In this document: piece after piece, positions 1-59,354 of the stretch
Numbering within the stretch: the stretch's first letter is position 1
Layout: every line of letters begins with the position of its first letter
NCBI GenBank assembly: GCA_910577795.1
Contig: CAJTNW010000006.1
Coordinates: forward strand, 1-59,354
Direction of reading: 5' to 3'
DNA: 59,354 nt
DNA from: an uncultured Christensenella sp.
GTDB taxonomy: Bacteria > Bacillota > Clostridia > Christensenellales > UBA3700
Position numbers and translations under genes: made by a program
Notes under the pieces: generated by a model
Seen by the model: only the letters and a program-made list of their open reading frames with translations
Databases searched by the model: none
What the model was told of the DNA's origin: nothing

Positions 1-15
1 TTCCTCTTTTACCCC

Positions 16-28
16 CGATTTTTGATAG
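16..28 (+). repeat. Copy of strand-polar motif CGATTTTTGATAG (intergenic)
   Basis: Exact 13-mer read at 16-28 (cccCCGATTTTTGATAGta). One of at least 11 same-strand copies of the core CGATTTTTGA. Confidence 0.9.
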
Positions 29-73
29 TATATTTGAATAAATCTTACTTTTACACTAAATCAAACTTTACAC

Positions 74-121
74 AAAAACAAACACACTGAAAAGCAGTTG
101 TTTTAGTGTGTTTGTTTTTTA
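74..121. terminator. Bidirectional intrinsic terminator downstream of the AEC transporter gene
   Basis: 13-bp perfect stem AAACAAACACACT (76-88) / AGTGTGTTTGTTT (105-117), flanked by an A-run and a T-run. Confidence 0.8.
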
Positions 122-191
122 TTTGTCCTTTATTTCGTTTTTAATTTTTAGAATAGTTATGGCTTATATTATATATTATTTTTAAGCATTG

Positions 192-1154
192 TTATTTAAT
201 TGCATAAATATCTGGCACGGCATTCATAATTAAAGCCATTAAAGGCAAAGTTATAATGCTTAAAATTGTACCTAATAAAACTAAGTTTGCAGCAGTTTTT
301 TGTCCCTTACCTAACATTTCTGCAAAGTTTAAAGTTATGCTTGCAACAGGTGTTGCGGCTAAAATAAATAGAGACTGACGAATATAAAAATCTATAGGAA
401 TAAACCAAATTAAAATTAACCCAAGCAAGGGCATTAATATTTGTTTAACACCAACAATTGCATATTGGAATGGGGAGCAAAACATTTCCTTAAATGTTAT
501 TGTTGCAAGTCGCATACCTAAAATAATCATACATAAAGGTGTCGTCATTTTGCCAAGTAATTCCACACAAGTAAAAATCTCTGTTGGCAATTTTGCCCCA
601 CAAATAAATAATGGTAACCCAATAACTAAACCTAACATTGCGGGATTAATAAAGGCTTTTTTAGCACTTATAAACTTTTTATCACCACTTATTAAATAAG
701 AGGCAAATGTCCAACCAATAAGATTAAGACCTAATAAAAACATTACTGATAAAACTACTGCATTGTTTCGCACATCTTCTGGCATAATTGCTTGCAATAG
801 TGGTACTCCCATAAAGCCACAGTTACCAAAAGCCGTTGCAACAGTTGCCACACGATATTTTATATCCTTATCATAATTCTTTTTTAAACAAAAATATGCT
901 ATTATGATAACACCTAATTGCAATACACCAGCAAGCACAAAAGCAACTATCATTTGCCAAAAAAAGTTTAAGGAAAACTGAGCATTTAAAAAAGATGTGA
1001 TAGTAAGCATAGGCTGGCATACATACATAAGCACTACTGAAAAAGCAGAAATACTTTCAGGTTTTATTAATTTGCATTTTACGGTTAAAAATCCCGGCAC
1101 AGCATAAGCAAGCATAGTTGCAACTGCTATTGCTGTAGTAATTAAAACTTGCAT
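192..1154 (-). CDS. AEC (auxin efflux carrier / malate-permease-like) family membrane transporter
   Basis: 320-aa polytopic hydrophobic ORF (MQVLITTAIAVATMLAY...) with about 10 TM segments. GGGAGG RBS just upstream of the ATG. Family assigned by overall resemblance only. Confidence 0.65.
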   Translation of the reverse strand: MQVLITTAIAVATMLAYAVPGFLTVKCKLIKPESISAFSVVLMYVCQPMLTITSFLNAQFSLNFFWQMIVAFVLAGVLQLGVIIIAYFCLKKNYDKDIKYRVATVATAFGNCGFMGVPLLQAIMPEDVRNNAVVLSVMFLLGLNLIGWTFASYLISGDKKFISAKKAFINPAMLGLVIGLPLFICGAKLPTEIFTCVELLGKMTTPLCMIILGMRLATITFKEMFCSPFQYAIVGVKQILMPLLGLILIWFIPIDFYIRQSLFILAATPVASITLNFAEMLGKGQKTAANLVLLGTILSIITLPLMALIMNAVPDIYAIK

Positions 1155-1272
1155 ATTCTACCTCCCACCGCAATATTAAACTTTTTATTAAAAATTTGCA
1201 AGCATTTTTATATTAAATTTTATTATTTTTCTACAAAAATTGCTAAAATAATACATAAATATAAACTTGAAA

Positions 1273-1302
1273 CAAAAAATGGCGGATTTATATATCTGCC
1301 AT
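1273..1302 (-). terminator. Intrinsic terminator after the HAD gene (end of the thiD-thiC-HAD unit)
   Basis: Stem ATGGCGGAT (1279-1287) / ATCTGCCAT (1294-1302), followed by a T6 run on the minus strand. Confidence 0.8.
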
Positions 1303-1311
1303 CATTTTATT

Positions 1312-1962
1312 TTATAACAATTCATTGAATCCTTTTATATACATGTCAGAAATATTTTTTATCTCTTGACTATCTGATGCGGACTCCTTGTCATACACTC
1401 CAACTACAAAAAATCCCCCTGCTTTTGCACCAGTTATACCTTTTAAAATATCCTCAAACACCACACATTCACTTGGCATAAACTTAGTATGACTTATTGC
1501 TTTTAAGTATATATCTGGAAAACCTTTACCTCTTTTTACTTGTTCGCTATTAACCACCCTATCAAAATATTGTAAAATACCATTTCGCTCTAATGCAGGA
1601 ATTGCAAGTTCAAGGCTAAGTGAAGTTGCAACAGACATTGATATATTTTGACTTTTTAGTTTTTGCAAAAATTCAGTGACAGAGGGTTTTAGCATAATTT
1701 TATTACAATATGCTTCCTTTGCCATCTCTAGCCATTCACTTATCAATTGCTCCGGACTATCTTTTAGATTAAATCTTTTTATTGAATACAATGCTGTGTC
1801 CAAAACACTTAAGTGATTAATACATTTCATATAATCTGCAGGTACTTCTATTCCGCGTTTTGATAGGTAATCATAATCAATTTGCTTCCATAACCACATA
1901 GAATCAAACATAGTTCCGTCCAAATCAAACACTGCATACTTTATATTACTTGGTAAATTCAT
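1312..1962 (-). CDS. HAD-IA family hydrolase, putative thiamine monophosphate phosphatase (by context)
   Basis: HAD motif I FDLDGTMFDS near the N-terminus, 216 aa. The start ATG overlaps the thiC stop (TAATG), placing it in the TPP-riboswitch-controlled unit. Confidence 0.7.
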   Translation of the reverse strand: MNLPSNIKYAVFDLDGTMFDSMWLWKQIDYDYLSKRGIEVPADYMKCINHLSVLDTALYSIKRFNLKDSPEQLISEWLEMAKEAYCNKIMLKPSVTEFLQKLKSQNISMSVATSLSLELAIPALERNGILQYFDRVVNSEQVKRGKGFPDIYLKAISHTKFMPSECVVFEDILKGITGAKAGGFFVVGVYDKESASDSQEIKNISDMYIKGFNELL

Positions 1963-3275
1963 TAATTTTCCTCTTTCAATTTTATCTTTTTGCCATCAAG
2001 TATCATATTGGTTGTTCTAATAGCACACATTTTGCCACACATTGAACAAGTATGTCTATTTTTTGGCGGAACACTTTCGTAATAAGCACGTGCTTTTTCA
2101 GGGTCTATTGCATATTTAAACATACCCTCATAATCAACTTTATGTCTGCAGTCAGACATTTTATTATCTATTTCCCTAGCATAAGGAATACCTTTTGCAA
2201 TATCTGCAGCATGAGCGGCAATTTTTGTTGCAATAAGTCCCTCTTTAACGTCATTAACATCTGGTAATCTTAAATGCTCGGCAGGAGTAACATAACACAA
2301 AAAGTCTGCCCCATTTGATGCTGCTATTGCACCACCTATGGCAGCGGTTATATGGTCATAACCGGGTGCAATATCTGTAACCAATGGTCCAAGCACATAA
2401 AAAGGTGCGTTATGACATAACTTCTTTTCCATTTGCATATTGCTTGCAATTTCATTTAATGCCATGTGTCCAGGGCCTTCTATCATAACTTGAACGTCTC
2501 TATCCCATGCCCTTTTTGTCAAATATCCAAGTTCTATTAATTCCCCAATTTGTCCAGCATCAGTACTATCATCAATACAACCTGGTCTCATTGCATCGCC
2601 AAGACTTATAGTAACATCATACTTTCTTAAAATATCTAATACTTTATCATAATATTCGTAAAAAGGATTTTCATTGCCAGTCATTTGCATCCAAGCAAAA
2701 AGCAAAGAGCCACCACGAGAGACAATATTCATTCTTCTGCCTTCACGCATAAATCCTTCTACCACTCTTTTATTAATACCAGCATGTATGGTAACAAAAT
2801 CTACACCTTGCTTTGCATGTGCTTCCACCACTTCCAAAAAATCTTCGGCTGTTATATCTAGCAAATCTTTTTCCAAATATCCAATTGCATCATACATAGG
2901 TACAGTACCTATCATTGCAGTTGACTTTTCTATCAATTTACCTCTAAATAAATTGGTTTTGCCACAATTAGACAAATCCATTATTCCTTCAGCACCATAT
3001 TTTAAAGCAATATCAACTTTTTGCATTTCTAATTCATAATCTTTAAAATCGCCTGAAACACCCAAATTGACATTGACTTTAGTTTTAAGTCCACTACCAA
3101 CACCTTCTGGGGATATATTTTTATGATTTATATTACAAGGAATAGCAACTTCTCCACAAGCCACTTTTTGCATAATATATTCTGCAGTTAATTGTTCTTT
3201 TTCTGCAACTATCATCATTTCTGGGGTAATAATACCTTTTTTTGCTGCTTCCATTTGTGTTGCATATCCTCTCAT
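1962..3275 (-). CDS. thiC: Phosphomethylpyrimidine synthase ThiC
   Basis: 437 aa, [20 protein letters not shown]... with a C-terminal CSMCG...C cluster motif typical of radical-SAM ThiC. GGAGG RBS. Confidence 0.95.
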
Positions 3276-3339
3276 AAAAACCTCCTAAAACTAATAAATA
3301 ATATATTTATTTAATACTTCATATAAAAATTCTTCTAAT

Positions 3340-3355
3340 TAATACCGATTTTTGT
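3340..3355 (+). repeat. Variant copy of the polar motif (TAATACCGATTTTTGT), thiD-thiC spacer
   Basis: Shares TAATACCGATTTTTG with the intergenic consensus, with one mismatch in the core. It abuts the thiD stop codon. Confidence 0.7.
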
Positions 3356-3359
3356 ACTA

Positions 3360-4145
3360 TTATTTATAAAATTTCCAAAAATGGTTAGTTGGGCCATTGC
3401 CTTTTCCTAAATCTAAAGCATTTTGAATTGCTCCAGTAACATACTCTTTTGCAAGACGCACACTATCATAAATACTATGCCCTAAAGCAAGATTACTTGC
3501 TATGCTACTTGACAATGTACAACCTGTACCATGTGTGTTTTTTGTATTTATCCTTTCAGTTACAAAAGTATAAAACTCTTTACCATCATAAAGGATATCC
3601 ATTGCATCACCATCATAATGACCACCCTTGATAAGCACATTTTTAACACCAGTATTGTATATTTTTAAACATGCAGTTTTCAAATCATTTCTGTTTTGAA
3701 TTTTCATACCAGCAATACATTCCGCCTCTGGAATATTTGGTGTAATTATTGTAGCAATTGGAACTATGGTTTTTAGCAAAACTTCAATACTGCTCTCTGG
3801 CATTAATGGTGAGCCGTTTTTTGCATACATTACAGGGTCTACCACAATATTTTTAGGTTTATATTCCATAAGTTTATTGTAAACCGCATTTATTGTATCC
3901 GGGCAAGACAGCATACCTATTTTTACCGCCTCAACTTTTATATCCTCAAAAACTGCTGTCAATTGGTCGCAAATTATTTGAGGTTTTATATCTTGTATAG
4001 AAATAACTCTAGAAGTATTTTCTGCAACTACTGCCACTATTACACTCATTCCAAATATGCCGTGTGCAGACATTGTTTTTAAATCCGCTTGAATACCTGC
4101 TCCACCACTGCAGTCAGACCCCGCTATTGTTAGTGCTGTGTACAT
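3360..4145 (-). CDS. thiD: Hydroxymethylpyrimidine/phosphomethylpyrimidine kinase ThiD
   Basis: MYTALTIAGSDCSGGAGIQADLKT... The ATG at 4145 is preceded by GAGGAGG. The longer ORF-track start (4247) would run through the riboswitch terminator. Confidence 0.93.
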   Translation of the reverse strand: MYTALTIAGSDCSGGAGIQADLKTMSAHGIFGMSVIVAVVAENTSRVISIQDIKPQIICDQLTAVFEDIKVEAVKIGMLSCPDTINAVYNKLMEYKPKNIVVDPVMYAKNGSPLMPESSIEVLLKTIVPIATIITPNIPEAECIAGMKIQNRNDLKTACLKIYNTGVKNVLIKGGHYDGDAMDILYDGKEFYTFVTERINTKNTHGTGCTLSSSIASNLALGHSIYDSVRLAKEYVTGAIQNALDLGKGNGPTNHFWKFYK

Positions 4146-4149
4146 AAAT

Positions 4150-4283
4150 ACCTCCTCAAAAAAATTGCCCTCCAAAATGAGGGCAAAATTAATACTTATT
4201 TTGCTCCCTTCACTGGTATTAACCAACAGGTTCAAAGGGTTGAGCATTTTGCTCTCTCAACTAAAAATAGTACCCCTGCACAA
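4150..4283 (-). promoter_or_regulatory. TPP (THI-box) riboswitch with terminator expression platform
   Basis: The minus strand reads GCAGGGGTAC..TTGAGAGAG..ACCCTTTGAACCTGTTGGTTAATACCAGTGAAGGGAGC. Hairpin TTGCCCTC-attttg-GAGGGCAA plus a T7 run follows, immediately before the thiD RBS. Confidence 0.9.
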
Positions 4284-4285
4284 TT

Positions 4286-4314
4286 AGTATATAACATTTT
4301 TATTAAATTGTAAA
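4286..4314 (-). promoter_or_regulatory. Sigma-A-type promoter for the TPP riboswitch-thiD-thiC-HAD unit
   Basis: Minus strand TTTACA (4314-4309), 17 nt, TATACT (4291-4286), just upstream of the riboswitch P1. Confidence 0.55.
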
Positions 4315-4364
4315 GACTTTTTTAAAGCATTGCATTTTATTGCTTGCACTTGCAAAATATTATT

Positions 4365-4916
4365 TTAAAATGTAAGTTTCATAGCACTACTCATAATAGC
4401 AAAGTCAATTGCTCCATTTTGTAAAACCAATTTATAATTATTGCTATTTATGCCACCTATTGCCATAACAGGAATGGTTGCAATATCACATATCTTTTCA
4501 AGTTGTTTTAAACCTCTTGGTGTTAACCCCACCTTGCAGTCTGTTTCAAAAATATGTCCAAAAACCAAATTAGTTGCAAATAGTTTTTCTGCAATTTTCA
4601 CCTCTTTTTCGTTATGAATAGATACAGAAATTTTGTCAAAACAATTTTTAGAGTCGATTTTTGATAGATTATTTATATTAGTATGAAAATTTTTGACACC
4701 TAACTCTTTTGCAATTTGATATCTATGACAGATAAATAATTCAACATTGTTTTGCATACATATAGGAATTATTTTCTTTGCTAAAGCCATATATTCTTTA
4801 TCATCAGCATCTTTTTCACGCAAAAATATAGACTTTGGTTTGTATTTATTAATACACTCAATAACAATTTTATCTGCAGGCATAACTGCGTTTTTAAAAT
4901 CAGTAAAAATTACCAT
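4365..4916 (-). CDS. tenI: Thiazole tautomerase TenI (ThiE-fold paralog)
   Basis: 183 aa. The block NLVFGHIFETDCKVGLTPRG closely matches my recollection of B. subtilis TenI ([20 protein letters not shown]). AIGGI motif present. Last gene of the thiS operon. Confidence 0.75.
   Translation of the reverse strand: MVIFTDFKNAVMPADKIVIECINKYKPKSIFLREKDADDKEYMALAKKIIPICMQNNVELFICHRYQIAKELGVKNFHTNINNLSKIDSKNCFDKISVSIHNEKEVKIAEKLFATNLVFGHIFETDCKVGLTPRGLKQLEKICDIATIPVMAIGGINSNNYKLVLQNGAIDFAIMSSAMKLTF
4655..4667 (+). repeat. Copy of the polar motif CGATTTTTGATAG inside tenI
   Basis: Exact 13-mer. It encodes LSKID on the minus strand. Confidence 0.85.
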
Positions 4917-4926
4917 TTATCACCTT

Positions 4927-6084
4927 TTATATTAAATATTGACTATCCGTAAATATAGGTTGCAAACCTTTTTTTTCTAACATTTCCTTTACTTCTTCTA
5001 GATTACGTGAATCTGAAATGTCAAATTGTTCATCACCTTTTTCCTCACCATCATGCCCGCCAACACCTACTTTAGAACCTGCAGATATTTTATTGCAAGC
5101 AAGTCCAACAACACCATCTCTAAAAGATTTTTGTTCTCTTGTAGATATATTAATTGTTGCATAAGGCATAAGCAATCTATATGCCAAAATAACTTGTAAC
5201 AATTGTCTTTCGTGCACATCTCTTGGATTATTCTCACTATTGTTTATATAAGGTCTCATTCTTGGACAACTAAAACTAATTTCTGCATAAGGGTATTTTT
5301 TTTGCACATAAAAGGCATGACAGCCTACCGCATACGCATCTTTTCGCCAGTCATCTAAACCTAATAACGCACCAAAGCACACACCACGCATACCACCCAT
5401 TAAAGCACGTTCTTGTGCGTTAAATCTGTATGGGAATACTCGTTTTGAGCCTAGTAAATGTTGCTCTGCATATTTATCCTTATTATAAGTTTCTTGATAC
5501 ACACTAACATAATCTGCACCCAACTTATTTAGATAAGCATATTCATCACTATTAAGAGGATAAATTTCTATACCAATTGTGGAAAAATATTTTTTTGCAA
5601 TTGTAACTGCTTTTCCAATATACTCCACACTTGATTTTTTTCTACTCTCACCTGTAAGCAACAATATTTCCTTAAATCCTTGTTTTGCAATTGACTGCAA
5701 TTCTTGTTCTATCTCTTTTTCAGTAAGTGCTGCTCTGTGTATTTTATTCATACAATTAAAACCACAATACACACAATGATTCTCGCAATAATTTGCTATA
5801 TAAAGAGGTGTATACAAACTTATTGTATTACCAAAATGCTTAAATGTTTCTGTTTTTGCACGCACAGCCATTTCTTCCAAAAACGCACCTGCTACTGGTG
5901 ATAATAATACGGCATAATCATTTAAATCAAGTATTTCTTTATTTAATACTTTTTTTACATTTTCACTTGTATAAATATTATAATCAAAATTATTATACAA
6001 ATTTTCCACTTTATCCAATATCTCATGACTAGTTATTTCCATACCATCAAGATATTGCATAATATCGCTATTGGCATTTTTCAT
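4927..6084 (-). CDS. thiH: 2-iminoacetate synthase ThiH (radical SAM tyrosine lyase)
   Basis: 385 aa with CENHCVYCGF radical-SAM cluster motif. Lies between thiG and tenI. Confidence 0.92.
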   Translation of the reverse strand: MKNANSDIMQYLDGMEITSHEILDKVENLYNNFDYNIYTSENVKKVLNKEILDLNDYAVLLSPVAGAFLEEMAVRAKTETFKHFGNTISLYTPLYIANYCENHCVYCGFNCMNKIHRAALTEKEIEQELQSIAKQGFKEILLLTGESRKKSSVEYIGKAVTIAKKYFSTIGIEIYPLNSDEYAYLNKLGADYVSVYQETYNKDKYAEQHLLGSKRVFPYRFNAQERALMGGMRGVCFGALLGLDDWRKDAYAVGCHAFYVQKKYPYAEISFSCPRMRPYINNSENNPRDVHERQLLQVILAYRLLMPYATINISTREQKSFRDGVVGLACNKISAGSKVGVGGHDGEEKGDEQFDISDSRNLEEVKEMLEKKGLQPIFTDSQYLI

Positions 6085-6855
6085 TTAATCCTCCAAAAAA
6101 CCTACAAGTGGGCTTGATGCTTCGGCTTTGCCCTCAAGTACTCTACCTGTGCCTGCAAGATATGCCTCTCTTCCTGCAATAATTGCATTTTTAAAAGCCT
6201 TTGCCATAATATCCACATTGCCAGCCGTTGCAATAGCAGTATTAGCCATAACAGCACTAACCCCCATTTCCATTGCTGCACATGCTTCTGATGGTCTGCC
6301 AATTCCTGCATCTACTATAATTGGCAAATCAATTTCATCAACAAGTATTTTAATAAAATCTTTTGTCCTAAGTCCTTTGTTAGTTCCAATAGGTGCAGCA
6401 AGTGGCATTACTGCACTTGCACCTGCAGATACCAAATCCCTTGCTACATACAAGTCAGGATACATATATGGCATTACAATAAAACCTTCTTTAGAAAGTA
6501 TTTCTGTCGCTTTTATAGTTTCGGCATTATTAGGCAAAAGATATTTGCTATCACCAATTATTTCTAGTTTGACAAAATCACCGCAACCAACTTCTCTTGC
6601 AAGTCTTGCAATTCTAACAGCCTCTTCTGCCGTTCTTGCACCAGAAGTGTTAGGAAGCAGTGTAATATTTTTTGGGATATAATCCAATATATTATTTTGT
6701 CCACCAATATTTGCTCTACGAAGTGCAACTGTTACCATTTCCACTTCTGCATTATCTATCACTGACTGCATAAACTTTAGTGAAAATTTGCCAGACCCCA
6801 AAATAAATCTGGAATTAAATTGCTTTCCACCAATAACTAATTTATCATCTTTCAT
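6085..6855 (-). CDS. thiG: Thiazole synthase ThiG
   Basis: 256 aa, [20 protein letters not shown]...LLPNTSGA...[11 protein letters not shown], the canonical ThiG sequence. Confidence 0.95.
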
Positions 6856-6874
6856 AAAAGGCTCCTTTTTATTA

Positions 6875-6893
6875 TAATACCGATTTTTGATAG
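6875..6893 (+). repeat. Full-length copy of the polar motif TAATACCGATTTTTGATAG (thiF-thiG spacer)
   Basis: Exact 19-mer, identical to the copy at 58435-58453. Confidence 0.9.
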
Positions 6894-6910
6894 TTTATCT
6901 TAATTTTAAA

Positions 6911-7699
6911 TCAACATTCTACCTCACCAAGCAAAATTCTTGCAACCATATTTGCTTGATGTGCTGCACATATATTTACACGTGGTGACATAAGACTCAA
7001 ACCTTCCTTTGCTTCGCTTTGCATATCCCCGCATATATATAATCTGGACATAGGCTTATTAGTTTTTATTAAATTACTGCTACCTATACCTGCCATACCA
7101 GAACTTGCAACCACAATTTTGTCGCTACCTGCAAGTATTGTATTGACTATTTCTGCCTTTGATTTTGCACTATCAAAGGCCTCAACTACTATGTCTGCAC
7201 ATTCTATTATTTCAAGAATATTTTTGCTATTTACAAAAACATTCTTTTTTACAATTTGTACATAAGGGTTTATTTTTAGTAAAATATTAGTTGTTGCATC
7301 TGTTTTTAAACTTCCAATATCACTTACAAAATAATTTTGTCTGTTTAAATTTGTTGGGTCAACTATATCATAGTCAACAAGTATTAATTTACCTATACCA
7401 AGTCTTGTAAGCATTTCTGCTATATTTGAACCTAATCCACCTAGTCCGCAAATACACACGCAAGATTTGTTTAATTTGTCACTAGCATCTTTGCCGTTTC
7501 TTGCAAATATCATTTGATTAAAATCTTCCTTATTTGGTACTTGTCCAGATTTTACTGCAACAATATTATCCCCTTCAAACAATTCAGTTTGCTTGGTTAT
7601 ACCATAACCATTTCTTACAAAAACATCAAAGTCCCCAATATCTTTTGCAGTGCTACCTTTTGGCATATTAATTATTTTACCATTACAAATAATTTGCAA
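6911..7699 (-). CDS. thiF: ThiS adenylyltransferase ThiF with an N-terminal ThiS-like (beta-grasp) extension
   Basis: E1-like Rossmann motif ICGLGGLGSNIAEMLTRLGIGKLILVDYDIVDPTNLNRQ. About 65 extra N-terminal residues (MQIICNGKIINMP...FEGDNIVAV). Confidence 0.88.
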   Translation of the reverse strand: MQIICNGKIINMPKGSTAKDIGDFDVFVRNGYGITKQTELFEGDNIVAVKSGQVPNKEDFNQMIFARNGKDASDKLNKSCVCICGLGGLGSNIAEMLTRLGIGKLILVDYDIVDPTNLNRQNYFVSDIGSLKTDATTNILLKINPYVQIVKKNVFVNSKNILEIIECADIVVEAFDSAKSKAEIVNTILAGSDKIVVASSGMAGIGSSNLIKTNKPMSRLYICGDMQSEAKEGLSLMSPRVNICAAHQANMVARILLGEVEC

Positions 7700-7701
7700 A
7701 A

Positions 7702-7896
7702 TCAGCCACCCCCTACAAAACTAACTATTTCTACCACATCTCCATCATGCAAAGTAGTATTAACATAATCTGCTTTTTTTACTATATTTCCATTAAGTTC
7801 CACTGCTACAACTTCAATTTTGTATCCGCAACTTTTTAAATATTCCATTAAATTTAAATTGTTTAAATCTTTATTTTCGCCATTAATTTTAATCAT
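7702..7896 (-). CDS. thiS: Sulfur carrier protein ThiS
   Basis: 64 aa, MIKINGENKDL...VVEIVSFVGGG with the C-terminal GG. ATG at 7896. The ORF-track extension runs into the leader terminator. Confidence 0.9.
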   Translation of the reverse strand: MIKINGENKDLNNLNLMEYLKSCGYKIEVVAVELNGNIVKKADYVNTTLHDGDVVEIVSFVGGG

Positions 7897-7973
7897 AAAA
7901 CCCTTTCCCAATAAAAAATTGACATACAAACGAATACGCCCTTTTGGTGGTGTACCCCATTTATATGTCTTCC
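7897..7973 (-). promoter_or_regulatory. thiS leader: long imperfect terminator hairpin plus U-tract; candidate HMP-PP (thiS-motif) riboswitch
   Basis: Minus strand GACATATAAA-TGGGGTACACCACCAAAAGGGCGTATTCG-TTTGTATGTC followed by AATTTTTT. No TPP-box motifs. Sits directly upstream of thiS. Confidence 0.5.
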
Positions 7974-7980
7974 CTTAATA

Positions 7981-8009
7981 AATTTTATCATTTTTTATAA
8001 AATCTGTCA
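7981..8009 (-). promoter_or_regulatory. Sigma-A-type promoter of the thiS operon
   Basis: Minus strand TTGACA (8009-8004), 17 nt, TAAAAT (7986-7981). Confidence 0.65.
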
Positions 8010-8037
8010 ATATTTATAAATAAATATACAAATAAAA

Positions 8038-8667
8038 TTAGTAAATTATTTTTTGCAACTTATTTTTTAAGTCTTGTGTTGCAGCACTTACATTTTTTGC
8101 TTTTAAAATACTTGATATAACTGCTATTCCTGCAATACCACTACCATTAAGTTTTACCATATTTTCTATTGATATACCGCCAATTGCAACTACAGGGATG
8201 CTTACATTATCGCAAATATTTTTTAATATATCCAAACTTATAGGCTTTGCATCTTGTTTGGTAGTTGTACCAAACACCGCACCTACTCCAAGGTAATCTG
8301 CCCCTTGCTTTTCTACAAGTTTTGCTAAATTTAAGTCTCGTGCAGATGCTCCTATAATTTTATTATTACCTAATATTTTGCGAGCCATTGCTATATCACA
8401 GTCACAACTGCCTAAATGCACACCCGCTGCATCAACTGCAAGACACACCTCTACACTATCATTTATAATTAAAGGAATATTGTATTTATCACAAACTTTT
8501 TTCATTTGTTTGGCTTTTTCGCAAAACTCTTCAAAAGATGCTTGTTTTTCCCTTAATTGTACCATGGTTACACCTGATTTTATTGCAGTTTCAACAATTT
8601 CTTCCAATTTATCCCCTGCCATTTTTCTATCAGTAACCAAATATAACATTAAATCAGACTCTAACAT
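8038..8667 (-). CDS. thiE: Thiamine-phosphate synthase ThiE
   Basis: 209 aa with LYLVTDR, VQLREK, GVHLG, GASA, YLGVGAVFGTTTK and AIGGI motifs. The start abuts the stop of the upstream ORF (TAAATG). Confidence 0.93.
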   Translation of the reverse strand: MLESDLMLYLVTDRKMAGDKLEEIVETAIKSGVTMVQLREKQASFEEFCEKAKQMKKVCDKYNIPLIINDSVEVCLAVDAAGVHLGSCDCDIAMARKILGNNKIIGASARDLNLAKLVEKQGADYLGVGAVFGTTTKQDAKPISLDILKNICDNVSIPVVAIGGISIENMVKLNGSGIAGIAVISSILKAKNVSAATQDLKNKLQKIIY

Positions 8668-9567
8668 TTATCCAATAATATCCTTAGTTACAAGCAGACC
8701 TTTACCACTAGTAAAAGTTCCACCATTCATTACATAATCTTTTGCCGCAACTTGCAATTTTGTTTTTGCGTTAAATTTAGTCAAATCACAATAACGTCCG
8801 GCTTTCTTTTTGTTTTTTGCAAATGCTTTTTCATCAACAACAATGTCAAATATCCAGCGGAAGTGTTGGTCAAAACCATCACTTTCCCCAACAATGTTAA
8901 ACATATTAGCAAACTTTGCAATGTTACTATCCTTATCAATAAAATTAATGTTTTTAGGACTTAGTAGCCAACTATTGCACATCATAACATCTGTTTGAAT
9001 GTTTTTAAATATATCTCCCAAAGTATCCACTGCAAGAGTAATTGATTTTTTGCAACTAACACTATCTAATTTTGCACCTCTTGGAATATGAATATTGTAA
9101 CATAAATCACCATATTTAATAGTTCTGCCAGCAACTTCAGAAGATTTTTCAAAATAATAGTTGCTTATTTGATATTGTAATCTGCCAATTTTAAAAATTT
9201 CACAATTAACATGCAAATACAACCAATTTATTTCTGTAAGTCCAATTTCACCATTATGGTGATTTCTATAATCTTCACCCCATATTTTAATGTCGGACAT
9301 AGTATCGTAAAAGACACTTTCACTAAGTCCCATTCTAATAAATTTGTCATAAGTAGGTTTTAAAGACAATGCAAGTGTAGAAAGAATAAAAAGTGGAGGC
9401 ATTCCTTGTAGTTTTGTCCATTTTCCTTCAAGCAAAAGTTCGCTATATTTTACCAACTTTTTATATTCCTCAAAAATTTCTTTTTTAACTGCGTCAAGTA
9501 CGATATCGTCATTGTAAATTTGTTTAAATAACACCCAATTTGCTCTGATATAATCGTTATTTTCCAT
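8668..9567 (-). CDS. Uncharacterized protein, DUF5596 / GNAT-like C-terminal domain family (putative acyltransferase)
   Basis: 299 aa from MENNDYIRANW (AGGAG RBS). C-terminal CNSWLLSP...NIAKFANMF resembles the GNAT_C family as I remember it. Family call not verified. Confidence 0.45.
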   Translation of the reverse strand: MENNDYIRANWVLFKQIYNDDIVLDAVKKEIFEEYKKLVKYSELLLEGKWTKLQGMPPLFILSTLALSLKPTYDKFIRMGLSESVFYDTMSDIKIWGEDYRNHHNGEIGLTEINWLYLHVNCEIFKIGRLQYQISNYYFEKSSEVAGRTIKYGDLCYNIHIPRGAKLDSVSCKKSITLAVDTLGDIFKNIQTDVMMCNSWLLSPKNINFIDKDSNIAKFANMFNIVGESDGFDQHFRWIFDIVVDEKAFAKNKKKAGRYCDLTKFNAKTKLQVAAKDYVMNGGTFTSGKGLLVTKDIIG

Positions 9568-9759
9568 ACTTTGCTCCTTTTTAAATCTATTATGTTTATA
9601 TTTTATCATACTTTATGGTTAATTTCAACCATAAATTTACCTTTTACTACAAAATACGCATTTATTGCAAAAATTGCACACAAAATAACAACTTTTTGCA
9701 AAAAAACATTATATTTTTAATATAAAAACATATTTTTTAACAAACTTTTATTTTTTTAT

Positions 9760-9792
9760 ATAAAAAATATGCCTTAGTTACCTAAGACATAT
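9760..9792 (-). terminator. Intrinsic terminator after the lipoprotein gene 9814-10791
   Basis: Stem ATATGTCTTAG / CTAAGGCATAT (one mismatch), followed by a T-run on the minus strand. Confidence 0.65.
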
Positions 9793-9813
9793 TTTATAAT
9801 ACATTTTTATATT

Positions 9814-10791
9814 TTATGCAAAAGCCAAAAATTCTTTTATGCTATAACCACCAAAGAAACCTTTTTTTAACCATACAGAAACAGTATCACCAACCTCTGC
9901 ATCTTCTATTAAAGTATAGCCAGTTACTTTATTGTTTAACTTATAATCTTTACCATCAATAGTAATAGTATAAACTGTGCTACCTTTTACTTCTTCAATT
10001 TTACTAATTTTGCCTTCTTTAGTCTCTAAAAATTTAGTTAAAGCATCTTTAGCACCGCTAGACAAAGTTGCCTTATCATTTAAATCATATCTTAATGCAC
10101 CAACAACCTCTTCGTCATCGTTTATTTGTTCATACAATAATTCACCAGATTTAATTTTGTAAGTTTCAGTGTAGCCATTTTCTGTTTTAGCATTTGATGT
10201 ATAAACACCACCCTTGCCTTTTGTAAATTTATCAGCAAAAGTTTCTGCAGTTTCAGTATTTTTCTTTGAAATAGTATCTATCATATATTTTAAATAAATA
10301 TATTGATTATCATTTGCCTCAACATTTTCTTTACTATCTTGTTTTGCAAGCCACTTACCTTTTTTAACTATTTTGTCAGAAGTTTCACTTTCTTTTTCCC
10401 AAACTAGGTTGTAAGAATAAATATTATACTTACTGCCATCTTTAGTTAACTCATAAATCATAGCAGCAGTTGGTACGATATCATCAGTTTTAGCATCTTT
10501 ACCATTTTTATCTTTTTCGTTAATAATCTCTATTCTTTTAGCCATTAAAATATTGCCACTAGAGATATAAGTTGTTTCAATAGTAGTTGTACCTGCAACT
10601 TCTTTATAAACACCTTCACTTTCTTCTTTAACAACCTTATCCATGGTCTCTATTGTAGTAACACTTTTATTTTTACTCTCATTCCATTTAGTCATATAGT
10701 CATTTGGCTTGCTTGGTGTACAACCAATAAGCAGTACAGAACAAGTTATTACGATTAAAGCAACTGCCAAAATTAATTTTAATTTTTTCAT
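9814..10791 (-). CDS. Hypothetical lipoprotein
   Basis: MKKLKLILAVALIVITCSVLLIGC: signal peptide plus lipobox LIGC. GGAGG RBS. No recognizable catalytic motif. Confidence 0.7.
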   Translation of the reverse strand: MKKLKLILAVALIVITCSVLLIGCTPSKPNDYMTKWNESKNKSVTTIETMDKVVKEESEGVYKEVAGTTTIETTYISSGNILMAKRIEIINEKDKNGKDAKTDDIVPTAAMIYELTKDGSKYNIYSYNLVWEKESETSDKIVKKGKWLAKQDSKENVEANDNQYIYLKYMIDTISKKNTETAETFADKFTKGKGGVYTSNAKTENGYTETYKIKSGELLYEQINDDEEVVGALRYDLNDKATLSSGAKDALTKFLETKEGKISKIEEVKGSTVYTITIDGKDYKLNNKVTGYTLIEDAEVGDTVSVWLKKGFFGGYSIKEFLAFA

Positions 10792-10879
10792 CAATATTTT
10801 CCTCCAACCCAAAAGTCTATCTACATTATATACCCTTTTTTATTATTTTTATTAAAAATATTAAAACTTTAAAATAAAT

Positions 10880-10918
10880 TTACATAAATTACATAAAGTG
10901 CTTAAAATTTTACATAAA
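10880..10918 (+). repeat. Three direct copies of TTACATAAA in the spacer between the two lipoprotein genes
   Basis: TTACATAAA at 10880, 10889 (tandem) and 10910. An adjacent palindrome GCTACTAatttAGTAGC lies at about 10927-10943. Confidence 0.6.
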
Positions 10919-11017
10919 TAATTAATCGCTACTAATTTAGTAGCAAATAATTGGCTAATAATTTGTATAATACTAAGGACAAAACAAGTAAACTGATATT
11001 AAAGTTTTTTATTAAAA

Positions 11018-11055
11018 ACAAAAAACACCACTTGCAAGCAAGAAGTGTTTTTTAT
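11018..11055. terminator. Bidirectional intrinsic terminator after the lipoprotein gene 11072-11653
   Basis: AACAC-ca-CTTGC-aa-GCAAG-aa-GTGTT hairpin, flanked by A5 and T6 runs. Confidence 0.7.
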
Positions 11056-11071
11056 ATTTTTAAAAAGTTAA

Positions 11072-11653
11072 TTATTTTTTCAAAGCCTCTTTAGCCTCTT
11101 TTGGAATACTAATTTTGAAATTTAAAACATATTTAGTACTTAATTCTCCTTCCAAACCAATTACCTTAACTTTGGTTAACATTTCATTACCTTCAATTTT
11201 GAATTCCATACCTGCTACATCTGCCAATTTACTTTTTAGTTTCCACCAACCTTCTTTATCTTTTTCAAAATTTTCTTCAAAATTTTCGCTAATTGCTTTA
11301 AGTTGTTCTGGTGTTTCCTCTGATGTCATAGACTCTTTTAATTCTTTATAGTCGTTATCAACTTTGTCAATGGCAATGCTTTCTGCAGTCCAATTACCTG
11401 CAATGCAAATATAAATGTTTAACTTATCTTTGGTTTCTTCATAGATAGTTTGATTTTTATCATTAACTTTAACGATAATTTTATTACCATCTATTCCGGT
11501 TTCTGCTTCACCAGTAACTATACCTTTGTGGTCGCTTTTAATAAAAGCGGCTAAAAATTTGTCAGGTCTATTAGGTACACAACCAGCAAGACAAGCACAT
11601 GCTGTGATAGCAACTAGTATCATTGCTACAACTAAAACTAACTTCTTTTTCAT
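11072..11653 (-). CDS. Hypothetical lipoprotein
   Basis: MKKKLVLVVAMILVAITACACLAGC: signal peptide plus lipobox LAGC. GGAGGC RBS. 193 aa. Confidence 0.7.
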   Translation of the reverse strand: MKKKLVLVVAMILVAITACACLAGCVPNRPDKFLAAFIKSDHKGIVTGEAETGIDGNKIIVKVNDKNQTIYEETKDKLNIYICIAGNWTAESIAIDKVDNDYKELKESMTSEETPEQLKAISENFEENFEKDKEGWWKLKSKLADVAGMEFKIEGNEMLTKVKVIGLEGELSTKYVLNFKISIPKEAKEALKK

Positions 11654-11814
11654 TTTTTGCCTCCATAAATAAAATATATTTATACATACATTATATATCA
11701 TTAATGACTATTTGGGTAAAAATTTTGCAAATTTTTGACAATTTTTTAATACAATTTTACAAACCTCAAAACTTCTTACACATTTTAAAAATTTTATGTG
11801 TAAAGCATAAAATA

Positions 11815-12633
11815 TTATAGTAATTTTTCGGCTAATAAGATAAAATCATTAACATTTAAAACCTCTCCTCTAATACGAGTATCCATTCCTAAATTTGTCA
11901 ATGTTTCTTCTATCTTATCCCTTGTAAAACCTAGTGTCATTAGGTTATTTACTAGTGTTTTTCGTCTCATTGCAAATGCTGCTTTAATAATTTGTTTAAC
12001 CTTATTTTTATCGCAACTATATTTGTTATCATCAATATCTAGTCTAATAATGCTACTATCAACTTTTGGGACAGGATAAAAATTATTTTTATCAACTATT
12101 CTTGTAATTTTTGCTGTAGAATATAAATCTACTGCTGCAGTTATTGCACCATAGTCGCTGCTTCCTGCTTTAGAGGCTAATCTTTCTGCAACTTCTTTTT
12201 GCACCATAATTGTCAAAGATATTGGCCTAAAATCACATTCCAAAAACCTCATAATAATAGGTGTAGTAATATAATAAGGCAAGTTTGCAACTACTTTATA
12301 ATTGCCACAAGTTAAATCTTTTATTTCCTTATCACTTACTTTCATAATGTCTTTAAATATAACTTGCACATTTTGTAAGTCATTTAAAGTAACATCTAAG
12401 ATTTCTTTTAAATTTCTATCAATTTCAAAGGATATAACTTTTTTTGCGACTTTTGCAATTGCTCTTGTAAGTGTTCCTGCACCAGCGCCAATTTCCACCA
12501 CCACATCATCATTTGTAATGCCACTATCTGCAACCATAGCATCAAGCAAATTAGTATCTGTAATAAAATTTTGTCCGAATTGTTTGTTAAATCTAAAGTT
12601 TTTCTCTTTTAAAATTTCTGCTACTTTATTCAT
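11815..12633 (-). CDS. rsmA: 16S rRNA (adenine1518-N6/adenine1519-N6)-dimethyltransferase RsmA/KsgA
   Basis: 272 aa, FGQNFITD...VVEIGAGAGTLT...ANLPYYITTPI, the canonical KsgA motifs. Confidence 0.95.
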   Translation of the reverse strand: MNKVAEILKEKNFRFNKQFGQNFITDTNLLDAMVADSGITNDDVVVEIGAGAGTLTRAIAKVAKKVISFEIDRNLKEILDVTLNDLQNVQVIFKDIMKVSDKEIKDLTCGNYKVVANLPYYITTPIIMRFLECDFRPISLTIMVQKEVAERLASKAGSSDYGAITAAVDLYSTAKITRIVDKNNFYPVPKVDSSIIRLDIDDNKYSCDKNKVKQIIKAAFAMRRKTLVNNLMTLGFTRDKIEETLTNLGMDTRIRGEVLNVNDFILLAEKLL

Positions 12634-13226
12634 TTAATTTCCTCACGAACTCTAAACTTCACACCTACCAACAATGCTATTTGTCTTGCCTCTTCTATCT
12701 CTTTTGCACTTATACAGTCAACCACACTAAATGTTGTATCTACACCTTGCTCAAGACACTTTTTTGCAAAATCTTGCAATTCAAAAAATGCTTTTTCCCC
12801 ATAAATAGAATGGCAATCTTCGTCATACCTTTTACTATTGCCGTTATTTAAACTAATGTTTACTTTATCAATGTATTTTGCAATTTCTTCAGTAATATCA
12901 TAGCCATTAATCAATATACCTTGACCATTGGTATTCATTCTAGTACTTTTACCTATCAAATGTCCATATTCTGCAACTTGTTTAATAACATTCCATTTAT
13001 AGGTCGGCTCACCAAATCCACAAAAGATAATTTCGTCAAATGAAGATAAATCATAACTTTTAAGACTTTGTATAATCTCGTCAGCAGTAGGCTCTTTATC
13101 TAACCACAAATAATACCCACCTACACCTTGTATTCTGTTTCTTTCACAAAAGGTGCAGTCGTTACTGCATTTATTTGTTAGGTTAATATAAATCCCTCGC
13201 TCAATTTTATAAGTAATTGTATCCAT
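12630..13226 (-). CDS. Small radical SAM protein (TatD-associated radical SAM family)
   Basis: 198 aa with N-terminal CSNDCTFC (CX3CX2C). Sits between tatD and rsmA. Its stop overlaps the rsmA start (ATGA). Confidence 0.75.
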   Translation of the reverse strand: MDTITYKIERGIYINLTNKCSNDCTFCERNRIQGVGGYYLWLDKEPTADEIIQSLKSYDLSSFDEIIFCGFGEPTYKWNVIKQVAEYGHLIGKSTRMNTNGQGILINGYDITEEIAKYIDKVNISLNNGNSKRYDEDCHSIYGEKAFFELQDFAKKCLEQGVDTTFSVVDCISAKEIEEARQIALLVGVKFRVREEIK

Positions 13227-13256
13227 CTTTATCCTTTAATATTGAAAACTTTTGTC

Positions 13257-14021
13257 TTATTTTATACGATAAAACCTTTTTGTATTTTGATAAGTTAAAT
13301 TTGCAACTTCTTCATAAGATATACCCAAATCCTGAGCCATTCTTTCTGCAATATACTTTAAATAATTAGGGTTATTTGTTTTGCCTCTAAATGGTACAGG
13401 TGTTAAATATGGGCTATCTGTTTCCAGCAAAAGCCTATCTTTTTTTACCGCCCTAATAACCTCTGCACGATTATTGTTTTTAAAAGTAATACTACCACCA
13501 AAAGCATAGTATGGGTCTAAAAAAGCAAACCTATCTATCATTTCCTTGCTACCAGAATAACAATGTAAAAGCACACCATTTTTAATATAATCTTTGTACT
13601 TGGTAAATACACTTTCCATATCTTGATAAGCATCTCTTAAATGAATTACTACTGGCAATTGTAAGGTGTCCGCAAGCAATATTTGTTTAATTAATAGCGA
13701 TTTTTGAGCGGTTTTATCATAATCATAATGATAATCCAAACCTATTTCACCAATTGCAACAACCTTATCATTTTGTGCAAGCAACCTTAATTCTTCTATA
13801 TCATTATCTGTTGCTCTTTCTGCAAACTCTGGGTGCAAACCAACTGTTGCATAAATATTGTCATACTTTTCTGCAAGCAAAACTGCACCTTTAGAAGATG
13901 ACATATCTGCACCTATCTCTATACTTAACTCAATGTCATTTATAGGGTATTGTGCCAATATTTCAGGTATACTTTCTACTAACCTTTCATCAAGCAAATG
14001 TGCATGAGAATCAATTAGCAT
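13257..14021 (-). CDS. tatD: TatD family metal-dependent hydrolase/DNase (YabD-like)
   Basis: 254 aa, MLIDSHAHL...GEIGLDYHY...VVIHLRDA...LHCYSG...ETDSPYL, the TatD motifs. Confidence 0.92.
   Translation of the reverse strand: MLIDSHAHLLDERLVESIPEILAQYPINDIELSIEIGADMSSSKGAVLLAEKYDNIYATVGLHPEFAERATDNDIEELRLLAQNDKVVAIGEIGLDYHYDYDKTAQKSLLIKQILLADTLQLPVVIHLRDAYQDMESVFTKYKDYIKNGVLLHCYSGSKEMIDRFAFLDPYYAFGGSITFKNNNRAEVIRAVKKDRLLLETDSPYLTPVPFRGKTNNPNYLKYIAERMAQDLGISYEEVANLTYQNTKRFYRIK
13698..13707 (+). repeat. Core copy of the polar motif CGATTTTTGA inside tatD
   Basis: Exact 10-mer. It encodes QKS on the minus strand, a different frame from the SKI copies. Confidence 0.75.
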
Positions 14022-14023
14022 AA

Positions 14024-15991
14024 TTATCTAACCTCACTGCCTGCTTTAATATTTGTAATTGGTGCAACAATACTTAAATTATCCTCGTCATCACTAGCAC
14101 AAAGTATCATACCCTCGCTTAAAATACCACGTAATTTTACTGGTTTTAAATTGCTTACAACTACAATACTTTTGCCCACCATATCTTCTGGTGTGTACCA
14201 TTTTGCAATGCCACTTACTATTGTTCTTGTTTTTTCCTCACCTAAATCTACAGTAAGTTTTAATAATTTATCTGCCTTTTCTACTTTTTCTGCTGCAACA
14301 ACTTTGCCAACCTTTAATGCAATTTTTGCAAAATAGTCTATAGTTATTTCAGAAATGTTTACAATATTTTCTTGCACTTTTTTATCTTCCTTTTTTTCTT
14401 GTTTTGCGGCTTTTTGATTTTCCTGTGCTATTTTGTCTAGTTCTTTTAATTCTTTTTCAATATCTATTCTTTTAAACAAAGCCTCACCTTTTGAAACTTT
14501 TAAACCATCAATTTTAGCACCAAACTTTTTAAGTGATTCAAAAGTCATAAGTGATTTATCTGTTATACCTAATTTTTCAAATATTTTTACAGGACAACCA
14601 GTTAAAAATGTTTGCAATAAAACATTGGAAAATCTTATGCTCTCACACAAATTAAACATAACAGTTGCAAGCATATTGCGTTTTGACTCATCTTTTGCAA
14701 GTAGCCAAGGACAAGTCTCGTCAATGTACTTATTAGCACGTCTTATAATTGCCCAAATATTTTCTATAGCCTCTGGGATTAAAAGACTATCCACATTTTT
14801 AGTTATTTTATCCAATGCAGAGGTTGCAACTTCAATTAAACTACTATCAAACTCAGTTTTAGCACTAGGTGCTGGAATTACTCCACCAAAATATTGCTCT
14901 ACCATTGCAGTAGTTCTTGAAACTAAGTTGCCCAAATCATTAACCAAATCACTATTTATTCTTGATAAAAAGGCTTTGTTTGAATACATACCATCTTGTC
15001 CAAATGGTATTTCTCTTAAAAGATAATATCTTACTGCATCAACAGAATATCTTTCGCTAAGCAAGAATGGGTCAATAATGTTGCCTTTGCTCTTACTAAT
15101 TTTATCACTATCAAGCATTAACCAACCATGACCATATACTTTTTTAGGAAGTGGCAAGTCTAGTGCCATTAAAATTGCAGGCCAAATTATGCTATGAAAA
15201 CGTACAATTTCCTTACCTATCATGTGCAAATCAGCAGGCCAATATTTTTTAAACAACTCGTCATTATCTTGCTCGTAACCTAAAGCAGTAATATAGTTAG
15301 TTAGTGCATCTATCCAAACATAAACTACATGTTTTGGGTCAAACGGCACTTGAACACCCCATTGGAAAGATGTTCTTGATACGCACAAATCTTGCAAACC
15401 CGGTTTTAAAAAGTTGTTTATCATTTCCTTTTGTCTTGTAGATGGTTGTAAAAAATCAGGATTTTCTTCCAATAACTTTATTAGCCTATCTTGATATTTT
15501 GACAAACGGAAAAAGTAACTTTCCTCTTTCATCAACTCTACTGGTCTACCGCAGTCTGGGCATTTTCCATCAACAAGTTGAGATTCTGTCCAAAAAGATT
15601 CACATGGGGTGCAATATAACCCCTCATACGAACTTTTATAAATATCACCTTGCTCATACAATTTTGTAAATATTTTTTGTACTGCTTGTTTATGATAATC
15701 ATCAGTTGTACGAATAAATTTATCATAACTTATATCAAGTAATTTCCATAAGTCTTTTAAATCTCCAACAACTTTATCAATATATTCTTTAGTAGGAACA
15801 TTATGTTCTGCCGCTACTTTTTCTATCTTTTGTCCGTGCTCATCTGTTCCAGTCAAATAAAACACATCTTTACCTTGCATTCGTTTAAATCTTGCAATTG
15901 CATCGCAAATTACTGTTGTGTAACAAGTTCCTAAATGCCATTTACCGCTTGGGTAGTAAATAGGAGTGGTAATATAAAATTTATCTGACAT
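14024..15991 (-). CDS. metG: Methionine--tRNA ligase with C-terminal tRNA-binding (EMAP/Trbp111-like) domain
   Basis: MSDKFYITTPIYYPSGKWHLG (HIGH-type), KISKSKGN (KMSKS), zinc knuckle CPDCG. ATG at 15991 is preceded by AGGAGA at good spacing. Confidence 0.95.
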   Translation of the reverse strand: MSDKFYITTPIYYPSGKWHLGTCYTTVICDAIARFKRMQGKDVFYLTGTDEHGQKIEKVAAEHNVPTKEYIDKVVGDLKDLWKLLDISYDKFIRTTDDYHKQAVQKIFTKLYEQGDIYKSSYEGLYCTPCESFWTESQLVDGKCPDCGRPVELMKEESYFFRLSKYQDRLIKLLEENPDFLQPSTRQKEMINNFLKPGLQDLCVSRTSFQWGVQVPFDPKHVVYVWIDALTNYITALGYEQDNDELFKKYWPADLHMIGKEIVRFHSIIWPAILMALDLPLPKKVYGHGWLMLDSDKISKSKGNIIDPFLLSERYSVDAVRYYLLREIPFGQDGMYSNKAFLSRINSDLVNDLGNLVSRTTAMVEQYFGGVIPAPSAKTEFDSSLIEVATSALDKITKNVDSLLIPEAIENIWAIIRRANKYIDETCPWLLAKDESKRNMLATVMFNLCESIRFSNVLLQTFLTGCPVKIFEKLGITDKSLMTFESLKKFGAKIDGLKVSKGEALFKRIDIEKELKELDKIAQENQKAAKQEKKEDKKVQENIVNISEITIDYFAKIALKVGKVVAAEKVEKADKLLKLTVDLGEEKTRTIVSGIAKWYTPEDMVGKSIVVVSNLKPVKLRGILSEGMILCASDDEDNLSIVAPITNIKAGSEVR

Positions 15992-16183
15992 ATATATCTC
16001 CTTTGTCATACAAATGAGTATGACTATTGTAATCTTACTATTGATTTTTTAATAAACTTTAAATTTATATTAATACTTTTATTATTTTAACACCATATTA
16101 AAAAAAAGTAAATAGTTTTAAGCCTTTTTAACTATTTTTTAACCTTTTAGAATACAAGCCTTGCTGTTATCATACACTTTATT

Positions 16184-16750
16184 ATGAACTTTATATTTTT
16201 CATTATGACAACCAGCAGTATTGCTCTTATGATATATAAATCACCAGAATTAGTGCTATCATCTATGATAAATGGCGCTACTTCTTCTATTACACTTGCT
16301 ATTAAATTACTTGCTATTTATAGTGTTTGGATAGCAATAATGCGAATAATTGAAAAAAGCGGTTTGGATAAAAAAATAGCAAAACTTTTGTCCCCAGTAG
16401 TAAAAAGACTTTTTAAGGGGGAATCCGAAGAGGCAACTGCCAGTATAAGTATGAACTTTTCTGCAAATATGCTTGGAATAGGTTCGGTTGCAACGCCATT
16501 GGGTATACAAGCAATTGAAAGAATGGATAAAGGCAGTTTATATGCAAGTCACAATATAATACTTTTTGTTGTAATAAATTGCACAAGTTTGGAACTTCTG
16601 CCCTCCACAATATTAGGAATGAGGGCAAGTATGGGAAGTGTTAATCCTGCAGATATTATATTGCCTACTTTATTATCATCACTTATTTCCACTATTTGCG
16701 GTATATGCCTTTGTATGCTTGCACGAAAATTTAGCAAAGAAAAGGTGTAA
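16184..16750 (+). CDS. spmA: Spore maturation protein A (nucleoside-recognition/Gate domain membrane protein)
   Basis: 188-aa membrane ORF immediately followed by an spmB-like ORF. The sequence resembles SpmA. Confidence 0.75.
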   Translation: MNFIFFIMTTSSIALMIYKSPELVLSSMINGATSSITLAIKLLAIYSVWIAIMRIIEKSGLDKKIAKLLSPVVKRLFKGESEEATASISMNFSANMLGIGSVATPLGIQAIERMDKGSLYASHNIILFVVINCTSLELLPSTILGMRASMGSVNPADIILPTLLSSLISTICGICLCMLARKFSKEKV

Positions 16751-16752
16751 TT

Positions 16753-17259
16753 ATGGCAAATTATATTATTCCTGTTTTATTTATTACAATTTTTGTTTAT
16801 GCAATTATAAAAAAAATACCGCTTTATACTTGTTTCACGGACGGCATAAAATCCGCTTTAAAACTAATTGGGGATATTTTTCCTTTTATAACAGCAATTT
16901 TTATAGCGGTAGAACTTTTAAATGTAAGCGGACTATCTGACATTTTGACTAATATGTTAGCACCAGTTTTTGGATTTTTAGGAATACCTAAGGAACTAAC
17001 AAAACTTATGATTTTGCGTCCATTAAGTGGCAATGGCAGTCTTGCATTACTTGACGAAATATATCTAATGTACGGAGTAGACTCTTATATCGCAAGATGT
17101 GGCTCAATTATTGCAGGCGCTGCAGAAACAATTTTTTATATAACTGCTGTATATTTTTCTACCACAAAAATAACTAAATTAAGATATGCTATTCCAGTAT
17201 CAATATTCAGCACAATAATTGGCGCAATTGTAGGCTGCCTGTTATGCAAAATCATTTAA
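16753..17259 (+). CDS. spmB: Spore maturation protein B
   Basis: 168-aa membrane ORF, ...LRPLSGNGSLALL.., 2 nt after spmA. Confidence 0.75.
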   Translation: MANYIIPVLFITIFVYAIIKKIPLYTCFTDGIKSALKLIGDIFPFITAIFIAVELLNVSGLSDILTNMLAPVFGFLGIPKELTKLMILRPLSGNGSLALLDEIYLMYGVDSYIARCGSIIAGAAETIFYITAVYFSTTKITKLRYAIPVSIFSTIIGAIVGCLLCKII

Positions 17260-17350
17260 GCATAAAATAATTTATTATTATTTAAATTGTTAAAATGGCA
17301 TACCTATCTGCAAGCAAAAAAGTATTGTAATACATTTAGTGTAATAGTAA

Positions 17351-17380
17351 AAAAAATCACCTATAACAAGGTGATTTTTT
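17351..17380. terminator. Bidirectional terminator between spmB (+) and the Zn-ribbon membrane gene (-)
   Basis: AATCACCT-ataaca-AGGTGATT, flanked by A6 and T6 runs. Confidence 0.8.
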
Positions 17381-17385
17381 AATTT

Positions 17386-17404
17386 TAGTACCGATTTTTG
17401 ATAA
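17386..17404 (+). repeat. Copy of the polar motif (TAGTACCGATTTTTGATAA), intergenic
   Basis: The core CGATTTTTGA is exact at 17392-17401, with two mismatches to the 19-nt consensus. Confidence 0.8.
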
Positions 17405-17426
17405 TATATTTTAATTTTACATGCAA

Positions 17427-18122
17427 TTATTTGTTATTTACAATTTCTATTTTACCAGTTTTTAAGGCAGTTACAAATTGCATTTCATCTATGCTATAAA
17501 TATGTTTTCTGTTTATATTACAAACAACTACAACTTTTTTTTCTATTTTTTCAATATGCAAATCCCCTATGATATCCCCTTCGCAAATTGGGCAAGGCTT
17601 ATCTATTATAATTTCAAAAACGTGTCCGTCTATCAAAACTTCTGCAGGTTTTTTAAAACCATATTTTCTTATAGAAATTTGATTATCTTGCAACCTTTTT
17701 ATACCTTGAGAGTTATAATATCTCTCTAGTGTAAAACCAAAGCAAGTTAACATTGCAAGCATAAAAATAAACAAACAAATAAAAGCAACTATATCAATAG
17801 GTATTAAAACTTTTGCAATAATAGCACCTACTAAAAAAACAATTGCTAACAAAAATGATAAAATAGTATACATTATGCTTTTAGAATATAAGGAGTTTCT
17901 ATCACCTTCTCTTTTAACTTTTAAATCTTCTAAAGGCCATAGTTTGCTATCTACTATATCTTCCTCATAAATAGTTGCTTTTAACTCTTGAACTTTGTCA
18001 TCTAGTGCTTGCCTACTAAGAGGAATTTCTTCCTCTTTTTGCGGTATCAAATATCCACAATATTTACAATATTTGTCATTTTCGTCAATCATTTGACCGC
18101 AATTTTTGCATTTAATATCCAT
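17427..18122 (-). CDS. Hypothetical membrane protein with N-terminal zinc ribbon and C-terminal Cys/His domain
   Basis: CKNCG-x10-CKYCG at the N-terminus, two adjacent TM helices, then C-terminal CPICEGD...C...H. Confidence 0.6.
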   Translation of the reverse strand: MDIKCKNCGQMIDENDKYCKYCGYLIPQKEEEIPLSRQALDDKVQELKATIYEEDIVDSKLWPLEDLKVKREGDRNSLYSKSIMYTILSFLLAIVFLVGAIIAKVLIPIDIVAFICLFIFMLAMLTCFGFTLERYYNSQGIKRLQDNQISIRKYGFKKPAEVLIDGHVFEIIIDKPCPICEGDIIGDLHIEKIEKKVVVVCNINRKHIYSIDEMQFVTALKTGKIEIVNNK

Positions 18123-18192
18123 TGCTTTTATCCTTTTTTATAACCTACAAACATTTTATCATAAAAAATATTTTTTATCAAGTAGTACGTAT

Positions 18193-18227
18193 AAAAAAAT
18201 TCCGACAAAGGTATTACCCTTTGTCGG
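18193..18227 (-). terminator. Intrinsic terminator after the DUF378 gene
   Basis: CCGACAAAGG (18202-18211) / CCTTTGTCGG (18218-18227), with a T7 run on the minus strand. Confidence 0.8.
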
Positions 18228-18310
18228 TATAAAATCAAATGTCAATTTTCCAATTAATAATATTAGTTAATAGGAAATATCTGAAGATATTTGTATTTTA
18301 TAATTATTTA

Positions 18311-18586
18311 TTAAAACTCTTCAGAACTTGACACTTCGTTGCTCTCATGGCGGTCTCTGCCCATAACACTTTCAGGGGCATTAATTCTTCTACCACTGAA
18401 TTTGTTATATGCAAGATAAAATACTAACCATAAACCTGCAACACCTACGATACCATACAAAATTCTTGCACCGATATACGCGTTTGATGTGAAAATCCAG
18501 TTAATAAAGTTAAAATCAAATACACCAACTGAAAACCAGTTAAACGCACCAAGAATCATTAATATCATTGCTATTACTGTAATCAT
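18311..18586 (-). CDS. DUF378 family small membrane protein
   Basis: 91 aa. LGAFNWFSVGVFDFNFINWIF resembles the DUF378 signature (GxLNWGLVG..FNLV). Confidence 0.65.
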   Translation of the reverse strand: MITVIAMILMILGAFNWFSVGVFDFNFINWIFTSNAYIGARILYGIVGVAGLWLVFYLAYNKFSGRRINAPESVMGRDRHESNEVSSSEEF

Positions 18587-18675
18587 TTTTTCCTCCTTGT
18601 AACATTGTTACAACATTATTATCTGTGGATTTTGCTAAATTATACACTCAAAAATAAAATTTATTATTAATACTC

Positions 18676-18704
18676 TTGTTTTTATTCTTAATATATGATA
18701 CAAT
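18676..18704 (+). promoter_or_regulatory. Sigma-A-type promoter for the ACT/UPF0210 operon
   Basis: TTGTTT, 17 nt, TACAAT with an extended TGa element. Lies 35 nt upstream of the ATG at 18740. Confidence 0.55.
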
Positions 18705-18739
18705 AATTACAACTCATTATAAAATCAAAAGAGGTCATT

Positions 18740-19006
18740 ATGAAAGCAATTGTTTCAGTAATTGGTAAAGACAAAAAAGGTATTATTGCAAAAGTTAGCA
18801 ATATTTTATACGAAAATGATATTAATATTGAGGATATCTCTCAAACTATTATGCAAGATTATTTTACTATGATTATGATGGTATCTATCAGTGCAAATAG
18901 TGATGTTACTAAACTTGGTGAAATTTTAACAAAAACAGGTGAAGAACTTGGTGTTATAATTCGCGTTCAACACGAAGATATTTTTAATGCGATGCACAAA
19001 CTTTAA
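18740..19006 (+). CDS. ACT domain-containing protein (UPF0237 family)
   Basis: 88 aa, [20 protein letters not shown]. Always-paired partner of UPF0210. Confidence 0.8.
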
Positions 19007-19020
19007 TAAGAGGTATCAAA

Positions 19021-20370
19021 ATGATTAATAATAAAGAAATTTTTGAAACTATTCAAATGATAAATCAGCAACATTTGGATGTGCGTACTACTACCCTTGG
19101 TATTTCACTATTAGACTGCTGTTCTGATAGTGCAAAACGCACTGCCGAAAAAGTGTATGATAAAATTACAAAGTCAGCAAAAAATCTAGTTAAAACTGCA
19201 AACGATTTAAGTGCAGAACTAGGTATTCCTATTGTTAATAAACGTGTAAGTGTTACACCAGTTAGTCTTATTACTGCAAACAATGGTGGTCATTTAGAAG
19301 TTATACGCGCTTTAGACAAAGCCGCAAACGAAATTGGTATTGACTTTTTAGGTGGTTACTCTGCTTTGGTTCACAAAGGCATGACTGAGTACGAAAAACA
19401 ATTTATAATGTCTATACCTGAAGCACTTGCTACTACAGGCAAGGTTTGCTCTTCTGTAAATGTTGGTTCAACAAAAACTGGTATCAATATGGATGCCGTT
19501 GCTTTAATGGGAAAGATTATTCGTGAATGTGCGGAAAAAACTGCTGATAAAGATAGTCTTGCTTGTGCTAAACTTGTAGTATTTTGCAATGCTGTTGAAG
19601 ATAATCCATTTATGGCTGGTGCTTTTCATGGTGTTGGCGAAAATGATTTGACATTAAATGTTGGTGTTAGTGGTCCCGGTGTTGTAAAGCACGCACTAGA
19701 GAGTGTTGATGGTGACCTTATTCAAGTTGCAGAAAAAATCAAAGAAACTGCTTTTAAAATTACTCGTGTGGGTTCTCTTGTTTGCAAGGAGACTGCAAAA
19801 CGTTTAGGAGTTAACTGCGGTATAGTGGATTTGTCTCTTGCCCCTACTCCTGTTATGGGTGATAGTGTTGCCCATATATTAGAGGAAATTGGTCTTGAAA
19901 GTGTTGGTGCATGTGGTACTACTGCTTGTCTTGCTATGCTAAATGATGCTGTTAAAAAAGGTGGCATAATGGCAAGTTCTGCTGTAGGCGGTCTGTCTGG
20001 TGCATTTATTCCAGTAAGCGAAGATGCTGGTATGATACGTGCAACTGAGTGCGGCGACCTTAATATAGAAAAACTTGAAGCCATGACTTGTGTATGCTCT
20101 GTTGGACTTGATATGATTGCTATCCCTGGCGATACACCTGCAGAAGTTATTAGTGGTATTATTGCAGATGAGTCTGCAATTGGTATGGTAAATATGAAGA
20201 CAACTGCTGTTAGAGTTATTCCTGTTATTGGAAAAGGTGTTGGCGATTATGCAGAGTTTGGCGGACTATTAGGGCATGCTCCTATTATTGCAGTAAACAA
20301 AAATTCACCTTTAAAATTTATAAAAAGAGGTGGCAGAATACCTGCTCCACTTCATAGTTTGAAAAACTAA
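19021..20370 (+). CDS. UPF0210 (DUF711) family protein
   Basis: 449 aa, ...[23 protein letters not shown]...[13 protein letters not shown].. Follows the ACT gene by 14 nt. Confidence 0.8.
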
Positions 20371-20384
20371 TAAGGATATATAAT

Positions 20385-20918
20385 ATGAGTATAAATAATC
20401 AGAATATACCTGATAATAAAACAAATAGTTCCGATTTTCAACCAGAAAATCAAACTATTAAAGAAGAACCTGACCTGAACACAATAAATAATATAAGCAA
20501 TGAAGATATAAAAGAGCATAGTATAAATAAACAAGTAGATATTGAAAACATACAAAGAGATGCTACTGAAGAAGTAATTGCAAACAATAGTAATGAAAAT
20601 AAACATTGCACACTTGACCGCAAAAAAGATGAAAAACTAAAAAACCTTTCTTTTATATGTATACCTTTTATTCTTGCAGCAATTGTAATATCATTATTTA
20701 ATATTGGTAAAGTACGTCAGCCACTTAGTTTTTTACTTTTAGCAATAGGACTAATTGCTCTTGCAATAAGCAATTTTATTAGAAGCAAAATAATAAGTAA
20801 AAGTTGTAGTTGTAAAGACTGCCTACATCAAAGTAAATCTTCTTTTAAATATTCTATTTTATATGGCATTGCTTCATTAGGATTTTTAGGTACTTTTATT
20901 TATTACATAGCAGTATAA
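20385..20918 (+). CDS. Hypothetical membrane protein with Asn/Glu-rich N-terminal region
   Basis: 177 aa: a low-complexity N-terminal half, three TM segments, and a CSCKDC motif. Confidence 0.55.
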   Translation: MSINNQNIPDNKTNSSDFQPENQTIKEEPDLNTINNISNEDIKEHSINKQVDIENIQRDATEEVIANNSNENKHCTLDRKKDEKLKNLSFICIPFILAAIVISLFNIGKVRQPLSFLLLAIGLIALAISNFIRSKIISKSCSCKDCLHQSKSSFKYSILYGIASLGFLGTFIYYIAV

Positions 20919-20944
20919 GGTTGTATAAAAACAACCTTTTTATT
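20917..20944 (+). terminator. Intrinsic terminator after 20385-20918
   Basis: AAGGTTGT-ataaaa-ACAACCTT plus a T-run. Confidence 0.7.
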
Positions 20945-20993
20945 TACAATATATATTGATATATAAATTTAATTTTTAATGTAAAGGTAAAAT

Positions 20994-21248
20994 ATGAAAA
21001 TTTGGGCAAAACTTTTAATTGACGGAAAAAATGTTAAAGACACATTGTATAACGACAATATGCCTTTGACTTTTGATAGTTATGAAAATATGTTGCGAAA
21101 AGTTGCGGAACAATTAGATGTATCCTCTCCAGTTACTATGATGATACACTTTAGGCATTTTAAGGAATTTAATACTCACCGCTTTAAACCAGACGATTTT
21201 ATTGAAAGTTTTGAGTATGACTCTATGGAAATTGAATGTTATGAATAG
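20994..21248 (+). CDS. Hypothetical small protein (84 aa)
   Basis: Intact ORF MKIWAKLLIDGKNVKD... with a weak AAAGG RBS, bracketed by terminators. No recognizable family. Confidence 0.5.
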   Translation: MKIWAKLLIDGKNVKDTLYNDNMPLTFDSYENMLRKVAEQLDVSSPVTMMIHFRHFKEFNTHRFKPDDFIESFEYDSMEIECYE

Positions 21249-21250
21249 CA

Positions 21251-21290
21251 TTAAAATAAGGATATGAATTTTTCATATCCTTATTGTTTT
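21251..21290. terminator. Bidirectional terminator between convergent genes
   Basis: 14-bp perfect stem AATAAGGATATGAA (21255-21268) / TTCATATCCTTATT (21272-21285). Confidence 0.8.
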
Positions 21291-21291
21291 A

Positions 21292-21909
21292 TCAAACTAA
21301 TACAAACTGCAAATATACTATAAATGTTTCATCAAGCACCATTTGTAAAAGCACTGTGTTTACACTTGCACTACCCTCTATAGTATAAACAAATTGCCCC
21401 TCTTCATAGTAGCCTATGTATATACCAGAAACATCTTCATCAAATATTGATATTTTTTGTTTAAAATTATATTCGTTTGTTACACCGCTCAAAAATTCTT
21501 GCTTTACAATACCATTTTTAAAAATTAATTTTGAACCATAATATTCAGAATAAACTTCATTTATATAAAGTTGCATTTCCTCCATTGATGGCAAAGATAA
21601 ATCTTCGTATACTTCTTCATCTTCTTCAGTTGCAACACTTCCCAAATCAGGATACAACATTGCAGTATATTGAATAGCCGCAGTATCAAAAACAAAAGTC
21701 TTACCATTAACATCTAATGTTAACTCTGCTTGTTGAGTTTTATTAGCCTCTTCAAATTTATCTTGCTTATTATCTAGCCCTTCATTTTCTTTATTGATAG
21801 TATTTTCATCACCTGTTATAGGTATTCTAAAAATATCACATGCAGTAAGACTTACTAAACTTATAAGCAAAAACACTACAACCAATATACAAACTATTTT
21901 CTTTTTCAT
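21292..21909 (-). CDS. Hypothetical lipoprotein
   Basis: MKKKIVCILVVVFLLISLVSLTAC: signal peptide plus lipobox LTAC. 205 aa. Confidence 0.7.
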   Translation of the reverse strand: MKKKIVCILVVVFLLISLVSLTACDIFRIPITGDENTINKENEGLDNKQDKFEEANKTQQAELTLDVNGKTFVFDTAAIQYTAMLYPDLGSVATEEDEEVYEDLSLPSMEEMQLYINEVYSEYYGSKLIFKNGIVKQEFLSGVTNEYNFKQKISIFDEDVSGIYIGYYEEGQFVYTIEGSASVNTVLLQMVLDETFIVYLQFVLV

Positions 21910-22109
21910 AACTTACCTACTCATATTTACTATGAACTTTATTATTTATATTTTATCACTTTTAAGAAAACAATGTCAAGTCACATATAAAACTTATGCT
22001 TTATATCTGTAAAAATTAGGCATTTTAATAATACAACAAATTAATAAAAGACATAATTTGACTACATAATATAAACTATAGAAAGTAAATTTTAATTAAA
22101 TTAAAATTT

Positions 22110-22146
22110 TATATTGCTAACGCAATAAACTTGCAAATTGCAAGTG
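22110..22146 (-). terminator. Terminator region after leuB (two short hairpins)
   Basis: ACTTGCAA/TTGCAAGT palindrome (22129-22145), then TATTGC-gtta-GCAATA. T-rich tail on the minus strand. Confidence 0.55.
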
Positions 22147-22202
22147 CTTCCAGTATGAATTAACATCAGTTGCTGTCAAATGCCACTTCGTGTCGCTTGA
22201 CA

Positions 22203-23279
22203 TCAACTTCTTCCGATAATATAACTACAAATAATATCGCCAACCTCGCTACACTTAACCAGTTTTTTATCTGGTTGCATAATATCCTGTGTGCGATAGC
22301 CATTTTGTATAAATAGTTCAATTGCTCTTTCTATACTTTTTGCCTCATCAAACATTCCAAACGAATTTTTTAACATCATTGAGGCACTACTTATCATTCC
22401 TATAGGATTTGCAATATCTTTGCCTGCAATGTCAGGCGCAGAACCATGTATTGCTTCATAAAAGCCTCTGCTACCATCACCAATAGAACAAGAACCCGCC
22501 ATTCCTATAGAGCCTACTATAGCACTCGCCTCATCACTTAAAATATCCCCAAACATATTTTCTGTTAAAATAACATCGATTTTTGATGGGTTTTTGATAA
22601 GTTGCATCGCACAATTATCCACATACATATAAGATACATTTACATTAGGATAAGATTTTGCCATATCACCAACAACTTTTCTCCACAATTTAGAAGTTGC
22701 TAGGACATTTGCTTTATCCACTAACAATAAATTGCCACTTCTTTTTAAAGATAACTCAAAAGCGACTTTTGCAACTCTTTTAATTTCATTTTCTGTATAT
22801 TTCATTATATCAGTTGCAGTTTTCTCAGTATTTTCTACACTTTCGCTATGCTGCCCAAAATAAACACCGCTTACAAGTTCACGTACTATCATAATATCAA
22901 TACCACTGCCAACTATGTTTGCCTTTAATGGGCTATCCAGTTCTTTAAACAATTTTTGTGGGCGAAGATTTGCATAAACTTGCATTGCTTTTCTAATACC
23001 TAACAAGGCTTTTTCTGGTCTATTTTCAGGGGATTCATTATCCCATTTTGGTCCACCAACTGCACCTAATAGAGTACTATCAGCAGAAAGCACCTTATCT
23101 AAAGTTTCTTGTGGCAGGCATTTACCAGTTTTGTCAATTGCAGCACCACCTGCTAAACAATAATGATATACAAATTTATGATTATATTTTTCTGCTACTG
23201 TGTTTAATACCTTAATAGCCTCTGCCATAACTTCAGGGCCTATTCCATCGCCTTCAATAACGCATATATTTTTTACCAT
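22203..23279 (-). CDS. leuB: 3-isopropylmalate dehydrogenase
   Basis: 358 aa, ICVIEGDGIGPEV...NLRP...MIVRELVSGVYFG...ENMFGDILSDEAS. Confidence 0.95.
   Translation of the reverse strand: MVKNICVIEGDGIGPEVMAEAIKVLNTVAEKYNHKFVYHYCLAGGAAIDKTGKCLPQETLDKVLSADSTLLGAVGGPKWDNESPENRPEKALLGIRKAMQVYANLRPQKLFKELDSPLKANIVGSGIDIMIVRELVSGVYFGQHSESVENTEKTATDIMKYTENEIKRVAKVAFELSLKRSGNLLLVDKANVLATSKLWRKVVGDMAKSYPNVNVSYMYVDNCAMQLIKNPSKIDVILTENMFGDILSDEASAIVGSIGMAGSCSIGDGSRGFYEAIHGSAPDIAGKDIANPIGMISSASMMLKNSFGMFDEAKSIERAIELFIQNGYRTQDIMQPDKKLVKCSEVGDIICSYIIGRS
22577..22586 (+). repeat. Core copy of the polar motif CGATTTTTGA inside leuB
   Basis: Exact 10-mer. It encodes SKID on the minus strand. Confidence 0.75.
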
Positions 23280-23289
23280 AAAATATACC

Positions 23290-23778
23290 TCACTTACAAC
23301 TATTTTTTATACTATTAATATAGCCATTATTTTTTATAATGTTTTGAATAAATTCTGGAAAAGGTACTACTTCTGTAGTCCAATTCTGAGTTTTATTAGT
23401 AATAATTCCTTTATCCAAATCAACACTCACAATATCATCTGCATTAATTTTATCTGCCATATCACACTCCAAAATAGCAAGACCAATATTAATACTATTT
23501 CTATAAAAAATCCTTGCAAATGATTTTGCAATAACTATACTTACCCCACTTGCCTTTATAGCAATAGGTGCGTGCTCTCTTGAAGAGCCACAACCAAAAT
23601 TGTTGCCGCCGACTATAATATCACCAGACTTAACATTTTTTGCAAAATCCTTGTCAATATCTTCCATACAATGGTTTGCAAGTTCCTTATGGTCCTGTGT
23701 GTTAAGATATCTTGCAGGAATAATTACGTCTGTATCTACATTATCACCAAACTTAAAAACTTTACCTTCTAAAAACAT
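23290..23778 (-). CDS. leuD: 3-isopropylmalate dehydratase small subunit
   Basis: 162 aa, [17 protein letters not shown]...[15 protein letters not shown]. Confidence 0.95.
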
Positions 23779-23779
23779 A

Positions 23780-25039
23780 TCAAACCTCCTCTGGGGTCGC
23801 TAGTCTGCCCAAAATACTACTTGCTGCTGCCACACTTGGACTAGCAAGATAAATTTTACTATTAATATGCCCCATTCTACCTATAAAGTTCCTGTTAGTA
23901 GTTGACACACAACTTTCACCATCTGCAAGTATGCCCATGTGTCCACCAAGACAAGGTCCACAAGTTGGAGTACTAATAATAGCCCCCGCCTTTATAAATA
24001 TTTCTGCCAAACCATTTTTTATACATTTTAAATAAATATCTTGTGTTGCCGGAATGATTATACACTTTAAGCCTTTCGCAACTTTTCTACCTTTTAAAAT
24101 TTCCGCTGCTATGCACATATCCTCATATCTACCATTAGTACAAGAACCTATTACAACTTGTGTGATAGGAATGATGCCCCACTCGTTTGGAGTTTTAACA
24201 TTTTCAGGCAAATGAGGAAAAGCAACACAATAATCTATTTCTGACAAATCAATAGTATATGTCTTATAATATTCCGCATCATCATCTGCAACTTCAACAG
24301 TATATTCTTTATCGCAATGCTCTTTTAAATATTTTTCTGTAATTTTGTCTACTGCAAAAATTCCGTTTTTAGCACCCGCTTCAACCGCCATATTAGCAAT
24401 GGTAAATCTGTCTGCCATATTAAGATATTTTAGTCCACTGCCAACAAACTCCATGCTACAATATCTTGCACCTTCCACACCAATTTTGCCAATAATGTAC
24501 AAAATAACTTCTTTACCTGTAATACCTTTTTTAGGCTTGCCGATAATTTCAAACTTAATACTCTTTGGCACTTTAAACCAACTTTGTCCTGTTACCATTG
24601 CAACAGCAAAATCAGTTGAGCCAACACCACTAGAAAATGCACCAAGCGCACCATAAGTACAAGTATGAGAATCCGCACCAATAATCATATCACCCGCTTT
24701 AACCAAACCTTTTTCTGGCAAAAAAGCATGTTCTATACCTGATTCCCCAATATCATAAAAGTGTTTAATACCGATTTTTGACGCAAAATTTTTAGTTTTT
24801 TGCACCTGAATAGCAGATTTTATATCTTTGCAAGGTACAAAATGGTCCATAATCAAAGCAATTTTTTCCTTGTCAAAAACTTTATTAAATTCTGCTTTTT
24901 CAAATTCGTCAATAGCAAGAGGTGCAGTAATATCATTTGCTAAAATCATATCCAAGTTTGCCATAACAAGCATGCCAGGCTGCACACTTTCCAAACCACA
25001 ATGTTTAGCAATAATTTTTTCTGTCATTGTCATTGCCAT
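23780..25039 (-). CDS. leuC: 3-isopropylmalate dehydratase large subunit
   Basis: 419 aa, MTEKIIAKH...[11 protein letters not shown]...GSCTNGR...CGPCLG aconitase-family cluster ligands. Confidence 0.95.
24765..24780 (+). repeat. Copy of the polar motif (TAATACCGATTTTTGA) inside leuC
   Basis: 16 nt identical to the intergenic consensus. It encodes SKIGIK on the minus strand. Confidence 0.8.
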
Positions 25040-25041
25040 AA

Positions 25042-26703
25042 TTATACCTCCTTAAATTGTCTATTAATTGCAGATAGCAAAGCCTTGATAGATGAACTTG
25101 CAATATCTTCATCCTCACCAACACCCCATATCTTTTTATCTCCAATTGTAATACTTACATAAGAGATAGCAAGCGAGTTAGAACCAACTTCCTTTGCGTG
25201 CTCTTTATAATCTGTTAAAATGTAATGATAACCAAGTCCATGCTTAATTGCATTTGAAACACTATCCAACATACCATTACCCTTGCCACTTAATCTTCTT
25301 ATAGTTCCACCTTTTTGTACTTCCAATATAACATTGTAATTATCTTTATTTTTGTTAAAACTATAATCATTAAGTTTTATAGGATTATCCAAATTAATAT
25401 AAGCATTTTTAAAAATATCCAAAACTTCATCATTTTGTAATTCTTTATGCAAATTATCACTAAAGCCTTTTACTGTATATCCTAATTCCTCACGCATACC
25501 AATAGGTATTTCATAGCCATATACACTCTCAAGCAAATAACTTACACCGCCTTTGCCAGACTGACTATTTATACGTATAACATCTGCCATATACTCTTTG
25601 CCAACATCCTTAGGGTCAATTGCAAGATAAGGCACATTCCAATAATCTGCCATACCACTTGCCCTGTATGCCATACCTTTTGCAATAGCATCTTGATGTG
25701 AGCCGCTAAACGCAGCATAAACTAATTCTCCAACATACGGCTGTCTTGGAGGAACTTTCATTTGTGTTAATTTTTCATACAACTTAATAATTTCTGGCAT
25801 ATTATCAAAATTCAATTTTGGGTCTATGCCATGTGAATACAAATTCATAGCAAAAGTAATTATGTCACCATTACCTGTTCTTTCACCATTACCAAACAAT
25901 GTGCCTTCTATTCTATCTCCACCAGCAAGCAAACCTAATTCACCATCCGCAATTGCTGTACCTCTATCATTGTGAGGATGCAAAGATATAATTACATTTT
26001 CACGATAATTCATATTTTTGCTAATATACTCTACTTGTTTTGCGTAAATATGTGGCAAACTCAACTCAACAGTAACTGGTAAATTTATTATAACTTTATT
26101 AGTTTTAGTAGGTTTAAATACTTCTAACACACTATTTATAACTTCCAACGCATATTCAGGCTCTGTACCAGAAAAACTTTCTGGCGAATATTCAAAAGTT
26201 ACTTTGCCATCAAAGTTTTTAGCAAGATTTACTGCATAACTAGCACCACTTACCGCTAAATCAATAATCTCTTGCTTGGATTTTTTAAAAACTTGCTCCC
26301 TTTGTGCAACTGAAGTACTATTATAAAGATGACAAATTACACTTTTCGCACCCTTTAGTGCTTCAAAAGTTTTGTCAATAATGTGCGGTCTTGCCTGTGT
26401 CAACACCTGAATAGTTACATCATCAGGTATTAAGTTTTTTTCAATTAAAGTACGAATAAAATCAAATTCTGTTTGAGATGCAGCAGGAAATCCAACTTCA
26501 ATTTCCTTAAAACCAATATTGCAGAGTATCTTAAAAAATTCTAATTTTTGCTCTAGATTCATAGGTGTAATTAATGCTTGATTACCATCACGCAAATCAA
26601 CACTACACCATATAGGTGCTTTGTCCAAATACTCTTTGTCCACCCAACTACTATTGTTACCTTGCGGCATAAAATAACCGCGTCTGTATTTTTTATAATC
26701 CAT
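25042..26703 (-). CDS. leuA: 2-isopropylmalate synthase (long, LeuA type 2 form)
   Basis: 553 aa, [12 protein letters not shown]...HPHNDRGT... with the C-terminal regulatory domain. GGAG RBS. Confidence 0.93.
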
Positions 26704-26749
26704 AGTATACTCCTACAATATTAGATTTCTTCTAAAAATATATTAATAT

Positions 26750-26778
26750 ATTTTATCAAAAAAATTTTTAGTTGTCAA
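26750..26778 (-). promoter_or_regulatory. Sigma-A-type promoter of the leuABCD operon
   Basis: Minus strand TTGACA, 17 nt, TAAAAT with an extended TGa. The leader is only about 40 nt, with no T-box or attenuator. Confidence 0.65.
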
Positions 26779-26814
26779 TATTGATTAAAATAATTTATCG
26801 TTATATTGTAATGC

Positions 26815-26851
26815 AAAAGAATAAACAAGGCTAAAATTTTAACCTTGTTTT
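26815..26851 (-). terminator. Intrinsic terminator after the MFS gene
   Basis: AAACAAGG (26823-26830) / CCTTGTTT (26843-26850), followed by a T-rich tract on the minus strand. Confidence 0.7.
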
Positions 26852-26882
26852 AAATTTTGGATAATTTTTTAATAAAATCTGT

Positions 26883-28118
26883 TTAATAAAGAGATTTATT
26901 AACTTGTGTATCACTATTTTGCAAGTTTTTCTTATTTCTTTTTATTAGACCATATATTGCTATATGGCAGATACTGCACAAAAATGGTAAGCATGAAATA
27001 ATTAAAAACATTTTTGATAGTGATAGACTATCTGCAATATTTCCTGCTATTGCGCCAAACATAGATGCACCTATGTCACCAAAAATAGCAAGTGTACTGA
27101 ATATCCATGCACCCGCTTTAGGAAAAGCCTCACCTGCAATAGATATAACTCCTGGCCAACACATACTGCTAAATAACCCTACTAATATGCACAACACTAA
27201 TGACAATATAGTATTTATTTCTAATCCTATCAATAAATATGCTACACCTGCAAGCAAACAAGATATTATAAGCACCATATTCAAATTGATTTTATGACCA
27301 AAAAAGCCAAATATCAACCTACCAGTACCTAACATTACTGCAAACAATAACATTCCTATCATGTCAGACATTAATTTGCTTACACCAAGGTTTAGTTCGC
27401 AAAAAGTAGATACATATTGGTTCATTATAATTTCCACACCTGCACCTACAACAATTGCAATACAACACAAAATATATATTGGTGATTTTGCAACTTTGAT
27501 AGATGAAGTATTTTTGCCTTGGCTACTTCTTTCCTCAACTATTTTTACTGGGACAAACTGCAAAGTATTTAGCACAGGCACAATTGATAAACAGCCTATA
27601 ATATACATCCAGTTTTCAGCACCAAGAAAGTTTAAACATAAAGCGATAATTACAATGCTTACTGCTTGCCACCAAGCATAAAAAGAATGTAATAAACTCA
27701 TAGCCGCTTTTTTATTTTTAAATGTATCAGGTATAGTATCCACAATAGGACTAAGTACTACCTCAAGCATACCGCTAGCAAAAGAAAAAATTATAGTAGA
27801 AAATACAAAAGGAATAAACGGATTTGCAGGCATAATTTTTGGAGACATACAATATAAAATCATTCCAATAAAGCCTAATAAATTAGCGATATAAACTAAA
27901 TTTTTGTATTTGACTTTATCAATAATAAATGTAAGCAAAACATCTGCCAAAATTTGAGTACCAAAGTTTATACCTACTAAAATCCCCATTTGCCCTAATG
28001 TTAAGCCATATAAACTCATAAACGGCACCATTAGCAAAGCCGTCATATTTGCATAAATAGCCTGACTAGCATTAGCAGTGCAACTAGCAATAAGTAGTCT
28101 ATTATAATTGTTATTCAT
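26883..28118 (-). CDS. MFS transporter
   Basis: About 12 TM segments, 411 aa from the ATG at 28118 (GGAG RBS). The ORF-track start at 28148 is a GTG without an RBS. Confidence 0.75.
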   Translation of the reverse strand: MNNNYNRLLIASCTANASQAIYANMTALLMVPFMSLYGLTLGQMGILVGINFGTQILADVLLTFIIDKVKYKNLVYIANLLGFIGMILYCMSPKIMPANPFIPFVFSTIIFSFASGMLEVVLSPIVDTIPDTFKNKKAAMSLLHSFYAWWQAVSIVIIALCLNFLGAENWMYIIGCLSIVPVLNTLQFVPVKIVEERSSQGKNTSSIKVAKSPIYILCCIAIVVGAGVEIIMNQYVSTFCELNLGVSKLMSDMIGMLLFAVMLGTGRLIFGFFGHKINLNMVLIISCLLAGVAYLLIGLEINTILSLVLCILVGLFSSMCWPGVISIAGEAFPKAGAWIFSTLAIFGDIGASMFGAIAGNIADSLSLSKMFLIISCLPFLCSICHIAIYGLIKRNKKNLQNSDTQVNKSLY

Positions 28119-28639
28119 TTTTTTATTACTCCAATTACTGTCTTGCACTATTTGTCCTCCGTAAATATTTATTATGCAAAAACAGCAATTTATTTATGAA
28201 TTTGTTGTTTATTGCAATGTAATTTATAAAACATTTTACCTTTAAATAAAGTTTTTGCAACAAACAACTATGTACCATAAAGAATATTAATTATTAAATA
28301 TCCTCAAAACATAATACGCAAAATTTATTTTAAAAGTGAAAATGTATTTTTATATAATTTTATCATACATAGTATAATACTTTTAATAAAAAAATGCAAT
28401 ATTTTTTAATACAAACAAAAACAACTTATTACTTTAAAAATAATAACGATTTTCGTAGGGTATTTTTATAAATTTTAAACTAAAGCAACTATTTTTCTTT
28501 TACATAAATTGTTTGCTCTACAATATGAGATAAAACAGATGAAAAAAAAGTTATAATTTTTAATTAATTTTGCCAAATAATTTTTATTAATATATGTTTT
28601 GCTTTTGTAGGTGCATATTAATTTAAAATATATTATTAA

Positions 28640-28670
28640 ATAAAAGACAATAGCAGGAATAATCCTGCTA
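28640..28670 (-). terminator. Intrinsic terminator after rplQ (end of the ribosomal supercluster)
   Basis: TAGCAGGA (28651-28658) / TCCTGCTA (28663-28670), with a T-rich tail on the minus strand. Confidence 0.75.
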
Positions 28671-28701
28671 TTTGCTTAATAACATTATTTAATATTAATT
28701 A

Positions 28702-29208
28702 TTATACCATTTCTATAATAACCATTTCTGCAGCATCGCCACGTCTAGCACCTAGTTTAATAATTCTAGTATAGCCACCGCCTTGACCTAACTCTTCTTT
28801 TCTTCCTACATATTTTGGAGCATACTCATTAAACACTTTTTCAATTAGTGGGTGTTTAATATCACGAGTTCTCTCTTTATAAGCAGTTTTAGACTCTTTA
28901 GCGCCTTGAGGCTCTTGAATATCACGCAAGAAAGACATCATTTGTCTTCTAGCATTCAATTTCTTTTTGCCATCATTTTTAAATTCAACAGCAACTTTTT
29001 CGCCCTTAGCATCAGTTTTAGTCTTAGTAGTAGTAACTATATCATCATAACTCTTAATGCCTAGAGTAACCATTTTTTCTGCAAGTCTTTTAACTTCCTT
29101 TGCTCTATCTACAGTAGTCTCAATACGACCATACCATAATAATTCAGAAACTTGGTTACGCAACATGTGCATTCTTTGGTCAGTACGTTTTCCTAGTTTT
29201 CTTGCCAT
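28702..29208 (-). CDS. rplQ: 50S ribosomal protein L17 (long form with internal insertions)
   Basis: [19 protein letters not shown]... ...[26 protein letters not shown]. 168 aa. Confidence 0.95.
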
Positions 29209-29220
29209 TTTTTTATCTCC

Positions 29221-30168
29221 TTACTCGTCCTTACTTTGTAGTTCAAATCCTAATTCGTGAATTTTCTTCATAACTTCGTCAAGTGATTTCTTACCTAGGT
29301 TTCTAACCTTAAGCATATCGTCCTCTGACTTTTGAATTAAGTCTTGAACAGTATTGATACCCGCTCTCTTTAAGCAGTTGTATGACCTTACTGACAAATC
29401 CAAATCATCAATAGCCATTTCTAATACTTTTGTTTGCTTTTCGTCATCTTGTTTTAAAAGATTTTTATCAGCCATATTATCTACAAGACCAATAAACAAA
29501 CCTAATAAATCATTAATGATTTTAGCACTCAAACTAATAACTTCATGAGGTGATGCAGTACCATCAGTAACCACATCTATTGTCAATTTATCATAGTTTA
29601 TATCTTGTCCAACACGTGCTGGTTCAACAAAATAACTTGCTCTTTCAACAGGAGTATAGATAGAATCAACAGGTATGTAACCTAAAGGTTGCTCCTCATC
29701 TTTATTCATGTTAGCAGAAACATAACCTCTACCAACTCCAACATTAATTTCCATATTCAATTTTGCGCCATTTTCTAATGTGCAAATATACATATCAGGA
29801 TTTAAAATATCAATATCTGAACTATGCTCGATATCTCCAGCAGTAACAATACCTGCAGTATCCTTTTTAATATACATTAATTGTTTGAAATCTTTGTCTT
29901 CTGTATGAGCCTTAATAGCAAGTCCTTTGATGTTTAAAATAATCTCTGAAACATCTTCTTTTACACCTGGGATAGTAGAAAACTCGTGTTTTACGCCATC
30001 AATACGAACTCCAACTGGTGCAGCACCAGGAAGTGAGCCCAAAAGCACACGACGAAGTGCATTGCCTAATGTAGTTCCAAAACTTCTCTCAAGAGGCTCT
30101 ACGACAAAACGTGCCTCTTTAGCATTAAGACTATCTACTTCAATCTTCGGCTTAGTAATTTCTATCAT
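29221..30168 (-). CDS. rpoA: DNA-directed RNA polymerase subunit alpha
   Basis: 315 aa, ...VEPLERSFGTTLGNALRRVLL...LDLSVRSYNCLKRAGI. Confidence 0.97.
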   Translation of the reverse strand: MIEITKPKIEVDSLNAKEARFVVEPLERSFGTTLGNALRRVLLGSLPGAAPVGVRIDGVKHEFSTIPGVKEDVSEIILNIKGLAIKAHTEDKDFKQLMYIKKDTAGIVTAGDIEHSSDIDILNPDMYICTLENGAKLNMEINVGVGRGYVSANMNKDEEQPLGYIPVDSIYTPVERASYFVEPARVGQDINYDKLTIDVVTDGTASPHEVISLSAKIINDLLGLFIGLVDNMADKNLLKQDDEKQTKVLEMAIDDLDLSVRSYNCLKRAGINTVQDLIQKSEDDMLKVRNLGKKSLDEVMKKIHELGFELQSKDE

Positions 30169-30197
30169 TAAATCATCCTCCTATTTTGGATTTAATC

Positions 30198-30821
30198 TTA
30201 CTTAGAATACAACTCAACAATTAAGTGTTCTTCTATAGCAATGTCTAGACCTTCTCTTGTAGGAAGTTCTAATACTTTACCAGTTAAAGTTGCATTATCA
30301 AACTCTAACCAACTTGGTAAATTTTCTGTCTTACCTGCTTTAATGTCAGCAAATAAAGTTTTATCTACCTTGTTTTCTTTAACAGCAATAATATCTCCTG
30401 CTTTAACTAAATAAGATGGAATGTTAACCCTTGAACCATTAACAGTAATATGACCATGGTTAACGATTTGTCTTGCATGAGCACGGCTCAAGCCAAGTCC
30501 TAATCTGAAAACAACATTATCAAGTCTTCTCTCAAGAAGAACCAACATATTGTCACCAGTTACACCACGCATTTTTTCAGCCATATCATAATAGCCTCTA
30601 AATTGCTTTTCACATAAGCCATAAATTCTTTTAGTTTTTTGTTTTTCACGTAATTGTACACTATATCCTGTAGGTTTCTTTCTTGCAGTACCATGTTGAC
30701 CTGGAGCGGTAGGACGCTTCACAACAGCACATTTATCAGAATAACATTTATCACCTTTAAGATATAATTTGCATCCTTCTCTTCTGCACAAACGGCAGTC
30801 AGCACCTGTATATTTAGCCAT
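30198..30821 (-). CDS. rpsD: 30S ribosomal protein S4
   Basis: [16 protein letters not shown]... The ATG at 30821 lies 7 nt after AGGAGG. The ORF-track extension overlaps rpsK. Confidence 0.96.
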
Positions 30822-30832
30822 TTCTCTACCTC

Positions 30833-31228
30833 CTATAATCTTCTGCGTTTTGGTGGACGGCATCCATTGTGTGGAATAGGTGAAACATCTTTAATCATTG
30901 TAACAGCAATGTCCACAACTTGCAAAGCACGAATAGCAGACTCACGTCCTGCACCCGGACCTTTTACATATACTTCAACACTCTTTAAACCTGTCAAATC
31001 TTTAGCAATTTTAGCAGCATCTTCTGCAACCATTTGCGCAGCAAATGGAGTGCTCTTCTTTGAGCCTCTTAGACCCAACTTGCCAGAACTTGACCAAGAA
31101 ATTGTATTTCCTTTTTCATCAGTAAAGGTAACAAGAGTATTGTTAAAAGATGATTGAATATAACAACGACCTTTGTCTACGCGCTTTACGTCACGTCTTT
31201 TTCTTACAGCCTTTTTATTAGCAGCCAT
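30833..31228 (-). CDS. rpsK: 30S ribosomal protein S11
   Basis: 131 aa, ...[16 protein letters not shown]...SSG...[11 protein letters not shown]. Confidence 0.97.
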
Positions 31229-31242
31229 TTCTCATTACCTCC

Positions 31243-31611
31243 TTATTTCTTCTTACGGCTAACAGTCTTCTTAGGACCTTTACGAGTACGAGCATTTTGC
31301 TTAGTACTTTGTCCACGAACTGGTAAACCTTTACGGTGTCTAACACCACGATAGCAACCAATTTCCATTAGTCGCTTAATGTTCAATTTTACTTCTCTTC
31401 TTAAATCACCTTCAACAGTAAGGTTCTTTTCAATGTAATCACGAATCGCACTTACTTCTTCTTCTGTTAAATCTTTAACTCTTTTGTCTGGATTAATGCC
31501 AGAAGCAGCCAAAATTTTGTTAGAAGTAACTCTACCTATACCATAGATATAAGTAAGACCGATTTCAACTCTTTTTTCACGCGGCAAATCTACGCCTGCA
31601 ATACGAGCCAT
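31243..31611 (-). CDS. rpsM: 30S ribosomal protein S13
   Basis: [26 protein letters not shown]..., 122 aa. Confidence 0.97.
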
Positions 31612-31761
31612 TCAACTACCCTCCAAATTAAATTATAAATATTGTATAATACTTTATTTAACGTACTATAAGGAGAAAAGCATGTCTGATAATTTGGAAT
31701 GAGACATCTCTTCAGCCGCTCCTTTCACACGTAAAATTAACATTATAAAGCACTATTGCAA
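31612..31761 (-). promoter_or_regulatory. Structured 5' leader of rpsM-rpsK-rpsD-rpoA-rplQ (candidate autoregulatory r-protein leader)
   Basis: GC-enriched two-tier hairpin on the minus strand: AAGGAG..ATGTCT-loop-AGACAT..CTCCTT (about 31671-31727). It sits in an unusually long 213-nt rpmJ-rpsM spacer. Confidence 0.5.
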
Positions 31762-31767
31762 GTATTT

Positions 31768-31796
31768 ATTATATCATACTCGCAATAATTAATCAA
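31768..31796 (-). promoter_or_regulatory. Internal sigma-A-type promoter ahead of rpsM
   Basis: Minus strand TTGATT (31796-31791), 17 nt, TATAAT (31773-31768) with an extended TGa. Confidence 0.6.
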
Positions 31797-31824
31797 GCAA
31801 AATTTAGGTAATTTTTACAAAAAA

Positions 31825-31941
31825 TTAACCTTGTTTTTGTTTATGTTTCTTATATTTGCTGCAAATAACCATAACTTGACCATTTCTTTTGATTACTCTG
31901 CATTTGTCGCACATTGGCTTAACTGATGGTCTAACTTTCAT
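31825..31941 (-). CDS. rpmJ: 50S ribosomal protein L36
   Basis: Not in the ORF track (below 60 aa). The minus strand translates to [38 protein letters not shown]. Confidence 0.95.
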
Positions 31942-31956
31942 TGTTTTATCCTCCAA

Positions 31957-32178
31957 CTAATTCTTATTACGCCATACTATTCTACCTTTTGTCAAATCGT
32001 ACGGACTAAGTTCCACTTTTACTGTATCGCCTTCCAATATTTTAATATAGTTTTTTCTAAGTTTACCAGACAAATAAGTTGTAATAACAAATCCATTTGT
32101 AAGTTCAACCTTAAAATTTGTATTTGGCAATACTTCAACTACTTTACCTTCGGCCTCTATTACATCTTCCTTAGACAT
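31957..32178 (-). CDS. infA: Translation initiation factor IF-1
   Basis: [26 protein letters not shown]...GRIVWR. ATG at 32178 with a GGAGGG RBS. Confidence 0.96.
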
Positions 32179-32189
32179 AATACCCTCCA

Positions 32190-32462
32190 TTATTTTTTTA
32201 GCACTTCTTTAAGTGCCGTTTGAATGTTTTTGTTGTGAATCACTTTGTTTGATATTATTTTATCCGCAATATCCTCAAGCACCAAATATGTATCTTTAAT
32301 ATGCTTGATTTTTTTGCGTTTAGGTTTTTCTAAAGGTCTGTTTTTTCCATCACAAATCTTAACAAACTCCGCATTTTCCAACTCAACTACTACAAAATAA
32401 TTGCCACTGTCATGTCCTGCAGTAGACAATACCACTGAACCGACTTTGATATTGTTTTGCAT
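32190..32462 (-). CDS. KOW domain-containing RNA-binding protein (YbzG-like, L14E/L6E/L27E-like)
   Basis: 90 aa, [20 protein letters not shown]. Sits between map and infA, as in other Firmicutes. Confidence 0.7.
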
Positions 32463-32470
32463 AACAACTC

Positions 32471-33214
32471 CTATAAGGACAATATTTCATAACCATCTTC
32501 GGTTACAAGAACAGTATTTTCATAATGTGCTGAATACCCATCATCGTCAGTAACTACTGTCCATCCATCATCAAGTGCGGAAACTTCATAAGTCCCTTCG
32601 TTTATCATTGGTTCTATAGCAAGCGTCATATTTCGCTTTAATCTAAGACCTTTTCCTGCCTTTCCATAGTTTGGTATTTGAGGGTCCTCATGCATTTTGT
32701 TACCAATGCCGTGACCTACAAAATCTCTTACTACTGAAAAGCCATTACTTTCTGCAAAATTTTGTATGGCACTGCCAATATCTCCAAGCCTTGCACCTTC
32801 GCGAATAACTTTCATAGCCTCAAAAAAACTCTGTTCAGTTACCTCAATAAGTTTTTTATGCTTTTCAGATATCTTTCCAACAGCAAATGTTCTTGCTGCA
32901 TCGCTTTGCCAACCTTTATAAATAACACCACAATCTATACCAATAATGTCGCCTTCAGCCAATTTTCTTGAAGATGGGATACCATGTATCACTTGCTCGT
33001 TTACACTTGCACAAATTGATGCGGGAAATCCACCATACCCCAAAAAAGAAGGTTTTGCACCTCGACTTATTATATAATCATGTGCTAATTTATCCAATTC
33101 TTTTGTAGTGACTCCAACTTTGATATGTTCTGCAAGCATTTTTAAAGTATCCCCTAAAATTTTGCCTGCCTCACGCATAAGTTGTACTTCACTATCACTT
33201 TTTATTGTAATCAT
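32471..33214 (-). CDS. map: Methionine aminopeptidase, type I
   Basis: 247 aa, ...VIHGIP...GDIIGIDCG...HGIG...LAIEPM... metal-ligand motifs. Confidence 0.95.
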   Translation of the reverse strand: MITIKSDSEVQLMREAGKILGDTLKMLAEHIKVGVTTKELDKLAHDYIISRGAKPSFLGYGGFPASICASVNEQVIHGIPSSRKLAEGDIIGIDCGVIYKGWQSDAARTFAVGKISEKHKKLIEVTEQSFFEAMKVIREGARLGDIGSAIQNFAESNGFSVVRDFVGHGIGNKMHEDPQIPNYGKAGKGLRLKRNMTLAIEPMINEGTYEVSALDDGWTVVTDDDGYSAHYENTVLVTEDGYEILSL

Positions 33215-33824
33215 TAATCACCTTGGAAATCTGTTCAAAAACTTCATTCAATGGTTTGCCACCATCCACATCAACTACTAAGCCTTTTGCTGTATAGTAA
33301 TCAATAAGTGGTGCAGTTTGATTTTCGTATACTTGCATACGTTCTTTAACTGTTTCTTCCTTATCATCATCACGTTGATAAAGTTTACTACCGCATTTTG
33401 GGCAAGTATCACCAATTCCCATACTAATATGATAACTCTCACCACAAGCACACATTCTTCTTCCTGTAATACGATTTACTATTAATGCGGGGTCAACTGC
33501 AATGTTAATAACTGCATCAATTTTAGTTACTTTATCCAAAGCCTCTGCTTGAGGGCAAGTTCTTGGGAAACCATCTAAAATAAAACCATTTTTACAGTCT
33601 GCTTGTTGTAATCTGTCTTTTACAATATTAATTACTACTTCGTCCGGAACTAACTTGCCAGCATCAATATAAGATTTAGCCTCTATGCCAAGTTTTGTAC
33701 CTTCTTTGATATTTTTTCTTAAAATATCACCTGTTGAAATATGTGGCAAATTGTATTTATCACTTATTCTTGTTGCTTGTGTACCTTTGCCTGCACCAGG
33801 AGCACCAAGTAAAATTAATTTCAT
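33195..33824 (-). CDS. adk: Adenylate kinase (zinc-lid form)
   Basis: MKLILLGAPGAGKGTQ, with lid CACG...CPKCG. Confidence 0.96.
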   Translation of the reverse strand: MKLILLGAPGAGKGTQATRISDKYNLPHISTGDILRKNIKEGTKLGIEAKSYIDAGKLVPDEVVINIVKDRLQQADCKNGFILDGFPRTCPQAEALDKVTKIDAVINIAVDPALIVNRITGRRMCACGESYHISMGIGDTCPKCGSKLYQRDDDKEETVKERMQVYENQTAPLIDYYTAKGLVVDVDGGKPLNEVFEQISKVINDYNKK

Positions 33825-33907
33825 ATTTACCTCTTAAATTACAAATAAATTTTAAATAAATAAAATATTTATCAATATATACAAAAATTCTCTAATACAA
33901 TAAATTC

Positions 33908-33944
33908 GCAGTTGCTGAAAATATATTCAATTTACAGCAACTTT
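33908..33944 (-). other. Hairpin in the secY-adk spacer (weak attenuator or processing site)
   Basis: GTTGCTG...CAGCAAC 7-bp stem with a 23-nt AT-rich loop, no clear U-tract, in a 131-nt spacer. Confidence 0.35.
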
Positions 33945-33955
33945 GAAAATACAAT

Positions 33956-35272
33956 TTATTTCAAGAAACCTTTGTAAGTTTTCATCATTATCTGAGATTC
34001 TAATTGTTTATTAGTCTCAAGTGCTACACTTACTACGATTAATAATCCTGTTGCACTAAAAGCATTTGTCAAACCTAATTCTGTAGGGATAACTGCTACC
34101 AAAACTGATGGTATCAATGCAATAATTGCAAGGAATATTGCACCAAACAATGTTATTCTGTTATTAATTTTAGCAAGATAATCACTTGTTGGCTTACCTG
34201 GTCTTATACCAGGAATAAATCCACCATATTGTTGTATATTTTTTGACACTTCAATTGGATTAAATTGAATTTGTGCATAGAAATATGAGAAGAACAATAT
34301 TAGTAATGTAATTACAATTATATAAGCCCAACTTCCTACACCAAGATATTTACTATACCAACCATAAAAATCACTATCTGGCCAGAAACTAGCAATCATT
34401 TGTGGGAACATTAAGAAAGATGATGCAAAAATGATAGGCATAACACCTGATGCATTAACTTTCATAGGAATGTTAGAAGTTTGTCCACCATACATTTTGT
34501 TGCCTTTAACTTGTTTAGCATAACGAACTGGAATTCTTCTTTCAGCCATATCAACATAAACAATAAACAAGAACAACAATACTACAAATACCATAAAACC
34601 AATAAAGTACCAAATACTACCCATTAATGCAGATGTATCGCCACTTTGGCTAGCCATAGTTTTGATGGCTGAAATAATTGAATTACCAATACCTGATAAA
34701 ATACCAATGAAAATTATCAAAGATGTACCATTACCAATACCATATTCAGTAATTCTTTCGCCTAACCACATAACAAATGTAGAGCCCGCTGTCAAAATAA
34801 TAACGGTCATTATTCTTGTAAGCCATTTATTTGCAACACCATTGCCAAATAAACCAACAAAATTATCACCCCAACTCATTACAAAGCCAAATGCTTGAAT
34901 AACTGCCAAACCTATAGCGACGTAACGTGTAATTTGAGTTATTTTCTTTCGTCCTTCCTCGCCCTCTTTACTCATTCTTTCTAACTTAGGAATGATTATA
35001 GTAATCAATTGCATAATGATAAATGAGTTAATAAAAGGCATGATACCCAAAGAAAAGATTGTTCCTTGACTACCAAATGTACCATTAATAGTTGCAATTA
35101 TACCAAAGAAACTGCCAGCATCTAAACTAGAATTGCTATTAATAGCATTTACGTCCAAACCCGGAATGGGAATAAACGCACCTAGTCTGAATATAGCAAG
35201 CATCAATAGTGTAAGAAGAATTCTTTTACGAATTTCTTTATCTCTAAAAGCATTTGCTATGGTTTTAAACAT
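33956..35272 (-). CDS. secY: Preprotein translocase subunit SecY
   Basis: 438 aa, 10 [24 protein letters not shown]... Confidence 0.96.
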   Translation of the reverse strand: MFKTIANAFRDKEIRKRILLTLLMLAIFRLGAFIPIPGLDVNAINSNSSLDAGSFFGIIATINGTFGSQGTIFSLGIMPFINSFIIMQLITIIIPKLERMSKEGEEGRKKITQITRYVAIGLAVIQAFGFVMSWGDNFVGLFGNGVANKWLTRIMTVIILTAGSTFVMWLGERITEYGIGNGTSLIIFIGILSGIGNSIISAIKTMASQSGDTSALMGSIWYFIGFMVFVVLLFLFIVYVDMAERRIPVRYAKQVKGNKMYGGQTSNIPMKVNASGVMPIIFASSFLMFPQMIASFWPDSDFYGWYSKYLGVGSWAYIIVITLLILFFSYFYAQIQFNPIEVSKNIQQYGGFIPGIRPGKPTSDYLAKINNRITLFGAIFLAIIALIPSVLVAVIPTELGLTNAFSATGLLIVVSVALETNKQLESQIMMKTYKGFLK

Positions 35273-35715
35273 TATAGCACCTCTGCTTTGCCACCTGCTT
35301 TTTCAATTATTTCTGCAGCTGACTTAGTGAATTTTTTTGCTTGAACTGTTAATTTTTTAGTCAAAGTTCCGTCACCCAAAACTTTAAGACCATAATTTTC
35401 TACTTTGCTTAAAACACCTACTTCTAAAAGAAGTTCAGCATTTACAACAGTACCGTCTTCAAATCTCTCTAAGTCCTTAACATTTACAATAGAATACTCT
35501 TTTGCAAAAATGTTAGTGAATCCTCTTTTAGGAATACGGCGAATTAAAGGCATTTGTCCGCCTTCAAAGCCAGGGCGAACACCGCCGCCGCTTCTAGCCC
35601 ATTGACCTTTATGACCTTTACCAGAAGTCTTACCTTTACCAGAACCAATACCTCTGCCTAGTCTTTTGCTCTCGGTTTTTGCCCCTGGAGCAGGAGCCAA
35701 ATTTTGAATATTCAT
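35272..35715 (-). CDS. rplO: 50S ribosomal protein L15
   Basis: [38 protein letters not shown]. Confidence 0.97.
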
Positions 35716-35728
35716 TTAATACCTCCGC

Positions 35729-35971
35729 TTAGCCTTGTGCCTCAGCATCAGCCTTAGTTGCTTTTGCTTTTTTTGCACTCTTCTTTTCCTCAACTTCTTC
35801 AATAGAAATCAAATGTTTAACAACTTTGATTTGACCTTGAAGACAAGGATTATCGTTGTGAATTTTGCTAGAACCGATTTTTGATAGTCCTAATGCCTCA
35901 ATAGTTGCTTTTTGCTTTTTAAGGCTTCCGATAGTGCTTTTAATAAGCGTAATTTTTAATTGTTTAGCCAT
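35729..35971 (-). CDS. rpmD: 50S ribosomal protein L30 (with Lys/Ala-rich C-terminal tail)
   Basis: MAKQLKITLIKSTIGS...GLSKIGSS... Has a roughly 20-aa extra tail EEKKSAKKAKATKADAEAQG. Confidence 0.93.
   Translation of the reverse strand: MAKQLKITLIKSTIGSLKKQKATIEALGLSKIGSSKIHNDNPCLQGQIKVVKHLISIEEVEEKKSAKKAKATKADAEAQG
35874..35887 (+). repeat. Copy of the polar motif CCGATTTTTGATAG inside rpmD
   Basis: Exact 14-mer. It encodes LSKIG on the minus strand. Confidence 0.85.
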
Positions 35972-35985
35972 TATTTTGCCCTCCG

Positions 35986-36516
35986 TTAGCGTTTAATTTC
36001 TTCAACTGTCTTACCACGTAGACTAGCAATTTGTTCAGCAGTTCTAAGACTTTTTAGTCCTTCCATAACTGCTTTTACACAGTTGATAGGATTATTTGTA
36101 CCAATACTCTTAGTTCTGATATCTTTAACACCAACAACCTCTAGTATAGAACGAACTGGACCACCAGCGATAACACCAGTACCTTCTTCTGCTGGCATCA
36201 TTACAACTTTACCACTACCATATTCACCAACAACTTCGTGAGGGATAGTAGTTCCAACAAGTTTTACGTTAATCATATTACGTTTAGCATCAGCAGTAGC
36301 CTTTTTAATTGCCTCTGGCACTTCTGCAGCCTTACCCATACCAATACCAACGTTACCATTACCGTCACCAACTGCAACTAATGCAGAAAGACGCATTGTT
36401 CTACCACCTTTAACAACTTTAGTAACTCTGTTAACAGCGATAAGTTTATTTAACATTCCATCGTCTTCTCTTTGGAATTTACTTCTCTTTTCTGACTTTT
36501 CATTTCTTTCAGCCAT
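35986..36516 (-). CDS. rpsE: 30S ribosomal protein S5
   Basis: 176 aa, ...[27 protein letters not shown]. Confidence 0.97.
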
Positions 36517-36532
36517 TATCGTCTTCCTCCTC

Positions 36533-36901
36533 TTATAGTTTTAAGCCGGCACTTCTTGCACCGTCAGCAACACTTTGCACACGACCAGTATACAAATATC
36601 CACCTCTGTCAAATACAACTTCAGTGATACCTTTGTCCAATGCCTTTTTAGCAACAGTTTCGCCTATAAATTTAGCAGCCTCAACCTTAGTCATATCTTT
36701 AACTTTGCTTGCAACATCTTTATCCAAAGTAGAACAAGCAACTAAAGTATTACCAGCAACATCATCAATAAGTTGAACATAGATGTTATTTGTACTTCTG
36801 TATACATTAAAGCGAGGGCGCTCAGCAGTTCCTGAAACTTTGCCTCTTACTCTAATATGTCTTTTTTGTCTGATAGAGTTTTTATCAATTTTCTTAATCA
36901 T
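36533..36901 (-). CDS. rplR: 50S ribosomal protein L18
   Basis: 122 aa, ...[32 protein letters not shown]. Confidence 0.97.
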
Positions 36902-36913
36902 CTTCTACTCTCC

Positions 36914-37456
36914 TTATTTAGTGCTCTTCTTTGCTTCTTTTCTTGCAATAGTCTCGTCCTTATAACGAATACCATATACATGATAAGGGTCTGGCACTTT
37001 AATAACCTTGATATTAGCAGCAACTTGACCAACTTTTTCACGGCTGATGCCTTTTACTACGATTTCATTAGCATTTGGCACTTCAAAAGTAATTCCATCA
37101 CTCTCAACAACTTCAACTGGATGAGAATAACCGCAGTTGATAACGATTTTGTTACCTTGTTTTACAACTTTGTAACCTACACCATTAACAATAAGTGCTT
37201 TTTGGAAGCCTTTAGTTACACCTTCAACCATATTAGCAATAAGTTTACGATATAAACCATGCATTGCCTTATGCTCTTTTTGCTCATCATGTCTAGTTAC
37301 GTGCACCTCAGCACCATTAACTTCAACACTAATATTTTTATCAACCTTTTGGCTTAATTCGCCTAGAGGTCCTTTTACTATAACTACATTTTCTGCAGTA
37401 ACATTTACTGTAACTCCAGCAGGAATTACAACAGGAAGTCTACCAATTCTTGACAT
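36914..37456 (-). CDS. rplF: 50S ribosomal protein L6
   Basis: MSRIGRLPVVIPAGVTV..., 180 aa. Confidence 0.97.
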   Translation of the reverse strand: MSRIGRLPVVIPAGVTVNVTAENVVIVKGPLGELSQKVDKNISVEVNGAEVHVTRHDEQKEHKAMHGLYRKLIANMVEGVTKGFQKALIVNGVGYKVVKQGNKIVINCGYSHPVEVVESDGITFEVPNANEIVVKGISREKVGQVAANIKVIKVPDPYHVYGIRYKDETIARKEAKKSTK

Positions 37457-37471
37457 TATATCGCCCTCCTA

Positions 37472-37870
37472 TTACCAAATGTATGCTAGTACTTCGCCAC
37501 CAATGTGCTTTTCTCTAGCCTCTTTACAAGTCATAACACCTTGAGATGTAGAAATTATAGCAATTCCTAAACCACCCAAAACTTTAGGTAACTTGTCTGC
37601 TTCGCAGTAAACTCTAAGACCTGGTTTACTAATTCTTTTGATATTAGTAATAACCTTTTCACCTCTAGGGCCATACTTAAGAGTTACTTTTATATCCTTT
37701 TGTACTCCATCTTCAACTAATTCATAACCTTTAATATAACCCTCATCCAAAAGAATTTGAGCGATACTAGTTTTAATTTTTGAAGCAGGTACTTTTACTT
37801 CATCTTTTTTCGCAATCAACCCGTTACGTATACGAGTTAGCATATCAGCGATTGGGTCTGTTATATTCAT
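37472..37870 (-). CDS. rpsH: 30S ribosomal protein S8
   Basis: [17 protein letters not shown]..., 132 aa. Confidence 0.97.
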
Positions 37871-37886
37871 ATCCTATCTCCTCCTA

Positions 37887-38072
37887 TTACCAACTTGCTT
37901 TCTTTACGCCAGGTATTTCGCCCTTGTAAGCAAGTTCTCTGAAGCAAATTCTACAAATGCCGTATTTTCTCAAAACTGCGTGTGGTCTTCCACAAATCTT
38001 ACAACGAGTGTATGCTCTTGTAGAATACTTAGGTGTACGCTGTTGCTTATTTATCATAGCCTTTTTTGCCAT
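37887..38072 (-). CDS. rpsN: 30S ribosomal protein S14 type Z (zinc-binding)
   Basis: 61 aa, [20 protein letters not shown]. Confidence 0.96.
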
Positions 38073-38085
38073 TTGTCAATCCTCC

Positions 38086-38640
38086 TTACTTAGCAAAAGG
38101 CAAACCCATTAGAGTTAATAACTCTTTTGCCTCTGCATCTGTTTGTGCTGTTGTTACAAAACAAACATCAAAACCTCTAATCTTCTCAATTTTATCATAA
38201 CTGATTTCTGGGAAGATAAGTTGCTCTTTAACACCCATATTGTAGTTACCTCTACCATCAAAAGAGTTTGCAGGAATACCTTTAAAGTCTCTTACTCTTG
38301 GTAGTGCAACAGATACGAATTTATCAAAGAACTCATACATTCTAGTTGCTCTAAGTGTAACTTTAGCACCAATTGTCATACCTTCACGAACTTTAAAGTT
38401 AGCAACACTCTTTTTTGCTTTAGTTACCATAGGGGCTTGACCTGTGATTTGCTTTAATTCTTCAAGTGCAATTTGCACACTTTTTGCATTATCTTTAATG
38501 TCACCAAAACCAGCATTTAAAACGATTTTTTCTAACTTTGGTACTTGGTTAACATTTTTGTAGCCGAACTTTTTGATTAAAGCAGGAACTACAACTTCTT
38601 CATAATTAACTCTAACTCTGTTTTTTACTTGATTAGCCAC
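38086..38640 (-). CDS. rplE: 50S ribosomal protein L5
   Basis: 184 aa, ...[16 protein letters not shown]...FRGNYNMG-like core. Confidence 0.96.
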
Positions 38641-38654
38641 TGTTTAATCCTCCA

Positions 38655-39086
38655 TTATTCAGCCTTATCAGCAGTTGCTGTGTCAGCCGCTTTTTTAGTT
38701 GCCTTTTTAGCAGTTGTAGACTTCTTAGTTGCTTTTTTAACAGCCTTAGTAGCCTTTTGCTCTAAAGAAGCATTACATTTTTTGCAAAAACGGATTTTAA
38801 CATCTTTTCCGTCAATATTTTCTACTCTATGACCTGCTTTAGTTGCCATACCGCACTCTGGACAAATAATCATAACATTACTTGCATCAATAAAAGCCTC
38901 TTTTTTAACAATACCGCCTTTTTCTTGTGCGTTACGAGGTTTTACATAGTTTGTAGCAATGTTTAAACCTTCTACCATTACTCTTGCATTATCAACGTCA
39001 ACTTTAGTAATAGAGCCTGATTTACCTTTATCTTTACCAGCAATAACTTTAACGATATCACCTTTTTTAACATGTAAATTATTCAT
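38655..39086 (-). CDS. rplX: 50S ribosomal protein L24 (long form with CxxC...CxxC knuckle and Lys/Ala-rich tail)
   Basis: MNNLHVKKGDIVKVIAGKDKGK (KOW), then CPECG..(about 20 aa)..CKKC and the tail KATKAVKKATKKSTTAKKATKKAADTATADKAE. 143 aa. Confidence 0.93.
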   Translation of the reverse strand: MNNLHVKKGDIVKVIAGKDKGKSGSITKVDVDNARVMVEGLNIATNYVKPRNAQEKGGIVKKEAFIDASNVMIICPECGMATKAGHRVENIDGKDVKIRFCKKCNASLEQKATKAVKKATKKSTTAKKATKKAADTATADKAE

Positions 39087-39100
39087 TATATTCCCTCCAA

Positions 39101-39469
39101 TTAAAGCACTTCTGGTGCAAGAGAAATAATTCTCATATAGTCTTTATCACGAAGTTCACGAGCAATAGGTCCAAAAATACGAGAACCTTTTGGTTGCTTT
39201 TGGTTATCAATGATAACTGCTGCGTTGTCGTCAAATCTAATGTGAGTACCATCACTTCTTCTGATACCTTTAGTAGTTCTAACGATTACTGCTTTAACAA
39301 CATCGCCTTTCTTTACTACACCACCTGGAGCGGCAGTTTGTACACTTGCAACAATAACATCACCAATATTGCCATATCTACGGAATGAACCGCCAAGTAC
39401 TCTGATACATTTAATTTCTTTTGCGCCTGTATTATCAGCGACATTCAATTTACTCTCTGGAATTATCAT
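39101..39469 (-). CDS. rplN: 50S ribosomal protein L14
   Basis: [27 protein letters not shown], 122 aa. Confidence 0.97.
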
Positions 39470-39480
39470 ATAGTACCTCC

Positions 39481-39735
39481 TTACTTAGCCTTCTCAATGA
39501 TTTCAGCAAGTCTGAAATGCTTGTTTTTACTCATAGGGCGAGTTTCAACGATAAGAACTTTATCACCGATACCAGCCATATTATTCTCATCATGTGCCAT
39601 AAACTTTTTAGTTTTATTAACAGTTTTTCCATATAGAGGATGCTTAACTTTTTGCATAACTGCAACTGTAATGGTTTTATCCATTTTGTCGCTAACAACT
39701 AAGCCAACTCTACTCTTTCTAAGATTTCTTTCCAT
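39481..39735 (-). CDS. rpsQ: 30S ribosomal protein S17
   Basis: 84 aa, ...[16 protein letters not shown]...KHPLYGK. Confidence 0.97.
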
Positions 39736-39750
39736 TTACTTATCCTCCAA

Positions 39751-39984
39751 TTACTTAGCCTTTTTAGCAGATTTGCTCTTAGGCTCTGTTGAGATATTCA
39801 ATTCTCTCTGGCGAAGAACAGTCTTTACTCTTGCGATATCTTTCTTAATAACATTAAGTTGATTAGCGTTTTCAAGTTGACCGGTAGCATGCTTAAAACG
39901 AAGGTTAAACAACTCTTGTTTTAAAGAATCCAATTTTACTTCTAATTCTTTGTTTGTCATATCAAATAACTCTTTAGCCTTCAT
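39751..39984 (-). CDS. rpmC: 50S ribosomal protein L29
   Basis: [30 protein letters not shown]. The ATG at 39984 overlaps the rplP stop by 1 nt. The ORF-track start is a GTG 6 nt upstream. Confidence 0.94.
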   Translation of the reverse strand: MKAKELFDMTNKELEVKLDSLKQELFNLRFKHATGQLENANQLNVIKKDIARVKTVLRQRELNISTEPKSKSAKKAK

Positions 39985-40406
39985 TAACACTCACCGCCTT
40001 CTTCTTTTTTAACGAATTTGCACTTAACAGGCAATTTATGACTTGCAAGTCTAAATGCCTCTCTTGCTACTTCTTCAGGTACACCAGACATTTCAAACAT
40101 TACACGGCCTGGTTTAACAACTGCAACCCAATACTCTACAGAACCTTTGCCTGAACCCATACGAGTTTCAGCAGGTTTTTTAGTTATAGGTTTGTGAGGG
40201 AAGATATTAATCCATACCTTACCACCTCTTTTTACATAACGTGTCATAGCGATACGGGCAGCCTCTATTTGGTTAGAGGTAATCCAAGATGGCTCTAAAC
40301 TTACTAAGCCATACTCACCGTAAGCGACTTGATTGCCTTTGTTAGCAACACCTTTCATTCTACCACGGTGTACACGTCTTCTTTTAACTCTTTTAGGCAT
40401 TAACAT
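39984..40406 (-). CDS. rplP: 50S ribosomal protein L16
   Basis: [19 protein letters not shown], 140 aa. Confidence 0.97.
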
Positions 40407-41080
40407 TACGCTTTACCTCCTTCCTTTTTGATACCGCGACCTAATACCTCGCCTTTATAAATCCATACTTTAACACCGATAATACCGAATGTAGTATGTG
40501 CTTCAGCAGTAGCATAGTCAATATCTGCTCTTAAAGTTTGTAGCGGAATACTTCCTTCATGATAACTTTCTGACCTTGCAATTTCTGCGCCGTCTAGACG
40601 TCCAGAACACATAGTTTTAATACCTTTAGCACCGCCTTTCATTGCTCTTGAAATTGCTTGTTTCATAGTACGACGGAAAGCCGCTCTTTTTTCAAGTTGT
40701 GCAGCAATGCTTTCAGCAACCAATTGTGCATCAACATCAGGACGATTAATTTCATAAATGTTGATATTAATTTGTTTACCTGGAGCGATTTTCTTAATTT
40801 GCTCTTTCATTAGGTTTACACCTTCGCCACCTTTACCGATAAGTACACCTGGCTTAGATGTATAAATATTTACCATAACGATATCTGCAGCACTAGAAAG
40901 TATTCTTTCAATAGTAATTTTGCTGATACCACTTGTAAAATATGTCTTTTTAATAAATTTTCTAATCTTTTGGTCCTCAATTAGATTTGCTGAAAAATTC
41001 TTTTTATCAGCATACCATTGAGCATCCCAACCTTTTATTACACCTACTCTAAGTCCGTGTGGATTAACTTTTTGTCCCAT
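40406..41080 (-). CDS. rpsC: 30S ribosomal protein S3
   Basis: [18 protein letters not shown], 224 aa. Confidence 0.97.
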
Positions 41081-41091
41081 GGAATACCTCC

Positions 41092-41481
41092 TTACTCAGT
41101 AACTGTATCTAGGATTACAGTAATGTGACTTGTGCGCTTGTTAATTCTGAATGCTCTACCTTGTGCACGAGGTTGAACTCTTTTAAGAATTGGACCACCG
41201 TTTGCAAAACATTCTGCAATATACAAGTCATTTTTATTCATATTCAAGTTATTCTCAGCATTTGCAGCAGCAGAATTTACCAATTTGATAAGTGGCTCAC
41301 ATGCTGCTTTTCTTGTGTTTTTAAGAATAGCAATAGCCTCTACATAACTTTTACCACGAATAATATCAAGTACGATTCTAACCTTATCAGGAGAAATTCT
41401 AACATACTTTGCAACTGCTCTTGGACGCTTATCAGCATTTAAAGCACGATTTTCAGATTTAGTTTTAACTCTAGTTGCCAT
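41092..41481 (-). CDS. rplV: 50S ribosomal protein L22
   Basis: 129 aa, ...[23 protein letters not shown]. Confidence 0.96.
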
Positions 41482-41497
41482 TATAATTACCTCCTAA

Positions 41498-41776
41498 TTA
41501 TCTACCACCGGTAGTTTTTCCACCGGCATGACCTTTAAAGGTTCTAGTTGGAGCGAACTCGCCCAATTTGCAACCTACCATATCCTCAGTAATATATACA
41601 GGAACATGTTTTCTGCCATCATGAACAGCGATAGTGTGACCTACCATTTCAGGGAATATAGTTGATGACCTTGACCAAGTCTTAATAACAGACTTTTTAT
41701 TCTCATTGTTCATAGCAATTACTCTATTTATAAGCCTTTCCTCAACGAAAGGACCTTTTTTAACTGACCTACTCAT
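41498..41776 (-). CDS. rpsS: 30S ribosomal protein S19
   Basis: [15 protein letters not shown]...[17 protein letters not shown]. Confidence 0.97.
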
Positions 41777-41790
41777 TTCATATCCTCCAA

Positions 41791-42618
41791 TTAGTTCACA
41801 CGTTTGATAATGAACTTATTAGTTCTGTTCTTTTTCTTTCTAGTCTTATAACCAAGTGCTGGTTTACCCCAAGGAGTAACTGGACTAGGCATACCGATAG
41901 GTGATTTACCTTCACCACCACCGTGAGGGTGGTCACAAGGGTTCATTACAACACCACGAACTGTTGGTTTAACACCCATGTGGCGATGTCTACCTGCTTT
42001 ACCGATACTAACGATTTCGTGGTCTAGATTACCTACTTGACCAATTGTTGCTCTACAAGATAATAATACATATCTCATTTCACCTGATGGCAATCTTAAA
42101 ATAGCATATTTATTTTCTTTTGCCATAAGTTGTGCTGCCTGTCCTGCTGCTCTTGCGATTTGACCGCCTTTGCCAGGGTGCAACTCTATATTGTGCAACA
42201 AAGTACCTACTGGAATATTTTCAATTGGTAAGCAGTTACCAACTTTAATTTCTGCATTGCTACCATTCATAACAATATCACCTTTGTTCAAGCCAACTGG
42301 TGCTAAGATATATGCTTTAGCGCCATCTGCATAATGTAGTAATGCAATATTCGCTGTACGATTTGGGTCATATTGAATTTCAGCAACTTTTGCAGGAATA
42401 TTATCTTTATTACGTTTAAAATCAATAACTCTGTATTTTTGTCTATTACCACCGCCAATATGTCTAACAGTGATTCTACCATTGTTATTTCTACCGCCTG
42501 ATTTGCTTTGAGTTTCAAGCAAACTTCTCTCTGGTTTTGTACTTGTAATCTCGTCAAAAGCAGAAACACTCATAAAACGACGGGCTGGAGAAGTTGGTTT
42601 AAATCTTTTAATAGCCAT
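41791..42618 (-). CDS. rplB: 50S ribosomal protein L2
   Basis: [18 protein letters not shown]...GGGNRQKYR...[13 protein letters not shown]. Confidence 0.97.
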
Positions 42619-42635
42619 TATAATTACCTCCGCTC

Positions 42636-42926
42636 TTATGCCAAACTATCGAAGAACTCGATGCGTTTGCTATCTGCTGTAAGTTGAACATAAGCCTTTT
42701 TGAAAGATGGTGTTCTTCCTTCACTTCTGCCCATTCTTTTAATTTTACCATCACAATTTACTGTATTTACTTTTGCAACTTTTACACCAAAAATTTCCTC
42801 AACGGCTCTTTTAATGTCTGATTTAGTTGCTCTCTTGTCCACCTTAAAAGTGTACTTCATTCCTTCAATGCCTTCATAACTTTTTTCAGTTAAGATAGGG
42901 CTAATAATGATATCATAAGCATTCAT
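42636..42926 (-). CDS. rplW: 50S ribosomal protein L23
   Basis: [16 protein letters not shown]..., 96 aa. Confidence 0.96.
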
Positions 42927-43546
42927 TATGCGTACACCTCCTGAATTTTCTTAACAGCATCTTGTGTCATAATGCAATTTGCATTTGCTACAACATCATA
43001 AACATTGATTAATGATGCGTTTATTAAAGTTACATTTTGAATATTGCGGCATGCTCTAATTACTAGTTCATCATGCTCACCTACTACCAAAAGAACCTTT
43101 TTGTCCATTTTAAGATTTTTCAAAATTGTTGCAATTTCTTTAGTCTTGCCGTTTTCTGCTTTAACTTCATTGATAATAGTAATTTCATTATCACGAACTT
43201 TTTCAGATAAAGCGCTCTTTAAAGCAGCAACTTTCATTTTTTGATTTATCTTTTGACTGAAGTCTCTTGGCTTTGGTGCAAATACTACACCACCTTTAAT
43301 CCATTGTGGAGCACGAATGCTACCTTGTCTTGCTCTACCAGTACCTTTTTGTCTCCAAGGTTTGATACCGCCTCCGCGAACCTCTGCCCTTGTAAGAGTA
43401 CTTTTAGTACCTTGTCTTTTATTTGCTAGTTGAGCAACAACAACTTGATGGATTAGAGCCTCATTATACTCTTGCTCAAAAACTGCAGCAACCAATTCAA
43501 TTGTACCAACTTTTTTACCGCTGCTATTAACAACTTTCATTTCCAT
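42926..43546 (-). CDS. rplD: 50S ribosomal protein L4
   Basis: [14 protein letters not shown]...[20 protein letters not shown]. The ATG at 43546 lies 7 nt after GGAGGG. The ORF-track start overlaps rplC. Confidence 0.95.
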
Positions 43547-43560
43547 TTTTAAGCCCTCCA

Positions 43561-44190
43561 TTAACCTTTGCAAGATTGCTTAACGATAACAATTCCGCCC
43601 TTAGCACCAGGGATAGCACCCTTAACTAGCAAAATATTACGCTCTGCATCTACTTTTACAATTTGCAAGTTTTGAACTGTACATTTTGTATTACCATATT
43701 GACCTGGCATTTTCTTGTTTTTGAAAACCCTTGATGGGCTTGAGCAAGAACCCATAGAACCAACACCTCTGTGGTATCCAGAACCATGTGCCATAGGACC
43801 AATGTGGAAGTTATGTCTTTTAATTGTACCGCTAAACCCTTTACCTTTAGAAGTACCTGAAACATCTACTCTGTCGCCTACTGCGAAAATGTCCGCTTTG
43901 ATTTCACTACCAATTTCAAAAGATGCACAATTTTCAAATTTAAATTCTTTTAAAATTCTCTTTGGTTCAACATTTGCTTTTTTGTAGTGACCAGCCATAG
44001 GCTTGTTTACATTTTTGCTGCTGATAGTTCCGAAAGCAACTTGTACTGCTTCATAACCATCTTTTTCTACTGTTTTCTTTTGTACAACTGGACATGGACC
44101 TGCTTCCACAACTGTTACTGGAATTACTTTGCCATCCTCGTTGAATACTTGGCTCATGCCAACTTTCTTTCCAATGATTGCTTTATTCAT
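43561..44190 (-). CDS. rplC: 50S ribosomal protein L3
   Basis: [16 protein letters not shown]...[10 protein letters not shown], 209 aa. Confidence 0.97.
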
Positions 44191-44227
44191 AGATAAAGTT
44201 CACCTCCAAATTTATTTCTCTATTTTA

Positions 44228-44536
44228 TTAAAGTTTGATGTTAATATCAACACCTGCTGGCAAATCTAATTTCATAAGACTATCAACTGCTTGAGCAGTA
44301 GGGTTGAAAATATCTATCAAACGTTTGTGAGTTCTAAGTTCAAATTGTTCTCTACTATCTTTATATTTGTGTGGAGAACGAATAATAGTTACAATTTCTT
44401 TCTCTGTAGGTAGAGGAATAGGTCCTGATACCTTTGTGTTGTGTCTTTTGATAGTATCAACAATTTTTTCTGCTGCTACATCAATAAGATTGTGGTCGTA
44501 AGCCTTTAACTTAATTCTGATTTTTTGTGTTGCCAT
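44228..44536 (-). CDS. rpsJ: 30S ribosomal protein S10
   Basis: [19 protein letters not shown]..., 102 aa. First gene of the cluster. Confidence 0.97.
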
Positions 44537-44717
44537 ATTAAATGACCTCCTGTTTTTCCTAACTCGTTTTTTTACACATTAACGTGTGTTGCGTACTGTT
44601 GCTTTTAAAAAAGGTATTGCCCATTTTAAAGAGTTAGTCGCTCGATTATCGAACCATTGTCCACGATAATTATCCGCAAAATTCGGTAACTTACCGCTTC
44701 ATCCCGTATTCAACAGC
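44537..44717 (-). promoter_or_regulatory. Roughly 180-nt structured 5' leader of the S10 operon
   Basis: GC-enriched relative to its flanks. The minus strand contains three short palindromic hairpins (CGGTAAgTTACCG, CGATAATTATCG, TCGATaATCGA) and ACACAcgttaaTGTGT. Confidence 0.5.
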
Positions 44718-44723
44718 CTTATT

Positions 44724-44752
44724 ATTATATACAATAAAAATAGTTATGTCAA
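44724..44752 (-). promoter_or_regulatory. Consensus sigma-A promoter of the S10 operon
   Basis: Minus strand TTGACA (44752-44747), 17 nt, TATAAT (44729-44724): a perfect consensus. Confidence 0.75.
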
Positions 44753-44911
44753 ACGTTTTTCCTTGATTTTTCAATATTTTTCACCGGCAACCCTTCCGCG
44801 TGTGTCATTTTTGAAAAAACACCCTTTTATCCACCATTTTAGGGTAATTTATCCCCATTTTAAGCAAAAAAAATTTATTTTTGCCATATTCCTGAATATC
44901 AACAAGACAAA

Positions 44912-44946
44912 AAATGGCTATTAAGTATTCGCTTAACAACCATTTT
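44912..44946 (-). terminator. Intrinsic terminator after the lipoprotein gene 45083-45961
   Basis: Imperfect hairpin AAAATGGTTGTTAAG...CTTAATAGCCATTTT followed by T6 on the minus strand. Confidence 0.6.
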
Positions 44947-45082
44947 TATAAAAAATTCGTTTACTATTTGTTATTTACAACATCAATTAACAATGTTATT
45001 TTGATAATATAATAATGTTATATAATATATAATTATTTTATTTATATTAATTATATTGTATTAAAAATCAATTACCCTAAAA

Positions 45083-45961
45083 CTATTGCATTTTTTTATT
45101 GGATAACATAAAGGTTAAAATATTCCCTTCTTCACTGCCAAGAGCCAATTTTGTTTTGCCACCACAAGTTGATGCAACTATTACTAACCAGTCCTCATTA
45201 CTTCTTGTACTTATATTGTTATAGATATTACTTAAATAATAATTTAAATGAATAATTGCTGAAAGATAAGGTGAATTAGATATTTTGTAATTGCCATCTG
45301 CTACCATATATGGGTTAGATATAGCAACTGCTATAAAATCATTTTCGTCAAGGTTATTAAGACACTCTTTTCTAACACCATTTAAATCTGTGCAATCCAC
45401 ATAATTTAAACGTTGAGAGGCTTTTACTTTAAACTCTGCTGACAAATGTTTATCAATGTAATTTTTATTATCTGTTAAAAATTTAACTCTGTATTTTTCT
45501 GACATTGTTGCCATTACAGAATATGGAGTTTCTCTTTTTACATCAGTATTTTTAAATACTCCAAAAGTTGAAGGTTCTTCACCTGTAACTATACTTAAAA
45601 AATTTACTCCCATATCTACTTTTGATTTACTTTCTAAATTTGCTGGTTTTGTCCAATATAGTCCGCCATCTTTTGATATTCGAGAAATTCCTATATCGCT
45701 ATCCCAAATATATTCCAAACTTTCTGCTCTAAATCCATCAACAGTTATTAACATTGCTTTTTTCTTAACACTACTGCTTTCTGCAAAATGAGAGGTTATT
45801 TTGCTAGCAATATCTGTTTGCAGAATAGCATTATCATAACTATTAGCAAAATAGCCTTTTTCTGTTAATCTATTTAAAATTTTATTGTTGCTACAACCTC
45901 CAACAACTGAGGTAACAGCAAGCAATAAAATAGTCGCAGTTATAAATTTAAACTTTTTCAT
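45083..45961 (-). CDS. Lipoprotein, alkaline-phosphatase/NPP-superfamily-like, possibly catalytically degenerate
   Basis: MKKFKFITATILLLAVTSVVGGC (lipobox). LITVDGFR and SIVTGEEPSTFGV resemble NPP motifs, but the nucleophile Thr and a His appear to be missing. 292 aa. Confidence 0.45.
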   Translation of the reverse strand: MKKFKFITATILLLAVTSVVGGCSNNKILNRLTEKGYFANSYDNAILQTDIASKITSHFAESSSVKKKAMLITVDGFRAESLEYIWDSDIGISRISKDGGLYWTKPANLESKSKVDMGVNFLSIVTGEEPSTFGVFKNTDVKRETPYSVMATMSEKYRVKFLTDNKNYIDKHLSAEFKVKASQRLNYVDCTDLNGVRKECLNNLDENDFIAVAISNPYMVADGNYKISNSPYLSAIIHLNYYLSNIYNNISTRSNEDWLVIVASTCGGKTKLALGSEEGNILTFMLSNKKMQ

Positions 45962-46017
45962 ACTAATACCTTTCCCTATAAGTATAGATAATTATATAAT
46001 AATATATATCCTTATAT

Positions 46018-46338
46018 TTATCTAAAACATCTGTTGATTTGAACAAGATGCTCTGCCATATCAACTTTATCGCCCTTAAAAGTTACACCTTCTGACTCAA
46101 GCCTTTTTCTTTGTTCGTTTTCTCCGCCAAACACAAAAGCAGGTGTCAAACTGCCATCTTTCATAACTACCCTATGGCATGGTATATTTGCGGGGTCAGG
46201 GTTATGATGTAATGCTCTGCCAACTTGCCTTGCTTTTGTTGGGTAACCTGCAAGTTCTGCCACCATAGCATAATTCATAACAAACCCACAAGGAATATTT
46301 TGAACAACCATATAAACACTTTTATCAAACTCACTCAT
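46018..46338 (-). CDS. MGMT-family protein (methylated-DNA--protein-cysteine methyltransferase DNA-binding/active-site domain only)
   Basis: 106 aa from the ATG at 46338, with the PCHRVV active-site motif. The ORF-track start is a TTG. Confidence 0.8.
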   Translation of the reverse strand: MSEFDKSVYMVVQNIPCGFVMNYAMVAELAGYPTKARQVGRALHHNPDPANIPCHRVVMKDGSLTPAFVFGGENEQRKRLESEGVTFKGDKVDMAEHLVQINRCFR

Positions 46339-46558
46339 AATTTCACCCAAGTAAAACTTTGCAATAACTCAACAAAAATCGAATAATATTGCAATTTTTC
46401 TATTTAATACAGACATATAATTTGTATTGTTTATTGATATAATTATATAATAAAATTAATAGTTTGTCAATAAAGGCAAATAAAACAAATGGTAATAAAC
46501 ATTTTATATGCGTTTTGTATAAAATTGAATATTACTGCCAAAATTTATAGTAAAATAG

Positions 46559-46588
46559 TTGCTAATACATTGTATATTGTGCTACAAT
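46559..46588 (+). promoter_or_regulatory. Sigma-A-type promoter for the THF riboswitch-folT unit
   Basis: TTGCTA, 18 nt, TACAAT with an extended TGc. Confidence 0.55.
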
Positions 46589-46589
46589 A

Positions 46590-46748
46590 ACTTTGCTGAG
46601 TAGAAATACTGCGTTAAGTGCCATAGAACGGGATGTTGACTATGGACGAAAGAGGAATACCTCTGCGGTTGTATTTCACATCCGAGGCAAGTTATTAGTT
46701 TTTAGTAATTTTCTCGGTACTCTCCACTATTTTAGGAGGTACTTTTTT
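46590..46748 (+). promoter_or_regulatory. THF (tetrahydrofolate) riboswitch plus expression hairpin
   Basis: CTGAGTAG..GCGTTAAGTG..GGGATGT..GGACGAAAG..CTGCGGT..CATCCGAGGCAAG matches the THF-I aptamer core. Hairpin GGTACTCTCC/GGAGGTAC plus T7 follows, containing the RBS. Confidence 0.88.
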
Positions 46749-46749
46749 T

Positions 46750-47358
46750 ATGAAAAAGTTAAGTTTAAAAGCCAAAAGGCGTTCATTGTTTATTGCGTAT
46801 ACCGCCGTTCTTATTGCACTTAATATTGCTCTTAAGTTTTGCAGTATTAATTTAGGAACATTTTCTATCTCCTTTGCGTACATACCATGTATTCTTGCAG
46901 GAGTATTTATGGGACCTTTATCAGGCGGAATGGTAGGACTATTAGGAGATATCCTAGGCACTCTTGCAAAAGGTCTTGCACCATCGCCATTGATTCCAAT
47001 ATCCTTTATGTTGATGGGTGTTATACCGGGATTAATTTTTATGATAAAAAAATTGCACCCTTATATTAAACTTACTATATCACTTGTTTTGGTACTATGT
47101 ATTTGCACAATGGGGATATCATCTTATGCTACTTGGCTACTTACTTCTGCAGGTGCAAGTGGAAAATCATTTTGGGCATATTGGCTTATAGACCGTCTGC
47201 CTAAACAGCCTGCTATTTTTGCAATAAATAGTGCAATAATATTTGCTTTATACTACCCTATCAAAAAACTCATTTTTGATAGAATGGACAATAAATTAGC
47301 AACAGATAGCGACATTGAAAAGCAAGAAAGTATGGTTACTGAAAATAACGAAAATTAA
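46750..47358 (+). CDS. folT: ECF transporter S component, folate family (FolT)
   Basis: 202-aa 5-6 TM protein directly downstream of a THF riboswitch. Sequence is of the ECF S-component type. Confidence 0.8.
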   Translation: MKKLSLKAKRRSLFIAYTAVLIALNIALKFCSINLGTFSISFAYIPCILAGVFMGPLSGGMVGLLGDILGTLAKGLAPSPLIPISFMLMGVIPGLIFMIKKLHPYIKLTISLVLVLCICTMGISSYATWLLTSAGASGKSFWAYWLIDRLPKQPAIFAINSAIIFALYYPIKKLIFDRMDNKLATDSDIEKQESMVTENNEN

Positions 47359-47372
47359 TTATAGCAACTATT

Positions 47373-47391
47373 TAATAACGATTTTTGATAG
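47373..47391 (+). repeat. Copy of the polar motif (TAATAACGATTTTTGATAG), intergenic after folT
   Basis: The 13-mer core is exact (47379-47391), with one mismatch to the 19-nt consensus. Confidence 0.88.
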
Positions 47392-47409
47392 AATTTTAAT
47401 ATTAAACAA

Positions 47410-47445
47410 AACCTCCAGCCAGAAAATGGTTGGAAGTTTTTTATT
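47410..47445 (+). terminator. Intrinsic terminator after folT
   Basis: CCTCCAGCC / GGTTGGAAG (with a G-T pair and a bulge) plus T6. Confidence 0.7.
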
Positions 47446-47541
47446 TTAATAATTTATTTATTATTTATAAAAATACACAATTATAAACTATAATTAAATT
47501 TTTTTAATCTAAACAATAAATTTTTTAATTAATTTTTACAA

Positions 47542-47567
47542 CAAAAAATGGACTATTGCTAGTCCAT
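47542..47567 (-). terminator. Intrinsic terminator after gap
   Basis: ATGGACTA (47548-47555) / TAGTCCAT (47560-47567), with T6 on the minus strand. Confidence 0.8.
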
Positions 47568-47616
47568 TGATTTGCTTAATAACATTTTAAATTTAATTGA
47601 TTATACTCTTTATATC

Positions 47617-48639
47617 TTAGAAGAATTTAGCGAAGTGCTTAATTGTTCTAACCATTTGGCTTGTATAAGAGTTTTCGTTATCATACCAAGAAACAACTTG
47701 TACTTGAGAGTAACCATTACCCATATCCATAACCATAGTTTGAGTAGCATCAAACAAACTACCAAATCTCATACCGATAACGTCGCTAGAAACGATTTCG
47801 TCCTCAGTATAACCAAAAGACTCGTTAGATTGTGCTTTCATAGCAGCATTGATTTCGTCCTTAGAAGGAGTACCTTTTACAACTGCAACTAGAATAGTAG
47901 TTGAACCAGTAGGAGTTGGAACTCTTTGTGCAGAACCGATTAGTTTGCCGTTAAGTTCTGGAATAACCAAACCAATTGCTTTAGCAGCACCAGTAGAGTT
48001 AGGAACGATATTTACAGCAGCGGCTCTTGAACGACGAAGGTCACCCTTTCTTTGAGGTCCATCCAAAGTCATTTGGTCACCAGTATAAGCATGAATAGTG
48101 CTCATAATACCAGATTGAACAGCCCAGTTATCATTTAATGCTTTAGCCATAGGTGCTAAGCAGTTAGTAGTACAAGATGCAGCAGAGATGATGTGGTCAT
48201 CTTTAGTAATCTTGTCATGGTTAACATTGTAAACGATAGTTGGTAGGTCATTACCTGCAGGAGCAGAGATAACAACTTTTTTAGCGCCAGCATCAATGTG
48301 TGCTTGTGCTTTTGCTTTAGCAGTATAGAAACCTGTACACTCAAGAACAACATCTACACCGATTTCTCCCCAAGGAAGTTCAGCAGCATTTGCTTTTGCG
48401 TAAATTTTAATTTCTTTTCCATCAACAATGATAGAATCATCAGTAGCAGATACAGTATCAGCCAAAGCATATTTACCTTGAGATGAATCATACTTCAAAA
48501 GGTGAGCAAGCATTTTAGGGCTTGTCAAATCGTTGATTGCTACTACTTCAAAACCTTCTGCACCAAACATTTGTCTGAATGCAAGACGACCAATACGGCC
48601 AAAGCCGTTAATAGCTACTTTTACAGTCTTTTTAGCCAT
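47617..48639 (-). CDS. gap: Glyceraldehyde-3-phosphate dehydrogenase, type I
   Basis: 340 aa, [11 protein letters not shown]...SCTTNCLAP... Confidence 0.97.
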
Positions 48640-48838
48640 TTATTTATCCTCCAAAATTGCCTATATAGGCATAATTATTATTGTTTGTATTTATTTTACC
48701 AAAAATTAGTCGCTTTGTCTAGTCTTTTATAACATTTTAAGTTATAATTTTATTAAAATACTTAAATATTATTTTAAATAACAACTTTGTTTTTATTTTT
48801 ATGTCATATTTTGCAATAAAAAACAAAATATCTGCATA

Positions 48839-49942
48839 TTATTTTAGATTTTCAGGGTTCAAACACTTTAATTCTTCAAGTACGAACAAGCCATCTTTTC
48901 TAATTAGTACATCATCAAAATAAATTTCTCCACCGCCATATTCTGGAGTTTGAACTTGTACCAAATCCCAATGTATAGCAGATTTATTTCCATTTGGTGC
49001 ATCTTCATAACTTTGTCCTGGGGTAAAGTGAATAGACCCGCTTATTTTTTCATCAAACAAAATGTCACCCATTGCTTTTGTTATATAAGGATTTACACCC
49101 AAAGCAAACTCACCAACATATCTTGCACCCTCGTCAGTATCAAATATTTTGTTTACTGCTTTTGTGTCATTTGCTGTTGCTTTTACAATTTTTCCATCCT
49201 TAAACTCCAAACGCACATTTTCAAACTTAATCCCCTCTTCAACAGATGGTACATTGTAAGTGATATAACCATTAACACTATTTTTTACAGGTGCAGTATA
49301 CACTTCTCCATCAGGGATATTTCTAAGTCCACTACATTTTATTGCAGGTATTCCTTTGATAGAAAAAGTCAAATCAGTATCTTTTGCAACTATACGTACT
49401 TTATCTGTCCTATTCATAAGTTCCACAAGTGGAGTCATTGCTTTGTCCATTTTACTATAATCTAAAGTACAAACATCAAAATAAAAATCTTCAAAGGCTT
49501 CTGTGCTCATACCTGCTTGTTGACTCATAGATTCAGTTGGATATCTTAAAACTACCCATTTAGTATGGTCTACTCTTTGATTTAAAACAGGTCTCATTAT
49601 GCGATTATATAAAGATAAATCCACATCGGAAAGTTCTTGATTATTTCCGCCACCTCTTATTGCAATATAGGCTTGCATATCTTTCATACGATACATTTCC
49701 ATATCCGCATAATGTTTTGCCAAAGTTTCACTCATACCTTTCATCCATTCTCTTTTTATACGCAAATCAGTCAAATTTACAAATGGATAAGCACCTTTAG
49801 CATAAATTTCTTTAACAAGTTGTGCTACCAATTGATAATCTGTTCCTGTTGCCTCAATAAGCACATTTTCACCTTTTTGTACATCACAGGAAAAATCTAC
49901 TAACCCATGTGCTAATTTTTCTATTCTTTTATCAATTAACAT
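48839..49942 (-). CDS. Aminopeptidase, M29 (AmpS/PepS, thermophilic metalloprotease) family
   Basis: 367 aa, ...EDFYFDVCTLDY...NIPDGEVYTAP...DEGARYVGEFALGVNP...ILFDEKISGSIHF. Confidence 0.85.
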   Translation of the reverse strand: MLIDKRIEKLAHGLVDFSCDVQKGENVLIEATGTDYQLVAQLVKEIYAKGAYPFVNLTDLRIKREWMKGMSETLAKHYADMEMYRMKDMQAYIAIRGGGNNQELSDVDLSLYNRIMRPVLNQRVDHTKWVVLRYPTESMSQQAGMSTEAFEDFYFDVCTLDYSKMDKAMTPLVELMNRTDKVRIVAKDTDLTFSIKGIPAIKCSGLRNIPDGEVYTAPVKNSVNGYITYNVPSVEEGIKFENVRLEFKDGKIVKATANDTKAVNKIFDTDEGARYVGEFALGVNPYITKAMGDILFDEKISGSIHFTPGQSYEDAPNGNKSAIHWDLVQVQTPEYGGGEIYFDDVLIRKDGLFVLEELKCLNPENLK

Positions 49943-50062
49943 AATATACCTCTTATAGTTGTATTAATTTTATTTTTACCTATTATACTACACTTTTTCA
50001 AAAATTACAATATTTTTTAAAATTTTATATTTCTACATAATATTGTTAACAATTTATGATTA

Positions 50063-50086
50063 AAAGGCAAGCCACCGCTTGCCTTT
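50063..50086 (-). terminator. Hairpin terminator after the ABC exporter operon
   Basis: AAAGGCAAGC / GCTTGCCTTT 10-bp stem 5 nt after the stop. The U-tract is partly inside the stem. Confidence 0.6.
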
Positions 50087-50091
50087 TGTTT

Positions 50092-52002
50092 TTAAGCAAT
50101 TTCTTCTGCTTTTTTACCATTGTACAATTCGTAATATCTACCACGTTTTGCTATTAATTGGTCATGGTTACCTCTCTCTATTATTTCACCATGTTCCAAA
50201 ACCATTATGCAGTCAGAGTTTTGAATGGTAGAAAGTCTGTGTGCTATAACAAAACAAGTTCTGCCTTGCATCAAACTATCCATACCTTTTTGAACCAAAA
50301 TTTCTGTTCTTGTATCAATACTACTTGTAGCCTCGTCCAAAATCATAAGTGGTGTATCTGCAAGTATTGCACGGCTTATAGATAACAACTGCCTTTGTCC
50401 TTGAGATAATGAAGAGCCATCTCCATCAATTATAGTATCATATTTATCTGGCAACATTTCTATAAATTCATGAGCACCACCGCGTTTGCAAGCACTTACA
50501 ACCTCTTCGTCAGTAGCATTTGGTCTGCCGTATCTAATATTTTCAGCAATAGTACCACTAAACAAATTAACGTCCTGCAAAACTATACCCAAAGATTTAC
50601 GCAAATCTTCCTTTTTGATTTTGTTGATATTAATACCATCATATCTGATTTTTCCGTCATCAATATCGTAAAATCTGTTAATCAAGTTAGTAATTGTAGT
50701 TTTACCTGCACCAGTTGAGCCAACTAACGCAATTTTTTCGCCTGGCTTTGCATTTATAGTAATGTCTTTTAAAACAAGTTTATCTTCTACATATCCAAAG
50801 TCAACATGGTCTAGTTCCACTCTACCTTCAAGTTTTGCATAAGTTAAAGTTCCATCTGTATGGGGATGTTTCCAAGCCCAGTCACCATCTTCGGATTCAA
50901 CAAACACACCATTAACTTCCTTACCTTTAACAAGTGTAACATATCCGTTATCCACTTCCTCTTCCTCAGAAAGCAATTGGAATATTCTTTTAGAACCTGC
51001 AGTTGCCATAGCAAAGTTATTAATCTGCTCTGCAAACTGGTTAATAGGCATTGTAAATGATTTTGACAAAGGCAGGAATGTAACTACTGCTGCAATAGTA
51101 GTACCAGCAACATTTGTTATTACCAACGCACCACCAATTAAAGCAATTAACACATAAAGCAAATGTCCCATACCCATCATTATAGGCATAATTGTGCAAG
51201 CAAGTTTTACCGCACGAAAACTAGCATCTCGCCAATTGTCATTTATACCGGCAAATTCCTTTTTGCAAACTTCCTCATGGTTAAATACTTTTACAACTCT
51301 TTGACCGCCTATCATTTCCTCTACATAACTATTTACATCGCTTATTGCTTTTTGTTGTCCTGCAAAGTACTTAACAGACCTTTTACCAATAAATTGTGCC
51401 ACAAACAACATTATTGCACCATAAGCCAATGTACAGCCTGCCAAAATAGGACTTAGCAAAAACATTGAAACAACCACCGCAATTAGAGTAGTAATTAAGT
51501 TAATAAGTTGCGGAATACCTTGAGATAACAATTGCATCATAGTATCTGTATCGTTAGAAAAATAACTCATTATATCGCCATTATTTTTTCTGTCAAAATA
51601 CTTAACAGGCAATTTTTGCAATTTAATAAACATATCATCTCTTATAGAACGCATAGTGTTTTGAGATATGATTATCATAAATTGGTTATAAAGCAACGCA
51701 GAAAGTACACCCGCACCATATATACCAGCCATATAACTTATTGCTTTTACAATACCGCTTAAATCTGGGTTTGATGTGCCAATTAATGGTTGAACATAAT
51801 CAGAAAGCAATGTATTAATAAACATTGAGCCAGCAATAGATGCTAGTGCAGATATAATAATACCACACACTACTGTAATAAATAATGCTCTATATTTTTT
51901 AAATATTGTTTTTATAATCAATGCAATTGTATTTGGTTGCTTATTATTAGTTTTTTTGTTATTTACATTCGATTTTTGAAGGGTTTTAGTTGTTGTCATC
52001 AT
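50092..52002 (-). CDS. ABC exporter, fused permease/ATPase (heterodimer partner B)
   Basis: 636 aa: 6 TM, then GSTGAGKTT (Walker A), LSQGQRQ (signature) and LMILDEATS (Walker B). An extra segment of about 45 aa precedes the NBD. Confidence 0.9.
   Translation of the reverse strand: MMTTTKTLQKSNVNNKKTNNKQPNTIALIIKTIFKKYRALFITVVCGIIISALASIAGSMFINTLLSDYVQPLIGTSNPDLSGIVKAISYMAGIYGAGVLSALLYNQFMIIISQNTMRSIRDDMFIKLQKLPVKYFDRKNNGDIMSYFSNDTDTMMQLLSQGIPQLINLITTLIAVVVSMFLLSPILAGCTLAYGAIMLFVAQFIGKRSVKYFAGQQKAISDVNSYVEEMIGGQRVVKVFNHEEVCKKEFAGINDNWRDASFRAVKLACTIMPIMMGMGHLLYVLIALIGGALVITNVAGTTIAAVVTFLPLSKSFTMPINQFAEQINNFAMATAGSKRIFQLLSEEEEVDNGYVTLVKGKEVNGVFVESEDGDWAWKHPHTDGTLTYAKLEGRVELDHVDFGYVEDKLVLKDITINAKPGEKIALVGSTGAGKTTITNLINRFYDIDDGKIRYDGININKIKKEDLRKSLGIVLQDVNLFSGTIAENIRYGRPNATDEEVVSACKRGGAHEFIEMLPDKYDTIIDGDGSSLSQGQRQLLSISRAILADTPLMILDEATSSIDTRTEILVQKGMDSLMQGRTCFVIAHRLSTIQNSDCIMVLEHGEIIERGNHDQLIAKRGRYYELYNGKKAEEIA
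51970..51979 (+). repeat. Core copy of the polar motif CGATTTTTGA in the overlap region of the two ABC genes
   Basis: Exact 10-mer. It encodes QKS in the 636-aa ORF frame. Confidence 0.75.
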
Positions 52003-53725
52003 TATTCCCTCCTTTTACTTGTGATTGATATACTTCTTGATAAATAGTGTTATTTGCCATCAACTCTTCATGTGTACCTATACCATTTATCTTGCCATTA
52101 TCTATTACAATTATCTTATCTGCATCTTGTACAGAAGATATTCGTTGAGCAATAATAAGTTTTGTTGTATTTGGTTTTGTATCTCTTAAACCTTGCTTTA
52201 TCTTTTTATCTGTTGCGGTATCAACTGCACTAGTAGAGTCATCAAGTATTAAAATTTTAGGGTCTTTTATCAATGCTCTTGCAATACATAATCTTTGCTT
52301 TTGTCCGCCTGACAAGTTTGCTCCGCCTTGTTCTATGTAATGGTCATAACCATCTTTAAAGTTGCTTACAAAATCTGTTGCAGATGCAATTTCCAAAGCC
52401 TCCGCAATTTGCTCATCAGTAACATTAGGGTTACCCCACTTCATATTATCACGCAAACTACCGCTAAACAATACATTCTTTTGCAATACAACACTTACAC
52501 TATCTCTTAATGATTTTATATCGTATTCCTTTACATTATGACCGCCAACAATTACCTCGCCACTTGTTGCATCATAAAGTCTAGGAAGCAGACTTATTAA
52601 TGTTGTTTTACCACTACCAGTACCACCTAAAATACCTATCATTTCGCCATTATTTATCTTTAGATTAATATTAGACATACATTCTTTATTGCTATCTCCT
52701 ATATAACTAAAGCCAACATTTTTAAATTCTATATCTCCATTTGGTACTTCATAAATAGGATTTTCAGGATTTACAATACTTGGTTCTTCCTTTAAAACCT
52801 CAACAATACGCTCAGCACTTGCTCTTGACATTGTTATCATAACAAACACCATTGAAAACATCATTAGGCTCATAAGAATTGACATTGTATAAGATATTAA
52901 TGCTACCAAAGCACCCTCACCTAATGTACCACCTACCATTGCCTTAGAGCATAGCCATGCAATAAGCAACATGCAGGTGTAAATACATATTTGCATTAAT
53001 GGTGAGTTTAAAGCAAGTAATCTTTCTGCCCTACTGTAGTTTTTGTAAATATCGCCTGATGCATCTTCAAATTTTTCTATCTCTTTACCTTGAGAATTAA
53101 AAGATTTAACAACTCTTACACCTTTCACATTTTCTCTTACAACTTTATTCATTTTATCATAACTTTTAAATACCTTTTCAAATAGTGGAAAAGCATATTT
53201 AATAATAAGTATTAGACAAATAACAAGTACTGGTGCAACACCAAGATAAATTAGTGCAATTTTTGGACTAATCATAAACGCCATTATTATAGATGCAACA
53301 AGCATAATAGGACATCTTGTAGCAAGTCTTGAAGTCATTTGATATGACTGTCTTACATTCATAACATCTGTAGTTAATCTTGTAATTAAACTTGAGGTTG
53401 AAAATTTATCTATATTGCTAAAAGAAAAATTTTGTATGTTTGCATACATATCATCCATCAAATTTTTAGCAAAACCTGTACTACCTTTTGTTGAAGACCA
53501 ACCAGATAAAATACCTAATACCATACCCATACCAGCCAAAAGCAATAATATAACACTTGCAATGCCTACATATTTCATATCACCTTTATTAATACCATTA
53601 TCTATTAGTGCTTGTGTAACATACGGAATCATTACCTCTAAGGCAACTTCTAAGGCAACAAGACATGGTGTTATTAAAGTATATTTGAGCGAACTTTTTG
53701 CGTGTTTTAATAATTCTTTTATCAT
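51986..53725 (-). CDS. ABC exporter, fused permease/ATPase (heterodimer partner A)
   Basis: 579 aa, with GGTGSGKTT, LSGGQKQR and ILILDDSTS. Overlaps the downstream partner by 17 nt. Confidence 0.9.
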   Translation of the reverse strand: MIKELLKHAKSSLKYTLITPCLVALEVALEVMIPYVTQALIDNGINKGDMKYVGIASVILLLLAGMGMVLGILSGWSSTKGSTGFAKNLMDDMYANIQNFSFSNIDKFSTSSLITRLTTDVMNVRQSYQMTSRLATRCPIMLVASIIMAFMISPKIALIYLGVAPVLVICLILIIKYAFPLFEKVFKSYDKMNKVVRENVKGVRVVKSFNSQGKEIEKFEDASGDIYKNYSRAERLLALNSPLMQICIYTCMLLIAWLCSKAMVGGTLGEGALVALISYTMSILMSLMMFSMVFVMITMSRASAERIVEVLKEEPSIVNPENPIYEVPNGDIEFKNVGFSYIGDSNKECMSNINLKINNGEMIGILGGTGSGKTTLISLLPRLYDATSGEVIVGGHNVKEYDIKSLRDSVSVVLQKNVLFSGSLRDNMKWGNPNVTDEQIAEALEIASATDFVSNFKDGYDHYIEQGGANLSGGQKQRLCIARALIKDPKILILDDSTSAVDTATDKKIKQGLRDTKPNTTKLIIAQRISSVQDADKIIVIDNGKINGIGTHEELMANNTIYQEVYQSQVKGGNNDDNN

Positions 53726-53736
53726 TTATGCCTCCT

Positions 53737-54171
53737 TTATTCTGTTAGATTATTTTTTATTCTTTCTAAGTATCCCGCCAATTTGGCTTTTTCTTCATCA
53801 CTAAACCCACGGATAATACTATTTTCTATTATTGTAAATTCTTCCCTTATCATTAAAGCATAACGCATTGCTTTATCGGTCAATAATAGTTGCTTTAGTC
53901 TCATATCATTACCAACTGGAACTCTTGTGATTAATCCGTCTTTTTCCATATCTTGCAACATACTTGTTGCAGTAGAGCGCCTGATTTTTAAAAATTTACT
54001 AATATCTTTTTGAAAAACTGGCTTACCTTGACTCTCGTCAATTATTCCAATAACTGCAGCACACCTGCGTGAAATTTCTTTTTGCACAACCTGTAATTTT
54101 TCTGATTCATTAATTTTGTGTCTTATTAAATTTACTACTTGCAATATATCGTCTTGAAAATACTTAATCAT
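53737..54171 (-). CDS. MarR family transcriptional regulator
   Basis: 144 aa with the winged-helix segment QKDISKFLKIRRSTATSMLQDMEKDGLITR. First gene of the MarR-ABC-ABC operon. Confidence 0.88.
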   Translation of the reverse strand: MIKYFQDDILQVVNLIRHKINESEKLQVVQKEISRRCAAVIGIIDESQGKPVFQKDISKFLKIRRSTATSMLQDMEKDGLITRVPVGNDMRLKQLLLTDKAMRYALMIREEFTIIENSIIRGFSDEEKAKLAGYLERIKNNLTE

Positions 54172-54199
54172 TACTAATTGTTCCTATTTATAAAAAATT

Positions 54200-54228
54200 G
54201 TTAGCATACTAACAGTTAGTATTCTAAC
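54200..54228. promoter_or_regulatory. Tandem palindromic operator (putative MarR autoregulatory site)
   Basis: GTTAGcataCTAAC (54200-54213), then a, then GTTAGtattCTAAC (54215-54228). Starts 29 nt upstream of the marR ATG. Confidence 0.6.
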
Positions 54229-54356
54229 ATTATTTATATTTATTGTCAACTATTTTTATCACAAATTTAGTTGTTTTTTCTACTTATTTGTCAAATAAAT
54301 GGCATTATAATATCATTTTATATACACAAATTATTTAAATAATAAAATAATAAATA

Positions 54357-55268
54357 TTATTTAACATTTACTAAAACATCTTCCATATCTTTAGGAAGGG
54401 ATGATGTAAACTCCATTTGCTCATTTGTTATAGGGTGGCAAAAGGCAATTTTTTGACTATGAAGAGCCGGTCTTTCAATTAATTGTTTGCTACCACCATA
54501 CAAATCATCACCCAATAAAGGATGTCCTATATATGACATGTGCACTCTTATTTGATGAGTTCTACCAGTTGCTAATTTTATTTTTACAAGGCTATAATTG
54601 CTTGTGCTAATTACTACCTCATAGTAAGTTTTTGCAAACTTTCCACCTTCAGTTACTACTCCTCTTACCAAACTATTTCCATTAGGTATGCCTATATCCC
54701 CTATTATTTCGCCTTTACCAGTCAATATATTATCTTTATTATGCACAAGAGCAAGATATTCCCTTTGTACATTTTTTTCATTATTGTTTTTATCTTCAGC
54801 AATATTGGCTGATAATATACTATGCGAAAGTGCATTTTTTGCCACTATCATAAGTCCGCTTGTGCCTTTATCTAATCTATTTACAGGATGATATACAAAA
54901 TCTCCCCATACATTTGCAAGAGCATTCATTAAACTTTTTCCGTAATGTGCATTTGTTGCAATTACTGCAATATCTGCACTTTTATTGATTACTGCAATAT
55001 CCTTATCCTCATAAACAAAATCTATATTATGATTAAATGGTACGATTTTTGGAGGGTTTTCTTTTAATTTAACTTTAATTTTATCCCCAACTTTTATTTT
55101 TTCAACAACAAAGACAGGTTTGTCATTTACACAAACCAATCCTAATTCCTTCTTTAATAAATTACAAATTCTACTTGAGTACCCTTTGCTCTTTAGCAAA
55201 CTTTCAACACTGCCGTCTTCAGTTGCAATATATTCAAAAATTCTTTCCATATCACAACCATACCACAT
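54357..55268 (-). CDS. RluA-family pseudouridine synthase (RluD-like, N-terminal S4-like domain)
   Basis: HRLDKGTSGLMIVAK catalytic motif...GRTHQIRVH. The start is ambiguous (55268 or 55250). Confidence 0.88.
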   Translation of the reverse strand: MWYGCDMERIFEYIATEDGSVESLLKSKGYSSRICNLLKKELGLVCVNDKPVFVVEKIKVGDKIKVKLKENPPKIVPFNHNIDFVYEDKDIAVINKSADIAVIATNAHYGKSLMNALANVWGDFVYHPVNRLDKGTSGLMIVAKNALSHSILSANIAEDKNNNEKNVQREYLALVHNKDNILTGKGEIIGDIGIPNGNSLVRGVVTEGGKFAKTYYEVVISTSNYSLVKIKLATGRTHQIRVHMSYIGHPLLGDDLYGGSKQLIERPALHSQKIAFCHPITNEQMEFTSSLPKDMEDVLVNVK

Positions 55269-55269
55269 T

Positions 55270-56229
55270 TTATTTTTTATTGCAAGCCTTATTAATCAAG
55301 TTTGTTATATTCTGATAGTTTGCTGAGCGATTTATTCTCCCTAATAAAAAAAGAGAATTCTTATTCTCCAGATAATTCACTTTTTCCACACAGGTCATTG
55401 TCATTTGATAATTTAAACCTTTAAGCACCCTTTCACTTTCTCTGCAAAACTCTCCATAAGGATAACAATAAGTTTTTACTTTTACTCCTAAACCATTTAG
55501 TTTGCTTGTTAATTTTTGAGTATCCTCTTTAAATACTTGTGTGTATTTGTCATTTGTCTCGTCTTTTTTTATTTTTACACCACGTCTGCCATCTTGTATA
55601 TGGTGAAAATTATATGAATGGTGAGCAATTTCTACTCGTTTATTTTTAGCAAGTTCTCTTACTTCATTAGTATTCATATAACTACACCTAGTCCTATAAG
55701 TCAACTTATCTTGTCTATCCATAAATTCACCAACAACAGAAACCAAACATTTCATATCATATTTTTCTAAAAGAGATGGTACATATTTATAAACCCCATA
55801 AAACCCATCATCAAATGTTATCATAACATATTTGCCAGTTTGCTTTTTGTTAACAATATCAAAAAGGCTTTTTCTATCAACACATTTATAGCCTAATTTT
55901 TTCAATTCCTTAAAATCTTCTTCCAAGACTGACTGCTTTACTTCATAATTACCTTGTTTTTGTGTGTTACCAACAACATTGTGATACATTAAACACAATA
56001 ATTCTATTTTCTTACCACTTGCTACATCTTTTGTGCTGGTCTTACTCATAGATAAAAAGTTATTATCGCTTTTATTATCAATATCATAATCCGCTACTTT
56101 GCAATTACTATCAAAAGCAACTTTTTTTGTCGCAAACTCACACTTGTCCATACCAATAACTAGACAAAGTGTAAGTGCTAATATAAATAACATAAAAAAC
56201 AATGTAAACTTACCATTATTTTTTGCCAT
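55270..56229 (-). CDS. Polysaccharide deacetylase (NodB/CE4) family protein, membrane-anchored
   Basis: N-terminal TM helix. ITFDDGF and ...HSYNFH motifs. 319 aa. Confidence 0.8.
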   Translation of the reverse strand: MAKNNGKFTLFFMLFILALTLCLVIGMDKCEFATKKVAFDSNCKVADYDIDNKSDNNFLSMSKTSTKDVASGKKIELLCLMYHNVVGNTQKQGNYEVKQSVLEEDFKELKKLGYKCVDRKSLFDIVNKKQTGKYVMITFDDGFYGVYKYVPSLLEKYDMKCLVSVVGEFMDRQDKLTYRTRCSYMNTNEVRELAKNKRVEIAHHSYNFHHIQDGRRGVKIKKDETNDKYTQVFKEDTQKLTSKLNGLGVKVKTYCYPYGEFCRESERVLKGLNYQMTMTCVEKVNYLENKNSLFLLGRINRSANYQNITNLINKACNKK

Positions 56230-56427
56230 AATATCCTCCTTGTTATTAGTATTTGTTAAAAAACCTAAATTATTTTAAAAAGTGGTTGATTATTTGATTA
56301 TATCTTATCTAGTTAATTTGAATATTTGTATTTTTCGTCATTTTTCCACATAAATACAAAAACATTTATCTTTTTGCAAAAACTCTAGTAAAATAACTTG
56401 ATATAAAAATAGTTTTATATTATAATA

Positions 56428-56483
56428 ATAACTGAAGTAACAAAAAGCATAACGAAAGTTATATTTTTCAGTTACGAAGTTAT
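56428..56483. promoter_or_regulatory. Three phased 14-bp imperfect palindromes (putative operator array) in the deacetylase/tkt divergent region
   Basis: ATAACtgaaGTAAC (56428), ATAACgaaaGTTAT (56449) and GTTACgaaGTTAT (56471). Spacing is about 21 nt, with consensus ATAAC-N4-GTTAT. Confidence 0.5.
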
Positions 56484-56605
56484 TATTTCAAACTACAAAT
56501 GCTTGTGACTACAAGCGGAAAATTACTTAAAAAAGGTTATAATATCATAATTTATTGATTAAAAAAGTTGAAAAACAACTATTTATTTTGTTATAGGAGT
56601 TCAAA

Positions 56606-57427
56606 ATGGAATCTAACACTATCAACACCCTTTACAAAAAAGCGGATTTAATACGTAAAATGTGTATTGAATGTATCGCAACATTTGGTGTGGGACATAT
56701 TGGTGGCTCATCAAGTATTATTGAGTTTTTAACAGCACTTTACTTTAAGTGTGCCAATATTGACCCAAAAGACCCTAAAAATCCTGACCGTGACAGAATT
56801 GTTTTGTCAAAAGGTCATGCTGCACCGGGTTTATATGCTACTCTTGCAGCAAGAGGTTATTTTGATAAAAAATTGCTTCTTACATTAAACCAAAATGGCA
56901 CTACTCTCCCATCTCATGCAGATATGTTGAAGGTAACTGGTGTAGACTTTACTGCTGGTTCTTTAGGTCAAGGAATTTCTGCTGCAGTTGGAATGGCAAT
57001 TTCTGCAATTATGGACCGCAGAAAATATCATACATTTGCAATTGTTGGCGATGGCGAAAGTCAAGAAGGTCAAGTATGGGAAGCCTTAATGCTTGCGGGT
57101 TCTAGACACTTGCATAATTTTACAGTTGTAATTGATAACAATAAAATGCAAATTGACGGACTAACAAAAGATGTTTGTAAGGTTGAACCTTTTGAGTCAA
57201 AACTTCGTGCTTTTGGTTTTAAAACTTACACTATTGATGGTCATGATATGGAAAGTATTGTTGATACTATTGAAAAATGTAAAAGGTCTCGTATGCCTTC
57301 TGCAATTGTTTTAAATACTATCAAAGGCAAAGGAATTAAATGTTGTGAAGGTCACTATAAATCACATAGTGTTAACTTTACTCCAGAAATGTTTGCTGCA
57401 GAATGCACTGGGGAGGTTTTAAAATGA
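56606..57427 (+). CDS. Transketolase, N-terminal (TPP-binding) subunit
   Basis: 273 aa, GHIGGSSSIIEFL...GDGESQEGQVWEA. AGGAG RBS. Confidence 0.92.
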   Translation: MESNTINTLYKKADLIRKMCIECIATFGVGHIGGSSSIIEFLTALYFKCANIDPKDPKNPDRDRIVLSKGHAAPGLYATLAARGYFDKKLLLTLNQNGTTLPSHADMLKVTGVDFTAGSLGQGISAAVGMAISAIMDRRKYHTFAIVGDGESQEGQVWEALMLAGSRHLHNFTVVIDNNKMQIDGLTKDVCKVEPFESKLRAFGFKTYTIDGHDMESIVDTIEKCKRSRMPSAIVLNTIKGKGIKCCEGHYKSHSVNFTPEMFAAECTGEVLK

Positions 57428-58377
57428 GCGAATTACACAATAAAGAAATGCGTCAAGTGTATGTAGATAACTTGATTAAATATTCTAAAGTTGACAGAAG
57501 AATTGTTGTGCTTGAAGCAGACCTTATGAATTGTATTGGCACAGCAAAATTTAAAGAGGCTTTTCCAAGACGTTTTATAAATTGCGGTATTGCAGAAAGC
57601 AATATGATAGGTGTTGCTGCTGGACTTGCAAGTTGTGGAAAACTACCTTTCTGCTCTTCTTTCAGTCCATTTGCAACAAGAAGATGCTATGACCAAATTG
57701 CTGTAAGTGTTGGTTATACAAAACAAAATGTTAAAATAGTTGGTACTGACCCTGGTATTATGGCACAAGTTAATGGTGGTACTCACATGAGTTTTGAAGA
57801 CGTTGCCCTAATGACTCAAGTACCAGATATGATAGTTGTAGAGCCTTGTGACTGCGTTTGTCTTGACAAGTTATTCCCTCAAATTATTAACTCTGACAAA
57901 CCTATGTATATTAGACTTCAAAGAAAAAAGACTCCTGCTATATATGATGACAATGCAAAAATTGACCTTTTTAAAGCAAACACTGTTGTAGAAGGTAAAG
58001 ACTTAACTATTATTGCATGTGGTATAATGGTTCATCGTGCAATTACTGCATCATTACTTTTAAAGAAGGAAGGCATAAATGCCAAAGTTATAGCACTTCA
58101 TACTTACAAACCTCTTGACACTGAAACCATTTTGAATGCTTGCAAGGAGACTGGTGCAGTTGTAACTTGTGAAAACCATCATTTAATAGGTGGACTTGGC
58201 TCTGAAGTTGCTGCACTACTTATGCAAAATGATGTACTTGTACCTATGGCAAGAGTTGGTATTGGTGATAGATATGGCGAAGTTGGTAAAGAAGCATATC
58301 TTGCGGAAATAATGAATCTTACAGAAAAAGATATTTTTGAAAAAGCAAAAGAAGTTTTTGCAAGAAAAACAAAATAA
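57424..58377 (+). CDS. Transketolase, C-terminal (pyrimidine-binding) subunit
   Basis: MSELHNKEMRQ...CGIAESNMIGVAAGLA. ATGA overlap with the N-terminal subunit. GGGGAGG RBS. Confidence 0.92.
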   Translation: MSELHNKEMRQVYVDNLIKYSKVDRRIVVLEADLMNCIGTAKFKEAFPRRFINCGIAESNMIGVAAGLASCGKLPFCSSFSPFATRRCYDQIAVSVGYTKQNVKIVGTDPGIMAQVNGGTHMSFEDVALMTQVPDMIVVEPCDCVCLDKLFPQIINSDKPMYIRLQRKKTPAIYDDNAKIDLFKANTVVEGKDLTIIACGIMVHRAITASLLLKKEGINAKVIALHTYKPLDTETILNACKETGAVVTCENHHLIGGLGSEVAALLMQNDVLVPMARVGIGDRYGEVGKEAYLAEIMNLTEKDIFEKAKEVFARKTK

Positions 58378-58400
58378 ATTAAACATTTTAAAATTAAGTA

Positions 58401-58431
58401 AAAATAACCGCTAAACTTGCGGTTATTTTTA
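58401..58431. terminator. Bidirectional terminator between tkt (+) and the nucleotidyltransferase gene (-)
   Basis: ATAACCGC (58404-58411) / GCGGTTAT (58419-58426), flanked by an A-run and a T-run. Confidence 0.8.
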
Positions 58432-58434
58432 TTT

Positions 58435-58453
58435 TAATACCGATTTTTGATAG
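58435..58453 (+). repeat. Full-length copy of the polar motif TAATACCGATTTTTGATAG (intergenic)
   Basis: Exact 19-mer, identical to 6875-6893. Confidence 0.9.
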
Positions 58454-58465
58454 AGTTTTTGCAAA

Positions 58466-59176
58466 TTAAAAAGATATACCAAAAGATTCTGGACTTAATG
58501 CGACTTCGTTATTAGTCAAATAATATGATGATAATGTTCCAATATCTGACCAATATTCTTTCATTACATATGCTTTCATCTCGTCAAGAATGTCAGGAAA
58601 AAAGTCTCTTGAAAAATCAAATTTACCATCTGGTATGTTTGCTAAAATCTTTTTTTCTATCATATACATACCAGTATTTACAAACTTTTCCTTACTTTTT
58701 TCGGGTTTTTCAATAAAACTTAAAATGTCTCCATCTTCGTCAAACTTAACTACTCCAAAACCTTTAACGTCCTCTAGTTCCTTAACTACCATTGTAATTG
58801 CCTTTGGGTGTGTTGCATGATACCTTGCAACCTCATACAAATTTATATTAGTAAAACTATCACCACTAATTACTAAAAATGACTGGTGCAACATATCATA
58901 AACTGCCTTTACACTACCTGCTGTGCCTAAAGGAGTATCTTCAATGTTATATCTTATTTTTACACCATAGCGACTACCATCACCTAAGTAGGACATAATT
59001 TCATCTGGTTTATATCCTAATGTAATAATAATATCATCAAATCCATATTTTTTTAAATGCTTTACAATATACTCAATAACTGGTTGGTCAATTATTGGCA
59101 CCATTGGTTTTGGGATAACATTTGTAAGCGGTCTAAGCCTAGTGCCATAGCCTCCCGCCATAATAACTGCTTGCAT
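58466..59176 (-). CDS. Sugar-phosphate nucleotidyltransferase (NTP_transferase domain, RmlA/ManC-like)
   Basis: MQAVIMAGGYGTRLRPLT...IPKPMVPI, 236 aa from the ATG at 59176 (GAGAGG RBS). Confidence 0.85.
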   Translation of the reverse strand: MQAVIMAGGYGTRLRPLTNVIPKPMVPIIDQPVIEYIVKHLKKYGFDDIIITLGYKPDEIMSYLGDGSRYGVKIRYNIEDTPLGTAGSVKAVYDMLHQSFLVISGDSFTNINLYEVARYHATHPKAITMVVKELEDVKGFGVVKFDEDGDILSFIEKPEKSKEKFVNTGMYMIEKKILANIPDGKFDFSRDFFPDILDEMKAYVMKEYWSDIGTLSSYYLTNNEVALSPESFGISF

Positions 59177-59282
59177 ATACACCTCTCTTTTTAATTAGTG
59201 TATATATACTTTCCAATATTATACAATTTTAAATTAAAAAACTTTTAACATATTTGTAAAAACATATTTTTATTTACTTTTC

Positions 59283-59320
59283 AAACAAAAGAGAATGGCA
59301 ATATCCATTCTCTTTTGTTT
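59283..59320. terminator. Strong hairpin terminator at the window edge (probably for a minus-strand gene beyond the window)
   Basis: 16-bp perfect stem AAACAAAAGAGAATGG / CCATTCTCTTTTGTTT. Confidence 0.7.
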
Positions 59321-59354
59321 TATTTTAGTAGAATAATTCTATAGATATCTTGTT

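Follow-up and report, generated by a model that had tools for sequence, protein, structure and literature searches.

The described systems closest to the motif reported here are the DNA uptake words of two bacterial families, i.e., the DUS of the Neisseriaceae, which are 12 bp long and come in eight dialects, and the USS of the Pasteurellaceae, which have a core of 9-10 bp and AT-rich flanks. To our knowledge, sequence-specific DNA uptake is known only from two Gram-negative families. Allowing one mismatch raises the counts of the kingDUS by only 21% (PMC3630211). Dialects of the DUS are set apart by a single base, and they may occur side by side (PMC3630211), and one orientation of DUS and USS prevails within genes (PMC2346458).

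The window, i.e., the whole stretch of 59,354 nt of DNA that was analysed, carries the 10-mer CGATTTTTGA in 11 exact copies on the plus strand and in none on the other strand. The copies start at 16, 4655, 6881, 13698, 17392, 22577, 24772, 35875, 47379, 51970 and 58441. This recount agrees with a first-pass annotation of the same DNA, which had reported at least 11 copies with complete plus-strand skew and ten of these starts, having placed the leuC copy at 24771. By chance, 0.11 copies are expected on average from dinucleotide shuffles, and Markov simulations expect 0.10 (order-3) or 0.39 (order-5) on the plus strand. The enrichment, which the annotation had judged not to be due to chance from its own estimate of about 0.1 copies, is confirmed, with 0.1-0.4 expected and 11 observed. 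Against the order-3 expectation, CGATTTTTGA is the most exceptional of all 7-10-mers in the window (z = 37.6), and all other top-ranking words are sub-words of it. One-mismatch variants are not enriched, with 2 on the sense strand compared to 3.5-7.3 expected sites having at most one mismatch. Six copies extend to CGATTTTTGATAG, as had been noted, and two further copies match this longer form with one mismatch. The exact 19-mers at 6875 and 58435, the one-mismatch copy at 3346 and the degenerate reverse copy near 46372 are likewise present. A further degenerate copy is real as well, reading ACGAAAATCG on the sense strand, but it starts at 28447 and not at 28446. The copies and two near copies are the following.

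10..28, minus strand: motif copy, intergenic, sense CTA-TCAAAAATCG-GGGG-TA, in a conserved region upstream of a large surface-protein gene beyond the window's left edge
3340..3358, minus strand: near copy ACAAAAATCG, intergenic, with complete flanks and TA
4649..4667, minus strand: motif copy in the TMP-TENI (tenI-like) gene, sense L-S-K-I-D
6875..6893, minus strand: full 19-mer copy in the spacer between thiF and thiG, thiF stop 20 nt before and thiG start 25 nt after
13692..13710, minus strand: motif copy in tatD, sense Q-K-S with a rare TCG codon
17386..17404, minus strand: motif copy at a convergent junction, 25 nt past the stop of a zinc-ribbon gene (17427-18122, minus), with a bidirectional terminator hairpin directly after
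22571..22589, minus strand: motif copy in leuB, sense P-S-K-I-D
24766..24784, minus strand: motif copy in leuC, sense A-S-K-I-G-I-K
28441..28459, minus strand: near copy ACGAAAATCG, intergenic, with C at -3 and TA
35869..35887, minus strand: motif copy in rpmD (ribosomal protein L30), sense L-S-K-I-G
47373..47391, minus strand: motif copy at a convergent junction, 20 nt past the stop of a plus-strand folT-like gene and beyond the terminator of a minus-strand GAPDH gene
51964..51982, minus strand: motif copy within the opening codons of an ABC transporter gene (T-L-Q-K-S, TCG), where this gene adjoins an upstream ABC gene
58435..58453, minus strand: full 19-mer copy at a convergent junction, 15 nt past the stop of an NTP-transferase gene (minus), with a bidirectional terminator directly after

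The families of the motif-bearing genes were confirmed by Pfam (TMP-TENI, TatD, Iso_dh, Aconitase, L30 and ABC). Coding copies are read in two frames, four genes having S-K-I-G/D and two having Q-K-S, just as the annotation had it. They use the very rare codons TCG and ATC, and two of the window's 11 TCG codons lie inside the motif. Moreover, TCAAAAATCG spells 4 of 5 S-K-I-(Gnn) peptides, where synonymous choice predicts 1.6%. Codon and reading-frame analysis thus bears out the view that the signal acts at the nucleic-acid level and is no single peptide motif: selection on the nucleic acid itself maintains the word.

Among 185,579 genomes scanned, the 19-mer is confined to a handful of MAG species, and in a small set of gut Clostridia, all uncultured, the 10-base word is about 100 times above its chance frequency. 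Its density is approximately one per 5.4 kb in the window and one per 9-11 kb in the relatives. Copies occupy orthologous sites across several MAG species named Christensenella or Clostridia, with cores intact and flanks diverged. This applies to the tenI-like copy (L144:3121 and L169:374, in another species), and orthologous copies also exist for the thiF-thiG spacer (L144:852) and tatD (L169:9512). The region of about 400 bp around the copy at 10..28 is found again at L150:4019 as well as in other species, the motif being invariant there. Even the near copies have perfect counterparts, at the orthologous site for 3340..3358 (L144:4490) and, for 28441..28459, in the corresponding L17-MFS spacer of a relative with 86% LeuC identity (L184:6448), where orthology was inferred from gene order only. 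The latter relative retains the motif at leuB and leuC, and no more distant relative has the leuC copy. In the 81% and 78% relatives, TCGAAAATCG-N4-TA replaces the motif, the leuB site reading TCGAAAATCG there; at 68% identity the motif is missing, and relatives further away have neither form. Some MAGs contain TCAAAAATCG and TCGAAAATCG together. TCGAAAATCG is a one-base dialect of the motif in sister species.

On the gene-sense, G-rich strand, the extended element spans approximately 26-29 bp and consists of an A-tract and CTA preceding the core TCAAAAATCG, followed by N4, TA and AA, with 12 invariant bases in total. Its A-tracts are in phase, at a distance of about 11-12 bp. The TA follows the core after exactly 4 nt in all 11 window copies (background TA frequency 0.10), and 52 of the clade's 55 site groups have it, compared to a background of 10%. 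Reversed copies keep this grammar of A-tracts and TA. No hairpin was found in the consensus (MFE 0 kcal/mol on both strands), in line with the annotation. Beyond the element, shared sequence is limited to one sub-family of copies, which lie upstream of paralogous surface-protein genes; with flanks otherwise unrelated, the copies are not fragments of one longer mobile repeat. A literature search for the motif matched only unrelated papers, mostly eukaryotic, and no study of the motif. Within the window the copies are evenly spaced (smallest gap 2195 nt, P = 0.004-0.006), and 5 of the 11 are intergenic although intergenic DNA makes up 11% of it (P = 0.004). In the clade, eight site groups lie at convergent and two at divergent junctions, and terminators often adjoin the copies.

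It is possible, if short of probable, that the element is a recognition site of approximately 26-29 bp in double-stranded DNA for a lineage-specific, sequence-reading protein. Its anatomy fits a 'self tag' of the DUS/USS kind best, because of the exact core, the dialect, the A/T flanks, the even spacing and the positions next to terminators and at convergent gene ends. Haemophilus USS have AT-rich flanks, which those of the element resemble. The occurrence of both orientations in intergenic DNA (14:10 between co-directional genes) also agrees with a self tag. The process would then be DNA uptake, in which a receptor for DNA on the cell surface would favour fragments that carry the word; by recombining, these fragments could spread perfect copies and keep them intact at any site that the genome tolerates. 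No report was found in a literature search for sequence-specific uptake in Clostridia, and 759 kb of clade DNA yielded no prepilin-type signal, but so small a sample carries no evidential weight.

Several of these features would also suit a lineage-specific architectural protein, nucleoid-associated or DNA-bending, that organises the chromosome at regular intervals, e.g., by anchoring loops or by recruiting gyrase where convergent transcription accumulates supercoils. The phased A-tracts, the asymmetric footprint, the regular spacing, the enrichment at convergent junctions and beside terminators and the presence of both orientations in intergenic DNA agree with such a role. In addition, an invariant copy adjoins a putative invertible promoter switch, recalling the accessory bending-protein sites of the E. 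coli fim switch, and the CTATCAA flavour of the element partly matches the IHF half-site, WATCAA. However, architectural sites are usually degenerate, whereas this 10-mer is exact and its near-variants are not enriched. The IHF consensus has a TTR part that is missing here and the invariant bases differ, the rare codons forced into leuB, leuC, rpmD and tatD would be unusual for such sites, and no candidate protein was identified. We therefore consider this role rather unlikely.

Strand orientation bears on another explanation, namely a polar guide read directionally per replichore, either Chi-like for AddAB/RecBCD or KOPS/SRS-like for FtsK/SpoIIIE. In this genome the orientation is 13:0 over 76 kb (the window and a further 17 kb), and a strain variant has a reversed copy. 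The minus strand carries 88% of the window's coding DNA, so the direction of replication cannot be separated from that of transcription there. After collapsing orthologues, the independent sites of the clade split into 34 leading, 12 lagging and 6 ambiguous, i.e., 74% of the 46 orientable sites are on the leading strand; intergenic sites alone favour it by 23:10 (P = 0.018 against 50%). A guide is also compatible with copies in both coding and non-coding DNA and with about one copy per 5 kb, a density similar to that of Chi in E. coli. The spore-former genes SpoIIR, SpoIIIAA and YpeB were found in motif-bearing loci, and as spore formers the hosts should need a SpoIIIE guide. Chi words are 5-8 nt and KOPS/SRS words 8 nt long, all G-rich, and for KOPS/SRS no strong consensus in the flanks is known to us; the element, with its many invariant bases and A-tract flanks, is not G-rich. 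Moreover, intergenic copies between co-directional genes are split 14 same to 10 opposite, and full 19-mers stand reversed at L135, L145, L154 and L180. Much of the bias is already predicted by motif-masked background composition (orders 2-4), which gives a leading-strand share of 0.51-0.75 for the core and 0.7-0.98 for the extended form. The window also has G-rich skewed words able to serve a KOPS or Chi role (GGACAAA 24:3, GTGGTAGA 9:0). From the clade split and the background prediction it follows that the leading-strand bias is real but partial, and that a polar function is not needed; we regard a guide as distinctly improbable. The chromosomal polarity of the Chi/KOPS/SRS type proposed in the annotation is thus only partly supported, and total polarity is not established. 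The three copies next to plus-strand genes, which the annotation had used as an argument, are all at the ends of convergent genes, and each adjoins a minus-strand gene.

Coding copies in the clade are 13 sense to 2 antisense, as might be expected if the motif acted in RNA, with sense copies in mRNAs pairing with a small RNA that carries CGAUUUUUGAUAG. This RNA would be made leftward from a strong conserved promoter beside the copies upstream of surface-protein genes. A perfect TTGACA-18-TATAAT promoter indeed faces the motif, with a terminator about 185 nt on, and is conserved across species; the motif is the most conserved, seed-like block of this stretch, and its exactness is consistent with recognition by base-pairing. 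However, 27-bp inverted repeats flank the promoter, which is more simply interpreted as an invertible promoter in the OFF orientation. The intergenic split of 14:10 relative to transcription and the copy at 47379, which lies past the sense gene's terminator, also speak against an RNA target. The motif matched no Rfam family, and there is no precedent for perfect mid-gene targets in the hundreds; we consider this explanation very unlikely.

Lastly, all but 3 of 35 copies (32) have T or C at position +13, and the T-A that follows is invariant. Firmicute primases initiate on d(CTA) and d(TTA), with the middle base as the starting point (PMC2978363). The motif-bearing G-rich strand being the lagging-strand template, the motif could be a programmed primase start, with Y-T-A at +13 to +15 as the initiation trinucleotide and the core copied into the primer. 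Such a start lacks precedent and is hardly credible, since about a quarter of the sites are reversed and YTA trinucleotides are common anyway. Bacterial Okazaki fragments are 1-2 kb long, and the motif spacing of 2-11 kb exceeds this.

Compared to known systems, the motif resembles Chi in its spacing of about one per 5 kb, its mostly leading-strand placement, its genic and intergenic copies and its sharing by related species. Chi, however, is a short G-rich word read in single-stranded DNA, whereas the motif has a consensus of 26-29 bp with 12 invariant bases and phased A-tracts. KOPS and SRS are likewise asymmetric duplex words with leading-strand bias and kilobase-scale spacing, and the motif's hosts, as spore formers, must use SpoIIIE. 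KOPS and SRS are octamers rich in G, and their skews usually exceed 80-90%; the motif differs by the 14:10 split of its intergenic copies between co-directional genes and by perfect reversed copies that are conserved. With IHF-type sites (WATCAANNNNTTR and an upstream A-tract), it shares the A-tract, the TATCAA sub-word in its commonest flavour, operon-end placement and a copy adjoining an invertible switch. Those sites are degenerate and have a TTR element, which the motif lacks, its invariant bases being others; IHF is mainly a proteobacterial protein. HIP1 (GCGATCGC) of cyanobacteria, a short, exact and hyper-abundant word of unsettled function, is found like the motif in coding and non-coding DNA and is conserved at orthologous positions, but it is a far denser 8-bp palindrome, whereas the motif is asymmetric and bipartite.

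From the DUS and USS, on which the preferred self-tag reading is modelled, the motif differs in its unrelated sequence, its 4- to 10-fold lower density and its single copies, where DUS terminators are inverted pairs. It is 74% leading-strand (13:0 in this genome), while no general orientation bias is reported for DUS/USS, and its host is a Gram-positive, spore-forming, uncultured bacterium without known competence or receptor. In common with them it has an exact core of 10-12 bp, strongly over-represented in coding and intergenic DNA, with few near-variants, lineage-specific one-base dialects able to coexist, conservation at orthologous sites, flanking A/T tracts, even spacing, frequent sites downstream of genes near terminators and a preferred orientation within genes.

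Read on the minus, gene-sense strand, the 10-mer TCAAAAATCG is a real, strongly selected and previously undescribed genomic word of an uncultured clade; a literature search for the word itself returned unrelated papers only, mostly eukaryotic. Its + strand form, CGATTTTTGA, is present 11 times in the 59-kb window (starts at 16, 4655, 6881, 13698, 17392, 22577, 24772, 35875, 47379, 51970 and 58441) and 0 times on the other strand. Dinucleotide shuffling of the window predicts 0.11 copies, and Markov simulation of the + strand predicts 0.10 copies at order 3 and 0.39 at order 5. The one-stranded over-representation reported by the first-pass annotation is borne out under all three background models (11:0 against 0.1–0.4 expected). 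The 11 starts that it listed also stand, apart from one given as 24771 that should be 24772. Ranked against order-3 expectation, no other 7–10-mer in the window is as exceptional as TCAAAAATCG (z = 37.6), and the other top-ranked words are all its sub-words. A 13-mer extension is shared by six window copies and an exact 19-mer by two. One-mismatch variants on the sense strand are not above chance in the window, with 2 against 11 perfect copies. The over-representation is seen in genes and spacers alike, in 59–76 kb of this genome and in sampled loci. The density is 1 per 5.4 kb in the window and 1 per 9–11 kb in relatives. The spacing is more even than random, both for the 11 window copies (smallest gap 2195 nt, P = 0.006) and for 13 copies over 76 kb (P = 0.004).

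The core is part of a larger element, 5′-(CTA)TCAAAAATCG(GTATTA)-3′ in the sense-strand (minus-strand) reading. An alignment of 35 non-redundant copies, taken from the window and related loci, gave the following parts, numbered relative to the core:

Positions -10 to -5, sense strand: A-rich tract
Positions -3 to -1, sense strand: C-T-A
Core, sense strand: 10-mer, invariant
Four bases after the core, sense strand: weakly conserved, mostly GTAT
Positions +14/+15, sense strand: T-A, invariant, then A-A

The ten core bases and the TA (10 + 2) are thus invariant, and the flanking CTA, GTAT and A-tract are conserved. The downstream TA is found in 11/11 window copies, against a background TA frequency of 0.10, and the A-tracts are spaced by about 11–12 bp. 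Both strands fold with an MFE of 0 kcal/mol, in agreement with the lack of hairpin potential noted earlier. Beyond about 29 bp the flanks of different copies are unrelated, so the copies are not fragments of one longer repeat, and the alternative raised in the first-pass annotation, pieces of a single long mobile repeat, is ruled out. A REP, BIME or MITE repeat was rejected on the MFE, the flanks and the genic position of 6/11 copies. The commonest 8-mer in the window, TTGCAAAA (40 on the minus against 14 on the plus strand), often lies directly upstream of intergenic motif copies; its abundance probably reflects codon usage or composition.

The A-tracts are phased and the TA stands at a distance of one helical turn from the core, in reversed copies too. 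This speaks for recognition of the duplex by a protein, as we infer, and against single-strand scanners of the Chi or primase type. Firmicute primases initiate at the trinucleotides d(CTA) and d(TTA) (PMC2978363), and a Y-T-A does lie at +13 to +15 of the element. A programmed primase start site on the lagging-strand template is nonetheless the least probable of the readings, barely to be credited, given the reversed copies and the wide spacing.

The selection on the motif acts at the nucleic-acid level. Among S-K-I-(Gnn) peptides in the window genes, 4/5 are spelled TCA-AAA-ATC-G, where synonymous codon usage predicts 1.6%, and TCG is used in 2/3 of the (xxT)-Q-K-S peptides, while this codon makes up 1.0% of serine codons (just 11 in the window). 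The genic copies (6/11) lie in a tenI-like gene, tatD, leuB, leuC, rpmD and an ABC transporter gene, all in the sense orientation. The other 5/11 are intergenic, compared to 11% of the window (P = 0.004), and three of these five are at convergent gene ends, 15–25 nt from a stop codon and adjoining a terminator hairpin. Copies are single and stand beside separate hairpins; they do not form terminators by pairing as inverted copies.

A transcription factor operator or promoter element was rejected, as junctions are convergent in 8 cases versus divergent in 2, many copies are genic or follow stop codons, and -35-like spacing is inconsistent. A promoter with TATTAA as -10 and TTGNAA as -35 would have spacers of 16–20 nt; this reading fails because the copies tend to lie at convergent gene ends and in coding DNA. 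Known regulator sites (cre, DnaA box, CtsR, sigma-D, sigma-B and sigma-54 promoters, IHF), mismatch at critical positions. Rfam models gave no match at the motif, the window holds 0 tRNAs, and two riboswitches are found elsewhere in it:

4188–4287, minus strand: TPP riboswitch before thiamine genes
46594–46689, plus strand: THF riboswitch before a folT-like ECF transporter gene

A small-RNA target at the RNA level is also very unlikely. A perfect TTGACA-18-TATAAT promoter does face the motif, but it sits between 27-bp inverted repeats; moreover, the spacer copies are not sense-biased (14:10) and the 47379 copy lies past a terminator. Reading the leftward promoter by copy 16, and its relatives, as that of a small RNA was rejected on account of these flanking repeats, and it is better read as a putative invertible promoter. 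In the following, L-numbers denote loci from related assemblies or strains, each with its own coordinates. The arrangement is found just outside both window ends:

L147, 11182–11358: 27-bp repeats with enclosed promoter
L150, 4071–4247: 27-bp repeats with enclosed promoter

It recurs in L142, L177, L192, L195 and L197. The two repeats lie about 123 bp apart. In other species they consist of GTACATAGAATAAGTATATCTATGTAC and its exact reverse complement, and the window species has a few mismatches in its right-hand repeat. The enclosed promoter lies upstream of paralogous genes for proteins of about 1000 aa, and in all assemblies seen it points away from the gene. Pfam gave no match for the query protein, and a dockerin domain is present in some paralogues. 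A tyrosine recombinase gene is nearby in L198 (6901–7815).

An architectural protein could likewise account for several of these features. Bending features, regular spacing, convergent junctions and the copy beside the switch fit a site of this kind, whereas the exactness of the word and the rare codons it forces do not; we regard it as an unlikely explanation that still deserves weight.

The minus strand is the leading, gene-sense strand, as judged from a + strand GC skew of about -0.1 to -0.3 across the whole window and from the distribution of coding DNA (46.5 kb on the minus versus 6.3 kb on the plus strand). A further 17 kb of this genome holds two more copies, both oriented likewise, which brings the local count to 13:0. 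The sole reversed copy seen in this species is in a strain variant, in the region covered by L147 and L148. Independent loci, reached via paralogues of a surface-protein gene, add seven leading-strand copies and one reversed copy. Collapsing orthologues into 55 site groups by ungapped flank identity gave these pooled orientations:

All pooled sites: 34 leading, 12 lagging, 6 ambiguous (74% leading)
Copies inside genes: 13 sense, 2 antisense
Spacer copies flanked by co-directional genes: 14 same, 10 opposite
Gene junctions: 8 convergent, 2 divergent

Some reversed copies are perfect 19-mers and are kept from species to species, as in the group of L135, L142, L166 and L183. A Markov background of orders 2–4, with all motif copies masked, predicts a leading-strand share of 0.51–0.75 for core copies and 0.70–0.98 for extended copies. 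The observed 74% differs from 50% (P = 0.0008) and not from 67% (P = 0.20), while the local 13:0, tested against 67%, is somewhat stronger than the background predicts (P = 0.006). The leading-strand bias is real but partial and confounded with gene direction, and a polar function is unnecessary. The first-pass annotation was accurate in its description and overstated its argument for total, chromosome-level polarity: this holds locally (13:0), but not clade-wide (34:12), in spacers (14:10) or for the conserved reversed 19-mers.

The local 13:0 and the density would fit a polar guide of the Chi, KOPS or SRS type, but the length, composition, flank consensus and 14:10 spacer split would not, and other G-rich skewed words, such as GGACAAA (24:3), could fill that role. 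A guide of this type is, in our estimate, improbable and ranks behind an architectural site. On the minus (leading) strand of the window, the over-represented G-rich words GGACAAA (24:3, 8.5 expected), GGACAAAG (8:0) and GTGGTAGA (9:0) would be more conventional Chi- or KOPS-type candidates than the motif.

The host species is an uncultured gut bacterium found in more than 200 metagenome assemblies and as MAG GCA_949087385.1. A 19-mer scan of 185,579 species genomes yielded 24 loci, 22 of them in eight MAGs whose depositors gave names such as Christensenella, Christensenellaceae or Clostridia, mostly with 28–36% GC; a metagenome scan yielded 32 further loci. At orthologous sites the core is retained despite diverged flanks: L144 and L169 match window copies 16, 4655, 6881 and 13698, and the one-mismatch copy at 3346 is perfect in a relative. 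Along a series of relatives graded by LeuC identity, leuB and leuC both still carry the motif at 86%, the leuB site reads TCGAAAATCG at 81% and 78%, and nothing of the motif is left at 68%. Several MAGs carry TCGAAAATCG, always followed by N4-TA and in some cases besides the TCA form; the window has 0 copies of it. The motif is thus lineage-restricted, with a one-base dialect:

TCGAAAATCG carriers (sister species): L131, L136, L141, L152, L158, L159, L165, L177, L179, L186 and L188

In relatives, opposite-orientation pairs of the motif 650–1100 bp apart are kept across species (L130:393/1300, L164:1673/2580, L168 and L178; L128:4157/4814 and L181). One such pair lies in adjacent genes, for a TRAM/U5 RNA methyltransferase (sense) and a DNA-alkylation-repair-like protein (antisense), and the other on either side of a 179-aa ORF without Pfam match. 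Left of window position 1, two strains of the same species (L147 versus L148, locus 11380–20963) differ wholly in gene content, with glycoside hydrolases in one and aldolase and kinase genes in the other. A phage or plasmid element was rejected, as IMG/VR scans with 14-, 16- and 19-mers gave almost only single matches, roughly at chance level; the 14-mer matches are on contigs of median GC 41%, and the two double viral matches represent a tandem repeat inside a phage gene. A probable mobile element in L192 (16180–23114, opposite strand), with an rve-type integrase and a rolling-circle Rep (REP_ORF2-G2P), has 0 motif copies in 7 kb, a stretch too short to judge depletion.

Exactness, coexisting dialects, genic copies that cost codon usage, even spacing and placement after genes near terminators rank a self-tag resembling the DNA uptake sequences DUS and USS first, as a tentative choice held with less than even confidence; the probability that remains over all readings goes to a function not yet thought of. 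We infer, provisionally, that uptake may be the underlying process. On this reading, TCAAAAATCG-N4-TA would mark the chromosomes of an uncultured clade of spore-forming gut Clostridia, with the TCG dialect in sister species, and the clade would preferentially take up or recombine DNA so marked. That the motif would be the first uptake-type self-recognition sequence beyond the Gram-negative Neisseriaceae and Pasteurellaceae is possible, and a little more doubtful still. To our knowledge, short exact words under selection across genes and spacers are rare. Such words, once explained (DUS/USS, Chi, KOPS), brought to light a machine reading the entire chromosome, and we know of no machine of this kind in uncultured gut Clostridia. 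An uptake tag, if true, would extend sequence-specific transformation to Gram-positive gut anaerobes, and the TCA and TCG dialects would predict gene-flow barriers between sister species. If architectural or a polar guide, the motif would be a sequence type new for that class. The word is usable as a lineage marker for binning, and it offers a handle for finding its reader, via a protein that co-varies with the dialect.

Chi is a 5–8-nt word without strong flank consensus that prefers the leading strand, occurs about once per few kb, attenuates a nuclease and stimulates recombination. The motif resembles it in being 74% on the leading strand, a bias also predicted by background composition, and in its 1 per 5.4 kb, and differs in its 10 + 2 invariant bases and flank consensus. 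KOPS and SRS are G-rich octamers whose skew, 80–90% or more, changes sign at ori and dif. Unlike these, the motif, which exceeds 8 bp, is not rich in G, has a clade skew of 74% and includes conserved reversed 19-mers. DUS and USS have an exact 9–12-bp core in coding and intergenic DNA, with perfect copies far above one-mismatch copies and lineage-specific dialects. They show no general strand or orientation bias, occur about once per kb, and DUS inverted pairs often form terminators. Their hosts have natural competence, motif-biased uptake and a dedicated receptor such as ComP. Compared to these, the motif is 4- to 10-fold less dense, lacks the inverted pairs of DUS, shows a partial leading-strand bias, much of it expected from background composition, and has a Gram-positive host without known competence. 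A literature search on uptake sequences in Gram-positives and Clostridia found nothing relevant, and a prepilin regex gave 0 matches in 759 kb of clade DNA, genome fragments that make an uninformative sample. The DNA uptake sequence is the closest known kind, and the motif a candidate member that lacks two of its defining features. The likeness lies in the exact core, with 11 copies versus 0.1–0.4 expected, 6 genic and 5 intergenic. Within genes, one orientation of DUS and USS is about two-fold commoner (PMC2346458). A single base separates DUS dialects, which can coexist, and kingDUS counts go up by only 21% when one mismatch is allowed (PMC3630211). The motif is like them in that near-variants are scarce in the window (2 versus 11 perfect) and in its lineage-specific occurrence with a dialect, TCAAAAATCG versus TCGAAAATCG, both followed by N4-TA.
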